This document shows positions 1 to 64,000 of a DNA stretch of 64,000 bases, piece after piece (position 1 is the first letter of the stretch; each line of letters opens with the position of its first letter). The notes below the pieces were generated by a model that saw nothing but the letters and a program-made list of their open reading frames with translations, made no database searches and was not told the DNA's origin. The position numbers and the translations under genes are program-made. Origin of the DNA: an uncultured Actinomycetota bacterium (GTDB lineage Bacteria; Actinomycetota; Actinomycetes; JAHEKZ01); NCBI GenBank assembly GCA_963829525.1, contig CAWHIJ010000003.1:608001-672000 (forward strand). Direction: 5' to 3'.

Positions 1-139
1 CGGCCCGGGCTATCGGCAGAAATAGCAGGATGGTCCCGAGCAGTACAAGCCCAAGGAAGGCCGCTGCTACATAGGTGGTGGGGCGTACCAGACGGGTGAT
101 GGGCACACGCCGGGGAGCGCGCTCAGAACCGCTCGCCAC
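1..139 (-). CDS. Trk/Ktr-family potassium uptake permease, N-terminus (runs off the window)
   Basis: GTG at 139 with an AGGAGG RBS. Translation VASGSERAPRRVPITRLVRPTTYVAAAFLGLVLLGTILLFLPIARA resembles the first helix of TrkH/KtrB. Not in the ORF track. Confidence 0.7.
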   Translation of the reverse strand, partial: MASGSERAPRRVPITRLVRPTTYVAAAFLGLVLLGTILLFLPIARA

Positions 140-206
140 CTGGCCTCCTGCCGTCGCCCGAAGGCCTCCAGCGTGCGAGACCCAGGGGCAAACCTACGAT
201 GAAGCA

Positions 207-1571
207 GTGAACATAGTCGCGAGTACGCCCTGGATCCGCCTCGGAGCCGTGCTCGTGGCCGCATTCCTGCTACCGGCCTGCTCATCGGAGGAAGGACCGG
301 TCATCGAGACGGGGTCGGTCGGACGGCAGACCGTGGTCGAGACGGTGGAGGCGCCTGCCTCGGTGGTGGCGGCGGCGAGCGCGATTGTGTCGTCCCCAGC
401 GAATGGAACCGTCTCGCGCGTGGTGGTGCGAGATGGCGAACAGGTGCAGCGCGGCGATGTCCTCTTCGTCGTCAACTCGCCAGAGACCGAGCAGCGCCTG
501 GCCCAGGCACAGCAGGCGGCGGCCTCGGGTACACCGCCGACGATTGACCTGCCACAAGCCAGCACCGGGGCCAGTGCCGCGCAGGCGGCAGCTGCCGCTG
601 ACCGCGCATTCCAGCAGGCGCGCGATGCTGCCAAGCAGATCCAGAACCGCGACCTTCGCCAACAAGCCCTGCAGCAGGTCGCAGCGGCCGAGGCCCAGCT
701 CGCTGCGGCTCAGGCGCAGGTGCAGTCGACGGTGGACCAGATCAACAGCAGCGTCTCGGCGCTGGAGCAGTCACTGGCTGCCGTGACCGGTGCGCAGCAG
801 GCGCAGGCAGAGGTGGCGGTCCGGGCGGGACAGCAAGCCGTGGACGACCTGACCGTAAAGGCACCAATTGCAGGGCGGATCGTCTTCGGCGCATCCGCAG
901 GTGGCGGAGGGGGAAGTGACGTTTCCGGACTGATCGACCAGCTGCCCTCGTCGTTAGCCGGGCAGGCGGAGTCGCTGCTCGGAGGGGGAGGCAGCGGCAG
1001 CGGTGGAAGCGGCAGTACGACAGGGATCGTTTCGGCAGGTAGCCCGGTCACCGACGGAGACCCCGTTTTGACTATCACGGATACGTCGCTGCTGACCTTG
1101 CGCGCTGAGGTGGACGAGACCGACGTTCTGCTCGTACGGAAGGGGGTGAAGGCCGACGTCGAGCTCGATGCCGTCCCAGGCGCGAGATATGGCGCTGTCG
1201 TGCGCAACGTTGACCTGTCACCGACGACGTCCAGCCGGGGCGGAGTCAGCTACATCGTCCGCCTCGAGCTGGGCGGAGGAACCCTCGTTAACGGTTCTCC
1301 GGCGCCACGCCCGCGTCCTGGTATGTCTGCCGTGGCCTCCTTGCGGGTCCTGACCTCGAAGGACGTAGTCGCCGTTCCAGTTGCCGCCGTCTTCCGCGAA
1401 GGTGAGCAGGATGCCGTTTGGGTAGTCCAGGAGAACGTTCCTGAGAAACGCATCGTGACACTGGGTGCGCAGGGCGAGGAGTACCTCGAGATTGTCGATG
1501 GCGTCAGCGAGGGTGACACGATAGTCGTGCGGGGCGCTGATCAGGTGGTCGAAGGCGAAGAGCTGCCGTGA
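207..1571 (+). CDS. Efflux membrane-fusion/periplasmic adaptor subunit (MacA/YknX-like), probable lipoprotein
   Basis: Lipobox-like LLPAC, lipoyl half-motifs (SPANGTV..V..GD, APIAG), coiled coil, VDETD and RPGMSA. Start moved from ORF 75 to GTG 207, because the extension overlaps the divergent gene. Confidence 0.85.
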   Translation: MNIVASTPWIRLGAVLVAAFLLPACSSEEGPVIETGSVGRQTVVETVEAPASVVAAASAIVSSPANGTVSRVVVRDGEQVQRGDVLFVVNSPETEQRLAQAQQAAASGTPPTIDLPQASTGASAAQAAAAADRAFQQARDAAKQIQNRDLRQQALQQVAAAEAQLAAAQAQVQSTVDQINSSVSALEQSLAAVTGAQQAQAEVAVRAGQQAVDDLTVKAPIAGRIVFGASAGGGGGSDVSGLIDQLPSSLAGQAESLLGGGGSGSGGSGSTTGIVSAGSPVTDGDPVLTITDTSLLTLRAEVDETDVLLVRKGVKADVELDAVPGARYGAVVRNVDLSPTTSSRGGVSYIVRLELGGGTLVNGSPAPRPRPGMSAVASLRVLTSKDVVAVPVAAVFREGEQDAVWVVQENVPEKRIVTLGAQGEEYLEIVDGVSEGDTIVVRGADQVVEGEELP

Positions 1572-2269
1572 CGACGCCGGCGATCGAGGCCGTCGATGTG
1601 ACACGGGTCTACTCGCTGGGTGGCACCGAGGTGCATGCGCTGCGCGGAGTCTCCTTGCGGATCGAGGCGGGTGAGTACGCCGCGATCGTCGGACCGTCGG
1701 GGTCAGGCAAGTCGACGTTGATGCACCTCTTGGGCTTGCTCGATCGGCCGAGCAGCGGCGTCATCACCGTGGGTGGCAGAGACGCCACATCGCTGTCGGA
1801 CTCCGAGCTGGCGGTCCTACGGAACGAGACGATCGGGTTCGTCTTCCAGTCCTTCCAGCTGCTGGCACGCACAGCCGCGATCGACAACGTGGCCTTGCCT
1901 CTCCTCTACCGCGGCGTCGCGAAGAAAGAGCGACGCGAGCGGGCTGCCGCTGCTCTCGACGCCGTTGGCTTGGGAGATCGCAAGGGACATAAGGCCACCG
2001 AGCTCTCCGGTGGAGAGCAGCAACGCGTCGCGATTGCGCGGGCGCTCGTGGGAGAGCCGCAGCTGTTGCTCGCCGATGAGCCGACGGGCAACCTCGACAC
2101 CCGTACCGGTGGTGAGGTGATGGACACGCTTGAACAGTTGAACGCCGAGCGGGGCGTCGCCGTTGTTCTCGTCACCCACGACCAAGACATAGCGGTGCGA
2201 ACCGGCCGACAGGTCTACTTCCGAGACGGGCTGATCGAACGTGATGAGTCGAAGGCTGCAGCACAGTGA
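1568..2269 (+). CDS. ABC transporter ATP-binding protein (MacB/LolD-like)
   Basis: GPSGSGKS, LSGGEQQRV and ADEPTGNLD motifs; GTGA overlap with the upstream gene. Confidence 0.95.
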   Translation: MTTPAIEAVDVTRVYSLGGTEVHALRGVSLRIEAGEYAAIVGPSGSGKSTLMHLLGLLDRPSSGVITVGGRDATSLSDSELAVLRNETIGFVFQSFQLLARTAAIDNVALPLLYRGVAKKERRERAAAALDAVGLGDRKGHKATELSGGEQQRVAIARALVGEPQLLLADEPTGNLDTRTGGEVMDTLEQLNAERGVAVVLVTHDQDIAVRTGRQVYFRDGLIERDESKAAAQ

Positions 2270-3450
2270 GACTGGCTGAAGCATTTCGGGTGGCCCTCGA
2301 CGCGTTGCGCGCCAACCGACTTCGCAGCCTGTTGACGATGCTAGGAGTCATCATCGGTGTCGCTGCGGTTGTGGTGCTGGTCGCGATCGGTAGCGGCGCC
2401 AAGCAAGAGGTAGAGGCCCAAGTCGAGGGGCTCGGATCCAACATCATCTTCGTTCTGCCGGGCTCGGTTGAGTTTGGATCCGCGCCCTCCATCAGCCAGC
2501 TTCAGCTGGAGGACGTCGAGTACATAGGTCGCGTGATCGGAAATCCAGAAGCGGTAGCAACCACAGTCTCGAGCGGTGAGACCGTCTCGGTGGGATCCAC
2601 AGAGGTGTTCAGCACCATCGCGGGCACCAACGAGAACGTTCCCAACGTGTTCACGCGACCGGTCGCGCGCGGCGAGTACCTGACGGCGACCGACGTCGAC
2701 ACCCGACGGAGGGTCGCCGTTCTTGGGAGTGGAGTCTCCGACGAACTCTTCGGAGACATTGAGCCACTGGGACGGCAGATCACCATCGCCGGTGTCCGGT
2801 TCCGGGTCATCGGGGTCTTCGAGGAAGTCGGTTCAGCGTTCGGCGTCAGCCGGGACCAGGAGATCCATATCCCCGTGACGACGGCTCAGCAGCTCTTCGG
2901 CGTCGATCGCATCGATGCCCTCGCAGTGAAGGCGCCGACCATCGACGACGTCGAGCCGCTGCGACGCGAACTGCTGGCGGCCTTGGAGGAGAAGTACCCA
3001 GACGAGGAGTTCTCAGCGGTGACGCAGAGCCAGATCCTCGGGACGCTGGGCGATATTCTTGGGCTCCTGACACTGGTGCTCGCGGCCATCGCTGCGATCT
3101 CGCTGCTCGTTGGCGGCGTTGGCGTCAGCAACATCATGCTGGTGTCCGTGCGCGAGCGGACGCGCGAGATCGGGCTGCGCAAGGCACTGGGTGCGCGTCG
3201 ACGAGACATCACCGTGCAGTTCCTGATCGAGGCGGTGCTGCTGACCACGGTTGGCGGCGTGATCGGGATGGCGATCGGCATCAGCGTCTCGTTGTTGGCG
3301 GATGCGTTCTCCCCGCTGCCGGCCGTGATCGCCTGGTGGTCGCCGGTGCTGGCGTTCACGGTCTCGGTAGCTGTTGGCGTTTTCTTCGGAGTGATCCCGG
3401 CCCGAAGGGCCGGCAAGCTGGAACCCGTTGTGGCGCTGCGCAGCGAATAG
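2266..3450 (+). CDS. ABC transporter permease (MacB/FtsX-like)
   Basis: RSLLTMLGVIIGVAAVV, NIMLVSVRERTREIGLRKALGA and PVVALRSE. Confidence 0.95.
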   Translation: MRLAEAFRVALDALRANRLRSLLTMLGVIIGVAAVVVLVAIGSGAKQEVEAQVEGLGSNIIFVLPGSVEFGSAPSISQLQLEDVEYIGRVIGNPEAVATTVSSGETVSVGSTEVFSTIAGTNENVPNVFTRPVARGEYLTATDVDTRRRVAVLGSGVSDELFGDIEPLGRQITIAGVRFRVIGVFEEVGSAFGVSRDQEIHIPVTTAQQLFGVDRIDALAVKAPTIDDVEPLRRELLAALEEKYPDEEFSAVTQSQILGTLGDILGLLTLVLAAIAAISLLVGGVGVSNIMLVSVRERTREIGLRKALGARRRDITVQFLIEAVLLTTVGGVIGMAIGISVSLLADAFSPLPAVIAWWSPVLAFTVSVAVGVFFGVIPARRAGKLEPVVALRSE

Positions 3451-3602
3451 ACCGGTCGCTTTGAAGACTTGCCGTTGCTTTTGGGCGTTTCTACGTCGTC
3501 GGAATGCTTGGTAAGTCTCCATACATCCACGAAGGGCCCGCCCGAATAGTCAAGGGCTGTGGAAGTGACCCCACCACGCGCCATCCGTGCCAGACTTTGT
3601 AG

Positions 3603-3995
3603 ATGACGACTGAAGACCAAGCGGCGGTCGAAGATGTCGATGGCGTGCAAGATCGCTGGTGGTGGGCTGGCCCGGCGGTCGCACTGACGCTTCTGAGCAC
3701 CCTGGGGGCCTTCGAGGTCCTGGTTCTGCTGCTCAATCTTGGAGTGCTTGCGTCGATCGCAGCCGGTGTGATTCCCGACGACTGTCCTCCAGGAGTGACC
3801 TGCTCTGGAGATCTCAACCTATTTCCTGCCCTTCCTCAGCAACTGATCCCCTTGGCAATCTTGTCCCTGGGATGGCTTCTAGCCATCCTGTCCTTTCGAG
3901 GACCAACGACCATTGGCCGCCGACCCCGGCGTTGGACCCTGAGCGTCATCGCAACCGCATGTCCAGTAATCGTCTGGGTCTGGCTCTTCGTCTGA
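3603..3995 (+). CDS. Hypothetical membrane protein (about 3 TM)
   Basis: ATG-initiated ORF filling the gap; hydrophobic segments with a CPPGVTC loop. Confidence 0.55.
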   Translation: MTTEDQAAVEDVDGVQDRWWWAGPAVALTLLSTLGAFEVLVLLLNLGVLASIAAGVIPDDCPPGVTCSGDLNLFPALPQQLIPLAILSLGWLLAILSFRGPTTIGRRPRRWTLSVIATACPVIVWVWLFV

Positions 3996-4131
3996 CTCCC
4001 GGGTGGGATGGTGTTGAACAGCGCGCTGGTCAGCCAGCGCCTCGCTTGCTTTCGGGCTTGCGTCCTGCTGTCGATCTCCAGGGTGCGGTCGGATTGATCG
4101 TCATCTGTACAGCGTTCGGTAGCGTGCCAGG

Positions 4132-5310
4132 GTGACTGGGTCCGCGCAGGTGTACTGGGACGACTCCATGACGCGGTATGACTTCGGACCAAGCCATCCG
4201 ATGAACCCGGTTCGACTCGACCTCCTCATGAGGCTCGCGCGGTCGCTCGGTGTGCTCGACCAGATGGAGCTCGTCGCGCCGAATGTCGCCACCGCTGCAG
4301 AGTTGCTGCGAGTGCATACGCCGGAGTTCTTGGACGCGGTTCAGCAGTGCAGTGCACCCGATTCCGAGGGTGATCTTGCCCACGGAATCGGAACGCCTGA
4401 CGTCCCGACCTTCACTGACATGCACCAGGTTTCGTCGTTGATCGCAGGTGCCACGCTGGGAGCGGCTCGGTCGGTGTGGCGCGGTGCCGCCTCGCACGCG
4501 TTCAGTCCGGCTGGCGGGTTGCACCACGCTATGCCAGCTTCGGCGGCTGGATTCTGTGTCTACAACGACGTGTCCGTTGCGATCGCGGGGGTGTTGGATG
4601 CCGGAGCCGAACGGGTGGCCTATGTCGACATCGACGTGCACCACGGTGATGGCGTCGAGGCGGCCTTTTGGAACGACCCTCGGGTGCTGACGATCTCGAT
4701 CCATCAAGATCCGCGGACTCTCTATCCGGGAACAGGGCGCGCCAGTGAGATTGGGGGTCCTGCGGCCGAGGGGACCGCGGTGAATGTGGCTCTTCCCGCC
4801 TACACCGATGACGAAGGATGGCTGCGGGCCATTCACTCCGTTGTTCCGCATCTGCTTCAGGCGTTCGCTCCACAGATCCTGGTGACCCAGCACGGTTGCG
4901 ACACCCACCACCTCGACCCGCTTGCCCACTTCGCACTGACCATCGACGGGCAGCGGATAGCGGCGGAGTCATTGCATCGGTGGGCGCACAAGTTCGCCGA
5001 GAACCGCTGGGTGGCAACGGGAGGGGGCGGCTATGCCATTGTCGACGTCGTCCCACGCATCTGGACCTTGGTGATGGCCGAGCTTTCGGGGCATCCGATC
5101 CCGGCGCAGACTTCGGTGCCTGAGGAGTGGCGCCGCCATGTCCAGCAGTACATCGGAGTCCGAGCGCCTGCGCTGATGACCGACGGCGCAAGTCCTGTCG
5201 TCACCGATTGGTCTTCCGGGTACGACCCGTCGAACGCCTTGGACCAGGCGATTCTCGCCACCCGTAGGGCGGTGTTCCCTCATCACGGGCTCGACCCGGA
5301 CCGGGACTAA
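4132..5310 (+). CDS. acuC: Acetoin utilization protein AcuC (histone deacetylase family)
   Basis: HPMNPVRL, GGLHHA, GFCVYND, DIDVHHGDG, GCDTH and GGGGY motifs. Confidence 0.92.
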   Translation: MTGSAQVYWDDSMTRYDFGPSHPMNPVRLDLLMRLARSLGVLDQMELVAPNVATAAELLRVHTPEFLDAVQQCSAPDSEGDLAHGIGTPDVPTFTDMHQVSSLIAGATLGAARSVWRGAASHAFSPAGGLHHAMPASAAGFCVYNDVSVAIAGVLDAGAERVAYVDIDVHHGDGVEAAFWNDPRVLTISIHQDPRTLYPGTGRASEIGGPAAEGTAVNVALPAYTDDEGWLRAIHSVVPHLLQAFAPQILVTQHGCDTHHLDPLAHFALTIDGQRIAAESLHRWAHKFAENRWVATGGGGYAIVDVVPRIWTLVMAELSGHPIPAQTSVPEEWRRHVQQYIGVRAPALMTDGASPVVTDWSSGYDPSNALDQAILATRRAVFPHHGLDPDRD

Positions 5311-5425
5311 TCGGACACCCGCCACATGCCGGGGGCGTGGGGAGCCAATCGGGTGACCGCCCGATGGGTGATCACTTCGTCACTGGAGTTCCCTCCCGTC
5401 ACATCCGTCACTACGCTGACTCGAA

Positions 5426-5475
5426 CGCGCGGGTCGCCGTGGCGCCGGAGGGGAAGCCGGCGCCCGGCCCGTGCG
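5426..5475 (+). promoter_or_regulatory. 5' leader stem-loop with AGGGGAAG loop upstream of the Xis-like HTH gene
   Basis: Inner stem GGCGCCGG/CCGGCGCC (5441-5464) and outer stem 5426-5436/5465-5475; a -10-like TACGCT lies at 5412-5417. Confidence 0.5.
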
Positions 5476-5492
5476 GTAGGGAGCGGTGACAG

Positions 5493-5729
5493 ATGGAGCA
5501 GGACCGGGATGACGGCCGGGACGATGCTCGGCAGCCGGAACAGGCGCCGCTCGGGGGAGCTTTTCTGACGGTGGCCGAAGTGGCGGCGCTGATGCGCGTT
5601 TCGAAGATGACGGTCTACCGGCTGGTGCACGCCGGAGACCTTCCAGCTGTGCGCGTTGGGCGCTCGTTCCGCGTCCCGGAGGAGGCTGTACGCGGGTACC
5701 TGCGGGACTCCTTCGTCGAGGCCGGCTGA
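5493..5729 (+). CDS. Excisionase-family helix-turn-helix DNA-binding protein (Rv0500A-like)
   Basis: FLTVAEVAALMRVSKMTVYRLVHAGDLPAVRVGRSFRVPE, in its usual position before bS22. Confidence 0.92.
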   Translation: MEQDRDDGRDDARQPEQAPLGGAFLTVAEVAALMRVSKMTVYRLVHAGDLPAVRVGRSFRVPEEAVRGYLRDSFVEAG

Positions 5730-5826
5730 GCCCGCCCTGATCGGGGCACATCGGGCACCGGTATCCTCGGAGGGCCGGTGCGCGGCGTCCATGCCGTGAC
5801 CGTTCAGTCTTGAGGAAGAGATCACT

Positions 5827-5925
5827 GTGGGTTCTGTCGTCAAAAAGCGCCGCAAGCGGATGGCTAAGAAGAAGCACCGCAAGTTGCTGCGCAAGACGCG
5901 CGTTCAGCGTCGTAACAAGAAGTAG
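5827..5925 (+). CDS. 30S ribosomal protein bS22 (AURKAIP1/COX24 domain)
   Basis: GTG start; [32 protein letters not shown] (32 aa). Too short for the ORF track. Confidence 0.95.
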
Positions 5926-5958
5926 TCGCGAAACGAGCTGAGCCTGCAGGAGGTCGCG

Positions 5959-6978
5959 ATGGCGCGCGTGGTGCTGGTCACCGGCGTATCCCGGTACCTC
6001 GGCGGAAGACTGGCTCGGCTTCTCGGACAACACCCAGAGGTCCAGCGGGTTGTCGGTGTTGACGTCATCCCACCTCCGGACGATATCGGTAACGCCGAGT
6101 TCGTCCGTGCCGACATCCGCAATCCGGTCATCGCGAAGGTGATCAAGGCCGCCTCGGTCGACACCGTCGTGCACATGAACGTCATCGCGACCCCCGTGGG
6201 AGCCGGCGGGCGGTCGGCGATGAAAGAGATCAACGTCATCGGCACGATGCAGCTCTTGGCTGCATGTCAGCGGGCCGCGTCTGTGAAGCAGCTCGTGGTG
6301 AAGTCATCGGCCACCGTCTACGGGGTCTCTGCGAAGGACCCAGCGCTGTTCACCGAGGACATGGAGGCTGTTCGGCTGCCGCGTTCGGGGTTTGCGAAAG
6401 ACTCCGTTGAGGTCGAGGGCTACGTCCGTGGGTTCGCTCGACGGCGTCCCGATGTGTCGGTTTCGATGCTGCGTTTCGCCAATATCCTCGGCCCTGGGAT
6501 TGACACTCCACTGGCGCGCTACCTCTCGCTGCCAGTTGTGCCGACGGTGATGGGGTTCGACGGTCGCATCCAGCTGACCCATGAAGACGACGCGCTTGCG
6601 GCGGTGCAGGCTGCGACCTTTGGTGAATCGCCCGGTACCTACAACGTGTCAGGCGATGGTGTCCTGATGCTTTCGCAGGCTGTCGCTCGTGCCGGGCGGG
6701 TCAACCTGCCGTTGCCGACGCCGTTCGCGTCGGTGGCGCGTGACCTCGTTCGTCGCTTTGGCTACATCGATTTCACCTCAGAACAGATCGAGTACCTCAA
6801 GTACGGCAGGGGCGTCGACACCAGCCGGATTCGGAACCATCTCGGCTTCGTCGCCAGGTACTCGACGCGCGAGACGTTCGACGCCTTCCTACGGGCGCAC
6901 CCGTTGGGCCGGGTTCTGCCGTGGGACCCCCCGGAGGAGTCGGCACCGGTCACCACCATCGGCGGGGCGGCCACGTGA
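5959..6978 (+). CDS. NAD-dependent epimerase/dehydratase (Rv0501-like)
   Basis: LVTGVSRYLGG Rossmann start, KEINVIGTMQLLAACQ, and conserved synteny. Confidence 0.9.
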   Translation: MARVVLVTGVSRYLGGRLARLLGQHPEVQRVVGVDVIPPPDDIGNAEFVRADIRNPVIAKVIKAASVDTVVHMNVIATPVGAGGRSAMKEINVIGTMQLLAACQRAASVKQLVVKSSATVYGVSAKDPALFTEDMEAVRLPRSGFAKDSVEVEGYVRGFARRRPDVSVSMLRFANILGPGIDTPLARYLSLPVVPTVMGFDGRIQLTHEDDALAAVQAATFGESPGTYNVSGDGVLMLSQAVARAGRVNLPLPTPFASVARDLVRRFGYIDFTSEQIEYLKYGRGVDTSRIRNHLGFVARYSTRETFDAFLRAHPLGRVLPWDPPEESAPVTTIGGAAT

Positions 6979-7880
6979 GCGACGCCCAAGTGATTCCGCT
7001 GAACCCCGACCGTGAGCCGGACGGCGGACCCGGGTCGTCTTTCCCGGGTGAACAGCACCTCGCCGGCGCTTTCAGATTCCTCAGGAGGCGGCTCGAGGGT
7101 TCGTACGGGGTCGATGATTTCGGATTCGACCGCGAGATGACGAACGACCTCCTGATCCCGTCGCTGCGGCCGCTCTACGAGAAGTGGTTCCGCGTCGAGG
7201 TGCATGGCATCGAGAACGTGCCGAGTGAGGGAGGCGCGCTCATCGTGGCCAACCACTCGGGCACTATCGCGCTCGACTCGTTGATGACTCAAGTGGCACT
7301 CGCTGACCACCACCCCGCCCACCGAGAGCTACGGATGTTGGGAGCCGACCTGGTATTCGCGTTGCCCTTTGTCGGAACCGTCGCGCGGCGAGCGGGTCAC
7401 ACACTTGCCTGCAACCCCGATGCGGAACGCTTGCTCAGTTCTGGAGAGCTCGTCGGCGTATGGCCGGAAGGATTCAAGGGCGTGGGTAAGCCCTACTCCG
7501 AGCGCTACCGGCTGCAGCGGTTTGGGCGTGGGGGATTCGTCTCCGCTGCCCTCCGCGCCCAGGTGCCGATCATCCCCACGTCCATCGTCGGGGCTGAGGA
7601 GATCTACCCGATCTTGGCCGACGCCAAGCTGCTGGCTCGCCTGCTGGGCATGCCGTACTTCCCGATCACTCCGACGTTCCCGTGGCTGGGGCCGCTTGGC
7701 ATGATCCCATTGCCCAGCAAGTGGCACATCGAGTTTGGTGAGCCGATCGTGACCGATGTGTTCACCGAAGGCGCGGCCGACGACCCGATGCTGATGTTCA
7801 ACCTCACCGATCAGGTGCGCGAGACCATCCAGCACACGCTCTACAAACTATTGATGCAGCGTCGCAGCGTCTTCTTCTGA
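6975..7880 (+). CDS. Lysophospholipid acyltransferase family protein (Rv0502-like)
   Basis: NHSGTIALD and WPEG motifs; GTG start overlaps the previous stop. Confidence 0.92.
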   Translation: MSDAQVIPLNPDREPDGGPGSSFPGEQHLAGAFRFLRRRLEGSYGVDDFGFDREMTNDLLIPSLRPLYEKWFRVEVHGIENVPSEGGALIVANHSGTIALDSLMTQVALADHHPAHRELRMLGADLVFALPFVGTVARRAGHTLACNPDAERLLSSGELVGVWPEGFKGVGKPYSERYRLQRFGRGGFVSAALRAQVPIIPTSIVGAEEIYPILADAKLLARLLGMPYFPITPTFPWLGPLGMIPLPSKWHIEFGEPIVTDVFTEGAADDPMLMFNLTDQVRETIQHTLYKLLMQRRSVFF

Positions 7881-7888
7881 CGCCCGCG

Positions 7889-8764
7889 TCAGCTGCGGTG
7901 GCGGCGGCTGGAGACGACTCCCGCTGCGACGCCAGCAGCGGCACCAACCACGAGTGCAGACGGGACACCGATGCGCGCGGCCTTGCGGCCCGTGCGGTAG
8001 TCGTGCACGTGCCAGCCCATGGCGCGTGCATGCCGACGCAGGGCGGCGTCCGGGTTGATCGCCACCGGCTGGCCGACCAGCGACAGCATGGGAATGTCGT
8101 TCGATGAGTCAGAGTAGGCAGAGCAAAGCGCGAGGTCGAGGCTCTCACGCTCGGCAAGTGCCCGGACAGCCTCGGCCTTTGCTGGTCCGTGCAGTGGAGC
8201 ACCAGCGAGCTTGCCGGTGTACTTGCCATCGACAATCGCAGAGACGGTACCGAGGGCGCCGGTCAGTTCGAGCTTGCGTGCAATGAGTGAAGCCATCTCT
8301 ACTGGGGCGGCTGACACAAGCCAGACCCGTTGACCAGCTCGCAGGTGTGTGCGAGTGAGCTCAATGGTCTGCGTATAGAGCTTGTCCTCGATCCTTTCGT
8401 CGAAGATCTCGTCGCCGAGGGAGACGACCTCGTCAACATCGTGCCCCGCGACGAAGCTGAGCGCCGCGTCGATCACCGAGGCGATGTCATTGGTGTCCTC
8501 GCGTCCTGCCACCCGGAATTTCGCCTGCTTCCAGGCGAACGAGCTGACGTCCCCGAACGTGAAGAACTTGCGCTTTGCCAGTCCCCGGGCCAGGTGGAAG
8601 AGAGAAGCGCCACGGACGATCGTGTTGTCGATGTCGAAGAAAGCCGCCGCGTGCCGGTCCAGGACGAGTTCCTGCGTGGTCTCAGCTCGCAGCGCGGCTG
8701 CCTCGCCGGCAATGACCGCCGGTGGGCGGGGGCGTGGGTGCTGGGGGTCGTCCATGGAGGTCAC
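7889..8764 (-). CDS. HAD-IB family hydrolase (SerB1-like)
   Basis: AAFFDIDNT, AYSDSSNDIPML and AINPD motifs. Start may be the ATG at 8755. Confidence 0.9.
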   Translation of the reverse strand: MTSMDDPQHPRPRPPAVIAGEAAALRAETTQELVLDRHAAAFFDIDNTIVRGASLFHLARGLAKRKFFTFGDVSSFAWKQAKFRVAGREDTNDIASVIDAALSFVAGHDVDEVVSLGDEIFDERIEDKLYTQTIELTRTHLRAGQRVWLVSAAPVEMASLIARKLELTGALGTVSAIVDGKYTGKLAGAPLHGPAKAEAVRALAERESLDLALCSAYSDSSNDIPMLSLVGQPVAINPDAALRRHARAMGWHVHDYRTGRKAARIGVPSALVVGAAAGVAAGVVSSRRHRS

Positions 8765-8847
8765 GTCGCAACCCTACGGGCGTGACCACCACACTCGGCG
8801 TACGAAGGCGGCACCGGAGGGGACATTCGGCGGGCTTGGAGGCGGGG

Positions 8848-9570
8848 TCAGCCGGACATAGCGTTCATGACCGCTGTGAAGTCTAGGACGGCAACGATGG
8901 GGTCGTCGTTGCGGCGCCCCTTCGACCGGTCGGCCACCTTCTCGCGGGCATCGCGGATGTTCTGGCGAAGGATCTGCTCGGGGGTCGGCTCGGGAGCGAC
9001 GGTCGTTGGGGCAGACTCTGTGGGGGTGCCGGTCGACGTGGTGCCGGTTGAGTCCGAAGCCTCGCCCCCGGAGCCGGAAGGCCCGCCAGCATCAGAGGAC
9101 GCGGGAGCGCCGCTCGGCGTCCGGAACACCTCGGCCACCCAGAACGTGCCGTCATCCCCGACGGCTGTTCCGACGCCCATCTGCGTGTAGCTGGAGTCGA
9201 GTATCTGCGCGCGGTGGTCGGGGCTGTTCATCAGGACGTCGTGTGCCGACCTCCAGTCGCCGGCGTACGCCACGTTCTCACCGATCCGCGACCAACCTCC
9301 GACCTCGCTGGCGAGGTTTGGGTTGTGGTAGAGCTCGCCGGAGGCCGCCATGCGTTCGGCCTGACCGCGCGCCGCCGTAGTCAGGTCGCTGGCGTACGAG
9401 TAGGCCGGAAGACCGGCCGAAGATCTGGCGGCGTTGACCGCCGAGAAGATGTCGCCTTCGTTTGGTCCCGCAAAGGCGGTGCCGGGGACAAGGACGATCG
9501 CCAAGGACGCCGTGAGCAGACCAGCCAGGGTCGTGGCCAGGCGTTGCCGCCATGGACGAACCGGATTCAC
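8848..9570 (-). CDS. Secreted CAP (SCP) domain protein
   Basis: Signal peptide, NAAR, GENVA, MNSPDHRAQIL and MGVG, followed by a S/T/P-rich tail. Confidence 0.88.
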   Translation of the reverse strand: MNPVRPWRQRLATTLAGLLTASLAIVLVPGTAFAGPNEGDIFSAVNAARSSAGLPAYSYASDLTTAARGQAERMAASGELYHNPNLASEVGGWSRIGENVAYAGDWRSAHDVLMNSPDHRAQILDSSYTQMGVGTAVGDDGTFWVAEVFRTPSGAPASSDAGGPSGSGGEASDSTGTTSTGTPTESAPTTVAPEPTPEQILRQNIRDAREKVADRSKGRRNDDPIVAVLDFTAVMNAMSG

Positions 9571-9730
9571 GCTCTCACCACTCTCGTCGGGGCACTCCTA
9601 GAGGTGTCGGGGCCTCAGGCGCTTCCTTGAGCCGGGATTCACCCGATTGGCCTATTTCTTCGTGTTTCTTCGTGATCTGGCCGACTCAAGGAGGCGTGTC
9701 GGACCAACCCCGGCACCTGGCTGTCCGGCT

Positions 9731-11275
9731 GTGTCAGACTCACTCGCTGTGACGAATGGCCGCCCCTCACACGTCGCGGAGTACCTCTCCCGCGCGGCGG
9801 CTGCGCGCCCCGATCACCCCGGCCTCGTGGTGGGGGCGAGCCGCATGAGCTGGTCCGATGTCGACCGCGCGGCCGACAAGTGCGCCGCGGGGCTCCGGGC
9901 CTGGGGCGTCACGGCCGGTGATCGTGTCGGCCTCTTCCTGGGAAACCGCCCTGAGTTCGTGATCGGCTACTTCGGTGCGCTTCGGGCCGGGGCCGTGGTG
10001 GTCCCGGTTGACCCGGCGCTGACGGCTCCGGAGGTTGCTCAGATTGCCGAGCACGTCGGGCTGTCACTGGTGATGGTCGATCGAAACACCACTGGGGTCG
10101 CGGAGCAGGCGGCGCCGGATCTGCCGCGGGTGTTGGCCGCTGCCGGTGCCCGGGAAAAGTCGTTCGACGCACTGCTCGCGGCCGGCATTGGGGTCGACGT
10201 CCCCATGCCGGCTGGCGGGGAGTCTCTGGCTGTTGTGATCTATACGTCCGGAACCGGTGGCGACGCCAAAGGAGCGATGCTGACGCACCGAGCGCTCATC
10301 GCCAACGTCGAGCAGGTGGCCAGTGCCCAGGTACCAGTCGTCGATCCTGACGATGTGGTGCTCGGGCTGCTGCCACTCACCCACGTCTACGGACTCGCCG
10401 GCACTTTGGGTGCGGTGGTTCGGGCTGCCGCGACGATCGTGCTCGTTGACGGAGTAGACGTCGTGCGGGCTCTGCCACTGGTACCCCAGTACGGAGTCAC
10501 GAACGTCCCGGGTGCGCCGGCCCTCTGGGCCGCTTGGTCTGCGTCTTCGGACGCTGTCGACATGCTCGATGGTTTACGCATCGCCTTCAGCGGATCTGCG
10601 GCGTTGCCGCCTGAGGTGCAGCATCGAGTTCACACTTTGACCGGTTGGTACGTGCACGAGGGGTACGGCCTCACTGAGGCAGCACCGGGCGTGAGCTCGA
10701 CTGTGGTGTCTGGGCACGCCAAGCCGGGGTCGGTCGGCCAGCCCTTCGTCGGTATCGAAGTGCGACTTGTCGACGATGAGGGCGTAGACATCGATCCAGC
10801 TGAGGGTGACCCAGGAGAGATCTGGATCAAGGGCGACAACCTGTTCAGCGGGTACTGGCCCGACGGAGCCGGCGGCCCAGACGCCAACGGTTGGTACGCC
10901 ACCGGAGACGTCGCATTCGCAGATGAGGACGGCGACCTGCACATCGTCGATCGCCGCAAGGATGTCGTCATCGTCAGCGGATTCAACGTGTATCCGCATG
11001 AGGTGGAGACGGTGCTGCTGCAGCTTCCAGGTGTGCGTGAAGCTGCGGCGGTCGGAGTGCCTGATGACCGCACGGGCGAGGCGGTGAAGGCGTTCGTGGT
11101 GCTCGGTGACCGGTCGCTCACGATCGATGAGATCCAGGAGTACGCCGCCGCGCGCCTGGCGCGGTTCAAGCGGCCGAAGGAGGTCGAGGTCGTGGACGCC
11201 CTGCCGCACTCGCTGACCGGCAAGGTGGCGCGAGGTCGACTTCAGCCTGGACGCGTGGGGGAGGAACAGCCATGA
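9731..11275 (+). CDS. AMP-binding long-chain acyl-CoA ligase
   Basis: YTSGTGGDAKG, EGYGLTE, TGD and GFNVYPHEVE. Start uncertain; GTG 9731 chosen. Confidence 0.9.
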   Translation: MSDSLAVTNGRPSHVAEYLSRAAAARPDHPGLVVGASRMSWSDVDRAADKCAAGLRAWGVTAGDRVGLFLGNRPEFVIGYFGALRAGAVVVPVDPALTAPEVAQIAEHVGLSLVMVDRNTTGVAEQAAPDLPRVLAAAGAREKSFDALLAAGIGVDVPMPAGGESLAVVIYTSGTGGDAKGAMLTHRALIANVEQVASAQVPVVDPDDVVLGLLPLTHVYGLAGTLGAVVRAAATIVLVDGVDVVRALPLVPQYGVTNVPGAPALWAAWSASSDAVDMLDGLRIAFSGSAALPPEVQHRVHTLTGWYVHEGYGLTEAAPGVSSTVVSGHAKPGSVGQPFVGIEVRLVDDEGVDIDPAEGDPGEIWIKGDNLFSGYWPDGAGGPDANGWYATGDVAFADEDGDLHIVDRRKDVVIVSGFNVYPHEVETVLLQLPGVREAAAVGVPDDRTGEAVKAFVVLGDRSLTIDEIQEYAAARLARFKRPKEVEVVDALPHSLTGKVARGRLQPGRVGEEQP

Positions 11276-11523
11276 GCGGTGCGCCGGACGCGCGAATCAC
11301 CCTGCTGGGTAAGCCCGGCTGTCATCTCTGCGACGAAGCCCGCGTGGTGATCGAGCGGGTGGCTTCCGACGTGGGCGTTGGCTGGGCCGAGGTCGACATC
11401 ACCGGCGACCCCGAGCTGCGGGCCAAGTGGTGGGACCAGATTCCGGTAACGCTCGTCGACGGCGTCCAGCACGACTTCTGGCGGGTTGACGAGCGGCGGC
11501 TTCGCCAGGCCCTGAGCCGCTAG
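11272..11523 (+). CDS. Glutaredoxin-like protein (DUF836)
   Basis: KPGCHLC and IPVTLVDG, in its usual position upstream of rex. Confidence 0.9.
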   Translation: MSGAPDARITLLGKPGCHLCDEARVVIERVASDVGVGWAEVDITGDPELRAKWWDQIPVTLVDGVQHDFWRVDERRLRQALSR

Positions 11524-11600
11524 CCCCCGGCGTGTCGGGTCCCGCCCCCGACAGCGGACTGGGACTCTAGCCACGTCTTGTTCCTGAGGAGGGGTTGGCG

Positions 11601-11999
11601 ATGGTCGGATTTGGTGAGGCGATCAAGCGGGCGTTTGCCGGCTGGTCAACGTGGGAAGGGCGCGCCACGCGCGCCGAATACTGGTGGTGGTTCCTTTTCG
11701 TGTGGCTGGTGTCGTTCATTCCCTACGTTGGGATCTTCGCGAGCATGGACTGGACGTCGAACGGTGACGGTTCGGTGTCAGGATCCGGCAGCGGCGCGTC
11801 GGTGATCTGGTGGATCATTTTCCTGGTGCTCTGGGCGGCATTCATTCTTCCTTCAATCGCTGTCACCGTTCGCCGGTTGCACGACACGAACCGATCGGGC
11901 TGGTGGTACTGGGTGGCTTTGATTCCCTGCATCGGTGGTATCTGGTACCTGATCTTGATGCTGCAGCCGAGCAGCCAAGGGCAAAACCAGTACGGCTAA
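11601..11999 (+). CDS. DUF805 (YhaH-like) membrane protein
   Basis: GRATRAEYWW, PSIAVTVRRLHDTNRSGWW and NQYG. Confidence 0.92.
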   Translation: MVGFGEAIKRAFAGWSTWEGRATRAEYWWWFLFVWLVSFIPYVGIFASMDWTSNGDGSVSGSGSGASVIWWIIFLVLWAAFILPSIAVTVRRLHDTNRSGWWYWVALIPCIGGIWYLILMLQPSSQGQNQYG

Positions 12000-12021
12000 G
12001 GCTCGCAACAAGAGCTCTCCA

Positions 12022-12078
12022 ACAAAGTTGCGCGGGTGCCCGTCTCATAGCGTGAGACGGGCACCCGCGCAACTTTGT
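12022..12078. repeat. Perfect 26-bp inverted repeat with 5-nt loop (REP-like element or terminator)
   Basis: ACAAAGTTGCGCGGGTGCCCGTCTCA-TAGCG-TGAGACGGGCACCCGCGCAACTTTGT. Confidence 0.9.
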
Positions 12079-12092
12079 GCGTTCCTTCACAA
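12075..12092. promoter_or_regulatory. Rex operator upstream of the rex-hem operon
   Basis: TTGTGCGTTCCTTCACAA fits the 18-bp TTGTG-N8-CACAA Rex box; a -10-like TAACCT follows. Confidence 0.8.
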
Positions 12093-12205
12093 GCGCCTAA
12101 CCTGACGGCGAGCCCGTTCCCCAGCGCTGGCCCAGCCCTGCACCCTTGCAGGCTCTGGGATCCACGACAGGGGCCGGGCATGTTCCGTAGCCGCAGGAGA
12201 CCGCC

Positions 12206-12895
12206 GTGACCGATCGCGCAGACGCCGAACGCGCTGTCGGCGTACGCCGAGGCGGGGTCCCCGAGGCGACTGTCGGCCGTCTGCCCCTCTATCACCGAGT
12301 GCTCGTTGACCTTGCTGACTCCGGCGTCGCCACTGTTTCATCCGACGCGCTCGCAACTACCGCTGGAGTCAGCCCGGCCAAACTGCGCAAGGACCTTTCC
12401 TTCCTCGGCTCCTACGGCACCCGCGGCGTCGGCTACGAAGTCTCGGTGCTGATCGACCAGATCGGTGCCGAGCTCGGAATCTCTTCCGAATGGCCGGTCG
12501 TCATCGTCGGGATCGGCCACCTCGGCCATGCACTGGCCAACTATGGCGGCTTTGCCTCGCGCGGCTTCCGACTTGTCGCCCTCTTCGATGACGCCCCACA
12601 GCTGGTGGGCACCGAGGTCGCCGGCCTCACCGTACGTCCGTTCGCAGATCTCCCTTCGGTCGCTGGCACCGAGGGAGTGCTGATCGGAGTGGTGGCGACC
12701 CCGGCCCCGGCGGCCCAGCAGGTTGCTGACGCGCTGGTAGCGGCAGGCATCAACAGCATCCTCAACTTCGCGCCGGTCGTCCTCGCGGTGCCGCCCATGG
12801 TTGACGTGCGCAGGGTCGACCTCGCCAGCGAGCTGCAGATCCTTGCCTTCCACCAGCAGCGCCGCAGCGACGATCTCAGGCAGGTGGCTCGATGA
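12206..12895 (+). CDS. rex: Redox-sensing transcriptional repressor Rex
   Basis: RLPLY, LRKDLSFLGSYGTRGVGY, GIGHLGHAL and ILNFAP. Confidence 0.97.
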   Translation: MTDRADAERAVGVRRGGVPEATVGRLPLYHRVLVDLADSGVATVSSDALATTAGVSPAKLRKDLSFLGSYGTRGVGYEVSVLIDQIGAELGISSEWPVVIVGIGHLGHALANYGGFASRGFRLVALFDDAPQLVGTEVAGLTVRPFADLPSVAGTEGVLIGVVATPAPAAQQVADALVAAGINSILNFAPVVLAVPPMVDVRRVDLASELQILAFHQQRRSDDLRQVAR

Positions 12896-14196
12896 GCCTC
12901 CTTGCCCTCGGTGTGTCACACCGCACCGCACCCGTGCCGATGCTTGAGCGGCTCGCTCTCGCGGCGGACGGGCAGACCAAGCTCCTGCACGAGCTCACCG
13001 AGAACGCGGCTATCCACGAGGCCATGGTGGTGGCCACGTGCAACCGCATCGAGGTTTACGTCGAGGCCGACAAGTTCCACCCCGCAGTGGACGCGGCAAC
13101 CGAAGGGCTTGCCCGGGCCACCGGTGTGTCGCCCGACGAGCTCGTCCCGCACCTGTACGTGCACTACGAGGACCGCGCCATCCAGCATCTTTTCGGAGTG
13201 GCCAGTGGCCTCGACTCGATGGTGGTCGGTGAGTCGCAGATTCTCGGCCAGGTACGTCAGTCGCTGCGAACCGCGCAGGACGAAGGCAGCCTCGGACGCG
13301 ACCTCAACGACCTCGTCCAGACAGCGCTGCGCGTTGGAAAGCGCGCTCATGCCGAGACCGGCATCGACCAGGCCGGCGCATCGCTGGTATCGGTCGGTCT
13401 CGATCTCGCTGCGCGGTCGCTCGAGGGCCTGGCGGGAAGGACAGCCTTCATCGTCGGCGCCGGCTCGATGGCATCGTTGGCGGCAAGCACCGCTGCTCGC
13501 CAGGGAATGAGCGTCATCGTTGCCAACCGCACGGCCGCCCGCGCCGAGCATCTGGCATCGAGCATCGGGGGTCTCGCGATCTCGATCGACGCTATCGCCG
13601 ACGGCATCGCCTCAGCTGATCTGGTGGTCTCGTGCACCGGGGCTGTCGGTCACGTGGTTCCCGCCGACATTGTTGCCGAGGCACGCTTGCAGGCAGGAAA
13701 CCGTACACAGGTGATGCTCGACCTCGCGATGCCACGCGACATCGATCCGGAGGTGCTGGGCGTCCACGGTGTCACCTTGATCGACCTCGACGACCTTGGC
13801 GCGCTGCTCTCCGACGGCCAGTACGAACAGGACGTCGAAGGCGTGCGTCGCATCGTTGGCGCCGAGGTGCAGAACTACCTCAGTGCGCGGGTCGCGGAAA
13901 AGGTGGCGCCGACCGTTGTTGCGCTTCGAGCTCTGGCGTCGGAGATCGTGGCTTATGAGCTCGAGTGGTTCGCGACCAAGCGTCCCGACCTGTCTGAGGC
14001 GGATCGTGCAGACGTTGAGCAACTCCTGCGTCGGGTCGTCGACAAGCTGCTGCACGCCCCCACGGTGCGCGTCAAAGAGCTCGCCGCTGAGCCGGACGGT
14101 GAGGCGTACGCCGAGGCGTTGCACAGACTTTTCAACCTCGACCTGCGAACTGTCGAGGCGCTGCGCACCCCCGACATCGAGGACGGTTCGCGATGA
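12892..14196 (+). CDS. hemA: Glutamyl-tRNA reductase
   Basis: TCNRIE, SGLDSMVVGESQILGQV, DLAMPRD and KLLHAP. Confidence 0.97.
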   Translation: MSLLALGVSHRTAPVPMLERLALAADGQTKLLHELTENAAIHEAMVVATCNRIEVYVEADKFHPAVDAATEGLARATGVSPDELVPHLYVHYEDRAIQHLFGVASGLDSMVVGESQILGQVRQSLRTAQDEGSLGRDLNDLVQTALRVGKRAHAETGIDQAGASLVSVGLDLAARSLEGLAGRTAFIVGAGSMASLAASTAARQGMSVIVANRTAARAEHLASSIGGLAISIDAIADGIASADLVVSCTGAVGHVVPADIVAEARLQAGNRTQVMLDLAMPRDIDPEVLGVHGVTLIDLDDLGALLSDGQYEQDVEGVRRIVGAEVQNYLSARVAEKVAPTVVALRALASEIVAYELEWFATKRPDLSEADRADVEQLLRRVVDKLLHAPTVRVKELAAEPDGEAYAEALHRLFNLDLRTVEALRTPDIEDGSR

Positions 14197-15125
14197 CCGC
14201 TCTCAGATTGGGGACGCGAAAGAGCGCGTTGGCGCTCGCACAGTCGACCCTCGTGGCCGACGCTATTCGCTCGGCCACCGGCCGCGAGGTAGAGCTTGTC
14301 CATGTCACCACTGAAGGTGACGTCTCGAAAGAGTCGCTGGCGTCGCTGGGTGGCACCGGAATCTTCGTCAGCGCGCTTCGCGACGCATTGCTGATGGGTG
14401 AGATCGACCTCGCCGTGCATTCGCTCAAAGACCTGCCGACTGACGAGCTGCCCGAGCTCGAGCTTGTTGCCGTCCCCGAGCGTGCGGACGCGCGCGACGC
14501 GTTGGTGGCGCGCGACGGGCTCACCCTCGAGTCCTTGCCGGCCGGTGCCACCGTCGGAACCGGGTCTCCGCGCCGAGCAGCGCAGCTGAAGGCGTTGCGT
14601 CCTGACCTCGACGTCGTCGACATCCGCGGCAACGTCGATACGCGGATCGGGCTGGTCGACTCCGGGCGAGTTGACGCGGTTGTGCTGGCCAAGGCAGGCC
14701 TGCAGCGACTTGGCCGGCTCGACGTCATCACCGAGACCATCGACCCATCGGTGATGCTTCCCGCGCCCGGGCAGGGCGCCCTTGCTGTCGAGGTGGTTCG
14801 CGATCTAGCCAGGGACGATCGGCATGCGCCTCTTCGCCAGATTGACGACGCCGCAACGCGCGCGGCCGTCACCGCAGAACGTGCTGTGCTCTCCGCCCTC
14901 GAGGCGGGTTGCTCAGCCCCTGTCGGCGCCCTCGGCGTCGTCTCCGAGCTCGGGTTCAGTGAGCCCGAGCTCACCCTCGAGGCGCTCGTCGCCTCACCGG
15001 ACGGCTCATCTGTCGTCCGGATGTCCACCACCACGCCTCTGCTCGAGGCCGAGACAGCGGGCCGCCAGCTCGCTGCCCGGTTGCTCGACAGCGGCGTAAC
15101 CGCCACATCAAGGGAACACCTGTGA
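14193..15125 (+). CDS. hemC: Hydroxymethylbilane synthase
   Basis: GTRKSALALAQ, VHSLKD, IRGNVDTR and LEAGCSAP. Confidence 0.97.
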   Translation: MTALRLGTRKSALALAQSTLVADAIRSATGREVELVHVTTEGDVSKESLASLGGTGIFVSALRDALLMGEIDLAVHSLKDLPTDELPELELVAVPERADARDALVARDGLTLESLPAGATVGTGSPRRAAQLKALRPDLDVVDIRGNVDTRIGLVDSGRVDAVVLAKAGLQRLGRLDVITETIDPSVMLPAPGQGALAVEVVRDLARDDRHAPLRQIDDAATRAAVTAERAVLSALEAGCSAPVGALGVVSELGFSEPELTLEALVASPDGSSVVRMSTTTPLLEAETAGRQLAARLLDSGVTATSREHL

Positions 15126-16735
15126 GCACACGTACGACCAAGAAAAAGCCAGTCGGTAGCGTCGCGTTTGTCGGCGCCGGACCGGGTGACCCCGATCTGC
15201 TGACGCTCCGTGCCGTTGACACGCTCCGCCGTGCCGACATCGTCGTCGTCGACCAGCACGCCTCGCGCGCAGCGGCCGCCGCTTACGCGCCGGCCGAGGT
15301 CGAGATCGTCGACGCTTCGTGTGGCCAAGATGGTCAGCCACTCACGCACGCAGCGCGCGCCAAGCTGGTGACGAACGCTGCCAAGAAGGGTGGCGTTGTT
15401 GTCCGACTCATGGACGGCGACCCGGCGCTATTCCACGGCTTCGCCGAAGAGGCGCTGGCGTGTGAAAAGAACGGCATCTCCTTCGAGGTCGTTCCTGGCG
15501 CTTCCACTGTCACGTCGGTTCCGACGTATGCCGGCGTCCCGCTGACCACGGCGAAGACGCGTGCGGTGCACGTGGTCTCGGCCGCTGAGGCCAAGCCGGA
15601 CTGGTCGACGCACACCGACCCGCACACCACGGTGGTCATCCTCGGTGGTGCTGCCCGCGTGGCCGACGCCGCCGCCGGAATGGTCCTGGCCGGGCGCACC
15701 GGTGACACTGCTATCGCCGTGACCTCGCAAGGTTCGGTGACCGAGCAGAAGACGATCGTGTCGACGCTCGAGCACGTCGGCAAAGACCTCAAGGCAGCCA
15801 AGCTTCCTGAGCCGATGCTCGCTGTTGTCGGCGAGGGCGTCGACCTTCGCGATCGGCTCTCCTGGTTCGAGTCCAAGCCGCTCTTCGGCTGGCGGGTGCT
15901 GGTGCCGCGTACCAAGGAGCAGGCTGCGTCGCTCTCCGACCAACTGCGCCGCTATGGCGCCGTGCCCGTCGAGGTGCCGACCATCTCGGTCGAGCCACCC
16001 CGGACGCCGCAGCAGATGGACCGTGCTCTGCACGGCCTGGTTTCCGGCCGCTACCAGTGGGTCGCCTTCACCTCGGTCAACGCGGTGCGCGCCATTCGCG
16101 AGAAGTTCGAGGAGTACGGCCTCGACGCCCGCGCGTTCGCCGGGATCAAGGTGGCGGCAGTGGGCGAGCAGACAGCTGCCTCGCTCATCGCGTTCGGCGT
16201 CAAGCCCGACCTGGTGCCCACGGGCGACCAGTCGGCTGCTGGGCTGCTCGAGGACTGGCCCGCCTACGACGACGTGTTCGACCCGATCAACCGCGTCTTC
16301 TTGCCGCGCGCGGACATCGCTACCGAGACGCTTGTCGCCGGACTGATCGAGCTGGGCTGGGAGGTCGAGGACGTCACGGCTTACCGCACGGTTCGCGCCG
16401 CGCCTCCTGCTGCGGAGATCCGTGAGGCCATTAAGACCGGTGGATTCGACGCCGTGCTGTTTACCTCGTCGAGCACCGTTCGTAACCTCATCGGCATCGC
16501 CGGCAAGCCGCACGCAACCACGGTGGTCGCGTGCATTGGTCCGGCCACGGCCAAGACCGCTGAAGAACACGGTCTGCGCGTCGACGTTCTGGCTGACAAG
16601 CCAGCAGTTGCCGTACTGGCCGAGGGCTTGGCCGACTTCGGTGGTGCGCAGCGTCTTGCAGCGCTGGACGCCGGCGAGACCGTGTGGCGTCCGAGCCTGC
16701 GTCGTGGGGCGGCCCGCCGTAAGGCGAGCAAGTAG
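15122..16735 (+). CDS. hemD: Bifunctional uroporphyrinogen-III methyltransferase / uroporphyrinogen-III synthase
   Basis: N-terminal VGAGPGDPDLLT domain; C-terminal HemD domain (FTSVNAV, FTSSSTV, CIGP). Confidence 0.93.
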   Translation: MSTRTTKKKPVGSVAFVGAGPGDPDLLTLRAVDTLRRADIVVVDQHASRAAAAAYAPAEVEIVDASCGQDGQPLTHAARAKLVTNAAKKGGVVVRLMDGDPALFHGFAEEALACEKNGISFEVVPGASTVTSVPTYAGVPLTTAKTRAVHVVSAAEAKPDWSTHTDPHTTVVILGGAARVADAAAGMVLAGRTGDTAIAVTSQGSVTEQKTIVSTLEHVGKDLKAAKLPEPMLAVVGEGVDLRDRLSWFESKPLFGWRVLVPRTKEQAASLSDQLRRYGAVPVEVPTISVEPPRTPQQMDRALHGLVSGRYQWVAFTSVNAVRAIREKFEEYGLDARAFAGIKVAAVGEQTAASLIAFGVKPDLVPTGDQSAAGLLEDWPAYDDVFDPINRVFLPRADIATETLVAGLIELGWEVEDVTAYRTVRAAPPAAEIREAIKTGGFDAVLFTSSSTVRNLIGIAGKPHATTVVACIGPATAKTAEEHGLRVDVLADKPAVAVLAEGLADFGGAQRLAALDAGETVWRPSLRRGAARRKASK

Positions 16736-16737
16736 CG

Positions 16738-17718
16738 ATGGCGTTTCCCACCGACCGTCCGCGGCGTCTGCGGCGCACCGCTGCGCTGCGGCGGCTGGTG
16801 GAACAGACCAGGCTTCATCCGGCTGACTTCGTGCTGCCGCTCTTCGTCAAGGAAGGGCTGGCGGAACCGCGGGATGTGGCATCCATGCCGGGGGTGCAGC
16901 AGCATTCGCTCGAGTCGTTGCGCAAGGTAGCGGACGAGGCGGTGACGGCTGGCGTTGGCGGGCTGATTCTCTTTGGAATCCCGGAGGAGAAGGACGCCAC
17001 CGGGACACAGGCCGATGCGGCCGATGGCATCGTGCAGCAGGCGCTTCGCGCGTTGCGCAGCGATCTTGGTGACAGCACTGTGCTGATGGCTGACCTATGC
17101 CTCTGCGAGTACACCGACCACGGCCACTGTGGGCCGCTGACCGCGGATGGCTCTACGGTCGACAACGATGTGACGCTCATGCGCTACGCCTCGGTAGCGA
17201 GGGCACAGGTTGAAGCTGGTGCTGACGTCGTCGCGCCGAGCGGAATGATGGACGGCCAGGTTGGGGTCATCCGTGACGCAATCGACTCTGCTGGCTATGC
17301 CGACCGCGCGATACTCGCGTACGCGGCGAAGTACGCATCGGCGTTCTACGGCCCGTTCCGTGACGCCGCCGAGAGCACGCCGTCGTTCGGTGATCGCCGC
17401 GGATACCAGATGCACCCGGCAAATGGTGATGAGGCAACCCTGGAGGTCTTCGCTGATCTCGAGCAGGGTGCAGACGCGGTGATGGTCAAGCCAGCCGGGC
17501 CATATCTCGACGTGATTGCCCGCATCAGCGACGTCGTTGATGTGCCGGTCGCGGCCTACCAGGTGAGCGGCGAGTACGCGATGCTCGAATCGGCGGCCGC
17601 CCAAGGATGGATCGAACGGGAACGCGCGATCGTCGAGTCGGTCACGGCGATCAAGCGTGCTGGCGCGCGGACCATCCTGACGTACTGGGCCGCCGAGATC
17701 GCCCTGTCGCTCCACTGA
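16738..17718 (+). CDS. hemB: Porphobilinogen synthase
   Basis: CLCEYTDHGHC, APSGMMDG, YGPFRDAA, MVKP and YQVSGEY. Confidence 0.97.
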   Translation: MAFPTDRPRRLRRTAALRRLVEQTRLHPADFVLPLFVKEGLAEPRDVASMPGVQQHSLESLRKVADEAVTAGVGGLILFGIPEEKDATGTQADAADGIVQQALRALRSDLGDSTVLMADLCLCEYTDHGHCGPLTADGSTVDNDVTLMRYASVARAQVEAGADVVAPSGMMDGQVGVIRDAIDSAGYADRAILAYAAKYASAFYGPFRDAAESTPSFGDRRGYQMHPANGDEATLEVFADLEQGADAVMVKPAGPYLDVIARISDVVDVPVAAYQVSGEYAMLESAAAQGWIERERAIVESVTAIKRAGARTILTYWAAEIALSLH

Positions 17719-17747
17719 TTGGTAGCATATAGAGTAGCATTACGGGT

Positions 17748-17972
17748 ATGAAACTGAGTGTCAGCCTGCCTGACGAGGACATCGAGTTCATCGACGCCTT
17801 CGCCGAACTCCGCGGGGCGCCTTCGCGGTCGGCCGTGTTGCAGCGGGCGGTCGCGATGCTGCGGCAATCGCAGCTCGCTGAGTCCTATGCGGATGCCTTC
17901 GCCGAGTGGGACCAGTCATCGGACGCGAACGCTTGGGAGTCCGCGACCGATGATGGATGGACGTCGGAGTGA
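17748..17972 (+). CDS. mazE: Ribbon-helix-helix antitoxin (MazE9-like), probably leaderless
   Basis: MKLSVSLPDEDIEFID..SRSA..A.W.....DG. TAGCAT -10 lies 7 nt before the ATG, with GTAGCAT direct repeats at 17722 and 17734. Confidence 0.85.
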   Translation: MKLSVSLPDEDIEFIDAFAELRGAPSRSAVLQRAVAMLRQSQLAESYADAFAEWDQSSDANAWESATDDGWTSE

Positions 17973-18316
17973 GACGAGGCGAGGTCAGATGGGTGCGGCT
18001 AGACCCCGCTGAGGGATCTGAAGCCAAGAAGCGGCGCCCGGCGATCATCGTGAGCACCGACGGGGCCAATAGCACCGCGTCCCGACTTGGACGTGGGGTT
18101 GTTACCGTCGTTCCGTTGAGTTCGAACACCGCGCGAGTCTTTCCGTTCCAGGTGCTGGTTCCGGCGGAAGCGTCGGGTCTGCAAACGGAAAGCAAAGCGC
18201 AGGCAGAGCAGGTTCGTTCCTTGTCGGTCACGCGCATTGGATCCCGTATCGGAATGCTGCCTGACGACCTTGTCCGGAAGCTCAATGATGCATTGCGAAC
18301 ACACCTCGACCTGTAG
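17969..18316 (+). CDS. mazF: PemK/MazF endoribonuclease toxin (MazF9-like)
   Basis: RRGEV..V.LDP..GSE..K.RPAIIVS, VVPLSSN and KAQAEQVRS; GTGA overlap with the antitoxin. Confidence 0.92.
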   Translation: MRRGEVRWVRLDPAEGSEAKKRRPAIIVSTDGANSTASRLGRGVVTVVPLSSNTARVFPFQVLVPAEASGLQTESKAQAEQVRSLSVTRIGSRIGMLPDDLVRKLNDALRTHLDL

Positions 18317-18382
18317 CAGCGGGACCAACGTCCATCCACGTCGCACGCCTGCGCGCGTACCTTGGCCTTGGAGGTGTCCACC

Positions 18383-19256
18383 ATGGGCGAACCGGCCATC
18401 CGCACCGCGGGGCTCACCAAGCACTTCGGTGACGTTGTCGCGCTCGACGACCTGACGCTCGAGGTGCAGCAGGGCGAGATTTTCGGCTTTCTGGGGCCCA
18501 ACGGTGCCGGCAAGAGCACGACCATTCGGCTGCTGCTCCACCTGATTCGTCCAACGGCTGGCGAGGCCTGGGTCATGGGCATCCCCGTTGACGACGTGAG
18601 GCGGGCTCACGAGCACGTCACCTACGTCCCCGGTGACGTTGCCCTCTGGCCACAGCTGACCGGGATCGAGACGCTCGAGCTGCTGGGCAACATCTCAGGC
18701 AACGTCGACCCTGCCTTTCGCGACGAACTGGTCGAGCGTCTTCAGTTTGACCCGAGCAAACGCATGCGTTCGTACTCCAAGGGGAACCGCCAGAAGGTTG
18801 CGCTCGTCGCCGCGTTCATGACACGTCCGGACGTACTCCTTCTCGATGAGCCGACTGCGGGACTCGACCCGTTGATGGAGGAGGAGTTCCAGCATCTTGC
18901 CCGCGATGCCTCTGCTCGTGGGCAGACGATCTTCCTCTCTTCCCACATCCTCGATGAGGTCGAGGACCTCTGCCATCGAGTGGCCATCCTGCGTGAAGGG
19001 CACCTGATCAAGGTGGCGACCCTCGATGAGCTGCAGGAGATCGACACGACGATCTTCGAGCTTTCACATCGACGGAGCCATCCCAGAGTTCGATGACGTT
19101 GACGGGGTCATCCAGGTCGATGCGATCGACGGTGGAGTCCGTGTGACGGTGAAGGGTTCGCCAGACTCCTTGCTACGCATGCTCTCGACCCTGTCAGTCC
19201 GTCAGTTGCGGACGCACCAACCGTCTCTCGAAGAGATCTTCCTCAGCTACTACTGA
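18383..19256 (+). pseudogene. ABC-2 exporter ATP-binding protein with a 1-nt frameshift near 19062-19064 (real lesion or sequencing error)
   Basis: GPNGAGKST, YSKGNRQK and LLDEPT in one frame. The C-terminal domain ending PSLEEIFLSYY is in the +1 frame; removing one T from CTTT joins them. Confidence 0.75.
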
Positions 19257-19269
19257 TCGGAGGCGTCGG

Positions 19270-20850
19270 GTGTCTGCCGTCCTGCGGCTGTATCTGCGGC
19301 TGACGCGCCGCGGCATTGCGCTGCTGGCGCTCGCCATCGGTGCCTACGTCGTGGTCGAGGCGGTGTCCTTCATCCAGACCTATCCGGATCAGGCATCACG
19401 AGCACGTGTGGCGGCGCTTGGGGACCAGCCAGCGGTGCGGATGCTCCAGGGCATCCCACACGCGGTCGACACGGTGGGCGGCTTTGTGGTCTGGGATGGC
19501 GGATGGTTCATGCAGGCGATTGTCGGCGTCTGGGCCATCCTGACCACCTCACGACTCCTGCGTGGTGAGGAGGAGAGCGGACGGGGCGAGCTCGTTGGTG
19601 CCGGCCCGGTGTCGGGCATCCAAGCCACTGGCCTCGGTCTGTTCACCGTGCTGATCGGATGCGCGATCGCCGGGGCAGCGGTCTTCTCGACGATTGTCTG
19701 GTTCAGCAGTGACGTCGTCGGCTCGGCACTCTTCGCACTTGGCATTTTCGGGTTCGGGGCGATGATGGCTGCCGCAACAGCGGTGGCCTCCCAGATGTTT
19801 GGTGTGCGGCGCAGGGTGGCTGCGGTCGGTGCGGGGTTCCTCGGCGTCGCATTCGTACTGCGCATGATCTCCAACAGCAGTGACGACCGACTCTGGGTGA
19901 ACTGGTTGTCCGTTTTCGGCTGGATGGACCGGCTCCGGCCGTTCGGCGACAACAACTTCGGCGTTGTCGCGGTCTACATGGCTGCCGTCGGCGGGTTGAT
20001 TGCCTTGGCGTTGTTCCTTCGGTCGCGCCGAGACCTGGGAGCGGCAGTTCTCACGCCCGGCACCGAGCCGCGTTCTCGGCTCTTCCTGCTGCAGTCCCCG
20101 ATCGGCTTCGCGTGGCGCCTGACCTGGGGCACGTTGCTGGCGTGGGCGCTGGGGCTGGCTGCGTACTCGTTCTTCATGGGAAGCCTCGTCAAAGCGATGG
20201 GCGAGGTTCTCGCAGACGATCCCGCGTACGACGTGTACCTCGAGATGCTCGGGCTCACCCGCGATGACATCACCAAAGGAATGCTGGCCTTCATGGCGGT
20301 CGTACTCGGACTGGTCGTCAGCCTGTACGCAGCCTGGCGGATCGGAGCGGTGCGCGGCGAGGAGGACTCCGAGCGCGCCGAACATCTCTTGACGCGTCCG
20401 CTGACCCGCGGGCGCTGGCTCGGCGGCCACCTGCTGTTGGCGCTTGCGTCGGTCATCGTGCTCGTGCTGGTCAGCGGAACAGCGACGTGGGTGGGGGCGG
20501 CGATCACTGATGCGGGCGTCAGCCTGGGGGACGCCATCGCGGCCAGCGCCAATCTGCTGCCGGTCATCCTGCTTTTCGGAGGCCTGGCGGTTGCCATGTT
20601 CGGGCTGGCCCCGCGGCTCACTGTTGGAGTGCCTGTCGGCGCCGTCGTGGTGACCTACGTGCTGCAGATCGTCGGCCAGGGCTTGCATTTCCCCGGGTGG
20701 GTGATCGGGCTCTCGCCCTTCTACCACCTGGCGCTCGTGCCGGTTGCCGACTACGCGCTGACCCAGGGGCTGGTGATGACCGTCATCGGTCTGGTCGCAA
20801 CGGCGGTGGGCTGGGTCGCCTTCTACCGACGTGATCTTGTCGGCGCCTGA
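19270..20850 (+). CDS. ABC-2 type exporter permease (tandem-domain, TnrB-like)
   Basis: Two repeats of RGEE.SGR.E / RGEEDSERAE, about 12 TM, LSPFYH and the RRDL C-terminus. Confidence 0.85.
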   Translation: MSAVLRLYLRLTRRGIALLALAIGAYVVVEAVSFIQTYPDQASRARVAALGDQPAVRMLQGIPHAVDTVGGFVVWDGGWFMQAIVGVWAILTTSRLLRGEEESGRGELVGAGPVSGIQATGLGLFTVLIGCAIAGAAVFSTIVWFSSDVVGSALFALGIFGFGAMMAAATAVASQMFGVRRRVAAVGAGFLGVAFVLRMISNSSDDRLWVNWLSVFGWMDRLRPFGDNNFGVVAVYMAAVGGLIALALFLRSRRDLGAAVLTPGTEPRSRLFLLQSPIGFAWRLTWGTLLAWALGLAAYSFFMGSLVKAMGEVLADDPAYDVYLEMLGLTRDDITKGMLAFMAVVLGLVVSLYAAWRIGAVRGEEDSERAEHLLTRPLTRGRWLGGHLLLALASVIVLVLVSGTATWVGAAITDAGVSLGDAIAASANLLPVILLFGGLAVAMFGLAPRLTVGVPVGAVVVTYVLQIVGQGLHFPGWVIGLSPFYHLALVPVADYALTQGLVMTVIGLVATAVGWVAFYRRDLVGA

Positions 20851-20882
20851 CTGCGCCAGACGGCGAGCACTCGAAGCGGAAG

Positions 20883-20901
20883 TGGTATCAATCTGATACC
20901 A
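20883..20901. promoter_or_regulatory. Palindromic operator of the RHH-Doc module
   Basis: TGGTATCA-ATC-TGATACCA, overlapping a -10 TACCAT just before the ATG at 20909. Confidence 0.75.
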
Positions 20902-20908
20902 TCGGTCC

Positions 20909-21115
20909 ATGGCCATGACTCTGCGAACCGACGACGAGCTCGACGCTGCGCTTTCTGCCCTCGCTGAGGCCGAGGGTCTCTCGCGTCAGGAGATCGTGCG
21001 ACGGGCTGTTCTGGACCGGCTTTCTGCCCTTGAGCACCGTCAGCTCGTGGAGGACAGCGGTCACCGAAATGCCGAGCGTTGGCGTGACGTCCTTGATCGA
21101 CTGGGTTCGGTGTGA
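20909..21115 (+). CDS. CopG/ribbon-helix-helix antitoxin
   Basis: MAMTLRTDDELDAALSALAEAEGLSRQEIVRRAV...LDRLG, directly upstream of Doc. Confidence 0.85.
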   Translation: MAMTLRTDDELDAALSALAEAEGLSRQEIVRRAVLDRLSALEHRQLVEDSGHRNAERWRDVLDRLGSV

Positions 21116-21480
21116 GCCTTCGGTACCTGACAACGGACGACCTTCTGCTCCTGGTCGCTGAACTCGGCGCCGGTCCCGTGCGCGATGTCGGGCTGCTGGG
21201 GTCGGCTGCGGGTCGGCCACAGACCACGGTACTCGGATCGGACGCTTACTCCACCGTTCCTGAGAAGGCGGCAGCCTTGCTCCACTCGATCACCAGCAAT
21301 CACGCCCTGGTTGACGGCAACAAGAGGCTGGCGTGGCTCGCAGCCGCGGTGTTCTTGGACCTCAACGGGTGGGATGTCGCCCTCAGCGACGACGAGGCAT
21401 TCGAACTGGTGATGGCGGCGTCCACCGGCAAGGGCGACGTGACCGAGATCGCCGAGGGGCTTCAGGCGGCGCCGAGATGA
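21112..21480 (+). CDS. doc: Death-on-curing (Doc/Fic) family toxin
   Basis: RDVGLLGSAAGRP and NHALVDGNKRLA, the Doc-type Fic motif with Lys. Confidence 0.9.
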   Translation: MSLRYLTTDDLLLLVAELGAGPVRDVGLLGSAAGRPQTTVLGSDAYSTVPEKAAALLHSITSNHALVDGNKRLAWLAAAVFLDLNGWDVALSDDEAFELVMAASTGKGDVTEIAEGLQAAPR

Positions 21481-21544
21481 AGGCTAGGGCCTGCTGGGAC
21501 GCCCGATTGGGCCAAGAGTCGAGCCCCTGAGAGAATCTGACCTT

Positions 21545-22858
21545 GTGACCTACCCCTACGAGGCTCCGGCATCGGCCGACCTCTTCGACCGCGCCCAGGC
21601 TGTCACCCCAGGAGGGGTGAACTCGCCGGTGCGGGCCTTCCGGGCCGTTGGCGGAACCCCGCGATTCATGGTCCGCGGCGATGGTCCCTACGTCTGGGAC
21701 GCCGACGACCGCCGGTACGTCGACCTCGTCTGCTCGTGGGGGCCGATGATCTTGGGCCACCGCCACCCGGCCGTGATGGGCGCGGTCGAACAGGCAGTCA
21801 GCCGGGGGTTCACGTTCGGGACGCCGGGGCCCGGCGAGGTCGAGCTCGCTGAGCTGATCGTCGGCCGGACGCCGGTTCAACGGGTGCGCCTCGTCTCCAG
21901 CGGCACCGAGGCCACGATGTCGGCGATCCGCCTTGCGCGCGGGTTCACCGGTCGGGCAAAGGTCGTGAAGTTCGCTGGCTGCTACCACGGCCACGTCGAC
22001 TCGTTGCTCGTCGCAGCCGGTTCAGGAGTAGCGACCTTCGGGCTGCCCGATACTCCGGGTGTGACGCCGGGCACGGCAGCCGACACCATCGTGATCCCCT
22101 ACAACGACACCTTTGCCCTGGAAAAGGTCTTCGCTCAGCGGGGCAACCAGATCGCTTGCGTGATCACCGAGGCAGCTGCGGCGAACATGGGCGTTGTCCC
22201 GCCCGCATCCGGATTCAACGCCAAGATCGCCGAGCTGTGCGCGCAGAACGGATCGCTCTTCATCAGCGACGAGGTCATGACTGGATTCCGGGTAAGCCGG
22301 TCCGGATGGTTCGGGCTTGAACCCGTGACGCCCGACCTGATGACGTTCGGCAAGGTAATGGGTGGCGGGCTGCCCGCCGCCGCCTTTGGCGGTCGCGAGG
22401 ACGTGATGGCGCAGCTCGCCCCGCAGGGTGCGATCTATCAGGCCGGGACGCTCGCAGGTAACCCGATCGCCACGGCCGCTGGTGCTGCAACGCTGGGGGC
22501 GCTGGACGATGAGGTCTACGCCACGGTCGACCGGCAGTCCGCTGAGGTCTCGCAGGCGGTCTCAAAGGCGCTCTCGTCGGCCGGAGTTGCGCACCGCGTC
22601 CAGAGCGCCGGTTCGCTCTTCAGCGTCTTCTTCACCGACCAGCAGGTCATCGACTACGCGGGTGCCCAGTCGCAGGAAGCCTTCCGCTACCGCGCGTTCT
22701 TCCACTCGATGCTGAGCCAGGGCATCTACCTGCCGCCGTCGGTCTTTGAAGCGTGGTTCCTCAGCGCCGCGCACGACGACGCAGCGATCTCACAGGTGAT
22801 CGACGCGCTTCCCGCTGCTGCTGCCGCCGCAGCGGTCGCGACCCCGGAGGCCGCATGA
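21545..22858 (+). CDS. hemL: Glutamate-1-semialdehyde 2,1-aminomutase
   Basis: [29 protein letters not shown] and [10 protein letters not shown]. Confidence 0.97.
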
Positions 22859-23502
22859 GCGAGCTCACCGTCGTCCACCTGCTGCGCCACGGTGAGGTGC
22901 GCAACCCCGAAGGCGTTCTTTACGGACGGTTGCCCGGCTACCAGCTCTCTGATCTCGGTCGTGCCATGGCGCAGCGGATCGCCGAGCACCTTGCTGATGC
23001 CGACATCGCCCACGTCGGGGCGTCCCCGCTCGAGCGTGCCCAGGAGACGGCGAAGCCCATCGCCGCCGCGCATGACCTGCCGATCGCTGTCGACGGCAGG
23101 CTGATCGAGGCCGACAACGTCTTCGAGGGGCTGACCTTCGGCGTCGGAGACGGGGCACTTTCGCGTCCACGACACTGGAAGCACCTTCGCAACCCGTTCC
23201 GCCCGTCGTGGGGTGAGCCGTACAGAGCGCAGGCGCTGCGCATGCTGGCTGCAATGGCTGTAGCGCGCGATTCTGCGCGTGGCCACGAGGCGTTGCTCGT
23301 CAGCCATCAGCTGCCGATCTGGACCACACGCACGCACGTTGAGGGACGCCGGCTGTGGCACGATCCGCGTAACCGCGAGTGCTCACTGGCGAGCCTCACG
23401 TCGTTCACCTACCGAGGCGACGAGATCGTGGCGGTCACCTACAGCGAACCTGCTCGCGATCTGCTCCCCGCCTCGGTGCAGAAGCAGAAGTCAGGTGCTT
23501 GA
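22855..23502 (+). CDS. Histidine phosphatase family protein
   Basis: [17 protein letters not shown] and VSHQLPI; ATGA overlap with hemL. Confidence 0.92.
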
Positions 23503-24091
23503 CGTGCGCCTTTCTCGAGGCGCGATGACGGTGGCGATGCTCGTTGCCCCGCTGTTCCTGGCGCTTGCGGGGTGCACTGGCAGTGAGGCCAATGTTGACT
23601 CAGGTGACGGGCAAGGCTTTGTTGCGGGCGACGGTTCGACGCAGGTGATCGACAGCGCAGATCGCACGGCAGCACCGGACCTGGCCGGAGCCACACTCGA
23701 CGGTGACCAGCTGGCGCTGACGGACTTCGCAGGTGACGTAGTGGTGCTGAACCTGTGGGCGTCGTGGTGTGGCCCATGTCGCGCTGAGGCGCCGGCGCTG
23801 CAGCAGGTGTACGCCGACTCCCGCAACAAGGGTGTCGAGTTCCTCGGGATCAACAGTCGCGACCAGGAAGCGGCGGCGGCCGCGTTCGAGAAGAACTTCG
23901 GCATCACCTATCCGAGCCTGGTCGACGACAGCGGTGAGCTGCAGCTGGCCTTTCATGACTCCGTTCCTGCGAGCTCGATCCCCTGGACGTTGGTGATCGA
24001 TCGTGACGGGCTCATAGCCGCGCGCATCCTGGGTCCCACGACGTACTCGCAGCTCTCGCACCTCGTCAACGAAGTCGCATCGGAGGGCTGA
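23495..24091 (+). CDS. resA: TlpA/ResA thiol-disulfide oxidoreductase lipoprotein
   Basis: LAGC lipobox and [11 protein letters not shown]. Start uncertain. Confidence 0.9.
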
Positions 24092-24849
24092 TGCTGGCGG
24101 CGCTGCTCGTCGACCCGGCGGAGACCGTCGTCGGGGGATCGCTGCTGCTCGCTGCTGTCTTCGCGTTCGCGGCCGGCGTCGTGTCATTCGCTTCGCCCTG
24201 CGTGCTGCCCCTGGTACCGGCGTATCTCTCGTACGTCACCGGGATGATCGGTATCGACCTCGGCGAAGCTAAGCGTGGGCGTCTGGTGCTAGGGACGGCC
24301 CTCTTCGTGGGCGGGTTCACCGTCGTGTTCGTGTCGTACGGAGCGCTGTTCGGGGGTCTTGGCTCCGTGCTGTACGAGTACACCGATGTCATCACTCGGG
24401 TGCTCGGACTCTTCACCATCGTCTTCGGGCTTGCGTTCATGGGGTTGATCCCGTGGCTGAACCGATCGTGGAACCCCACGAAGAACACGTCCATGGGCCT
24501 GGTCGGTGCGCCGCTGCTCGGTGTCCTCTTCGGGCTGGGGTGGACACCCTGTGTCGGTCCAACACTTGCGGCCGTTCAAGCGCTGGCGATCGACTCCGCC
24601 AGCGCCGCCCGCGGAGCAGCGCTGGCGGCCGTCTACTGCCTCGGCCTAGGTCTGCCGTTCCTGCTGGTGGCTTTCGCGTTTCGCAAAGCGTTCGGAGCCA
24701 TGAGCTGGATGAAGCGCCACTACACGCTATTGATCCGGATCGGTGGCGGAATGCTGGTGCTGCTCGGCGTCCTCATGGTGACCGGTCAGTGGGCCGAGAT
24801 CTCGATCCAACTTCGCATTTGGACCGCTGGCTTCGGGGTGCCGTTCTGA
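24091..24849 (+). CDS. ccdA: Cytochrome c biogenesis protein CcdA
   Basis: [14 protein letters not shown] and GWTPCVGP. Confidence 0.95.
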
Positions 24850-26450
24850 TGCCGGCCGACGTGATCAACGCGCTCACCGACGAAGACTCAAAGGGCACTG
24901 CGCCCCGGCAGCCATCACTCGGCTTCATCGGCGGCATTCGCTGGATGTGGCGGCAGCTGACGTCGATGCGCACCGCGTTGATCCTGCTCTTCCTGCTGGC
25001 GCTGGGCGCCGTCCCTGGCTCGGTCTTCCCCCAGCGCGGGGCCTCACCCTTGCGGGTCGGCGAGTACCTCCAGGAGCACTCGACCGTCGGCCCCTGGCTC
25101 GACCGGCTAGGGCTCTTTGACGTCTATGCAGCTTCGTGGTTTGCGGCTATCTACCTGCTTCTGATGGTGTCGCTTGCGGGGTGCATCCTGCCGCGTTGCC
25201 TTCAGTACGCCCGCAACCTGCGGTCGGTGCCTCCTGCCGCTCCGCGCAACCTGACGCGGATGCCTGAGCACCGAGCGTTCACCACCGACTCGACCGAAGC
25301 CGACGTGATCGCCGCGGCCGAAAGCACGCTGCGCAGCGCCCGCTTCCGGCTTCGACCAAGTGCCGCGGCCGACAGCGCCGATAGCAGTGTGGCCGCTGAG
25401 AAGGGCTACCTCCACGAGCTTGGCAATCTCATCTTCCACCTGTCGCTGCTGGTCCTTCTGGTCGGTGTCGCCTGGGGGGCGTGGTTCGGCTACCGCGGCA
25501 CGGTGGTGATCGTGGAGGGTGAAGGCTTCGCGAACACTTTGACCCAGTACGACGACTTCGTTCCAGGGCGGGGCTTTTCGACGAGTCTGTTGGCCCCCTT
25601 CTCGTTCACGATGGACGAGTTTGATGCGAAGTTTCTCGAGGACGGTCCGAACCGCGGTCAGCCTGATCAGTACACAGCCGACGTCACGTATCGCGAGAAC
25701 CCAGGAGCCGAGCAACAGCAACAGCGCATCGAGGTCAACAAGCCCCTCAACATCAACGGCAGCAAGGTCTTCCTGCTGGGCCACGGCTACGCACCGGTAT
25801 TCACCGTGCGCGATGGCAACGGCGACATTGCCTTCTCCGGAGCGGTACCGGCACTGCCGCAGGACCCGGCGTTTACCTCGACGACAGTCGTGAAGGTGCC
25901 CGACGCCCAGCCAGAGCAGCTGGGATTCAACGTCACAGTGGCGCCGACGGCGCCGAAGGAGATCGACCCGACCACTGGACCGCGGTCGACCTTCCCGGAG
26001 GCGAACGATCCGAGGGTGTACCTCGGTGCGTGGGCCGGCGACCTCGGGCTCGATTCCGGCGTCCCACAGAACGTCTACCAGCTGGACAGCTCGGCGATGG
26101 AGCAGCTTGGCCGCGAGGATCTGGCGGTCGGCGAGACCTGGGACCTGCCAGACGGTCGCGGGTCGATCACCTTCGACGGCCTGTCGGAGTTCGCGAATGT
26201 GCAGGTCGCGTATGACCCAGGACGCTGGCTGGTCCTGCTGGCCGCGGTAGCGGCGATGATCGGGATCTCACTCTCGCTGCTGGTGCGCAGGCGTCGGGTA
26301 TGGGTGCGCGCGAGCATTGATGAGCAGGGCCGTACCCTCGTCGAGGTGGCCGGACTGGCCCAAACCGAGTGGGCAGCCTTGGCCCATGAGGTGGATGCTG
26401 TAAGGGCGGCCCTACCGGGTGGGTCGACCGCCGTGGAGGAGCAGACGTGA
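24849..26450 (+). CDS. resB: Cytochrome c biogenesis protein ResB
   Basis: LTSMRTALILL, GNLIFHLS, VNKPL and DPG..RRRVW. ATG 24849 overlaps the ccdA stop. Confidence 0.93.
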   Translation: MPADVINALTDEDSKGTAPRQPSLGFIGGIRWMWRQLTSMRTALILLFLLALGAVPGSVFPQRGASPLRVGEYLQEHSTVGPWLDRLGLFDVYAASWFAAIYLLLMVSLAGCILPRCLQYARNLRSVPPAAPRNLTRMPEHRAFTTDSTEADVIAAAESTLRSARFRLRPSAAADSADSSVAAEKGYLHELGNLIFHLSLLVLLVGVAWGAWFGYRGTVVIVEGEGFANTLTQYDDFVPGRGFSTSLLAPFSFTMDEFDAKFLEDGPNRGQPDQYTADVTYRENPGAEQQQQRIEVNKPLNINGSKVFLLGHGYAPVFTVRDGNGDIAFSGAVPALPQDPAFTSTTVVKVPDAQPEQLGFNVTVAPTAPKEIDPTTGPRSTFPEANDPRVYLGAWAGDLGLDSGVPQNVYQLDSSAMEQLGREDLAVGETWDLPDGRGSITFDGLSEFANVQVAYDPGRWLVLLAAVAAMIGISLSLLVRRRRVWVRASIDEQGRTLVEVAGLAQTEWAALAHEVDAVRAALPGGSTAVEEQT

Positions 26451-27433
26451 GCAGCCAGACATGGGCACACCTCAGCAATGGGCTGGTCTACAGCACCATC
26501 ATCGTGCTGGCCGTCGCCCTGGTGGCGTTTGCCGCCGATCTCGCCGTGGGAACTGGGCGCAGGCGGGCCACTCGGGCGCAGCAGGCAAGGGTGGCTCGCG
26601 AGCGACAGAACGCCGGGGATTCGGGTTCTGCCGTTGCCACCGCCGCCCCTCCGGAGACCGCCGCCGACCAACGGTGGGCGCGGGTCGGCGTCTCTTTGAC
26701 AACTCTCGCTGCCGTTCTGGCCGTTGCGGCCGTCATCACCCGCGGTATCTCGGCGCAGCGCCCACCGTGGGGCAACATGTACGAGTTCACCGTCACGGCC
26801 GTCGCGACGTTGCTGGTGATCTGGGTGGCGATGCTGCCCAAGCGCCCGGAGTGGCGCGACCTTGGGCTGGTCGTCGTCCTGTTCAACCTGCTGCTGCTCG
26901 GCGTCGCGGTTCTGGTGCTGTACACCGAGTCGGCCGAACTCGTTCCGGCGCTGAAGTCCTACTGGCTGTGGATCCATGTGAGCGCTGCGATCATCGCCAG
27001 CTCGGTCTTTACGGTGGGGTCGCTGGCGTCGGTGCTCTATCTGTTCTCTGAGCGGTACGAGCGCCGGGCCGCTGTCGGGACGACGGGTGGCCTGCGCGAT
27101 GCGATCGGTTCGCGGGTTCCGGCTTCTGAGCAGTTGGACAAGGTCGCGTACCAGACGATCGCGTTCGCCTTCCCGTTGTGGTTCTTTGCCGTCGTTGCTG
27201 GCGCCGTCTGGGCCGAGGACGCGTGGGGCCGTTACTGGGGCTGGGACCCGAAGGAGACCTGGGCCTTCGTCACGTTGGTGATCTACGCGGCCTACCTGCA
27301 CGCGCGGGCAACGGCCGGCTGGCGCGGGCGTCGGGCGGCGATCATCGCGATCATCGGGCTCGGAGCGTTTCTGTTCAGCTACTTCGGCGTCAACATCTTC
27401 TTCGTGGGGCTGCACTCCTACGGTGGCGTCTGA
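26447..27433 (+). CDS. ccsB: Cytochrome c assembly protein (ResC/CcsB)
   Basis: WWD-domain motif WAEDAWGRYWGWDPKETW and GLHSY. Confidence 0.95.
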   Translation: MSSQTWAHLSNGLVYSTIIVLAVALVAFAADLAVGTGRRRATRAQQARVARERQNAGDSGSAVATAAPPETAADQRWARVGVSLTTLAAVLAVAAVITRGISAQRPPWGNMYEFTVTAVATLLVIWVAMLPKRPEWRDLGLVVVLFNLLLLGVAVLVLYTESAELVPALKSYWLWIHVSAAIIASSVFTVGSLASVLYLFSERYERRAAVGTTGGLRDAIGSRVPASEQLDKVAYQTIAFAFPLWFFAVVAGAVWAEDAWGRYWGWDPKETWAFVTLVIYAAYLHARATAGWRGRRAAIIAIIGLGAFLFSYFGVNIFFVGLHSYGGV

Positions 27434-27591
27434 CCCACGCCCCCTGCAGGCGCCGGGCACTGATCCGTCGCGCCCCTTGCCGGCGGTCCGGCCCGGGGGC
27501 ATGCTCGCCCTGACGCTACTTCGTGCAGCGGGACGGATCCCGGTACCTGCGTCACGTCCTACCGCCCGTTGCCGCGACCGTGGGAGGCGGC

Positions 27592-28275
27592 ATGGACGAC
27601 TCACGAGCTCTTCAGCGCGCGGGATGGGCGGGCGCCGCTTCGGTCGTGCTGCTCGGCGTCGGGGTGGCGCTGTGCTCGTTGGTCGGCGTCGACTACCCGT
27701 CGGTGTCGGACGCCACCATCCTCGAGAGGCTCAACGACGGCGCCAAGCAGGCCGCCGCCGGCATCGGGCTGCCGGTGCTCGCCGCGGGGGTCGCGCTGCT
27801 GCTCTGGTTTGCCGTCGGGTTGCGGCGAGTGCTGGACCGGATGTCCGGCGGCGACCCGCTTGCCCACGCGACTGTCCCGGCCGCGGCGCTGCTCGGCGGG
27901 CTGATGATCACAGGAGTCTCGCTCGACGTGTCGAGCGCGGTCACGGCACTGTCGGATGAGTTCACCCCCAACCCGGACACCGCCCGAGTGCTCGGCACCG
28001 CGGGGGCCGTTGTCGGGCTCACCGGGCTGATCGGCGGCGCGGCGATGGTCGCGGTGACGACGCGGATCGCCCAGCAGGCGCACGCCCTGCCGACGTGGGC
28101 CGTCTGGGTGTCCTACACGGTCGCTGTGCTGTGCCTCTCCGGCTTCTGGAGCGGAGGCATGGGGTCCGTCGCCTTTGCGGCGTGGCTCATCGGCGCGGTC
28201 ATCGGGGTGCTGCGCGCTGCGCGGCGAACTAGTCGAGCGGCAGCGTCGTCCTCGCCGCGATCGTCGTCTGGCTGA
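27592..28275 (+). CDS. Hypothetical multi-pass membrane protein (DUF4386-like)
   Basis: GGAGG RBS before ATG 27592; about 6 hydrophobic segments; high-GC codon usage. Confidence 0.65.
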   Translation: MDDSRALQRAGWAGAASVVLLGVGVALCSLVGVDYPSVSDATILERLNDGAKQAAAGIGLPVLAAGVALLLWFAVGLRRVLDRMSGGDPLAHATVPAAALLGGLMITGVSLDVSSAVTALSDEFTPNPDTARVLGTAGAVVGLTGLIGGAAMVAVTTRIAQQAHALPTWAVWVSYTVAVLCLSGFWSGGMGSVAFAAWLIGAVIGVLRAARRTSRAAASSSPRSSSG

Positions 28276-28311
28276 GCTGACCAACGAAGATCCGCTCCGG
28301 TTCGTGCGGGC

Positions 28312-28536
28312 TCAGGTGGCCGGCGGGTCTTCCTGCTGCTCGCGTTGACGTTCCTGCTGCTGCTGCTCCCACAGCTGCGTGTCGAGGTCGCGCAGGAACG
28401 TCGGGTCGTCGTCAGGAGCCACTGGGCGGCGTGCTGATCCCCGTCCGCCACCACCGTCACCGCGACGCTGGATCATCCGGATAGTGAGGTAGATGACGAT
28501 CCCCAACAGGACAAGTGCCAACAAGAGTCGTGGCAT
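28312..28536 (-). CDS. Small membrane protein (resembles the C-terminal half of PLDc_N-domain proteins)
   Basis: AGGAGG RBS, one TM helix, then APDDDPTFLRDL. Confidence 0.75.
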   Translation of the reverse strand: MPRLLLALVLLGIVIYLTIRMIQRRGDGGGGRGSARRPVAPDDDPTFLRDLDTQLWEQQQQERQREQQEDPPAT

Positions 28537-28672
28537 GGTGCCAACCTCCTGTCGGTCGAGGGGGTAACCAACAGACGTCCCCTGTTCAGCCAGGGTAACC
28601 GCAGGCGGGAAGGTGCGCAGTCAGAGGTGCGGGAGGTGCGGACGGAGCCAGCTGCAGACACCTGCAGAATTG

Positions 28673-28720
28673 CCAGCACCTCCGGGCGCCGAGCGGAGGC
28701 TGGGCGACCGGAGGTGCTGG
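28673..28720 (-). terminator. GC-rich stem-loop, probable terminator
   Basis: CCAGCACCTCCGG...CCGGAGGTGCTGG arms downstream of the small minus-strand ORF. Confidence 0.6.
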
Positions 28721-28821
28721 TGGGGGTTCTCGAGGAGGGACCCCGCGAGGCTCTCGGCAGCTAGTTGAGGGGACGCCGCCGGAGAGAGGTCGTACTGTCA
28801 GGGGTGGTCAGGGGTGTGAAC

Positions 28822-28956
28822 TCAGGCCGAGCGACCCTTCAGGGCCGTACGCATCCGCTGAAAGGTGGTCGGGCCCTGGTGACGAACCCGCAACCGGTCC
28901 GCTTCAAGTTCAAGCACGCGGACATGGGCGCGAGCGATCTCGAGTGATGGGACCAT
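28822..28956 (-). CDS. Small hypothetical protein (44 aa)
   Basis: MVPSLEIARAHVRVLELEADRLRVRHQGPTTFQRMRTALKGRSA. GGAG upstream, alternative in-frame ATG at 28971, divergent from Lrp. Confidence 0.6.
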   Translation of the reverse strand: MVPSLEIARAHVRVLELEADRLRVRHQGPTTFQRMRTALKGRSA

Positions 28957-29076
28957 GATTCTCAACTCCATAAACTTTCTCTTCGATTCGAGGCCTGGTT
29001 GGCCCCGATGACTTAAATACTAAGGCACCGACCCAGTACTGTCCAACGAATATGAGCCAACAAAGGGGTTAACACC

Positions 29077-29625
29077 TTGCGAACGGAGAATAATCCCGGA
29101 TCCGCTGCCAGTCCGGTGGCGACCGGGAGCATCCCGGCTTTGGGCAGGGGCCCGCGCCGCAGGGATGCCCTCGACACGGTCGACCGGACGATCATCTCTG
29201 CGCTCCGGGCCAACGCCCGGATCCCCTATGCCGACCTGGCACGGCTCGTGGGACTGTCAGGGCCGAGCGTCGCCGATCGCGTCAAGCGCTTGGAGCAGCT
29301 CGGAGTGATCACCGGGTACCACGCGGCGCTGGCTCCGGAGGCCCTCGGACTGGGAGTGGTCGCGATCGTCGGGATCGAGCAATCTGATGACGGCGATCAA
29401 GACGAGATTGCCGAGCACCTCTCACTGCTGGAGGAGATCGAGGACTGCTGGTTCGTCGCCGGCGACGAGTCCTTCATTCTCAAGGTCCGGGTAGCCGACA
29501 TCGACTCGCTCGAGAAGTCGCTCGGACGCCTGCGCAAGATCCCCGGCATCTCGCGCACCCACACCACCGTCGTACTCTCGACCCGGTTCGAAGGACGGGC
29601 AGCCTTGCCCCTCGAAGGAGTGTGA
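29077..29625 (+). CDS. Lrp/AsnC family transcriptional regulator
   Basis: LDTVDRTII..L..NAR..YADLARLVGLS..SV.DRVKRLE..GVI.GY. True start probably downstream. Confidence 0.92.
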   Translation: MRTENNPGSAASPVATGSIPALGRGPRRRDALDTVDRTIISALRANARIPYADLARLVGLSGPSVADRVKRLEQLGVITGYHAALAPEALGLGVVAIVGIEQSDDGDQDEIAEHLSLLEEIEDCWFVAGDESFILKVRVADIDSLEKSLGRLRKIPGISRTHTTVVLSTRFEGRAALPLEGV

Positions 29626-29993
29626 TGGAGAGCCAGACCCCGGCAGACGGTCCAGCACCGACGCCCGATCTCCCCGAGCCGACCGAGGGTGACCCATGGA
29701 CGGCTCGGCACCCGGTTGCGACCTACTCGCTGGGCCGGGTTGTGCTCTTTGTCGTCCCCTTCGCAGTGCTCTACTTCCTGGCCGACATCCTGACCGCGGT
29801 GCTGGTGGCCTTCCTCATCTCGGCAGTCGCGAGCATCTTCCTGCTACGCAAGCAGCGTGCAGCACTTTCAACCTCGATCGCCACACGGGCTGAGCGGGCG
29901 AACCAGAAGATGGCTGCGCGTGCCGCGGCTGAGGATGACTGGGATGACGCACAGCGCGGTGAAGCCGATGGTTCAGACAGCCGCGCGGACTGA
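29622..29993 (+). CDS. DUF4229 membrane protein
   Basis: YSLGR..LF, S..LL.KQR and two TM segments; typical neighbour of menA. Confidence 0.8.
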   Translation: MMESQTPADGPAPTPDLPEPTEGDPWTARHPVATYSLGRVVLFVVPFAVLYFLADILTAVLVAFLISAVASIFLLRKQRAALSTSIATRAERANQKMAARAAAEDDWDDAQRGEADGSDSRAD

Positions 29994-31226
29994 CTGCTCG
30001 ACAAGCGGCTCGGCCAGCGGCCGCTCGTCGAGCCGCTTGAGCGTCGGTGCCACCGACGCCAGGATTGCCAGCAGCACCGCGGCCCCGGCAAACACCCCCA
30101 GCGCAGCTGGAACGCCGAACGTCTCGACGAGGATTCCTGCCAGAACATATCCGATCGGGTAGATGCCGTAGGCGAGGGCCGTCACCACTCCCATCGCCCG
30201 TCCCCGCATGGTCTCTGGCGTCCGCCGCTGCAGGGCCAGGTTGATGATGGGGTTCATCGGCCCCAGCAGAATGCCGCCAGCAAAGCCGGCAGCGATCATG
30301 ACGCCGGTCTCGGGCCAGATCGCGAAGACCACGAGCGACAACGCCGCCCCCCAGAGAGCGACGGCAAAGGTGCCGCGAGGGTGGGAGTGGTGACCGAACG
30401 AGCTGTACAGCAGGGCCCCAATCACACCGCCGAAGCTGAAGGCCATGACGATCGCCCCGAGGCCGACGGGATTGTCCTCCGCCTGGTAGATCACTGGAAG
30501 AACGATGCCGATGACCGGGTAGGCGATACCGACGACGCCGGTCGACAGGAGCACGACGGTGCGCAGTGGTGCGTCCCCGAATACCAGTTTGAGTCCGTCC
30601 AGAGTGCCCGACCAGAAATAGGGGCGATCGTCGTAGTGGGGCCGTCCGGCGCCCGGCACATGGACGAAGGCCAGCAGCACCGCCGAGGCCACGAAGGCGA
30701 CCGTCATGGCCCAGAAGGCGGACTCGACTCCGATCGTGGCAATCAGGCCAGCACCGACAGCAGGGCCGACGAGGAACGCCAGCCCCCACACCGCTTCGTG
30801 GATGCCGTTGACGCGCTCGAGGCGCATCCCGGTTGCGCGCGAGACGCCGGTGAGCATTGACTCGCGAGCGGTGACGCCCGCCGGGTCGAAGACAGCGCCG
30901 AGGACAGCGAGGACAAGCACCCACGTGAAGGTGAGCCCTGTCGTCAGCGCGACGATGGGGATCGCGGCGACGGCGACAGCCGACATCAGGTCGCTGAAGA
31001 CCGACGTGCGCCGGCGTCCCACGGTATCGACGATGGTGCCGGAGAAGAGCGACGCAAAGAGAGTGGGGACGCCGCTGACGAGGGCGACCAGACCTGCCGC
31101 GTCAGCACGGCCGGTCAGATCGAGGACGAGCCATGGCAGGGCAACCATGGAGACGCCGTTAGCGAGACCGGCCAGCAGCGTCGACCCCTCGAGGGCGACG
31201 AAGGGCATGATGCGGGCGCGCGTCAT
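29973..31226 (-). CDS. MFS efflux transporter (Tap/H+ antiporter-like)
   Basis: ALPWLVL, GTIVDTVGRRR, ERVNG and LQRRTPETMRGR. ATG 31226 overlaps the TetR stop. Confidence 0.9.
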   Translation of the reverse strand: MTRARIMPFVALEGSTLLAGLANGVSMVALPWLVLDLTGRADAAGLVALVSGVPTLFASLFSGTIVDTVGRRRTSVFSDLMSAVAVAAIPIVALTTGLTFTWVLVLAVLGAVFDPAGVTARESMLTGVSRATGMRLERVNGIHEAVWGLAFLVGPAVGAGLIATIGVESAFWAMTVAFVASAVLLAFVHVPGAGRPHYDDRPYFWSGTLDGLKLVFGDAPLRTVVLLSTGVVGIAYPVIGIVLPVIYQAEDNPVGLGAIVMAFSFGGVIGALLYSSFGHHSHPRGTFAVALWGAALSLVVFAIWPETGVMIAAGFAGGILLGPMNPIINLALQRRTPETMRGRAMGVVTALAYGIYPIGYVLAGILVETFGVPAALGVFAGAAVLLAILASVAPTLKRLDERPLAEPLVEQSVRAAV

Positions 31227-31789
31227 GGCGAGCTCGTCGGAGGGGTGGCGATGCCGTGCACGATGGTCGTCATGACGAGGCGTGGGGCGTCCTGGAGCCA
31301 GATACGTCCCTCGTCTGCGGTGTCCCAGGCGGTCAGGATGGCGCCGGCGTAGGCGTCGACTACCCACTTGACCGGAAGGTCGTCGCGGAGCGTGCCATCG
31401 GCTTGGCCGCGCTCGATTGCCTGCGCGACCGGTTCGAGGGCTTCGTACCAGCGGCGGATGAGATCGCGGGCGTTGTAGACCTCGGGCTCTGCGTGCAGGA
31501 AGGACAGGCTCGGCCCGAGCGGGACGACGGTGTCGGTGACCCGCTGAAGGGCGTCGACGACCGGACCCTGGTCGGGGTGTGCACTGGCGATGGCGTCGGC
31601 CACGCGGTCAAGGGCGTCCTCGACGAGGGCACGAATGAGCAGCTCGCGGGTGGGGAAGTAGCGGTGAAGCGTCGTGCGTCCGACCCCGGCGGTGGTGGCG
31701 ACCTCGGAGAGGGACGCCGAGCTGTCCTTGCTGAGCACGACGACAGCGGCGTCGAGCAGCGAACGACGGGTGCGGTCGGGGCGTCCCAT
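31223..31789 (-). CDS. TetR/AcrR family regulator
   Basis: ASLSEVATTAGVGRTTLHRYFPTRE HTH. Start uncertain. Confidence 0.92.
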   Translation of the reverse strand: MGRPDRTRRSLLDAAVVVLSKDSSASLSEVATTAGVGRTTLHRYFPTRELLIRALVEDALDRVADAIASAHPDQGPVVDALQRVTDTVVPLGPSLSFLHAEPEVYNARDLIRRWYEALEPVAQAIERGQADGTLRDDLPVKWVVDAYAGAILTAWDTADEGRIWLQDAPRLVMTTIVHGIATPPTSSP

Positions 31790-31813
31790 TGTTCTCTCCG
31801 GGGTTCGGTCCGC

Positions 31814-31854
31814 ATGGGACACTGAGGTTCCGTAATGGAACATTGATGCTCCAT
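31814..31854. promoter_or_regulatory. Tandem imperfect palindromes, probable TetR operators
   Basis: ATGGGACA-CTGA-GGTTCCGT and ATGGAACA-TTGA-TGCTCCAT immediately upstream of tetR. Confidence 0.65.
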
Positions 31855-31903
31855 AATACGGGAGTGCAGCAACAACGTCCACTCGATCCCCAGAGGGGGT
31901 GCG

Positions 31904-32809
31904 TCAGGTGAGCGCGAGACCGAGGCCGAGAGTGAGGCCGTAGCCGAGCTGGATCACGCCGGTTGTCTGCAGCACAGGGATCAAGTCACGCCCTGAAGCA
32001 CCGCCGAGAACGGCTCCCACTGGCGGGGCGACGGGAATGAACGCCAACAGCGCCCACAGCGCAGCAGGTGTCCATCCGACGGATGCCACGACGACCACCA
32101 CCAGCGCGCTCGCCAGCAGGGCAACGTACAGGAAGCGGGTGCCTCGGTCGCCGAGTCGCACGGCGAGCGTCCGCTTGCCGGCCACTGCGTCCGTCGGGAT
32201 GTCGCGCAAGTTGTTGACGACCAGCAGCGCACAGGCAAGCGCGCCGACCCCGGATGCCACCAGGAGCGCCAGCCACGACCAGGTCAGGGTCTGGATGTAG
32301 GTCGTCCCCATCGTTGCCACCAGGCCGAAGAAGAGGAAGACACTCACCTCGCCGAGCCCGCGATAGCCGTAGGGCGAGCGACCCCCGGTGTAGTACCAAG
32401 CCGCCGTGACGCATGCCACCCCAACACCGAGCAGCCACCATTCGGTCGTCAAGGCGACGATGACGAGTCCTGCGACTGCCCCGGTCGTGAAGCAGATCAA
32501 CGCCGCACGTTTGACGACCGCTGGTGCTGCGATCGCTGCTGCAGTCAGCCGCATCGGCCCGACGCGCTGCTCGTCGGTACCGCGCACGCCGTCGCTGTAG
32601 TCGTTGGCGTAGTTGACGCCGACCTGGAAGGCCAGGGCCACCACGAGTGCGAGCGCAGCCAGCGCGTAGTCAACGCTGTCGTAGTAGGCCGCGACTCCGG
32701 TCCCTGCTGCGACGGGTGTAACGGCGGCAGGCAGCGTGCGCGGTCGCGCGCCTTGCCACCACTGCCCCGGCGTCGCCATCGTCTGCCCTCTCGTCGAACC
32801 GGTGGTCAT
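31904..32809 (-). CDS. menA: 1,4-dihydroxy-2-naphthoate polyprenyltransferase
   Basis: GARPRTLPAA, NYANDYSDGVRGTD and NNLRDIPTD..GKRTLAVRLG. Confidence 0.96.
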   Translation of the reverse strand: MTTGSTRGQTMATPGQWWQGARPRTLPAAVTPVAAGTGVAAYYDSVDYALAALALVVALAFQVGVNYANDYSDGVRGTDEQRVGPMRLTAAAIAAPAVVKRAALICFTTGAVAGLVIVALTTEWWLLGVGVACVTAAWYYTGGRSPYGYRGLGEVSVFLFFGLVATMGTTYIQTLTWSWLALLVASGVGALACALLVVNNLRDIPTDAVAGKRTLAVRLGDRGTRFLYVALLASALVVVVVASVGWTPAALWALLAFIPVAPPVGAVLGGASGRDLIPVLQTTGVIQLGYGLTLGLGLALT

Positions 32810-33966
32810 CGTGCCAGTACGGCAGCAAGATGGCGTGCTGCGGGCCGGTCCGGTTTCCCGCTGGCCAACATTGGCAGCGCCTCCAGCGTTACCACTTCTC
32901 GCGGTAGCCACTCCGCTGGAAGCGCACTTCGGCATGAGGAGCGGACGGTGTCCAACTCGATCGAGACGCGAGCGCTTACCAGCGCAACCACCCGTTGACC
33001 CCATTCCTCGTCGAGGACGCCGACGACGATCACAGCGGTGACTCCCGGCACGGCGAGTAGGGCTCGTTCCACCGCCTCAGCCGGCACGTTCACGCCACCG
33101 CTCACGATCACGTTGTCGACTCGGCCCTGCACCTGGAGAAGTCCGTCCTCGAAACGTCCGAGGTCGTTGGTGGTGAACCAACCGTCGGCTGGGGGCCCGA
33201 CCTCGCCCAGGTAGCCGTCGAACAGCATCGGCCCGGCGATCTTGATGCGGCCGTCAGTGGTGATGGCGAGGTCCACATCCGGCAGCGGGACCCCGTCGTA
33301 GACGCAGCCGCCGCAGGTCTCGGTCATGCCGTAGGTGCTGACGACCGTGACCCCCGCACCGGATGCGCGCATCAGCAGGTCATCGGAGGCAGCAGCACCA
33401 CCGACCAGGACTGCGTCGAGCTGCCAGAGTGCTTCCACAGCCGCACCGTCGTCGAGCAGCCGTTGCAGCTGCGTGGGCACGAGGGCGGTGTAGTGCGGTT
33501 GCTCTGAGCTGGCGACGTCCATCGACGCCACTGCCTCTGCGAAGGCGGCAGCTGTGAAGCCGCTCGCAGTGTCGACCACGGCCGGGTCGAGGCCCGCGCG
33601 CAACGACCGGACCAGTACTTGTAGCCCGCCGATATGCGTAGCCGGCAGCGCAAGCAGCCAGCGTCCGGGACCGCCAATTGCCTTGTGGGTGGAGTCGGCG
33701 GAGGCTTTGAGAGCGGCAGCTGCGAGCAGCGCCAGCCGGGGGGACCCGGTGCTACCCGATGTCGGGACGGCAAGGGCAACACCGTCGGGCACCGAGATAC
33801 CGGCCCCGGCCTCTCGGAGTCGATCGCGTTCGGTGCCGGATCTCGGAAGTGGTAGAAGCGGGGCGTCACCCGTGAGTGCGGCGGAGAGCCGGGGAAGGAA
33901 GGTTGCTACAGCAGCACTATCTGGGGCATCCACTAGCTCGAGGACGTTAACTGCGGCGGTGGTCAC
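32806..33966 (-). CDS. menE: o-succinylbenzoate-CoA ligase
   Basis: TSGSTG, HIGGLQV, LVPTQL, TYGMTETCGG and SGKPDR; lies in the men cluster. Confidence 0.92.
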   Translation of the reverse strand: MTTAAVNVLELVDAPDSAAVATFLPRLSAALTGDAPLLPLPRSGTERDRLREAGAGISVPDGVALAVPTSGSTGSPRLALLAAAALKASADSTHKAIGGPGRWLLALPATHIGGLQVLVRSLRAGLDPAVVDTASGFTAAAFAEAVASMDVASSEQPHYTALVPTQLQRLLDDGAAVEALWQLDAVLVGGAAASDDLLMRASGAGVTVVSTYGMTETCGGCVYDGVPLPDVDLAITTDGRIKIAGPMLFDGYLGEVGPPADGWFTTNDLGRFEDGLLQVQGRVDNVIVSGGVNVPAEAVERALLAVPGVTAVIVVGVLDEEWGQRVVALVSARVSIELDTVRSSCRSALPAEWLPREVVTLEALPMLASGKPDRPAARHLAAVLAR

Positions 33967-34060
33967 CTGTGCATTGTTGCGCCTCGCACGTCAGTGAGCC
34001 GGGCGGGCAACGTCCACGCCGCGCCCGTACGCTGGGAGCCGATCGGAGAGGAGCCCCGCG

Positions 34061-34960
34061 ATGACCGAGCAGACTGGCCAGCAAACTGACCCGCCTGGGC
34101 ACCCGGACGCCGTCACCACCATCAAGTCCGGCGCCGACTGGGTCGGGGCCGGCGACTACTCCGACATCGAGTATCACGTCGCCGAGGGCATCGCGAAGAT
34201 CACCATCAACCGCCCCGAGGTGCGCAATGCGTTCCGTCCGCAGACGCTCTTCGAGCTGACCAGTGCCTTCGACCGCGCCCGCGACGATGACGAGGTCGGC
34301 GTCATCATCCTCACCGGCAAGGGCGACAAGGCGTTCTGCTCAGGCGGTGACCAACGCATCCGGGGCGATGATGGCTACATCGGTGACGACGACGTCGCAC
34401 ACAAGGGAATCGGACGGCTCAACGTTCTCGACCTGCAGGTACAGATCCGTCGGACGCCGAAGCCAGTCGTCGCGATGATCGCCGGGTACGCCGTCGGGGG
34501 CGGTCACGTGCTGCATGTGGTGTGTGATCTGTCGATCGCCGCCGAGAACGCCCGGTTCCAGCAGACCGGCCCCAAGGTCGGATCCTTCGACGGTGGGTAC
34601 GGCTCCGGACTGCTGGCCAGGCACGTCGGGCAGAAACGAGCCCGCGAGATCTGGTTTCTGTGTCGCCAGTACGACGCAGCAACTGCGCTGGACTGGGGAC
34701 TTGTCAACGCTGTCGTCCCGATTGAGGAGCTTGAGATCGAGACGGTGCAGTGGTGCCGCGAGATGTTGCAACACTCACCCCTCGCCCTGCGGATGCTCAA
34801 GGCGTCCCTCAATGCTGCTGACGACGGTCTGGCCGGCATTCAGCAGCTGGCCGGCGACGCGACGCTGCTCTTCTACATGACTGAGGAAGCGCAAGAAGGA
34901 CGGGATGCCTACGTTGCCAAGCGCAAACCCGACTTCGGCAAGTTCCCGAAGCGTCCGTAA
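34061..34960 (+). CDS. menB: 1,4-dihydroxy-2-naphthoyl-CoA synthase
   Basis: [18 protein letters not shown] and [12 protein letters not shown]. Confidence 0.97.
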
Positions 34961-34962
34961 CA

Positions 34963-35955
34963 GTGCAAGTGCTGCCGTCCGTCGACGACCTGCTGGACGG
35001 GGCCATCGGTTTCGCCGTCCCGCTCAAGACGACTTTCCGAAGGACGCGGGTGCGCGAGGGGCTGTTGATCCACGGGCCGACCGGCTGGGGGGAGTTTGCA
35101 CCCTTCCCGGAGTACGAACCTGCTCAGTGCGCCCGCTGGCTTTCGGCCGCGATCGAGGCGGCGTGGATCGGTTGGCCCGACGCCGTGCGCGAGACCGTCC
35201 TCGTCAACGCGATCGTCCCCGCAACCGATGCTGAGACCGCCGGACGCTTGGTGCACGAGTCCGGCTGCTCCACAGTCAAGGTGAAAGTCGCCGAGCCCGG
35301 ACAGTCGCTCGACGACGACATTGCTCGGGTTGCTGCAGTACGCGACGCGCTCGGCACTGCAGGCCGCATCCGCGTCGACGCCAACGGGGCCTGGACCACC
35401 GAAGAGGCGGCGGCGGCCCTGCAGGCGCTGGGCGAGTTCGATCTCGAGTACGTCGAGCAACCATGCGCGACGCTCGTCGAGTGCGCAGCACTCCGCCGCA
35501 TCATTGGCCTTCCCGTCGCCATCGACGAGGCGCTCCGCACCGCTGACGACCCGCACCACGTCGTCGGTCTGCGTGAGGGGGCTGACCTCCTCGTGCTCAA
35601 GGTGCCTCCGCTCGGCGGTGTCGGCCCCGCGCTCGCCGTGGCCGGCTCTTATGGACTGCCCTGCGTCGTGTCGTCGGCCCTTGATACCTCCGTCGGCCTG
35701 TCAGCTGGTCTGGCGCTGGCGGCGTCCCTGCCCGAGCTCCCCTACGCCTGTGGGCTCGGCTCGGGTCGGCTGCTGAGCGGCGACGTGACGACCGACCGTC
35801 TCATCCCTGCGGACGGCGAGCTGCGCGTCCTGCGGAGCTCGCCGACCCCCGACACTCCAGAGGATGCGGCGATGTCGGCTGCCCGGTTCACCCAGTGGCG
35901 ACAGCGCCTGGCCGAGGCCTATGACGCGCTCATCGGCGACGGAATGCGTTCGTAG
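34963..35955 (+). CDS. menC: o-succinylbenzoate synthase
   Basis: KVKVAE, RVDANG, YVEQP, DE, K..PLGG and SSALDTS. Confidence 0.93.
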   Translation: MQVLPSVDDLLDGAIGFAVPLKTTFRRTRVREGLLIHGPTGWGEFAPFPEYEPAQCARWLSAAIEAAWIGWPDAVRETVLVNAIVPATDAETAGRLVHESGCSTVKVKVAEPGQSLDDDIARVAAVRDALGTAGRIRVDANGAWTTEEAAAALQALGEFDLEYVEQPCATLVECAALRRIIGLPVAIDEALRTADDPHHVVGLREGADLLVLKVPPLGGVGPALAVAGSYGLPCVVSSALDTSVGLSAGLALAASLPELPYACGLGSGRLLSGDVTTDRLIPADGELRVLRSSPTPDTPEDAAMSAARFTQWRQRLAEAYDALIGDGMRS

Positions 35956-36097
35956 GAGATGCGCTCAGACTGAGCGGGGAGATCAATCGCGATGTCCCTC
36001 GATCCGCCGATCGAGTGGGCACTTCATCCGGTCGATACAGTCAGAGCGTCGTCATCGGGCACCCGATGAGCCGGATGCGAACGGTCGAGAGGCAGCC

Positions 36098-37804
36098 ATG
36101 AACCCGTCCACCGCGCTGGCCACGGTGCTGGTCGACGAGCTGCTCCGCTGTGGCATGCGCGAGGCGGTCCTGGCACCGGGGTCGCGGTCCACGCCACTTG
36201 CGCTGGCGCTTTACGAGCTGGAGGCCGAAGGTCGGGTGCGCCTCCATGTGCGCATCGACGAACGGAGCGCCGGATTCCTCGCCCTGGGTCTCGCGAAAGC
36301 ATCCGGTACACCGGTCCCGGTCGTGACCACCTCGGGTACTGCAGCGGCCAACCTGCACCCGGCCGCGATCGAAGCCGATCAGTCCGGCGTTCCGCTGCTG
36401 CTTCTCACCGCCGACCGTCCCCCAGAGCTGCGCTCAACAGGCGCTAACCAGACGATCGACCAGGTCAAGCTTTTCGGGGACTCCGTGCGGCTGTTCGCCG
36501 AGGTAGGCGCCCCCGAGCGGGTCGTCGGGCTGACCGCCTATTGGCGCGCACTGACCGGACGTGCATGGGCCGCTGCACTCGGCGCGCTCACCCGAAACCC
36601 TGGGCCAGTGCATCTGAACGTAGCGTTCCGCGAGCCTCTCGTCCCCGATGGCGACTTCGACTGGCCTGAGCCGCTCGGCGGACGCGAGCACGGTGCACCC
36701 TGGACCGCCGCGGAGGTACCGCTGACGATGGCGCCCAGCGTCCGAATGCCTGTCCGCACCTTGGTTGTCGTTGGTGACACAACTCCTGCGATGGGTCGCG
36801 CTGCATCGGTTCTGGCCGAGGAGCACGGGTGGCCAGTCATCAGTGAACCCAGCGGAAATGCGCGACGTGGTCCGAATGCGATATCGATGGGTGGTTCGCT
36901 GCTCGAGCTCGGTGCGTTCATGAACGCCGCCCGACCCGACCACATTCTCGTGGTGGGTCGACCGACCCTGTCCCGCGCGGTGCTGGCGCTGCTTCGCGAC
37001 CCACGCTCAGCTGTGTCAGTGGTTGCAACGACCGCGAACTGGGCGGACGCGACGCGTACCGCCGCGCAGGTGCTGCCGGCTCTCCCGGCTGCCGACGGCC
37101 ACCATGAGCCAGATGTGGAGTGGCTCTCGCTCTGGCAGGGGGCCGAGCATGCCGCGCGTGCAGCCCTGGACGAAGTCCTCAATGACGAAGAAGCTGCTGA
37201 GCTGGGGCTGGCTAGCTCGCTCTATAGCGCGCTGCCAGCTGACGCGTTGCTCTTCCTGGGTTCATCCATGCCGGTGCGCGATTTCTTTTCCGCCGCAGCA
37301 CCACGCGACGGCGTCACGGTGTTCGCCAATCGTGGTGCCGCTGGAATTGACGGCACCGTTTCTACCGCACTGGGTGCGGCACTGGCCTGGCAGCGTGACG
37401 GCGGGGGCCGGGCTTTCGCGGTGATGGGGGATCTCACCGCACTGCACGATGCCAACGGGCTGCTCCTCGGTCCTGACGAACCTGAGCCGGACCTCACCCT
37501 GATCGTCGTCAACAACAACGGGGGGGCCATTTTCGGCTTGCTTGAGCAGGGCGCTGAACAGTACGCCGATGCTCACGAGCGCGTCTTCGGGACGCCGCAC
37601 GGCGTCGACTTTGCCGCCTGGTGCGGAGCGACTCAGACGCCGCATACGCGCACCGCGTCGGTTGGTGCTGCGCTCGATGCCGCGCTGGATCCCCGTGGTG
37701 GGGGCATCCGTGTCGTCGAGATGCGGACCGACCGCGCAGCCGTTGCCCGAGTGCGCTGGTCTCTGCGCACGGTCATCGACCAAGCGGTGACCCCGCTGCT
37801 CTGA
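36098..37804 (+). CDS. menD: SEPHCHC synthase
   Basis: MNPSTALA, PGSRSTPL, DERSAGF, NRGAAGIDG and GD..NNNGG.IF. Confidence 0.96.
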   Translation: MNPSTALATVLVDELLRCGMREAVLAPGSRSTPLALALYELEAEGRVRLHVRIDERSAGFLALGLAKASGTPVPVVTTSGTAAANLHPAAIEADQSGVPLLLLTADRPPELRSTGANQTIDQVKLFGDSVRLFAEVGAPERVVGLTAYWRALTGRAWAAALGALTRNPGPVHLNVAFREPLVPDGDFDWPEPLGGREHGAPWTAAEVPLTMAPSVRMPVRTLVVVGDTTPAMGRAASVLAEEHGWPVISEPSGNARRGPNAISMGGSLLELGAFMNAARPDHILVVGRPTLSRAVLALLRDPRSAVSVVATTANWADATRTAAQVLPALPAADGHHEPDVEWLSLWQGAEHAARAALDEVLNDEEAAELGLASSLYSALPADALLFLGSSMPVRDFFSAAAPRDGVTVFANRGAAGIDGTVSTALGAALAWQRDGGGRAFAVMGDLTALHDANGLLLGPDEPEPDLTLIVVNNNGGAIFGLLEQGAEQYADAHERVFGTPHGVDFAAWCGATQTPHTRTASVGAALDAALDPRGGGIRVVEMRTDRAAVARVRWSLRTVIDQAVTPLL

Positions 37805-37964
37805 CGCCTTGTCGGCCTGCGGGCTGCCCAGCCTTGCCGAATGTGTGGGGCGATCAGAGGCTATCGGCCCTCCTCATCGGTGCGCAGGGGGCTTACGGTG
37901 GGAGTGATGGCGTGCCGATGGCGGCGGCTTTCACCGCCGGGAGCCCCGTCGGGGGAGGTGAGTC

Positions 37965-38651
37965 ATGCGGCTCTCCCGACGCGGGGCGAGACTCTTCGCG
38001 GCTCTTCTCACCACCGTTCTGGTCGTAGGGTGTACTGCGTCCGAACCCGCGGCGACCGAGTCCCCCGAACCGACCCGGGCCCCCACGTCCGCTTCCCCGA
38101 CCGACTCCGCGTCCCCGACCGACTCTGCGTCACCGTCCCGAAGTCAGTCGACGTCGCCCACTCCGAGCACCTCCCCGACCCCGCCGCCGTTGCCGATGAT
38201 CGGATGGGGTGACGGCAAGTATCCGGTTCCGTGCTTCACCCGCACGCCGACCGTGAGATTCGAGGACGGGAAGGCCACCTACCGTGGATTCCAAGTGACC
38301 GCCCGAGTGGTCGCGAGGGGTGATCTCGCTTCCTACGAGTCGGTGTCGATCCACATCGTGTGCGAGGGTGCCAGCTCTAGCCCGAGTTCGGTCCTGGTCT
38401 ACGTCGGCGCTCTCGACGGCCCCAAGTACGTGGGTCTGGCCCTGACACCGGAGGAGTACATCGACCTGAAGAGGGCTAGGTATGTCGATGAGGAGCTCGA
38501 GCTGACCGGCTACGGCTTCACGCGACGCGCTCCGCTGTGCTGCCCGGACCTGCTCGTCACCAAGACGGTCGCGCTGCAGGACGGGGAGCTGGTCAAGACC
38601 GGGCTGACCAAGGAGCCCTACAAGGACAAGAATCCCGTGGGGGATGGCTGA
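37965..38651 (+). CDS. Hypothetical lipoprotein with S/P/T linker and CCP motif (LppP/LprE-like)
   Basis: GGAGG RBS, LVVGC lipobox, SASPTD repeats and APLCCPD. Confidence 0.7.
   Translation: MRLSRRGARLFAALLTTVLVVGCTASEPAATESPEPTRAPTSASPTDSASPTDSASPSRSQSTSPTPSTSPTPPPLPMIGWGDGKYPVPCFTRTPTVRFEDGKATYRGFQVTARVVARGDLASYESVSIHIVCEGASSSPSSVLVYVGALDGPKYVGLALTPEEYIDLKRARYVDEELELTGYGFTRRAPLCCPDLLVTKTVALQDGELVKTGLTKEPYKDKNPVGDG
38088..38141 (+). repeat. Three 18-bp tandem units (SASPTD) in the lipoprotein linker
   Basis: TCCGCTTCCCCGACCGAC / TCCGCGTCCCCGACCGAC / TCTGCGTCACCGTCCCGA. Confidence 0.75.
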
Positions 38652-38653
38652 GT

Positions 38654-39628
38654 TCAGCCGACCTTGGCCTTGCGGGTCTCCTCGATGATGGCCGGAAGCA
38701 CCTTGCCAATGTCGCCGATGATGGCGTAATCGGCGTAGCCCATGATCGCTGCCTCGGGGTCGGTGTTGATGACGATCATCGTCTTGGAGTTACGACAGCC
38801 GGCGATGTGCTGGGTCGCACCGCTGATGCCACAGGCGATGTAGAGGTCGGGTGCCACCTTGGTGCCGGTCTGCCCCACCTGCTCGGTATGCGGTCGCCAA
38901 CCGTTGCCGGTGACGACGCGCGAACACCCGATCGTGCCGCCAAGGAGCTCGGCGAGCTCTTCGAGTGGAGCAAAGCCATCAGCGCTGCCGACGCCGCGCC
39001 CACCTGAGACGATCACTTTGGCGTCGGCCAGCGACACACCGGTGGACTCCTCGGCCGCAGCTGCCGGCTTGGCAATCACGAGCAGGTCCGCGTCCGACAG
39101 TTGTGGCGTGAACTCTGCAACGGTTCCGGCGCCAGCCCCATCAGGCTCGGCGACAATCGTGTGCGGAACCAGGCTGACCAGTGCTGGCGAGCCGTGCAGG
39201 TTCGCCTCCTCCATGAGGCTGCCGCCCCATCGAGCGCGTTCCACCTTCGTCGGCGACCCAGGGGTGACCTTGACGCAGTCGGCGGCTACGGGCAGGTCGG
39301 TGATGGCACCCAGGTGGGCCAGCACCTCGTTTCCGCGCGGTGATCCGGTTGCCAGGACCACCGATGCCTCGGTGCGCGAGGCGACCTCGGCGGCTGCGCG
39401 CGCCGACGCAAGTGGGGCGTAGTCGGTCAGCCGGTCATGGACGGCGATATGCACGGTCGCGACGCCGTGCGCTGCGAGGGCCTCCGCAACTCCGCTGCCG
39501 TCGGCGCCGACGACCAGAGCATCGAGAGACTCACCGGTCGACGCCGCGAGCGCGCGTCCGTACGTGACGGCTTGAAGGGACAACTCGTCGAGCTGTCCAT
39601 GGTCGTGGTCGACAAGAACCAGCACCAT
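38654..39628 (-). CDS. etfA: Electron transfer flavoprotein alpha subunit
   Basis: VSGGRG, QVGQTG..V.PDLYIACGISGATQH and INTDPEA. Confidence 0.96.
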   Translation of the reverse strand: MVLVLVDHDHGQLDELSLQAVTYGRALAASTGESLDALVVGADGSGVAEALAAHGVATVHIAVHDRLTDYAPLASARAAAEVASRTEASVVLATGSPRGNEVLAHLGAITDLPVAADCVKVTPGSPTKVERARWGGSLMEEANLHGSPALVSLVPHTIVAEPDGAGAGTVAEFTPQLSDADLLVIAKPAAAAEESTGVSLADAKVIVSGGRGVGSADGFAPLEELAELLGGTIGCSRVVTGNGWRPHTEQVGQTGTKVAPDLYIACGISGATQHIAGCRNSKTMIVINTDPEAAIMGYADYAIIGDIGKVLPAIIEETRKAKVG

Positions 39629-39629
39629 C

Positions 39630-40385
39630 TCAGATCACTCCGATCTGCTTGAAGATCTCGACGACAGCAGGAGCAGCCTCGGGGCCATTGCCCAGGACCT
39701 GCGCCTGCTTGGCCTCTGTGACCGGAACCTCGAGCCTGGTCTTCTCCAGCTTCGACTCCGGGCGCTCGGGGTTGCGGTGTTCGATCGGCTTCTTCTTCGC
39801 GCGGATCCGGCCGGGTACCGACGGATAGCGCGGGATGTTGAGACCGTCGAGCACGGTGACGACCGCGGGCAGGGGCACCTCGTAGAACTCGCGTCCGGTC
39901 TTCACCGGGCGCTCGAAGGTGGCCTTGCCCTCCTCGACCGTGATCCCCTTCACGCCGGTGACGATGGGGCGTCCCAGCTTGTGCGCCACCCGGATCCCGA
40001 CCTGGTAGCCGCTGGCGTCGGCCGACTCGTTCCCCATGATGACAAGGTCGAAGTCGCTCTCGTCCTCGTTGATCGCCTCGGCGATGGCTGACGCCGTCGC
40101 CTGAGGGTCCCACTCCTGGCCGTCGGTCTCGATCAGGATTCCGCGATCGGCGCCGATCGCCATCTGCTCGCGGATCTGCTCTTCGGCCTCAGGCGGACCG
40201 AGGGTGAGCACAGTGACGCTGCCGCCATGCTTCTCGACAATCCGCACCGCTTCCTCGACCGCCACCTCTTCGTGCGGACTGATCGTGAAGCCGAGCTTGG
40301 CCGTCTCTATGTCGCGGCCGTCCTCGGTGATCGTGAACTTGCCCCCGGAAAGGGGGACGCGCTTGATGCAGACCATTACGTCCAT
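39630..40385 (-). CDS. etfB: Electron transfer flavoprotein beta subunit
   Basis: VCIKRVP, AVEEA, GADRG, GNESAD and PRYPS. Confidence 0.95.
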   Translation of the reverse strand: MDVMVCIKRVPLSGGKFTITEDGRDIETAKLGFTISPHEEVAVEEAVRIVEKHGGSVTVLTLGPPEAEEQIREQMAIGADRGILIETDGQEWDPQATASAIAEAINEDESDFDLVIMGNESADASGYQVGIRVAHKLGRPIVTGVKGITVEEGKATFERPVKTGREFYEVPLPAVVTVLDGLNIPRYPSVPGRIRAKKKPIEHRNPERPESKLEKTRLEVPVTEAKQAQVLGNGPEAAPAVVEIFKQIGVI

Positions 40386-42904
40386 CAGGAGAGAATCCGC
40401 TCATTCTTGGGGTCGAACAGGGGCGTGGCCCCAGCGACGGCAACGGTCACCGGGTAGTGCTCGCCGAGGTACTCGACGACGAGCTTGGTGCCTTCGACGG
40501 CGTACTCCGGCGGCAGGTAGCTCATCAGCACGTGCTTGCCTATCGACGGTGCTGAGCCGGCGCTGGTGACGAACGAACGACGTCCGTGTGCGTCGGTGAT
40601 CGGCTGCTTGTCGGGTGTGAGGATCGGCTCCTTGCCCATCATGTACCGCTTCGCGCCGGTGCTGCTCGTGTGGTCGTCGACCGTGAGCGAGCACAGCTTG
40701 GCTACCGGGTCTTCATCGCGGTGCTTGAGGTGCGCCGTCTTACCGATGAAGTCAGCCGCCTTGATCTTTGGTGGCGCCATGCCGGCCTCGACCACATTGA
40801 ACTCGGTCTCGAGCTCGGTACCGAACGCGCGGTAGCCCTTCTCGATGCGACCGGTCGTGCCGTAAACACCGATGCCGACGGGGATCAGGCCGTGTTCCTG
40901 TCCGGCGTTCCAGAGTGCGTCCCACAGTTGGGCGCCCTGTTCCATCGGGACGTAGAGCTCCCAACCGAGGTCGCCGACGTAAGAGATGCGCGACGCCAGA
41001 ACCTTCAACGGTCCGATCTCGATCGTCCTGCAAGTGCCGAACTTGAAGCCCTCGTTCGAGACGTCGTCGCCGGTGATGGATTCCAGGATCGTGCGTGCGT
41101 TCGGGCCCCAGATGCCGAGGGTGGTGAGTGACGAGGTGAGATCGGTGATCTGTGCGGTGCCGTCAGCGGGCAGGTGGTCTCCGAACCACTTGAGGTCGGC
41201 CATCCCGTGTGCGCCGCCAGTGACGACCCGGAAGTGATCGTGTGCGAGGCGCATCACCGTGAGGTCGGACTTGAACCCGCCATTGGCTGACAGAACGGGT
41301 GTGTAGACCACACGGCCGACTGGCACGTCCATCTGCCGCATGCAGACGCCCTGCAAGGCATCGAGCGCACCTGGCCCCTGGATGTCGAACTCGACGAACG
41401 CGGTGAGGTCTACCAGGCCGGCAGTCTCGCGCATCTGCAAGTGCTCGGCGTTGATGATCGGCGACCACCACCGTGACTCCCACTCCGCCGTGCGAGGCAT
41501 GACGGCGTCACCGAACTTATCGACTAGACCAGCGTTGCTCTCGTACCAGAACGCACGTTCCCAACCCGCGGTTTCGTAGAACTCCGCGCCGAGTGCCTTC
41601 TGACGCTCGTAGTACGGCGACAGTCGAACGTTGCGGTTGGACGCCCACTGCTCGTTCGGGTGCACGATTCCGTAGGTCTTGTTGAAGCCCTCGGCGGTGC
41701 GCTCCTTGATGTGCTTGCGCGTCTTCTGGTGGTCGTAGAAGCGGGCGATGTCGGACGCCTGGAGGTCGATCTCGGAGTCGCCGAGCACCATCCACTCCGA
41801 CACCGCCTTGCCGATGCCGGGGCCCTCCTTGATCCAGACTGCTGAGACCGACCAGAGGTTCTTCACCTCGGGAGTTTCACCGAGCAGTGGCATGCCGTCG
41901 GGCGTCAATGAGAGCAGGCCGTTGATGGCGTACTTCTGGCCGACCGTTTCGTCGCCGACGATTTCGGGCATCAACTCGAGCGCCTGCTCGTACTGCAGCT
42001 CGAAGTCTTCGGCAGTGAACGGGAACTCGGTGGGGGACAGCTGGGCCTCTTCAACCGAGGGGAGCTCCTCCGGGTCGTGCAAGATCGCGCGGTGTGCGTA
42101 CGAGCCGATCTCAAGACCGTTGCCGTGCTGGCGCTCGTACATGTTGGTGTCCATGTCGCGCACGATCGGGTGCTCGATGTCTCCCTTGGCATCGGCGAAG
42201 CGCGGTACTGGGCCGACGTCGATCATCTGGTGGACGGCGGGAGTCAGCGGGATCGACGCTCCAGCCATCTTGGCCAGGCGCGGTCCCCACAGGCCAGTCG
42301 CGATGACGACGTACTCGGCATCGATGGTTCCCTTGTCAGTCTCGACCGCCTTGATCTGGCCGTCCTCGACGACCATGCCGGTGACCTCTGTGTTGGCAAA
42401 GGTCTGCAGCGCCCCCATGTCCCGAGCCTTCTCGCGCATGATGGTGCCGGCGCGCAGCGAGTCGACGACGCCGACGCCCGGTGTGTAGAAGCCACCGAGA
42501 ATGACGTCGGGGTCCATGTAGGGGACGAGTTCGACGCACTCTGCCGGTGTGAGCATCCGGCAGCCGTCGATGCCGAAGGACTTCGCCGACTGCATGCGGC
42601 GCCACAGCTCCTGCATGCGCTCCTCGGTGCGGGCTACCTCGATGCCTCCGCACTCGGTGAAGACGCCCATCTCTTTGTACTGACGGACGCTGTCGAACGT
42701 CAGCAGAGCCATCTCTTTGGCGTGGTCCACCGGGAAGATGAAGTTCGATGCGTGGCCGGTGGAACCACCCGGGTTGGGCAGCGGACCCTTGTCGATCTGC
42801 ACGAGGTCGGTCCAGCCGAGGCGGGCCAGGTGGTATGCCATCGAGTTGCCGACGATGCCAGCACCGATGATGACGGCCTTCGCCTGCGAGGGGAGGGTGC
42901 TCAT
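40385..42904 (-). CDS. Dimethylglycine dehydrogenase/oxidase-like flavoprotein (DAO + GcvT domains)
   Basis: IIGAGIVG, GGSTGHA (His at the covalent FAD site), TPDG.PLLG, GWER, SYVGDLGWE and RIEKGY; coupled to etfB. Confidence 0.9.
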   Translation of the reverse strand: MSTLPSQAKAVIIGAGIVGNSMAYHLARLGWTDLVQIDKGPLPNPGGSTGHASNFIFPVDHAKEMALLTFDSVRQYKEMGVFTECGGIEVARTEERMQELWRRMQSAKSFGIDGCRMLTPAECVELVPYMDPDVILGGFYTPGVGVVDSLRAGTIMREKARDMGALQTFANTEVTGMVVEDGQIKAVETDKGTIDAEYVVIATGLWGPRLAKMAGASIPLTPAVHQMIDVGPVPRFADAKGDIEHPIVRDMDTNMYERQHGNGLEIGSYAHRAILHDPEELPSVEEAQLSPTEFPFTAEDFELQYEQALELMPEIVGDETVGQKYAINGLLSLTPDGMPLLGETPEVKNLWSVSAVWIKEGPGIGKAVSEWMVLGDSEIDLQASDIARFYDHQKTRKHIKERTAEGFNKTYGIVHPNEQWASNRNVRLSPYYERQKALGAEFYETAGWERAFWYESNAGLVDKFGDAVMPRTAEWESRWWSPIINAEHLQMRETAGLVDLTAFVEFDIQGPGALDALQGVCMRQMDVPVGRVVYTPVLSANGGFKSDLTVMRLAHDHFRVVTGGAHGMADLKWFGDHLPADGTAQITDLTSSLTTLGIWGPNARTILESITGDDVSNEGFKFGTCRTIEIGPLKVLASRISYVGDLGWELYVPMEQGAQLWDALWNAGQEHGLIPVGIGVYGTTGRIEKGYRAFGTELETEFNVVEAGMAPPKIKAADFIGKTAHLKHRDEDPVAKLCSLTVDDHTSSTGAKRYMMGKEPILTPDKQPITDAHGRRSFVTSAGSAPSIGKHVLMSYLPPEYAVEGTKLVVEYLGEHYPVTVAVAGATPLFDPKNERILS

Positions 42905-42954
42905 GGCTTCCCTTTCGTTTCGTTCTTCTGCGATGTGGAGATGGACGGGTCTGA

Positions 42955-43617
42955 CTACAACGACCGGCGGATCGACCCTTCGAATCCGTCGACGTGGGTG
43001 TGCATGGTGGACGCGGCACGATCGGCGTCCCCGTCGCGGATGGCTTCAAGGATGGCGCGGTGCTCGAGGACAGCGTCCTCGAGGTGGCTGACCTTGTCGA
43101 GAGCCAGGAACCAAATGCGAAGCGCGTGCATGTAGTGCTCGTCGAGCACCGACTCCAGGAAGCTGTTGTGCGCAGCCCGGTAGACGAATCGGTGGATGCG
43201 CTGGTCGATCTCGATGAGTCGGCGTCCGGCTGGCTTGACGCTGACCGCGTCGAGCTCGTCGAAGAGGGCCTCCATCTCGACCCGGTCGCCGTCGGTCAGT
43301 CGCTGGGCGGCCAGCTGGGCGGCGAACGGCTCGAGCACGCACCGGACTTCGGAGAGCGAAGCGAGGTCGCGGGCGTCAGCCGGCGCAACAAACATGCCGC
43401 GGCGCGGGTAGACCTCGACGAGCTTGGCCTGGGCCAACGCCCGAAGTGCCTCACGAATCGGGGTGCGGCCGAGTCCGAGTCGGTCCATCAGCTCAGGTTC
43501 GTCGACCAGGCTGCCCGGGGGGAGCTCCAGGGTGACGATCAGCTCGCGCAGCGCGTAGTACGCCTGCTCAGACTGCGAGCGGGCGTCGGGCTGAAGGATC
43601 TCGACCGGGGAGGTCAC
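42955..43617 (-). CDS. GntR (FCD) family regulator
   Basis: AYYALRELI, GLGRTPIREAL and EHRAIL. Confidence 0.93.
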   Translation of the reverse strand: MTSPVEILQPDARSQSEQAYYALRELIVTLELPPGSLVDEPELMDRLGLGRTPIREALRALAQAKLVEVYPRRGMFVAPADARDLASLSEVRCVLEPFAAQLAAQRLTDGDRVEMEALFDELDAVSVKPAGRRLIEIDQRIHRFVYRAAHNSFLESVLDEHYMHALRIWFLALDKVSHLEDAVLEHRAILEAIRDGDADRAASTMHTHVDGFEGSIRRSL

Positions 43618-43979
43618 AAGAAAGATATATCAAGCAGGCTGCCCTGTGTATACCCCTGAGGGTGACCGTTCCACCCTGTGCAACGCCCGTCGGGCCGTCA
43701 CCCCCTGCTCGCCGGTTCCCTGAACGTTCCGACGGTCACGGGGTGGGGTACATCGGCGGTTTGGTCCCATGGTCAGGCAGTGAACCGGCCCGCGTCCCCG
43801 CATGTGCGTCAGGCGGACGAGGTCAACATGGAGTGGGAGCGCCGTTACCGCGCTTGCGATCCTGGCGCCGTTTCGCCATGGACGTAGCAGTCCCACCTTG
43901 CCTGGAGGGAGCCGGACGTTCACCAGGTGCGCACTCGGCAGGCAAGACCGTCATTGGGGTGCGCACTCGAGGGGCTCTG

Positions 43980-44843
43980 TCAGGCCTTCGCTGCGGCTTC
44001 CTTGGCACGGTGCTGCTGGATCCAGGCCGCGCCCCACTCGTCGTGACCGAGCATGAGGTCAGCCCCCTTGACTGCGGTCACGACCTGCGGAGTGCGGGCG
44101 TCCATGATGGCGCTGGTCAGACCAGCGCGCATCGCCATCGGGATGAAGACAGCGTTCAGCGTGTGACGGTCGGGCATCCCGAAGGACACGTTCGACGCGC
44201 CGAGCGTCATGTTCACACCAATCTGGTCGCGAATCATGCTGATGGCCTCCATGGTGCGGTCGGCGTGCAGCGAGTCTGCGCCGATCGGCATCGCCAGCGG
44301 GTCGATGACGATGTCCTCGAGCGGGATGCCGTACTTCGTCGTCGCGAGGTCGACGAACTTCTTGGTCAGCTCGACGCGGCGGTCGGGGTCGATCGGTATC
44401 TCGAACTCGTCGTTGGGCAGCGCGATAATCGCGGCGTTGTGACGCTTGACCAGCGGCAGGATGAGGTCCATGCGCTCGTCCTCGACCGTCACCGAGTTCA
44501 CCAGCGCCTTGCCTTCATAGGCGCCAAGGCCAGCCTCGAGGGCCTCGACGACCGACGAGTCGATGCAGAGTGGCATGTCGGTGAGCGACTGCACCAGCTT
44601 GACCGCCTTGGCCAGCAGCTCGGCCTCGTCGGTCAGCGGAACGCCCATGTTGACGTCGAGCACCATGGCGCCGCCGGCAACCTGGGCGGCGACGTCGGTC
44701 TCGATGGCCGACAGGTCACCGGCCCGCAGCTGCTCCTGGAACGCTTTGCGTCCGGTCGGGTTGATGCGCTCGCCGATGATGCAGAACGGCTGGTCGTCAC
44801 CGATGATGACCTGCTTGCTCGCCGAGCTGAGAACCGTGTGCAT
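43980..44843 (-). CDS. Pterin-binding methyltransferase (methylcorrinoid:tetrahydrofolate, MtgA/AcsE-like)
   Basis: IIGERINPTG, LDVNMG, CIDSS, VNS, IDPL and GASNVSFG.P.R. Confidence 0.88.
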   Translation of the reverse strand: MHTVLSSASKQVIIGDDQPFCIIGERINPTGRKAFQEQLRAGDLSAIETDVAAQVAGGAMVLDVNMGVPLTDEAELLAKAVKLVQSLTDMPLCIDSSVVEALEAGLGAYEGKALVNSVTVEDERMDLILPLVKRHNAAIIALPNDEFEIPIDPDRRVELTKKFVDLATTKYGIPLEDIVIDPLAMPIGADSLHADRTMEAISMIRDQIGVNMTLGASNVSFGMPDRHTLNAVFIPMAMRAGLTSAIMDARTPQVVTAVKGADLMLGHDEWGAAWIQQHRAKEAAAKA

Positions 44844-44902
44844 GCTGCTCCTGTTTCTGTGGTGGGCAGTCGCCGACGCGACTCCCGTATCGTGCCGCGA
44901 AC

Positions 44903-45361
44903 TTACGGCCGCGGCGAGTGGAACGGTGTCTGGAAGGGCCCCTCGTACTCAACGAGCGAGAGCTCGGGGTTGACTTCGTCAGCGGTGGCCAGGGACTTGC
45001 CCTGCCAGCCCGCCGGGGTCTCGCGGTCGCGCCCGGTGAGGAGGTTGGTCCAGGACGCTTCCCCCTCAAGCTGGTTGTTGACCGGAGGTCGCAGCTCGTG
45101 GATGTGCTCGCGCCAGGACTTCGGAATCAACGGGAGTGTGCGGCTGCGTTCCTCGGCCTTGACCCAGACACAGCGCATCTCAGGGACGACCTCGCAGTGG
45201 CCGTTCTCCCGCACGCCGCCGCAGGGCCCGTTGCGAAGCGTCTTGGGACAGGTCATCGGACATGTCATGCCGGTGGAGTGCAGGACACACTGGCCGCACA
45301 TGCGGCAGTCCCACACGGGTCCCTTGACCGCGTGCTCGATGATGGGCAGGAGTTTGGGCAT
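44903..45361 (-). CDS. MTHFR C-terminal (MetV-like) Cys-rich protein
   Basis: CRMCGQC..CPMTCPK.LRNGPCGG..CE..C.W. Confidence 0.88.
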   Translation of the reverse strand: MPKLLPIIEHAVKGPVWDCRMCGQCVLHSTGMTCPMTCPKTLRNGPCGGVRENGHCEVVPEMRCVWVKAEERSRTLPLIPKSWREHIHELRPPVNNQLEGEASWTNLLTGRDRETPAGWQGKSLATADEVNPELSLVEYEGPFQTPFHSPRP

Positions 45362-45365
45362 GTGA

Positions 45366-46031
45366 TCAGGCCCTGGTCAGGGCGCGTCGCTTCTCGAGGA
45401 GTTCTTTGGCGCGGCGGACGGCGGTGGAGGCGTCAGCGGCGTACCCGTCAGCACCGACGGCGTCGGCGTACTCCTGGGTCACCGGGGCACCCCCCACCAT
45501 CACGATCACCTTGTCCCGCAACCCAGCCTTCTCCAACGCGTTGATGTTCGCCTTGAACATCGGCATCGTCGTGGTCAAGAACGCACTGAACCCGACAATG
45601 TCGGGGTTGTGCTCCTCGATCGCGGCAACGAACTTCTCCGGAGCCACCTGCACCCCCAGATCAATCACCTCAAACCCAGCACCCTCCAACATGATGTTGA
45701 CCAAGTTCTTCCCAATGTCATGCACATCACCCTTGACCGTGCCCATCAAGAACTTGCCCACCGTCTCAGCACCAGTAGCAGCCAACAACGGCCGCAACAC
45801 CTCCAACGCCCCCGACATCGCCCGACCAGCGATCAACATCTCCGGAACGAAGAAGTCACCCCGCTCAAACCGGGCCCCCACCTCCTCCAACGACGGAATC
45901 AACGCCTCGAACAACAACGTCTCCGGACCCATCCCCATCCCAAGACCGGCATTGGTCAGCTCCAACACCGCAGGAGCATTGCCCACCAACGTCTCATCAA
46001 ACAAGCCCTTCAAAATCTCCTCAGGCGTCAT
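45366..46031 (-). CDS. Corrinoid (cobalamin-binding) protein of a methyltransferase system
   Basis: Cap domain FVPEML, DxHxxG motif GDVHDIGKN, SAFLTTT, VGGAPV and GADGY. Confidence 0.95.
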   Translation of the reverse strand: MTPEEILKGLFDETLVGNAPAVLELTNAGLGMGMGPETLLFEALIPSLEEVGARFERGDFFVPEMLIAGRAMSGALEVLRPLLAATGAETVGKFLMGTVKGDVHDIGKNLVNIMLEGAGFEVIDLGVQVAPEKFVAAIEEHNPDIVGFSAFLTTTMPMFKANINALEKAGLRDKVIVMVGGAPVTQEYADAVGADGYAADASTAVRRAKELLEKRRALTRA

Positions 46032-46804
46032 GCCACACCCACCTTCCGGTTGCGGGGACGTTCGGCGGGATCGAGTGCGCGAGAAATGGCCCGCGTCTCA
46101 GCGATGAGAAGCCGTCCGACTCCGGCGATGCGGTTGCCCGTGAGCCGCACTGAAGGGCCGGTGACGGAGACGGCGGCGACGACGGTGCCGTCGGCATCGG
46201 TGATCGGCGCGGCGACCGCGACCAGGCCCGGCTCGAGTTCGTTGTCACTGACGGCAAACCCTCTGCGCCGTACTCCCTCGAGATCGTCTTCGAGGCGTTC
46301 GCGGGTGATCAGGGTGCGGTCGGTGCGTCGATCCAGACGCCCCCGCGGCATTTGGACGGCCCCGTAGGCCAAGAAGACTTTGCCAAGCGCCGAACAGTGG
46401 AACGGAACGTCGCGACCCACCCAGTTGACGGCGCCCAACAGGAAGCGTGAGTCGACCTGGGCAATCTGGTCGACGGCTGTTGGACCCGGAACAGCCAGGT
46501 TGACGGTCTCGCCGGTCAGCTCTCCGAGTCGAGTCAGGTGCGGCTGGGCGAGGCGGAGCAGGGCGTCAGCGCGTCCCGATCCGGCGTACCGCGCCAGGAC
46601 TGGACCGGGCCGGACGGAGGAGTCGCTGCCCCGGCGGACCAGCCCGTGTCGCTCGAGACTGGTGAGGATGCGCGACGCGGTGCTCTTGGGCAGCTCTGCT
46701 GCTGCAGCGAGCTCGGCGAATGGCACGGGGCGGTCGGACTGCAGGACGGTCACCAGCAGGGTCGACGCACGGTCGACTGCCTGTGTACCGGTGGGAGGAG
46801 GCAT
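46028..46804 (-). CDS. IclR family regulator
   Basis: QAVDRA..LL, LPKSTASRIL, GETVNL, HCSALGK and AVAAP. Confidence 0.93.
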   Translation of the reverse strand: MPPPTGTQAVDRASTLLVTVLQSDRPVPFAELAAAAELPKSTASRILTSLERHGLVRRGSDSSVRPGPVLARYAGSGRADALLRLAQPHLTRLGELTGETVNLAVPGPTAVDQIAQVDSRFLLGAVNWVGRDVPFHCSALGKVFLAYGAVQMPRGRLDRRTDRTLITRERLEDDLEGVRRRGFAVSDNELEPGLVAVAAPITDADGTVVAAVSVTGPSVRLTGNRIAGVGRLLIAETRAISRALDPAERPRNRKVGVA

Positions 46805-46852
46805 GGAGTTCCTGTTCTCGGTCTGCCGGTGCTGCGAGACGGGTGTGGGCAA

Positions 46853-46891
46853 TGGAACATCGAGTTCTACTATGTGGAACTCAGATTCCAC
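46853..46891. promoter_or_regulatory. Overlapping palindromes, probable IclR operator between divergent iclR and the MttB-family gene
   Basis: GAGTTCTAC-TAT-GTGGAACTC (46862-46882) and GTGGAA-CTCAGA-TTCCAC (46874-46891). Confidence 0.65.
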
Positions 46892-46980
46892 GTTGCGATA
46901 GTAGGATTTCGAATCCGGGCGGTCAAGGGATCGCGCCGACTTCCCCCGTTCAGTGGGATTTGAGTTCGAAAGGTGCGCCG

Positions 46981-48420
46981 ATGTTCGTCAACCGCATGCC
47001 GCGTTACGAGATCCTGTCTGAGGCCTCGATGGCCACGTTGGATCGCGGGTGGCGACGGATCGTGAGCGAGATCGGGATCGAGTTCTTAAAGCCCGAGGCC
47101 CTCGACCTCTTCCGTGATGCCGGGCAGAAAGTCGAGGGCGACAACGTCTTCTTCGACCCCGACTGGGTGTTGGCGCAGGTCGCGAAAGCGCCGAGAGAGT
47201 TCGACATCCAAGCGCGTAACCCCGCGAACAACGTTCACATCGGCGGAGACCACATGGTGTTCTCCAGCGTCTACGGTCCGCCGTTCGTTCGAGACGGTGA
47301 TGTTCGCCGCGAAGGAACCCTGGAGGACTACCGCAACTTTGCGAAGCTGGCTCAGTCGTTTAACGCGATCGACAGCGTCGGCGGTGTGGTAGCCGAACCC
47401 AACGACACCCCACTCGACTCACGCCACCTGGACATGCTCTACGCGACGCTGACGCTCACCGACAAGATGTACATGGGCAACGTGGTGAGCGGCGTCAACG
47501 CCCGCGACACGATCGCCATGGGCGAGATCGTCTTCGGCGGCCGCGATTCGATTGAACAGACGCCGGCGAGCATCTCGCTGATCAACTGCAACTCACCCTT
47601 GCGGTGGGATGACCGCATGTTGGATGCGCAGTTCGAGTACTCGGCGGCAAACCAGCCTGTTGTGTTGACTCCGTTCCTTCTCATGGGCGCTATGTCCCCG
47701 GTCACGATCCCTTCGGCCCTGGCTCAGCAGATCGCGGAAGCGTTGACTGGTATTGCGCTCTCGCAACTGATCCGACCTGGTTCGCCTGTCGTCTTCGGGT
47801 CGTTCCTCTCCAACATCGACATGCAGTCAGGTTCCCCGCAGTTCGGGACGCCGGAGTCGGCCATGGGCCTGCTCTGCACCGGCCAGATCGCCCGACACTT
47901 TGGGCTGCCCTTCCGTGGCGGCGGCGGCCTCAACTCTTCACAGGTGCCGGATGCTCAGGCTGCCTGGGAGTCGCTGATGACGATGATGCCGACGTTCCTG
48001 TCCGGCACGAACTTCGTGATGCACACCGCTGGCTGGCTCGAGGGTGGCCTGGTCTCGTGCTTCGAGAAATACGTCATGGACGTGCAGGTGCTCGAGATCC
48101 TGCAGAAGGAGTTCACTCCGCTCGAGATCACCGATGAAGACCTCGCGTTCGACGCGCACCAAGAGGTCGGGCACGGGGGCCACTTCCTTGGCGCGATGCA
48201 CACGATGGAACGGTTCCGCACCTGCTTCTACCGACCGTGGCTGTCCACGTCGGACAACTTCGAGCGCTGGAGCCGCAACGGCTCAAAGGACACCGCCGCC
48301 AGAGCAACTGAGATCTACCACCAGAAGATCGAGGAGTACGAGCAGCCGCCTCTCGACGAGTCGATTCGACAAGAGCTTGAGGACTACGTCATCCGGCGCC
48401 GTTCCGAGCTTGGCGACTGA
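46981..48420 (+). CDS. Non-pyrrolysine trimethylamine methyltransferase (MttB) family protein, probable glycine betaine:corrinoid methyltransferase
   Basis: NSPLRWD, GAMSPVT, GSP.FGTPE, DAQAAWES, HTAGWLEGG and GHFLG..HT. No in-frame TAG; RBS GAAAGG; sits in the betaine gene cluster. Confidence 0.9.
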   Translation: MFVNRMPRYEILSEASMATLDRGWRRIVSEIGIEFLKPEALDLFRDAGQKVEGDNVFFDPDWVLAQVAKAPREFDIQARNPANNVHIGGDHMVFSSVYGPPFVRDGDVRREGTLEDYRNFAKLAQSFNAIDSVGGVVAEPNDTPLDSRHLDMLYATLTLTDKMYMGNVVSGVNARDTIAMGEIVFGGRDSIEQTPASISLINCNSPLRWDDRMLDAQFEYSAANQPVVLTPFLLMGAMSPVTIPSALAQQIAEALTGIALSQLIRPGSPVVFGSFLSNIDMQSGSPQFGTPESAMGLLCTGQIARHFGLPFRGGGGLNSSQVPDAQAAWESLMTMMPTFLSGTNFVMHTAGWLEGGLVSCFEKYVMDVQVLEILQKEFTPLEITDEDLAFDAHQEVGHGGHFLGAMHTMERFRTCFYRPWLSTSDNFERWSRNGSKDTAARATEIYHQKIEEYEQPPLDESIRQELEDYVIRRRSELGD

Positions 48421-48430
48421 CCGAATCCAT

Positions 48431-48478
48431 CAACGTGAAGGGTGGCTGGGGCTATAGCCCCAGCCACCCTTCACGTTG
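48431..48478. terminator. Perfect 48-bp palindrome between convergent genes (bidirectional terminator)
   Basis: CAACGTGAAGGGTGGCTGGGGCTA|TAGCCCCAGCCACCCTTCACGTTG. Confidence 0.85.
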
Positions 48479-48490
48479 TGCTATGTCTGG

Positions 48491-49468
48491 CTAGCCGTTC
48501 AGCCAGGCGTCCACCTTGTCGGGGTTGTCATCGATCCACTGCTGCGCAGCATCTTCGGGTGCCATCCCGTCTGCAGCGATGGCCTTGGCAACGGAGTTCT
48601 GGTCGTCGTTGGTCCAGGTGAAGTTCTTGACCAGGTCAGCGGCCGGGCTCCCGGAGTTCATGAACTCAGTCGCGGCGACCTTGTTCAGTGGATAGGGCGG
48701 GTAGTCGCACGCGACCTTGGCCGGATCGGCATCGCACCCATCGGTGTAGGGGGGCAGGTCGACCTTCACCAGCGGCACCTCGGAGAGGAACCACTGCGGC
48801 TCGTAGAAGTATCCGATCAGGAACTCCTTGTTCTGCTCGGCCTTGCGGAACGCCTGGATCAAAGCGGCTTCACTACCTGCGAAGACGACCTCGAAGTTCA
48901 GACCAAGGTTCTGCACGAGGGCCTCGTCGTTGGTGACGAAGGATGGGTCGCCGTCGAGCAGCTGGCCTTTGTCGCCGGTCTCTGCCGTGGCGAAGTCACT
49001 GGCGTAGTTGTTGAGGTTTTCCCAGTTGTCGACGATGTCAGGCTTGGCCTCGGCCAACCACGGCGGGATGTACCAGCCGATGACGCCCTGGTTGCCCTGG
49101 CTGCCGACGTCTTCAGCAACACCCTGCTGGTCGATGTACTTCTTCTCGAGGTCGGGGTGGCCCCAGTTCTCGATGACGACATCAACATCACCGGTGGCAA
49201 AGCCCTGCCAGGAGATCTCCTCCTTGAGGTCCTTGTAGTTGACCGTGCATCCCAGTTTGGTTTCCGCGACCTGGCCCACGACGTAGGCGGATGCCTCGTA
49301 GCCAACCCACGGGTTGACCGCCATATTCATCTCGCCGCAGTCTGCGCCGGAGGTGCTGCCGCCACCCGCGGACTCATTGATGTCGCTACCGCCACAGGCG
49401 GCCAGCGTGAGGCCGGCGGCGACGGCGACGGCCGTCATACGTCCGGCCCGCTTCTTCGTTACACGCAC
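48491..49468 (-). CDS. proX: Glycine betaine/choline ABC transporter substrate-binding lipoprotein (ProX/OpuAC-like)
   Basis: LAAC lipobox, NPWVG, ENW, GWYIP and YFYEPQW; GAAGGAG RBS before GTG 49468. Confidence 0.88.
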   Translation of the reverse strand: MRVTKKRAGRMTAVAVAAGLTLAACGGSDINESAGGGSTSGADCGEMNMAVNPWVGYEASAYVVGQVAETKLGCTVNYKDLKEEISWQGFATGDVDVVIENWGHPDLEKKYIDQQGVAEDVGSQGNQGVIGWYIPPWLAEAKPDIVDNWENLNNYASDFATAETGDKGQLLDGDPSFVTNDEALVQNLGLNFEVVFAGSEAALIQAFRKAEQNKEFLIGYFYEPQWFLSEVPLVKVDLPPYTDGCDADPAKVACDYPPYPLNKVAATEFMNSGSPAADLVKNFTWTNDDQNSVAKAIAADGMAPEDAAQQWIDDNPDKVDAWLNG

Positions 49469-49508
49469 TTCTTCTCCTTCGGTCGGGCCGCACGGTTGCG
49501 GCGTCGGT

Positions 49509-51680
49509 TCACGCCTTCTCAGCGCGTCCATAGCGCGCCGCAGTGTGGACGGTGATGCGGTCGAGCATGATCCCGAGCGCCGTGATGGCAATGGCTGCTG
49601 CCAGTCCCTTGCCGTAGAGCTCTCCTTGCGAGAACCCGCTGATCACGAGGAAGCCGAGACTGCCACCGCCGACCAGCGCGCCGATCACCACCATGGATAG
49701 CACAAAGAGCAACCCCTGGTTGGCTGCCAACACCATCGATCCCTTCGACATCGGCAGCTGTACCTTGCTGATCATCTGCCATCGGCTAGATCCGATGGCC
49801 TGTGCTGCCTCGACCGTGGTCGGTGCAACGCTGCGGATTCCGTCAGCGGCGATCTTGATCGAGACGGGAGCCGCGTAGAGCACAGCAGCGGCGATTGCCA
49901 GGAACTTACCCGGCGGGAACAGCAACAGCGCGGGGATGAGGTAGACCAGCGATGGCATGGTCTGCAGCAGGTCGAGAATGGGGCGTAGTGCGGAGTCCAC
50001 TCGGTGGCTGCGGCCCATCCAGGTTCCGATCACGACCCCAAAGATCATGACGGCGGCCGTCGCGACCAGTGTCATCGACAGGGTCACCATCGAGTCTTGC
50101 CACAGGCCGACGGCGAAGATGAGGGAGAGGCACACAGCAGTCGGGAGCAGCGCCTCGGCGGCGCCGAGGTACGCACCCGCGGCGAGGAGCGCCACGACGA
50201 CCAACCAGTAGGGGATCCACGGAATATCGGGCACCTGGGATGCGTAGTAGCCCGCTCCGAGAACTCCGGCGACGCAGAGTGCGCCACCACCGATGACTCG
50301 CGACCGATCAGCTTGGCCAGCTCCCCCGAGCAGCGCAGCAATCGCAAGGACGGCAAGTGCGACCAGCCACCAGGGTGAGTTCGCCATCAGGTCTTCGAGG
50401 GGGTTGAGCACCCAAACGGTGACGGTGTCGTTGACCCAAGTCGTGAAGGAACCAACGGCATCAGTGAATGTCTTCGCCCAGTCATTGACGCGGTCGGCGA
50501 TCTGCTGCCCGAGGTCAGACTTAGGGAAGACCGACCAGCTCAGCTGGCTGTGGGACACGTAGATGCAGACCAGGGTGATGGCGCCGAGCACGCCGAGCAC
50601 GATGCGGCGCTGCTTTTCACTGCTGCCGGACCTGGCAGTCATCTCCGCTCGCTGTCCCGCGCGCACCGCACCGCGGTCGAGCAGAATGGCCAAGATCACC
50701 AGGCACATCCCGGCGACGAATGCGACGCCGATGTTGAGGATGGTGAGAGCTCGCACGATTGGGAGTCCGAGCCCAGGACCGGCGATGAAGGCTGCGATAA
50801 CGGCCATCGAGAGGGCAGCCATGATGGTCTGGTTGAGCCCGACGATGATCGTCCGCCGAGACATCGGCAGCTGTACTTTGGCCAGCAGCTGTTGCGACGT
50901 TGAGCCCATAGATGTGGTGGCCTCCACGGTCGTTGGCGAGACCGTGCCCAACGCGTGTGCGGTGATGCGTACGAGGGGCGGCAACGCGTAGATCGTGGTC
51001 ACCACCACCGCTCCTGCATTGCCGATTCCGAAGAGCAGTGCGAGTGGCGCCAGATAGGCGAAGGACGGCATCGTCTGCATGGCGTCCAACACCGGCGTTA
51101 TGCCGGCCGAGGCTCTCCGGCTACGAAACATCCAGATGGCGAGCGGGATACCGATGAGCACGCAGATGGTGACCGATACGCCGGTAATGACCAGGGTGTC
51201 GATCGAGTCTTCCCAGTAACCCAGGTATCCCACTGCCAACATGGTGAATAGGCTGAAGACTGCGATGCGTATGCCGCTCAAGGCATAGGCAACAAGGACC
51301 ACGAGTGCGACGACACCGACCCAGCCGATCTGGGCGACTTGGAGCGGGCGGTCAGGGTCACTGACGAACACCTGTTGCAGCGTGGTCACCACCCAGTTGA
51401 GCCCGTCGCCGATCCAGATGAAGGGCTTGAGCAACCAGCTGTCGTTGAACTTTGCGTCCTGGATGTTGCCGTAGAGATCCGTCAGCCACTGTTGGAAGCC
51501 GGTGACTTCGGCATTGGGAAGGTCTTGGGTGGCTCGCCCCTGGAGCAGCTTTGCCAGGACCGCCCAGACAATGAGAACGATCCCGAGCGCCATCCAGCGA
51601 CGACGGTTCGTTCTCTCGTCCGGTGGGGGTGGTACCTCCTCGACCGGATGCTCCAGCTCGGCGAGCTCGATGGTCGTCAC
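49509..51680 (-). CDS. proW: Betaine ABC transporter permease, tandem ProW fusion
   Basis: Two copies of P.LD..QTMP, EA...G...Q...KVQLP and LSM.VI. Confidence 0.92.
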
Positions 51681-52750
51681 GACGGAGTCTCCTCCGCGAC
51701 GATGACGCGCAGAATGTCGTCCTGGTCGACGACGCCGAGCAGCTGCCCGTTCTCGACCACTTTGACGGGGTCAGCCGAGTCGAGCACGCGCCGGGCGGCG
51801 TCTCGGACGATGGTCCCCGGCGCCATCTCGGGCCCAGTCATGGCTTCGTCGGGACGTGGGGGCCGCATCACCCAGCTCAAGTTCAACACGTGCGAGCGCG
51901 GCACCTCGCTGACAAAGTCACGAACGTATTCGTCAGCCGGTGCACCGACGACCTCGGCCGGCGTCCCCATCTGCACGAGTGCGCCGTCGCGCATGATCAG
52001 TATTCGGTCACCGAGCTTGAGCGCCTCCGCGAGGTCGTGCGTGATGAAGACCATCGTCTTGCCCACCTCGTGGTGCAGCCGGATGACTTCGTTCTGCATA
52101 TCCCGCCGGATCAAGGGGTCGAGAGCGGAGAACGGCTCGTCGAAGAGCAAGACCGAGGGGTCGACCGCGAGTGCCCTGGCCAGGCCGACTCGCTGTTGCA
52201 TTCCACCCGAGAGCTGGTCGGGGTAGGCGTTCTCGTTACCGGAGAGCCCGACGAGGTCGACCATCTCCTGCGCCCGAGTCCGGCGATCGGACTTCGACAC
52301 TCCCCTGACCTCGAGTCCGTAGCCGATGTTGTCGATCACCTTGCGGTGGGGGAGTAGGCCGAAGTGCTGGAAGACCATGGAAACGTGGTGACGGCGGAGT
52401 TCGCGCAGTCGTCCTTCTGACATGGCAACGACGTCTTCGCCATCAATCGTTACGCGGCCGGCGGTCGGCTCGATCAGTCGGGTGAGGCAGCGCACCAGCG
52501 TCGACTTCCCCGAGCCGGACAGCCCCATCACCACGAAGACTTCGCCGGACGCGACGTCGAAGCTCACGTCACGGACGGCCGCAGTGCAGCCGGTCTTCGC
52601 GAGCAGCTCCGATCGCGAGAGATCGGCGTCCGGTGAGCCGACGATCTTGTCGGCCCTCGGACCGAATACCTTCCAGAGGCTCCGAACCGTCAGGGCAGGC
52701 TGGCCGTCAGTGGACGCGGCAGCGCCCCGCTCGTCGATCGTCGCCGTCAT
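51677..52750 (-). CDS. proV: Betaine ABC transporter ATP-binding protein
   Basis: [24 protein letters not shown] and [12 protein letters not shown]. Confidence 0.95.
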
Positions 52751-54447
52751 GAGGCAGCTCCTTCGTTACGGGGATCGCCTGGTGGATAGAGCGGGGTGCC
52801 CTCGCGGTAGCGGTAGAACGGGGCATCGGACGGTGCGAGCGGTGCGTCACCGTTGATCAGGTCGGCGGCCTTCTCGGCGAGCATCATCACCGGCGCATAG
52901 ATGTTGCCGTTGGTGACGTATGGGAACGAACTTGCGTCAACAACGCGCAGGCCTTCGACGTCGTAGACCTTCATCGACGCCGGATCGAGAACAGCGTCAT
53001 CGCCAACGCCCATCTTGGCGGTGCATGAGGGGTGGAGCGCGGTCTCGGCGTCCTCGCGCACCCACTCGAGAATCTCTTCCTCGGTCTCAACCGATGGTCC
53101 TGGGGAAAGCTCGCCATCGTTGAAAGGGCCGAAGGCGGGCTGGGTGAGAATGCTGCGCGCCACCTGGATCGCTTCGACCCACTCACGTCGATCCTGGTCG
53201 GTGGAGAGGTAGTTGAACTGCATCGACGGGTGCTCCATCGGGTCGGTGGAGCGGATCTTCACCCAGCCGCGCGCATCGGAGTACATCGGACCGATGTGCA
53301 CCTGGTAACCGTGGCCCTTGGTCGGTGAGGTGCCGTCATACCTGATGGCGATCGGTAAGAAGTGGAACATCAAGTTGGGATAGTCGACGTCGTCGTTGCT
53401 ACGGGTGAAGCCGCCGCCCTCGAAGTGGTTGGTGGCACCGAGCCCCTTGCGCTGGAAGAGCCATTGGGCGCCGATGCCTGGCCGCTTCCACCAGGCCAGC
53501 CCTGGCGCAATCGAGACCGGCAGCTTGCTGGCGTACTGGATGTAGACCTCCAGGTGGTCCTGGAGGTTGGCGCCAACGCCGGGAAGGTCGGCGACCACGG
53601 GAATCCCGAGCGACTGGAGATGGCTGGCGTCGCCGACTCCGGACAGCTGCAGGAGCTGAGGTGAGTTGATGGCGCCGCCACAGAGAATGACTTCGCCGGC
53701 CTTCACCGAACGCTTCATGCGTCCGGCACGGACGTACTCGACGCCGACGGCACGCTTACCCTCGAAGACCACCTTGGTGGCGTGAGCGAGAGTTTCAACA
53801 TCGAGGTTCTTACGGCCCATAACCGGGTGCAGATAGGCACGGGCTGCGCTGAGCCTGCGGCCTTTGTGGATGTTGCGGTCGAACCTGGCGAAGCCTTCTT
53901 GCCGGTAGCCGTTCACGTCATCGGTGAGGGGGTAGCCAGCCTGCTGTGCAGCTTCGAAGAAGGCGCCGAAGAGGGGGTTGGTGGCCGGTCCGCGTTCGAG
54001 TACGAGCGGGCCGCTGCCGCCGCGCCATTGGTCAGCACCAGCGAGGCAGGTCTCCATGCGCTTGAAGTAGGGCAGGCAGTGAGCAAAGTCCCAGTTCTCC
54101 ATGCCCTTGTCGGCGCCCCAGCGTTCGTAGTCCATGGGGTTGCCGCGCTGGAAGATCATCCCGTTGATGCTGCTGGAGCCGCCGAGCACCTTGCCGCGGG
54201 CGTGAAAGACACGGCGGTTGTTCATGTACGGCTCGGGGTCGGTCTCGTAACGCCAGTCGTAGAACCGGCTACCGATCGGGAAGGGCAACGCGGCCGGCAT
54301 GTGAATGAAGGGGTCCCAGATGAAGTCAGGGTGGCCCGCCTCGAGCACCAGAACTGAGGTGCCGGGGTCGGCGCTCAGGCGGTTGGCCAGTGCAGATCCG
54401 GCCGACCCACCGCCGACGATGACGATGTCGTAGCGCTCATCGCTCAT
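52747..54447 (-). CDS. betA: Choline dehydrogenase
   Basis: [34 protein letters not shown] and GNIYAP. Confidence 0.95.
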
Positions 54448-54482
54448 CTTGCTGCTCCATCACTCGAAGTCCGTTCTGTCAT

Positions 54483-55952
54483 TCAGCCACTGAACCAGCG
54501 CTGAGGGGCTGGCGCGGTGTTACGCCAGATGTGCTTGGTCTCTTGGTACTCCGCGAGTCCGTGGCGTCCGAGCTCGCGACCGAAGCCGGACTGCTTGTAG
54601 CCGCCCCACTCTGCTTGGGGGACGTACGGGTGGTAGTCGTTGATCCAGACGGTGCCTGCGCGAAGCCCGGCAGCCACGCGGTCGGCCTTTGCGGGGTCAG
54701 AAGTCCAAACGGCGCCCGCCAGGCCGTAGTCGGTGTCGTTGGCCAGACGCAGGGCCTCGGCCTCGTCGGTGAACGTCTCGACAGTCAGCACAGGCCCGAA
54801 CGACTCTTCGCGGACAACCTGCATGTCCGCTGTACAGCGGTCGAACACCGTTGGTGGGTAGTAGTAGCCGCCGGCGAGCTCGGGGGCATCGGGCCGGGCT
54901 CCTCCACAACGAAGCACCGCTCCTTCGGCAATGCCTGCCGCGACGTAGGCCTCCACCTTCGCGCGGTGCCCTTCGGAGGTGAGGGGACCGGTCTCGGCCC
55001 TGGCGTCGAAGGGACCGCCCATGCGGATCGTCGACGCCCGACGAACAAGCTCGTCGACGAAGTCGTCGTGGAGCGACTCCTCGATCAGCAGCCGAGCGCC
55101 CGCCGAGCACACCTGGCCCGAGTGGAGGAACACTGCGGTTAGTGCCATGTCGAGTGCTGCATCACGGTCGGCGTCAGCGAAGACGATGTTCGGGTTCTTG
55201 CCGCCGAGCTCGAGTGAGACCTTCTTCACGGTGGGAGCGGCCGCCGCCATGATGATGCGTCCGGTGACCAGTCCGCCGGTGAAGGAGACCAGGTCTACGT
55301 CGGGGTGAGTCGACAACAGGGCGCCGACGTTAGGCCCTGTGCCGAGCACCAAGTTCGCGACGCCCGGTGGCAATCCGGCGGCATCTAGCTCGCGCATGAG
55401 CAGGATGGCCGTTGACGGCGTCAGCTCACTCGGCTTGAGGACGAAGGTGTTGCCGGCGGCCAACGCTGGAGCAACTTTCCACGAGGTCTGCAGCAATGGG
55501 TAGTTCCACGGCGTGATCAGCCCGCAGACGCCGACCGGTTCGTGAACAATGCGGCTTTCGACATCGGGACGGTCCACTTCGATGGCGCGGGAGTCGAGGT
55601 CGGTGGCGAGCTTGGCGTAATAGCGGAATACCGAGGTGATGTCGTCCATGTCGTACTCGGCCTCGACGAGGCGCTTGCCGGTGTCGAGGGCCTCCGCCCT
55701 CGCGAACTCGGCCCGGTGTCTCTCAAGGGCGTCGGCGACACGGTCTAAAAGGGCACCGCGCTCAGCGGGAGAAGTGGTTGGCCACGGTCCAGTGTCAAAT
55801 GCGGTCCGAGCGGCCGAGATCGCGTCTTCGGTGTCCGCGGCCGTGCCTTCATCAACGGTTGTCACCAGTGAGCCGTCAGCGGGGCAGCGAATCTCTCGCG
55901 TGTTCTGTTCACGCGCGCTGGTCCATGCCCCGCCGATGAAGAAGTCGGGCAC
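54483..55952 (-). CDS. betB: Betaine-aldehyde dehydrogenase
   Basis: PWNYP, FTGG, LELGGK, GQVCSAG, EESFGP and GGYKQSG; directly upstream of betA. Confidence 0.9.
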   Translation of the reverse strand: MPDFFIGGAWTSAREQNTREIRCPADGSLVTTVDEGTAADTEDAISAARTAFDTGPWPTTSPAERGALLDRVADALERHRAEFARAEALDTGKRLVEAEYDMDDITSVFRYYAKLATDLDSRAIEVDRPDVESRIVHEPVGVCGLITPWNYPLLQTSWKVAPALAAGNTFVLKPSELTPSTAILLMRELDAAGLPPGVANLVLGTGPNVGALLSTHPDVDLVSFTGGLVTGRIIMAAAAPTVKKVSLELGGKNPNIVFADADRDAALDMALTAVFLHSGQVCSAGARLLIEESLHDDFVDELVRRASTIRMGGPFDARAETGPLTSEGHRAKVEAYVAAGIAEGAVLRCGGARPDAPELAGGYYYPPTVFDRCTADMQVVREESFGPVLTVETFTDEAEALRLANDTDYGLAGAVWTSDPAKADRVAAGLRAGTVWINDYHPYVPQAEWGGYKQSGFGRELGRHGLAEYQETKHIWRNTAPAPQRWFSG

Positions 55953-56082
55953 GCGGCTCCCCTCGGTTGCGGTGTGACACACCATGCAGGCGGAGCCCCG
56001 TCCCGTCAATAGAACGTTGCGGTGCCGTGACGTTCGTTCCACGCGGTGTCGTCCCGGGAGGAATCGGTCTAATCTCCCCTGC

Positions 56083-56526
56083 ATGACCGATCAGCAGCGT
56101 TCGTTGGCCGTCCAGTACTTCAACCAGACCTGGGATTTGATCGACCAGTCTGGGCGAACACCAGCCGATGACCGCAGGATGCTGGGTCTGGCCATGGCGA
56201 GCCGCGCCCTCTGGGATGACATTGGTGGCAATGAGCAGTGGATCACCGGCGACTGGCAGGTGGCGCACGTTGCCGCGCTCACCGGTCACGCCGACTTGTC
56301 GCTCGATTTTGCTGCGGCCGCCTACGAGCGGGCGTCCCAGGCCGACGTCCCGCTCTGGATGAGGGCGTCAACGTGTGAGGGACTGGCCAGGGCGCATGCG
56401 GCAGCCGGCCACGCCGCAGAGCGCGACGCGTGGGTGCTCAAGGCCCGCGAGCTGCTGGAGCAGGTCGACGACGCCGAGGACCGGTCCTTGATCGAGGGGC
56501 AGCTGGCCACCGTCGACGGAACGTGA
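56083..56526 (+). CDS. Hypothetical alpha-helical (TPR-like) protein
   Basis: AVQYFNQTWDLI, ASR.LW, WQ and EGLARA pattern; stop overlaps the start of the P-type ATPase. Confidence 0.7.
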   Translation: MTDQQRSLAVQYFNQTWDLIDQSGRTPADDRRMLGLAMASRALWDDIGGNEQWITGDWQVAHVAALTGHADLSLDFAAAAYERASQADVPLWMRASTCEGLARAHAAAGHAAERDAWVLKARELLEQVDDAEDRSLIEGQLATVDGT

Positions 56527-59207
56527 CGCTTGCTGGCCCAGGGCTACCGTCCGGGGACGCCCACCACGCTCTGACAGCACACGAGGTGCTGCTCATTCTG
56601 GGGAGCGACCCGGAGAGTGGCCTCGGCGACGCTGAGGCGCGTCGCCGGCTCAACCGGTTCGGGCCCAACCGGCTACCACCTGTCTCCGACGTCGGCTGGG
56701 TCCTCCGCGTGGCCCGCCAGTTCCACAATCCGCTGATCTACGTCCTGGTCGTGGCCGGCTTGGTCACGGCTGCACTTGGCGAGCTCGTCGAGTCGGTGGT
56801 GATCTTCGGCGTCGTTCTGGTCAACGCGACGGTCGGCTTCCTTCAGGAGTCAAGGGCCGAGGCAGCTTTGGATGCCCTCAGCGAGCTGGTCCGTACTAGC
56901 GCCAGGGTCGTGCGGGGCGGCCGCACCATCGTGGTCGACTCGGAGGCCCTGGTGCCCGGGGACGTGGTGCGGATCAAGGCTGGGGACAAGGTTCCCGCGG
57001 ACCTACGACTCACTGGCGAGACCGATGTAGAGGTGGACGAATCCGCCCTTACGGGGGAGTCCGAGCCCGTGGTCAAGGATGAGGTCACCCTCAAGGCCGC
57101 CACCGTCGTCGCTGACCGACGCAACATGCTCTACTCCGGGACGCTGGTGACGCGCGGGATCGGTCTTGGGGTTGTGGTGTCCACAGGCGGGGACACCGAA
57201 CTCGGCCAGATCCACCGTCTGGTTGGCTCGGTGGACCCCCTGGCAACTCCCCTCACTCGACGTCTCGATGAGTTCAGCCGGATCCTCACGATGATCATCC
57301 TGGCGTTGGCTGTGATGACGTTCGGGATCGGAGTGTGGCGAGGCGAGCCTTGGCCAGAGATGTTCACCGCCGCGGTCGCCTTGGCTGTCGGCGCAATTCC
57401 GGAGGGGCTGCCAGCAGCGGTGACGATCACGCTGGCGATCGGTGTGAGACGCATGGCGCGTCGTCAGGCGGTCGTTCGCCGGCTGCCGGCCGTAGAGACT
57501 CTGGGCAGCACAACCGTCATCTGTACCGACAAGACCGGAACGCTCACCGAGAACTCGATGACCGTGGTCGAAGTCTGGACGCCGGAATCTCGCTACTTCG
57601 TCGAAGGCGCGGGATACGCGTCCGAGGGCTCGGTGACACATGGAAGCGGTGATCGTGCCTGCGTGGACGATGACGCCGCCCTCGGGGCGCTGGCTGAGGT
57701 GGGCGTCCTCTGCAGCGACGCGGAGCTCTCGGAAAGCCAACCCCGCCGACCAGTAGGTGACCCCACCGAGGGAGCACTCCTGGTTGTGGCCGAAAAACTC
57801 GACCTTGTTCCCGCTGAGCTGCGGGCAACGTGGATTCGAAGCGACGTGGTCCCGTTCAGTTCCGACGAGCGGTGCATGCAAGTTCAGTGTGGTAACGGGT
57901 CCGCTGAACGCGTCCTGGTGAAGGGAGCTGTCGAACGGGTCCTCAGCCTGAGTAGCCAGCAGTTGACGGCGGACGGCCGTGTCACGGCCTTAGACCCTGA
58001 CGAGATCCTTCGGAAGGCAGAGCAACTCGCTGGGCGAGGCCTTCGCGTGATCGCCGGTGGTACGCGACAGGGTGCACTCGCCGACGAGAGCTCACTTGTG
58101 TTCGTCGGACTCTTCGCGATGCACGATCCGCCTAGGCCGACGGCGAAGACCGCGGTTGGCGCCTGCCGGACCGCTGGGATCGCGGTGAAGATGATCACAG
58201 GTGACCATGTGTCCACGGCGCTTGCCGTCGCTCGCTCGGTCGGTGTCGTTGGTTCGGAGGAGGATGGCCGCGTCCTCGAGGGGGCCGACCTGGCGAAAAT
58301 CCCGAACGATGAACTCGCTGGGCGGATTGAGGAGACCGACGTCTTCGCGCGGGTGTCCCCAGAGCAGAAGCTTCAACTGGTCCGATCCCTGCAGGAGCAC
58401 CATCACGTTGTCGCGATGACCGGCGACGGCGTGAATGACGCGCCAGCACTACGACAAGCCGACATCGGTGTGGCTATGGGGTTCGGCGGTACCGAGGTGG
58501 CCAAAGAGGCAGCCGACATGGTCCTCACCGACGACGACTTCGCGACCATCGAAGCGGCGGTCGAGGAGGGGCGGGGAGTTTTCGACAATCTCACGAAGTT
58601 CATCGTCTGGACCCTGCCGACGAACATGGGCGAGGGGCTTGTGGTTTTGTCGGCCATCCTCATCGGCGCAACGTTGCCCATCCTGCCGGTGCAGATCCTC
58701 TGGATCAACATGACCACTGCCGTTGCGCTAGGACTGATGCTGGCGTTCGAGCCCAAGGAGACCGGAATCATGACCCGGCCTCCGCGAGATTCACACGCCC
58801 CACTTCTAAGTCGGCGGCTCGTCGTGCGGATCCTGCTCGTTTCTGCCCTGCTGGTGGCTGGAACGTGGTGGGTCTTCGAGTGGGAGCTGGCGACTGGAGC
58901 GTCCGAGTCGGTGGCACGAACCGCGGCGGTGAACCTGTTCGTGGTCGTCGAGGCGTTCTACCTCATCAACTGCCGAAGTCTGAACTCCTCGGTCTGGACG
59001 ATCGGATGGTTCAGCAACCGCTGGGTGCTGGGCGGACTCGCCGTGCAGGCCATTGGCCAGCTTGCGTTCACTTACCTGCCGGTGATGAATGGCCTGTTCG
59101 ACTCGGCACCGATCAACGGTGAGACGTGGCTGCGCGTCCTTGTGATCGGCCTCTTGGCCTGGGTGATCGTTACCGTCGACAAGCGCGTCCAGCGTGGTCA
59201 CTTCTGA
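56523..59207 (+). CDS. Cation-transporting P-type ATPase (P2A, CtpF-like)
   Basis: LTGES, IPEGL, DKTGTLT, GDPTE, KGA, GDGVND and ILWIN. Confidence 0.95.
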   Translation: MTLAGPGLPSGDAHHALTAHEVLLILGSDPESGLGDAEARRRLNRFGPNRLPPVSDVGWVLRVARQFHNPLIYVLVVAGLVTAALGELVESVVIFGVVLVNATVGFLQESRAEAALDALSELVRTSARVVRGGRTIVVDSEALVPGDVVRIKAGDKVPADLRLTGETDVEVDESALTGESEPVVKDEVTLKAATVVADRRNMLYSGTLVTRGIGLGVVVSTGGDTELGQIHRLVGSVDPLATPLTRRLDEFSRILTMIILALAVMTFGIGVWRGEPWPEMFTAAVALAVGAIPEGLPAAVTITLAIGVRRMARRQAVVRRLPAVETLGSTTVICTDKTGTLTENSMTVVEVWTPESRYFVEGAGYASEGSVTHGSGDRACVDDDAALGALAEVGVLCSDAELSESQPRRPVGDPTEGALLVVAEKLDLVPAELRATWIRSDVVPFSSDERCMQVQCGNGSAERVLVKGAVERVLSLSSQQLTADGRVTALDPDEILRKAEQLAGRGLRVIAGGTRQGALADESSLVFVGLFAMHDPPRPTAKTAVGACRTAGIAVKMITGDHVSTALAVARSVGVVGSEEDGRVLEGADLAKIPNDELAGRIEETDVFARVSPEQKLQLVRSLQEHHHVVAMTGDGVNDAPALRQADIGVAMGFGGTEVAKEAADMVLTDDDFATIEAAVEEGRGVFDNLTKFIVWTLPTNMGEGLVVLSAILIGATLPILPVQILWINMTTAVALGLMLAFEPKETGIMTRPPRDSHAPLLSRRLVVRILLVSALLVAGTWWVFEWELATGASESVARTAAVNLFVVVEAFYLINCRSLNSSVWTIGWFSNRWVLGGLAVQAIGQLAFTYLPVMNGLFDSAPINGETWLRVLVIGLLAWVIVTVDKRVQRGHF

Positions 59208-59215
59208 GGGTGTGG

Positions 59216-60454
59216 TCAGCGTGCCTCGAGCGCGTCGCGCATGGCGAGCAGCTTTGTCTGCGACTCGGCGAGCTCATCGGCAGGAACCGATCCTTCGACG
59301 ATGCCGCAGCCGGCGTACATGCGCAGCGAGCGCGAGTCGGCGGGGTCGAGCTGGGCGCAGCGTAGGGCGATACCGAATGCACCGTCCCCCCTGGCGTCGA
59401 TCCATCCGACTGGCCCGGCGTACCGACCCCGGTCCATTCCCTCCAGCTCTCGAATCAGCGAACGCGCTCGTCCGGTTGGTGTGCCGCAGACCGCAGCCGT
59501 TGGGTGCAGAGCGGCTGCGAGGTCGAGTGCCGACTCACCGTTGGCCAAACGCCCGGTGATGTCGGTCTGCAGGTGTTGGACGTTAGCGAGGCGAACCACT
59601 TCCGGCGCGCGAGGGACGACGAGGTCGGAGCAGAAAGGCCCGAGCGTTTCCGATACTGAGCGGACCGCTAGCTCGTGCTCGACGCGGTCCTTGTCGGACG
59701 CGAGCAGGAAAGCCGCATGCTGAGCGTCAACGACTGCGTCGCTGCCCCGGGGTGTGGTGCCCGCAAGAACACGCGAGACCACGTGGTCTCCTGTGCGTCG
59801 AACCAAGAGCTCGGGGGTGGCGCCGATCAGCCCGTCCACAGCGAAGGTCCAACAACTGGGGTAGGTGCGCGAGAGCGGAGCAAGGAGAGCGCGCGGATCT
59901 AGCTCGTGCTCGGTGCTGGCGACAAGGTCGCGTGCCAGGACGACCTTGTCGAGACTGCCTTCACCAATGCGGTCAACGGCAGCGGCTACGGCCCTCTCGT
60001 AACTGGACGAGGTGACATAGCCGTCGCTGTAGCGGATCTGGCCTGGCGGGCGTATCGGTGTCTGCGGGGTCAACGTCGCATCGGCATTGCCGACAGTGGT
60101 GACCCACGAGGCGCCGTCGCGGCGTCCAACGATGACGCTGGGGACGATCATCACCGAGTCGCTGGGGCCATCATCGAAAGTGAAGGATCCGAACGCGACT
60201 GGGCCTGTTCCGGGAACGTGGACCTGATCGTCGATGTCCAGCGAGCCGAGCAGTTCGCGCCACCAATAAGACGCACGGGCGAAGCGGTCCGGGCCGGACA
60301 CGGTGAGTCGGGCGGCCTCGCCCCAGGCGGCGAATCCGTCGGTGCCGCGGGTCCAAGCGACGACGCCTTCGTCGGGCAGGTTGTCCAGAAGAGGGCCGGG
60401 GTCGTCGATTGGGATCGAGCGCGCAACGGTACGGGTACGGGCCGTGGTTCTCAC
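59216..60454 (-). CDS. menF: Isochorismate synthase
   Basis: KVVLAR, GATPELL, LAGT, KD..EH, LHPTAAVCG and AGCGIV. The ORF extension past 60454 is antisense to menG. Confidence 0.92.
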   Translation of the reverse strand: MRTTARTRTVARSIPIDDPGPLLDNLPDEGVVAWTRGTDGFAAWGEAARLTVSGPDRFARASYWWRELLGSLDIDDQVHVPGTGPVAFGSFTFDDGPSDSVMIVPSVIVGRRDGASWVTTVGNADATLTPQTPIRPPGQIRYSDGYVTSSSYERAVAAAVDRIGEGSLDKVVLARDLVASTEHELDPRALLAPLSRTYPSCWTFAVDGLIGATPELLVRRTGDHVVSRVLAGTTPRGSDAVVDAQHAAFLLASDKDRVEHELAVRSVSETLGPFCSDLVVPRAPEVVRLANVQHLQTDITGRLANGESALDLAAALHPTAAVCGTPTGRARSLIRELEGMDRGRYAGPVGWIDARGDGAFGIALRCAQLDPADSRSLRMYAGCGIVEGSVPADELAESQTKLLAMRDALEAR

Positions 60455-60556
60455 AAGAGACCAGCCTAGGCCCGGTTCGGTAGGTCGGCCCACTGACTGG
60501 CCGCCCCGAGCTCCCCCCATGGCGCGTGGCGGGCGCGCGGGCGGCAGACTTCTGTT

Positions 60557-61261
60557 GTGACACGCGCCGACCTCGACAAGCAGCCGATCGATGTGGCTCA
60601 CATGTTTGACGATGTTGCGTCCAAGTACGACATCACCAACGATGTGCTGTCGCTGGGTCAGGACCGGCGGTGGCGTCGCGCGGTGGTGGCGGCCGTCGAC
60701 CCGCAGCAGGGGCAGCGGGTACTTGATCTGGCGGCGGGAACCGGGACGTCTTCGTCGCCGTTCCGCGAGCGAGGCGCTTTCGTCGTCCCGTGCGACTTCT
60801 CGCAGGGGATGCTCGCGGTTGGCAAGCAGCGCCGACCCGACCTCGCCTTCGTCGCTGGAGACGGGCTGCAGCTGCCGTTCGCAGACGCCAGCTTCGACGC
60901 AGTGACCATCTCGTTCGGCCTCCGGAACCTGCATGACACAGAAGCCGGGCTTGCTGAGCTGCTGAGGGTGACGCGTCCTGGCGGGCGCATGGTGGTCTGC
61001 GAGTTCAGCCACCCCACCTGGACCCCGTTCCGCACGCTCTACAGCGAGTACCTCATGCGTGCCCTGCCGCCTGTCGCACGAGCTGTGTCCAGCAACCCGG
61101 AGGCCTACGTCTACCTGGCCGAGTCGATCCGGGCCTGGCCGAACCAGGCAGAGCTGGCCGCACTCGTGCAGCGGGCCGGGTGGCGATCGGTCGCATGGCG
61201 CGACCTCTCTGGGGGAATCGTGGCCCTCCACCGCGCCACCGCCCCACAAGGGGCTCAGTAG
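60557..61261 (+). CDS. menG: Demethylmenaquinone methyltransferase
   Basis: [30 protein letters not shown] and YLAESI. Confidence 0.96.
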
Positions 61262-62616
61262 GCCCGACGGAGGGTCTTCATTGCCGCTGCGACCACCTCG
61301 CGGTCGGTCCAGGTGCTCAGGTCCCGCCCGGCGTCGCCAACCGTGAAGCCGACCAGTGAGGGGGTGCCGACCACCTCAGACACGTCATACCAGTCGAGGA
61401 AGCGCCCTTTCGGGGTGCCGGCCAGCCCGATCACATGCGCACCGACGTCCCAGAACTTCCGGTCAAAGCGCAAGATCACCTTTTCCATGCACCCGGACCC
61501 CATCAGGTCGACCGCGTTGCTCACCCATGCCGGAAGCCCGGGGAGGAAGTCGATGACACCGGCACGCACCACTGAAAGAGGAACTGCCAGCACGACTCCA
61601 TCGGCCCCGAGCGAGCCACCGTCGGTGCCGACTCGGATGCGTCGGCTCCGCCAGTCGATGCTCCGGACTGGCGTATGGGTGCGTATCCGGAGACCGCTGG
61701 CGAGGTGCTTGGGCAGCCGGTCGTAGCCGCCAACGACAAAGGCCTCACCGCCACGAACCCACCGTCCCTGGTCGAACCAAGCAAGGTCGAGTGCGTCGGC
61801 ATCGTCGGCGTACTCGTGCTCGATCTCCCATCCGAGAACGAAGCGCTCGACATCGTTTCGCGGGAAGTTGCCAGAGCTGAGGGCCTCGGCAAGCGGTGTA
61901 CCCGGGGTGAAGTCCGGACGCCGTGCGTCACCGATGATGCGCCACATGCGGTCGAAGGCATCGTCGACTGCACCGGCTGAGAATCGCGCCCCATCCGCTC
62001 GCCGGAACACAGCTGTGCCCCACTTGGTCAGGTGCAGCTCGCAGCCCAGGTCGCGCAACAGCCCCTTGATCGGGTTGTTGCGGAGCCCGTGCAACCAGGC
62101 GGCCCCGAGTTCGACCGGCCGGTTCCACGATCTGTCGGTCAGCACCCGTCCGCCGACACGTCCTCGGGCCTCCACAACCGTGACGGTGTGTCCGGCCGAC
62201 TCGAGTCGCCGCGCCGCGGCCAGGCCAGCCACGCCCGCTCCCACCACGACGACGTCCTGGCGGCGGGCTAACCGGTTGTTGAGCCGGTTGGCGGCGAGCC
62301 GGCCCGACTCGTAGGCACCGTGGACGGTTCCGGGGTAAGGCAAGCTCACTGCCTCGCCGGCGAAGACGACACGGTCGGAGATCACGGCATCGGTCAAGGC
62401 GGCTCGTGTGGATCGGCTGGCTCCCACGGCAAGGGTTGCGTAGGAGCCGCGCGCCCAGCGGTCGGTCCACCAGCGGGTGACGATCGCGTCGCGAGGGTCA
62501 GGGACGCCGCCTGCAGCGGTCGCACGAAGAACCGGTCCGGCGGCTGCTCCTACGGTTGTGGCCGCAGTTGCGCCGAGGAGAGCACGTCGGGTCCAGGGGG
62601 GTCCGGCTTCAGGCAT
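61255..62616 (-). CDS. Tat-exported flavin amine oxidase family protein, circularly permuted
   Basis: TRRALLG signal. GSY/FAGEA/HGAYESG precede [24 protein letters not shown]. Confidence 0.85.
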
Positions 62617-62697
62617 GGTCGCTCCCTCTGGCCGTCGGTGGAGAGGCTTCTCCGTTGCATTGTCGGAATCGGAGAGGTGCCAATACACTAAGCGTGC

Positions 62698-62715
62698 TCG
62701 TGAATCCTTTCACAA
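62698..62715. promoter_or_regulatory. Rex operator upstream of menJ
   Basis: TCGTGAATCCTTTCACAA, one mismatch to TTGTGAA-N4-TTCACAA. Confidence 0.8.
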
Positions 62716-62748
62716 AGTCGATCTTCTGCTGCCAGCCAAGGACTCCTA

Positions 62749-64000
62749 GTGCCGCACGTGATCAGCGACAAAAGCGCCGACGTCATCGTCGTCGGGGCAG
62801 GCCCGGCTGGCTCCACCACCGCGTACCACCTGGCTCAGTCCGGTCTCGACGTCTTGCTGCTGGAGAAGTCCACCTTCCCACGCGAGAAGGTCTGTGGCGA
62901 TGGCTTCACGCCGCGTGCTGTCAAGCAGATCCTCGCCATGGGCATCGACCCAGATCCGGCTGACGGCTGGATCCGCAACCAGGGGCTCCGCATCATCGGC
63001 GGTGGCATGCGCCTCGAGCTGCCCTGGCCAGACCTTGCGTCCTTCCCCGACTACGGGCTAGTTCGTACCCGCGAGGACTTCGACGAGATCCTGGCCCGGC
63101 AGGCACAGAAAGCGGGGGCCAGGCTCCACGAACGCACTGCTGTCACCGGCCCGGTTCTCGATGCCCTCGGCCGCATCGTTGGCGTCATTGCTCGATCATC
63201 GGACGCTGACGGCGGCCGCGGCGACGAAGTCGAGTTCCGGGCGCCGCTGGTCGTGGCAGCCGACGGGAACTCCACGCGCCTCTCCCTATCGATGGGCCTG
63301 CGTAAGCGTGACGATCGCCCGATGGGCGTGGCTGTCCGCACCTACTACACCAGCCCACGCCACACCGACGACTGGCTCGAGTCCTGGCTCGAGCTCTGGG
63401 ACGGCGACCGGCTGCTGCCGGGCTATGGCTGGATCTTCGGTGTCGGCGACGGCACGGTCAACGCTGGCCTAGGGATCCTCAACTCGTCGTCTGCGTTCGG
63501 CAAGGTCGACTACAAGGACCTACTCCGGCGCTGGCTCGACACGACGCCAGAAGAGTGGGGCTTCCGCGAGGAGAACCGCACCGAGCCGATCCGCGGGGCT
63601 GCCCTGCCCATGGGGTTCAACCGGACGCCGCACTACACCCGCGGGCTTGTACTCGTCGGCGATGCCGGGGGAATGGTGAACCCCTTCAACGGTGAGGGAA
63701 TCGCCTATGCCATGGAGTCAGGGTCGATGGCGGCCGAGACGATTGTTCAGGCCATCGGACGCCCGACGGCAGACGGACGCGAGCGGGCCCTCGAGGCCTA
63801 TCCCGCCGCCCTCAAGGACGCATACGGTGGCTACTACACCTTGGGTCGGGTCTTCGTGAAGCTCATCGGAAACCCGAACGTGATGAAGCTGGCTACCCGC
63901 CACGGTCTACCGCACCCCACGCTGATGCGGTTCACGTTGAAGCTGCTGGCCAACCTCACCGATCCCCGTGACGGTGACGCGATGGACAAGGTGATCAACG
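62749..64000 (+). CDS. menJ: Geranylgeranyl reductase family / menaquinone reductase (runs off the window)
   Basis: DVIVVGAGPAG, FPREKVCGDG, GYGWIF and GDAGGMVNPFNGEGI; AAGGA RBS. Not in the ORF track because no stop lies within the window. Confidence 0.9.
   Translation, partial: MPHVISDKSADVIVVGAGPAGSTTAYHLAQSGLDVLLLEKSTFPREKVCGDGFTPRAVKQILAMGIDPDPADGWIRNQGLRIIGGGMRLELPWPDLASFPDYGLVRTREDFDEILARQAQKAGARLHERTAVTGPVLDALGRIVGVIARSSDADGGRGDEVEFRAPLVVAADGNSTRLSLSMGLRKRDDRPMGVAVRTYYTSPRHTDDWLESWLELWDGDRLLPGYGWIFGVGDGTVNAGLGILNSSSAFGKVDYKDLLRRWLDTTPEEWGFREENRTEPIRGAALPMGFNRTPHYTRGLVLVGDAGGMVNPFNGEGIAYAMESGSMAAETIVQAIGRPTADGRERALEAYPAALKDAYGGYYTLGRVFVKLIGNPNVMKLATRHGLPHPTLMRFTLKLLANLTDPRDGDAMDKVIN

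What the first reader, a model, noticed from the sequence alone, without database searches (positions are those of the whole stretch)
38654..55952. Choline-to-sarcosine island using cobalamin-dependent betaine demethylation in a respiratory actinobacterium
Seen: betB-betA-proVWX, a non-Pyl MttB-family gene, an IclR-corrinoid-MetV-pterin methyltransferase operon and a GntR-DMG dehydrogenase-etfBA operon, inserted between menD and menF. Known: MtgB/MtgC/MtgA moves a betaine methyl via a corrinoid to THF in anaerobes such as Desulfitobacterium, and related systems occur in marine alphaproteobacteria. Many aerobes instead use GbcAB oxygenase or BHMT, neither of which is in this window. Inference: an O2-independent route choline -> betaine -> DMG -> sarcosine that captures C1 units on THF and sends electrons via ETF to the quinone pool. 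I know of no characterised actinobacterial example, but I cannot search the literature.
Basis: partly seen in the sequence, partly recalled or inferred. Interest (0 to 1): 0.8.

Follow-up and report, generated by a model that had tools for sequence, protein, structure and literature searches.

The report
B12-dependent betaine demethylase island, actinobacterial
This is a real gene island that most likely lets an oxygen-respiring actinobacterium break down choline and glycine betaine with a vitamin-B12 enzyme system already described in marine bacteria in 2025, and in this genus the same parts probably also make methionine.

Summary

This kind of system was shown genetically in aerobic Proteobacteria in 2025 (PMC12478193; bioRxiv 10.64898/2025.12.19.695462). 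This scan has already reported it in at least seven other actinobacterial genomes. It is a new member of a known kind.

Three points are specific to this genome:
- **The module is incomplete in the window.** MetF, the RamA-type activase and DUF1638 sit 273 kb away beside a second copy of the corrinoid gene, 98% identical in DNA. The two copies evolve in concert in all 5 well-assembled genomes of the genus.
- **No other methionine synthase was found.** The genome lacks MetH, MetE and canonical MetF but makes homocysteine. The island's corrinoid and pterin parts probably double as a split methionine synthase.
- **No de novo corrin synthesis.** A ring-synthesis marker is missing, while a riboswitch-controlled salvage operon is present.

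No biochemical test was possible.

The parts
54483..56084 (-). betB, betaine-aldehyde dehydrogenase family. This is the longest ORF; the true start may lie further in.
   Evidence: PF00171 564 bits. TIGR01804 BADH 594.5 bits, below its cut-off of 668.6.
52747..54447 (-). betA, choline dehydrogenase (GMC family). It overlaps proV by 4 nt.
   Evidence: TIGR01810 827 bits, cut-off 732. Coordinates.
48491..52750 (-). ProV ATPase (51677-52750), a fused double ProW-type permease of 723 aa (49509-51680) and an OpuAC binding protein (48491-49591): a betaine/choline ABC importer.
   Evidence: TIGR01186 358 bits (cut-off 327), PF00528 in two stretches, PF04069 129 bits.
48431..48478 (.). Perfect 24+24-nt inverted repeat between the convergent mttB and opuAC genes; likely a two-way terminator.
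   Evidence: the repeat finder: 100% complementary, 0 nt between the arms.
46981..48420 (+). Non-pyrrolysine MttB-family methyltransferase; proposed glycine betaine:corrinoid methyltransferase (MtgB-like).
   Evidence: PF06253 632 bits, no internal stop. PDB matches: 4yyc 447 bits, D. hafniense MtgB 398 bits. Y98, R312, H348, W352 and G356 are invariant in 120 orthologues.
46853..46891 (.). Array of GGAAC/GTTC half-sites in the iclR-mttB intergenic region, including GTTCTACTATGTGGAAC at 46864-46880; a candidate IclR operator next to a conserved GATAGTAGGAT box.
   Evidence: Core conserved in 9 of 9 genomes of the family. GTTCY-N5-GTGGAAC occurs 3 times in the genome: here, upstream of locus B, and once inside a gene. 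The motif was defined post hoc.
46028..46891 (-). IclR-family regulator, divergent from mttB. The true start is probably near 46804.
   Evidence: PF01614 plus PF09339. Present in 54 of 55 long loci.
45366..46031 (-). Corrinoid (B12-binding) protein, MtgC-like, with DxHxxG at residues 102-107 (motif recalled from memory).
   Evidence: PF02310 111 bits plus PF02607. NF047996 MtgC_2 203 bits, below its cut-off of 370. A gene-sized duplicate lies at G000:C3:927803-928474, 98.2% identical in DNA.
44903..45361 (-). MetV-like small cysteine-rich protein; proposed partner of MetF, which is encoded at locus B.
   Evidence: PF12225 85 bits. 8 invariant Cys in 23 sequences. The complex model with MetF supports binding.
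43980..44843 (-). Pterin-binding methyltransferase (methylcorrinoid:THF; MtgA/MtgD-like). It is the only pterin-binding module found in the genome with the MetH model.
   Evidence: PRK07535 310 bits, cut-off 259. Best PDB match is MeTr of acetogens, 147 bits. It is the only match to MetH positions 319-591 in the genome.
42955..43617 (-). GntR/FCD regulator heading the dimethylglycine operon.
   Evidence: PF07729 plus PF00392.
40385..42904 (-). Dimethylglycine dehydrogenase/oxidase-family flavoprotein with a THF-binding GcvT domain. Its stop overlaps the etfB start by 1 nt.
   Evidence: DAO, FAO_M, GCV_T and GCV_T_C domains. PDB 1pj5 DMGO 558 bits, DMGDH 316 bits.
38654..40385 (-). etfB (39630-40385) and etfA (38654-39628), electron-transfer flavoprotein.
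   Evidence: PF01012 and PF00766. Co-located with the DMGDH-like gene in 22-25 of 55 long loci.

Best explanation
The island encodes uptake of choline and betaine, followed by stepwise breakdown.

Proposed pathway:
1. BetA and BetB oxidise choline to glycine betaine.
2. The MttB-family enzyme moves one methyl group from glycine betaine onto the Co(I) corrinoid protein, giving dimethylglycine.
3. The pterin-binding methyltransferase passes that methyl group to tetrahydrofolate.
4. The 839-aa flavoprotein removes the next methyl group as methylene-THF and hands electrons to EtfAB.

The system is completed by a second locus 273 kb away. It holds a near-identical corrinoid gene copy, MetF (which pairs with the island's MetV to interconvert methyl- and methylene-THF), a RamA-type reductive activase and DUF1638.

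This genome lacks MetH, MetE and canonical MetF but makes homocysteine. The same corrinoid protein and pterin methyltransferase, together with a stand-alone homocysteine methyltransferase, therefore most likely also act as a split methionine synthase, as in Ruegeria pomeroyi.

What is shown: gene identities, synteny, the duplication and the gene losses. What is inferred: the substrate, the direction of flow, the ETF link and the double role.
For: **Gene families and operon structure**
- Families were assigned. Gene overlaps of 1-4 nt are visible.
- In 55 actinobacterial loci of at least 15 kb, these genes lie next to the MttB orthologue: IclR 54, corrinoid 53, pterin methyltransferase 51, RamA 49, DUF1638 46, DMGDH-like 26, betA 23.

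**Substrate**
- The D. hafniense MtgB betaine-binding residues Y97, R312 and H348 are kept. They are invariant in 120 orthologues.
- The genome's second MttB paralogue has G at the Y97 position.

**Precedent**
- In P. inhibens the mtgB1 gbcAB double mutant cannot grow on betaine, and the mtgC mutant is a methionine auxotroph (bioRxiv 10.64898/2025.12.19.695462, passages).
- In R. pomeroyi the mtgC and mtgD mutants show both defects (PMC12478193).

**Second locus**.

**MetF-MetV complex model**
- Score 0.68; best of 3 controls 0.00.
- That mark was reached by 116 of 157 solved complexes and by 2 of 215 mismatched pairs. These counts hold only roughly, because my own alignments were used.
- The runs agree in at least 91% of contacts. 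The partner's pLDDT is at least 74.

**Double role**
- No MetH over the cut-off: best 150 bits against 1011.
- No PF01717 (MetE) match.
- One MTHFR gene only and one pterin module only.
- MetY at 812 bits, cut-off 703.
- A BHMT/MtgE-like protein at 264 bits.
- MetH found in 0 of 14 genomes of the genus, against 5 of 6 in sister genera.

**Aerobic respiration**: COX1 at 532 bits.
Against: **Substrate**
- F356 of D. hafniense MtgB, one of the two aromatic residues that hold the quaternary amine, is G here.
- In a FastTree of 99 sequences the protein is not in the half that holds the cluster NCBI names glycine betaine methyltransferase.
- NCBI names the actinobacterial orthologues only 'trimethylamine methyltransferase family protein'.

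**Scores below family cut-offs**
- The corrinoid protein is below the NCBIfam MtgC cut-offs (203 against 370).
- BetB is below its cut-off.

**ETF link**
- No ETF-QO domain was found.
- The nearest solved relative of the DMGDH-like enzyme is an oxidase.

**Other possible routes for betaine**: a BHMT-like protein and five distant GbcA-like Rieske proteins exist in the genome.

**Double role**
- 46 of 50 other actinobacterial carriers of the cluster keep MetH, so the double role is not general in the phylum.
- The genome is 97% complete, so absences are not proof.

**MetF-MetV model**: the pass may reflect likeness to a solved MetFV assembly, which I recall from memory. phmmer found no solved relative of MetV.

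**Expression**: RNA evidence is weak.
Confidence: 0.7

Rival explanations
1. The corrinoid system is purely catabolic. The genus is either a methionine auxotroph or makes methionine some other way, for example with the MmuM-type enzyme from S-methylmethionine, or by a direct betaine-homocysteine reaction of the 293-aa BHMT-like protein.
For: - An MmuM-type enzyme is present (366 bits, cut-off 215).
- The best family hit of the 293-aa protein is 'betaine--homocysteine S-methyltransferase' (264 bits).
- 46 of 50 other carriers keep MetH, so the cluster does not need an anabolic role.
- The genome is small (2.96 Mb) and lacks a corrin ring-synthesis marker.
Against: - O-acetylhomoserine sulfhydrylase is present, so the pathway up to homocysteine is kept.
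- The 293-aa protein is below the BHMT cut-off (264 against 338). PMC12478193 reinterprets that family as the homocysteine module (MtgE) of a split synthase.
- The protein is kept in 12 of 14 genomes of the genus.
- The genus-wide loss of MetH coincides with the operon split and the concerted evolution of two corrinoid copies.
Confidence: 0.3
2. The MttB-family enzyme acts on another methylated amine, such as proline betaine, carnitine, gamma-butyrobetaine, choline or trimethylamine. Glycine betaine is then demethylated by another enzyme in the genome.
For: - F356 is not conserved.
- The protein lies outside the clade named MtgB by NCBI.
- The MttB superfamily has many specificities (PMC13080624).
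- Five GbcA-like Rieske oxygenases and a BHMT-like protein are in the genome.
Against: - The gene lies between the genes that make betaine and those that consume dimethylglycine. This linkage recurs in other loci: betA in 23 of 55 and DMGDH-like in 26 of 55.
- Y, R and H of the betaine site are invariant.
- None of the Rieske proteins approaches the GbcA cut-off (at most 196 bits against 670), and they match only the N-terminal half of the model.
- The nearest solved relative (4yyc, 447 bits) has the same GWLEGG stretch.
Confidence: 0.12
3. The 839-aa enzyme is an oxygen-using dimethylglycine oxidase like that of Arthrobacter, and the adjacent etfBA serves other dehydrogenases. The route would then not be oxygen-independent.
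For: - The best solved match is dimethylglycine oxidase, 558 bits against 316 for ETF-dependent mammalian DMGDH.
- No ETF-QO domain was found.
- A second etfBA pair exists at C3:2326030-2327793.
Against: - The enzyme's stop codon overlaps the etfB start by 1 nt, and etfA follows 1 nt after etfB.
- The trio recurs in 22-25 of 55 loci.
Confidence: 0.25

Closest known systems
Aerobic MtgBCD(E) glycine betaine demethylase and split methionine synthase of Ruegeria pomeroyi DSS-3 and Phaeobacter inhibens (PMC12478193; bioRxiv 10.64898/2025.12.19.695462)
   Same: - The part list matches: an MttB-family MtgB, a stand-alone corrinoid protein, a pterin methyltransferase, a RamA-type activase, DUF1638, a MetF paralogue, and a separate BHMT-like homocysteine module not linked to the cluster.
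- The host is aerobic.
- MetH and MetE are absent from the genome.
   Different: - The phylum differs (Actinomycetota).
- A MetV partner for MetF is present.
- IclR and GntR regulators are present.
- The dimethylglycine step is linked to ETF.
- The corrinoid gene is in two copies that evolve in concert at two loci.
- No corrin ring synthesis was found.
- Most actinobacterial carriers keep MetH (46 of 50).
- No reference sequence from these organisms could be obtained, so orthology of the MttB protein to MtgB1 was not tested.
MtgB/MtgC/MtgA of Desulfitobacterium hafniense (structures 2qne and 9yce; PMC13080624)
   Same: - TIM-barrel MttB-family enzyme without pyrrolysine, matching at 398 bits over the full length.
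- Y97, R312 and H348 are conserved.
- A corrinoid protein and a methyl-THF methyltransferase are encoded alongside.
   Different: - F356 is G here.
- It falls in a different half of the superfamily tree from the Clostridia cluster named MtgB.
- The host respires oxygen, and the methyl-THF is presumably oxidised instead of feeding the Wood-Ljungdahl pathway.
4yyc, 'putative trimethylamine methyltransferase' (solved structure; I recall the source as Sinorhizobium meliloti, not checked here)
   Same: It is the best solved match, at 447 bits, and has the same HxAGWLEGGLVS stretch at the position of F356.
   Different: No function is given in the entry. The chain is about 30 residues longer at the N-terminus.
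MetF-MetV methylene-THF reductase of acetogens
   Same: - A PF12225 cysteine-rich small subunit with a divergent MetF.
- The two genes are adjacent in 12 of 55 loci.
- The complex model passes.
   Different: In this genus the two genes sit at different loci. No Hdr, Mvh or Rnf-type partner was looked for, and the electron carrier is unknown.
Dimethylglycine oxidase of Arthrobacter globiformis (1pj5) and mammalian ETF-dependent DMGDH (4pab)
   Same: Same four-domain architecture, with covalent-type FAD and THF-binding GcvT domains.
   Different: The gene is translationally coupled to etfBA, which argues for ETF as the acceptor. The acceptor cannot be read from the sequence.

Membership tests
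MttB superfamily, non-pyrrolysine branch | Full-length PF06253 domain and no in-frame amber codon | tested here: met
   632 bits over profile positions 21-500; no stops inside.
MtgB (glycine betaine:corrinoid methyltransferase), as defined on the D. hafniense enzyme | Carboxylate-binding R312 and H348, and aromatic Y97 | tested here: met
   They align to R312, H348 and Y98 (residue numbering worked out). All three are invariant in 120 orthologues.
MtgB (glycine betaine:corrinoid methyltransferase), as defined on the D. hafniense enzyme | Second aromatic residue, F356 | tested here: not met
   It aligns to G356, which is invariant. An invariant W352 lies four residues upstream, and 4yyc is the same. 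Whether W352 fills the role could not be tested.
MtgB (glycine betaine:corrinoid methyltransferase), as defined on the D. hafniense enzyme | Falls in one clade with characterised MtgB, apart from MtcB, MtpB, MtyB and MthB | tested here: inconclusive
   In a FastTree of 99 rows, the only named reference (P0134, which NCBI names glycine betaine methyltransferase, Clostridia, 41% identical) lies in the other half.
MtgB (any clade) | [quoted passage not shown] | not testable with these tools
   This needs an enzyme assay.
Aerobic MtgBCD(E) system (PMC12478193) | MtgB, MtgC, MtgD, a RamA-type activase, DUF1638 and a MetF paralogue present; the homocysteine module (MtgE) unlinked | tested here: met
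   Window genes plus locus B. The 293-aa PF02574 protein is at C3:114590-115471.
Aerobic MtgBCD(E) system (PMC12478193) | Double role: no MetH or MetE in the genome, and one shared corrinoid/pterin module | tested here: met
   for this genome. MetH was found in 0 of 14 genomes of the genus. This is presence and absence of genes only; the function was not tested.
MetFV-type methylene-THF reductase | PF12225 subunit with conserved cysteines that binds a MetF subunit | tested here: met
   PF12225 at 85 bits and 8 invariant Cys. Complex model score 0.68, best of 3 controls 0.00; the mark was reached by 116 of 157 solved and 2 of 215 mismatched pairs; at least 91% of contacts agree; partner pLDDT at least 74. 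A model is not a measurement.
ETF-dependent dimethylglycine dehydrogenase | Four-domain architecture, with ETF as the electron acceptor | tested here: inconclusive
   The architecture is met and the gene is coupled to etfBA. The nearest solved relative is an oxidase, and no ETF-QO was found.
BetA/BetB choline oxidation | Scores over the equivalog cut-offs | tested here: inconclusive
   BetA scores 827 against 732 (met). BetB scores 594.5 against 668.6 (below).

The most novel reading that the evidence does not exclude
In this actinobacterial genus the betaine-demethylase parts have become the cell's only methionine synthase and its only methyl-THF/methylene-THF link. This happened after MetH, MetE and (in most members) canonical MetF were lost.

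The ancestral single operon was split into two loci. Each kept a copy of the corrinoid gene, and the copies are held nearly identical by gene conversion. Both loci carry the same operator-like palindrome.

The organism cannot make the corrin ring. Both its methionine supply and its C1 catabolism would therefore depend on B12 made by neighbours. This would be an independent evolutionary repeat of the MetH loss that the 2025 work proposed for marine Proteobacteria.
Probability: 0.45. Interest if true: 0.6.

Novelty: new member of a known kind. Interest (0 to 1): 0.4.

Why it matters
It extends the recently described aerobic, B12-dependent route of glycine betaine breakdown from marine Proteobacteria to Actinomycetota of sediments and soils.

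- The cluster is conserved in hundreds of species but rare phylum-wide. Three of 300 evenly sampled genomes carry it, against at least 591 matching stretches across all species representatives.
- This genus offers a natural experiment on the proposed link between betaine demethylation and methionine synthesis. MetH was found in 0 of 14 of its genomes but in 5 of 6 genomes of sister genera.
- It predicts an absolute need for external corrinoids. That bears on B12 cross-feeding in sediments.

Tried and rejected
- **Full phylogeny.** I used PDB alignments, 150 unnamed representatives and two name look-ups instead.
- **Tree method.** The IQ-TREE run timed out, so FastTree was used.
- **Operator search.** A crude palindrome, TGGAAC-N5-GTTCCA with up to 3 mismatches, is not enriched in the window: 26 matches against 19.9 expected. 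It is not enriched in locus B either: 7 against 6.2. The repeat finder found no operator-like repeat in the other island promoters. A shared regulon motif across all four island operons is therefore not supported. The narrower motif shared by the two corrinoid loci was defined post hoc, and its third site lies inside a gene.
- **RNA evidence.** Contigs of four metatranscriptome runs laid on 38600-56100 are mostly 90-95% alike, so they come from relatives. Only short pieces are near-identical: 234 nt with 3 differences, 249 with 6 and 200 with 8 on the corrinoid gene, and 176 with 5 on the pterin gene. They cannot tell the two corrinoid copies apart or prove transcription.
- **Habitat.** The labels of the DNA runs (freshwater sediment, sediment) were not followed further.
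- **Earlier findings by place.** The search of earlier findings by place returned nothing for this genome.
- **B12 riboswitches.** One riboswitch was found, and it is not at either corrinoid locus.
- **Second MttB paralogue.** Its neighbourhood holds no B12 genes, and its substrate stays open.
- **Supplements.** I did not look at the supplements of PMC12478193 (Dataset S2, genome lists). They may already list actinobacterial genomes.

Full report
**1. The observation**

The window is G000:C3:608001-672000, in a 2.96-Mb genome of 3 contigs that is 97% complete.

- **Unit 1, minus strand:** betB (54483-56084), betA (52747-54447; TIGR01810 827 bits, cut-off 732), proV, a fused double ProW-type permease of 723 aa, and OpuAC. 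The betA/proV and proV/permease junctions overlap by 4 nt.
- **Unit 2, plus strand:** the MttB-family gene. PF06253 scores 632 bits and there is no internal stop. The probable start is the ATG at 46981.
- **Unit 3, divergent from unit 2:** IclR, a corrinoid protein (PF02310 plus PF02607), a 152-aa PF12225 'MetV' protein, and a pterin-binding methyltransferase (PRK07535, 310 bits, cut-off 259).
- **Unit 4:** GntR, an 839-aa DAO/FAO_M/GCV_T/GCV_T_C flavoprotein, etfB and etfA, with a 1-nt overlap and then a 1-nt gap.

A perfect 24+24-nt palindrome lies between the convergent mttB and opuAC genes.

**2. Is the block an island?**

menD (35864-37804) and an isochorismate synthase (59216-61249) flank the block. 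The block also holds a P-type ATPase and an unassigned ORF. I compared the positions of menD, menF and the MttB orthologue in 20 genomes of the family.

- The block lies between the two men genes in five genomes of the window's genus and in two sister genera (G019, G016).
- menF and menD are direct neighbours in G017 and G014. In G017 the betaine cluster is 254 kb away on the same contig; in G014 it is on other contigs.

'Inserted between menD and menF' is therefore correct as a description of position. The arrangement is old, being shared by at least three genera. G+C is slightly lower in the block, 62-66% against 67-68%.

**3. What the MttB protein resembles**

- Against solved structures, the best match is 4yyc, a 'putative trimethylamine methyltransferase' (447 bits). 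D. hafniense MtgB follows (2qne/9yce, 398 bits). The pyrrolysine enzyme MttB is far behind at 129 bits.
- PMC13080624 (abstract, Results part 1 and Discussion read) shows by mutagenesis and a substrate-bound structure that Y97, F356, R312 and H348 hold glycine betaine. R312 and partly H348 are shared with enzymes for other acidic quaternary amines. The aromatic pair is not shared.
- I derived the chain numbering from the printed alignment. Y97, R312 and H348 align to Y98, R312 and H348 of the window protein. F356 aligns to G356.
- In 120 orthologues of at least 76% identity, Y98, R312, H348, W352 and G356 are invariant. 4yyc has the same GWLEGG stretch.
- The genome's second MttB paralogue (C3:464680-466086, 40% identical) has G at the Y97 position. 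It has no B12 genes nearby.

**4. Tree of the superfamily**

The library of 50%-identity representatives holds 8306 relatives at E up to 0.001. I built a FastTree from 99 sequences: 95 full-length proteins among the best 150 representatives, both proteins of this genome, and two actinobacterial orthologues.

- The window protein sits in a well-supported 8-row clade.
- That clade lies next to the clade of its own paralogue and a Dormibacteraeota cluster.
- The same half of the tree holds the 510-527-aa clusters whose named members are Alphaproteobacteria, Gammaproteobacteria/Gemmatimonadota and a Tara ocean sequence.
- The one cluster that NCBI names 'glycine betaine--corrinoid protein Co-methyltransferase' (Clostridia, 41% identical) is in the other half.

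Membership in the D. hafniense-type MtgB clade is therefore not shown. Placement with the proteobacterial MtgB1 could not be tested, because no reference sequence was available.

**5. Context across Actinomycetota**

A scan of one genome per species found at least 591 stretches encoding relatives. The best 80 are 69-97% identical. Nearly all bear actinobacterial labels, including Nocardioides, Candidatus Nanopelagicales, Acidimicrobiales, Streptosporangiaceae, Asanoa, Planobispora, Planomonospora, Phycicoccus and Trebonia. A few are labelled only as uncultured bacterium.

In the 55 loci of at least 15 kb, tblastn with this genome's proteins gave these counts next to the MttB gene:

| Gene | Loci of 55 |
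|---|---|
| IclR | 54 |
| corrinoid protein | 53 |
| pterin methyltransferase | 51 |
| RamA-type activase | 49 |
| DUF1638 | 46 |
| DMGDH-like | 26 |
| betA | 23 |
| MetV | 12 |
| MetF | 12 |

Under stricter thresholds the counts were etfB 25, etfA 22, betB 18 and OpuAC 15.

The usual actinobacterial operon is mttB, divergent from iclR-corrinoid-(metV-metF)-pterin MT-ramA-DUF1638. The distribution is patchy:

- 18 of 19 other genomes of the window's family carry the gene.
- 1 of 21 other families sampled in the class carries it.
- 3 of 300 evenly drawn genomes of the phylum carry it at E up to 1e-180.

**6. The second locus**

In this genome the RamA-type activase (615 aa; 2Fe-2S plus RACo domains; AcsV model 431 bits, below its cut-off of 800), DUF1638 and a MetF (PF02219, 85 bits) are not in the window. 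They lie at C3:927.8-931.8 kb, directly behind a second corrinoid gene.

- That copy is 98.2% identical in DNA over 672 bp. The match covers just the gene.
- In all five well-assembled genomes of the genus (G000, G001, G004, G005, G010) the split is the same. Locus A is mttB / iclR-corrinoid-metV-pterin MT. Locus B is corrinoid-metF-ramA-DUF1638.
- Four genomes of sister genera have one contiguous operon and one corrinoid gene.
- Within a genome the two copies are 98.3-99.2% identical. Between genomes of the genus they are 86-97% identical. In a maximum-likelihood tree the copies pair by genome in 5 of 5 cases, with support of 88-100. That is the signature of gene conversion.
- Fragmented assemblies of the genus show 0 or 1 copy, as expected when near-identical repeats collapse.

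**7. MetV and MetF**

MetV has 8 invariant cysteines in 23 sequences. It has no solved relative by sequence. I modelled its complex with the locus-B MetF, using my own alignments.

- The score was 0.68, against 0.00 for the best of 3 controls.
- That mark was reached by 116 of 157 solved complexes and by 2 of 215 mismatched pairs. The counts hold only roughly with my own alignments.
- At least 91% of contacts were shared between runs. The partner's pLDDT was at least 74.

The model supports binding but does not show it. If a like complex has been solved, the pass may reflect memory. The result ties the window's MetV to the MetF of locus B.

**8. Methionine**

The MetH model finds only separate pieces in this genome, with a best score of 150 bits against a cut-off of 1011:
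- the window's pterin methyltransferase, which is the only match to the pterin region;
- the two corrinoid copies;
- stand-alone homocysteine methyltransferases.

Other findings in this genome:
- PF01717 (MetE) gives no match.
- PF02219 gives one match only, the locus-B MetF. A canonical MetF of about 320 bits occurs in 9 of 20 genomes of the family but not here.
- O-acetylhomoserine sulfhydrylase is present (812 bits, cut-off 703), so homocysteine is made.
- There are three PF02574 proteins. The 293-aa one has 'betaine--homocysteine S-methyltransferase' as its best family (264 bits, cut-off 338). PMC12478193 reinterprets that family as MtgE. A second is MmuM-type (366 bits, cut-off 215). The third is weak.

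Across the family:
- MetH is over the cut-off in 0 of 14 genomes of the window's genus and in 5 of 6 genomes of sister genera.
- PF01717 gives only weak matches, 21-48 bits in 4 of 20 genomes.
- The 293-aa protein is found in 12 of 14 genomes of the genus and in 3 of 6 of the others.

Against a general link, 46 of 50 other actinobacterial carriers of the cluster have MetH, 39 of them over the cut-off. Those 50 were the long loci, not a random sample. The double role is thus a feature of this genus, not of the phylum.

**9. B12 and respiration**

- No CbiC was found.
- CobS is present.
- The single cobalamin riboswitch (32.9 bits, threshold 31.5) heads an operon. It encodes two proteins without a Pfam family (379 and 478 aa), an ECF-type ATPase fusion, an ECF membrane component, CobU, CobT and CobS.
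- The organism thus looks like a corrinoid salvager. With 97% completeness this is likely, not proven.
- A heme-copper oxidase subunit I is present (532 bits), alongside the men genes. This supports an aerobic, menaquinone-based respiration.

**10. Points against, or left open**

- No ETF-QO domain was found. The 839-aa enzyme's nearest solved relative is dimethylglycine oxidase of Arthrobacter, 558 bits against 316 for DMGDH. The route from ETF to quinone, and the oxygen independence of the pathway, are inferences from the coupling to etfBA.
- Five Rieske oxygenases have GbcA as their best family, but at 175-196 bits against a cut-off of 670, and only over the N-terminal half of the model.
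- Two paralogues of the 839-aa enzyme (33% and 32% identical) could take sarcosine further.

**11. Regulation**

- The iclR-mttB intergenic region carries GGAAC/GTTC half-sites about one helical turn apart (46854-46889). It also has a GATAGTAGGAT box. The core is conserved in 9 of 9 genomes of the family.
- The region upstream of the locus-B corrinoid gene is conserved in 5 of 5 genomes of the genus and holds a similar palindrome.
- The pattern GTTCY-N5-GTGGAAC occurs three times in the genome, against 0.57 expected from base composition. The sites are at these two promoters and once inside a gene. The pattern was derived from the two sites, so this is a lead and not a test.
- A broader palindrome is not enriched in the window.

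**12. What is known already**

- PMC12478193 (abstract, passages and section 7 read) showed in aerobic R. pomeroyi that MtgC and MtgD are needed both for growth on glycine betaine and for methionine synthesis. About 70% of marine genomes with MtgBCD lack MetH. Five percent of ocean mtgC reads were assigned to Actinomycetota.
- The preprint 10.64898/2025.12.19.695462 (passages read) showed that a P. inhibens mtgB1 gbcAB double mutant cannot grow on betaine.
- Five full-text searches listed no paper that characterises the system in an actinobacterium. This rests on titles, abstracts and term counts only.
- This scan has reported the same system on other actinobacterial DNA at least seven times, each time as a new member of a known kind. 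I reached the same reading before seeing those notes.

**13. Verdict**

What this genome adds:
- a genus-level loss of MetH and MetE, and of canonical MetF in this genome and in most genomes of the genus;
- a split operon with two corrinoid gene copies that evolve in concert;
- probable dependence on external corrinoids.

These make the double role directly testable in a second phylum.

Noticed in passing
G000:C3:464680-466086 (L004:9641-11095): A second MttB-family paralogue, 40% identical, is conserved across the family. It has G at the position of the betaine-binding Y97 and no corrinoid gene nearby, and its neighbours have no Pfam family. The substrate is unknown; it would have to use the same corrinoid protein.
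   Followed up: partly
G000:C3:1482446-1491654 (L130:4422-13654): The genome's only cobalamin riboswitch heads an operon. Its first two genes (379 and 478 aa) match no Pfam family. An ECF-type transporter and cobU-cobT-cobS follow. The two unknown proteins are candidate new corrinoid-uptake parts.
   Followed up: partly
window 49509-51680: The ABC permease is a 723-aa fusion of two ProW-type membrane domains (two PF00528 stretches).
   Followed up: no
window 48431-48478: A perfect 48-nt palindrome lies between the convergent mttB and opuAC genes.
   Followed up: no
G000:C3:1720236, 545971, 2759974, 2149311, 2819251 (L100-L105): Five Rieske oxygenase genes have glycine betaine monooxygenase GbcA as their best family, at 175-196 bits against a cut-off of 670. 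They may act on other N-methylated compounds.
   Followed up: partly
G000:C3:985568-988003 and C3:2386172-2388619: Two paralogues of the dimethylglycine enzyme (33% and 32% identical). The first lies near a glutamine-synthetase-like gene, an aldehyde dehydrogenase, a short-chain dehydrogenase and a choline/ethanolamine-kinase-like gene. Either could be a sarcosine or other amine dehydrogenase.
   Followed up: partly
window 37965-38651 and 56430-59207: An ORF of 228 aa with no family and a PMR1/SERCA-like P-type ATPase (702 bits, below its cut-off of 798) also lie between menD and menF. They travel with the block.
   Followed up: no
family-wide: Canonical MetF (about 320 bits) is present in 5 of 14 genomes of the genus and absent from the other 9. 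Those 9 include all five well-assembled genomes, which points to a further loss within the genus.
   Followed up: partly
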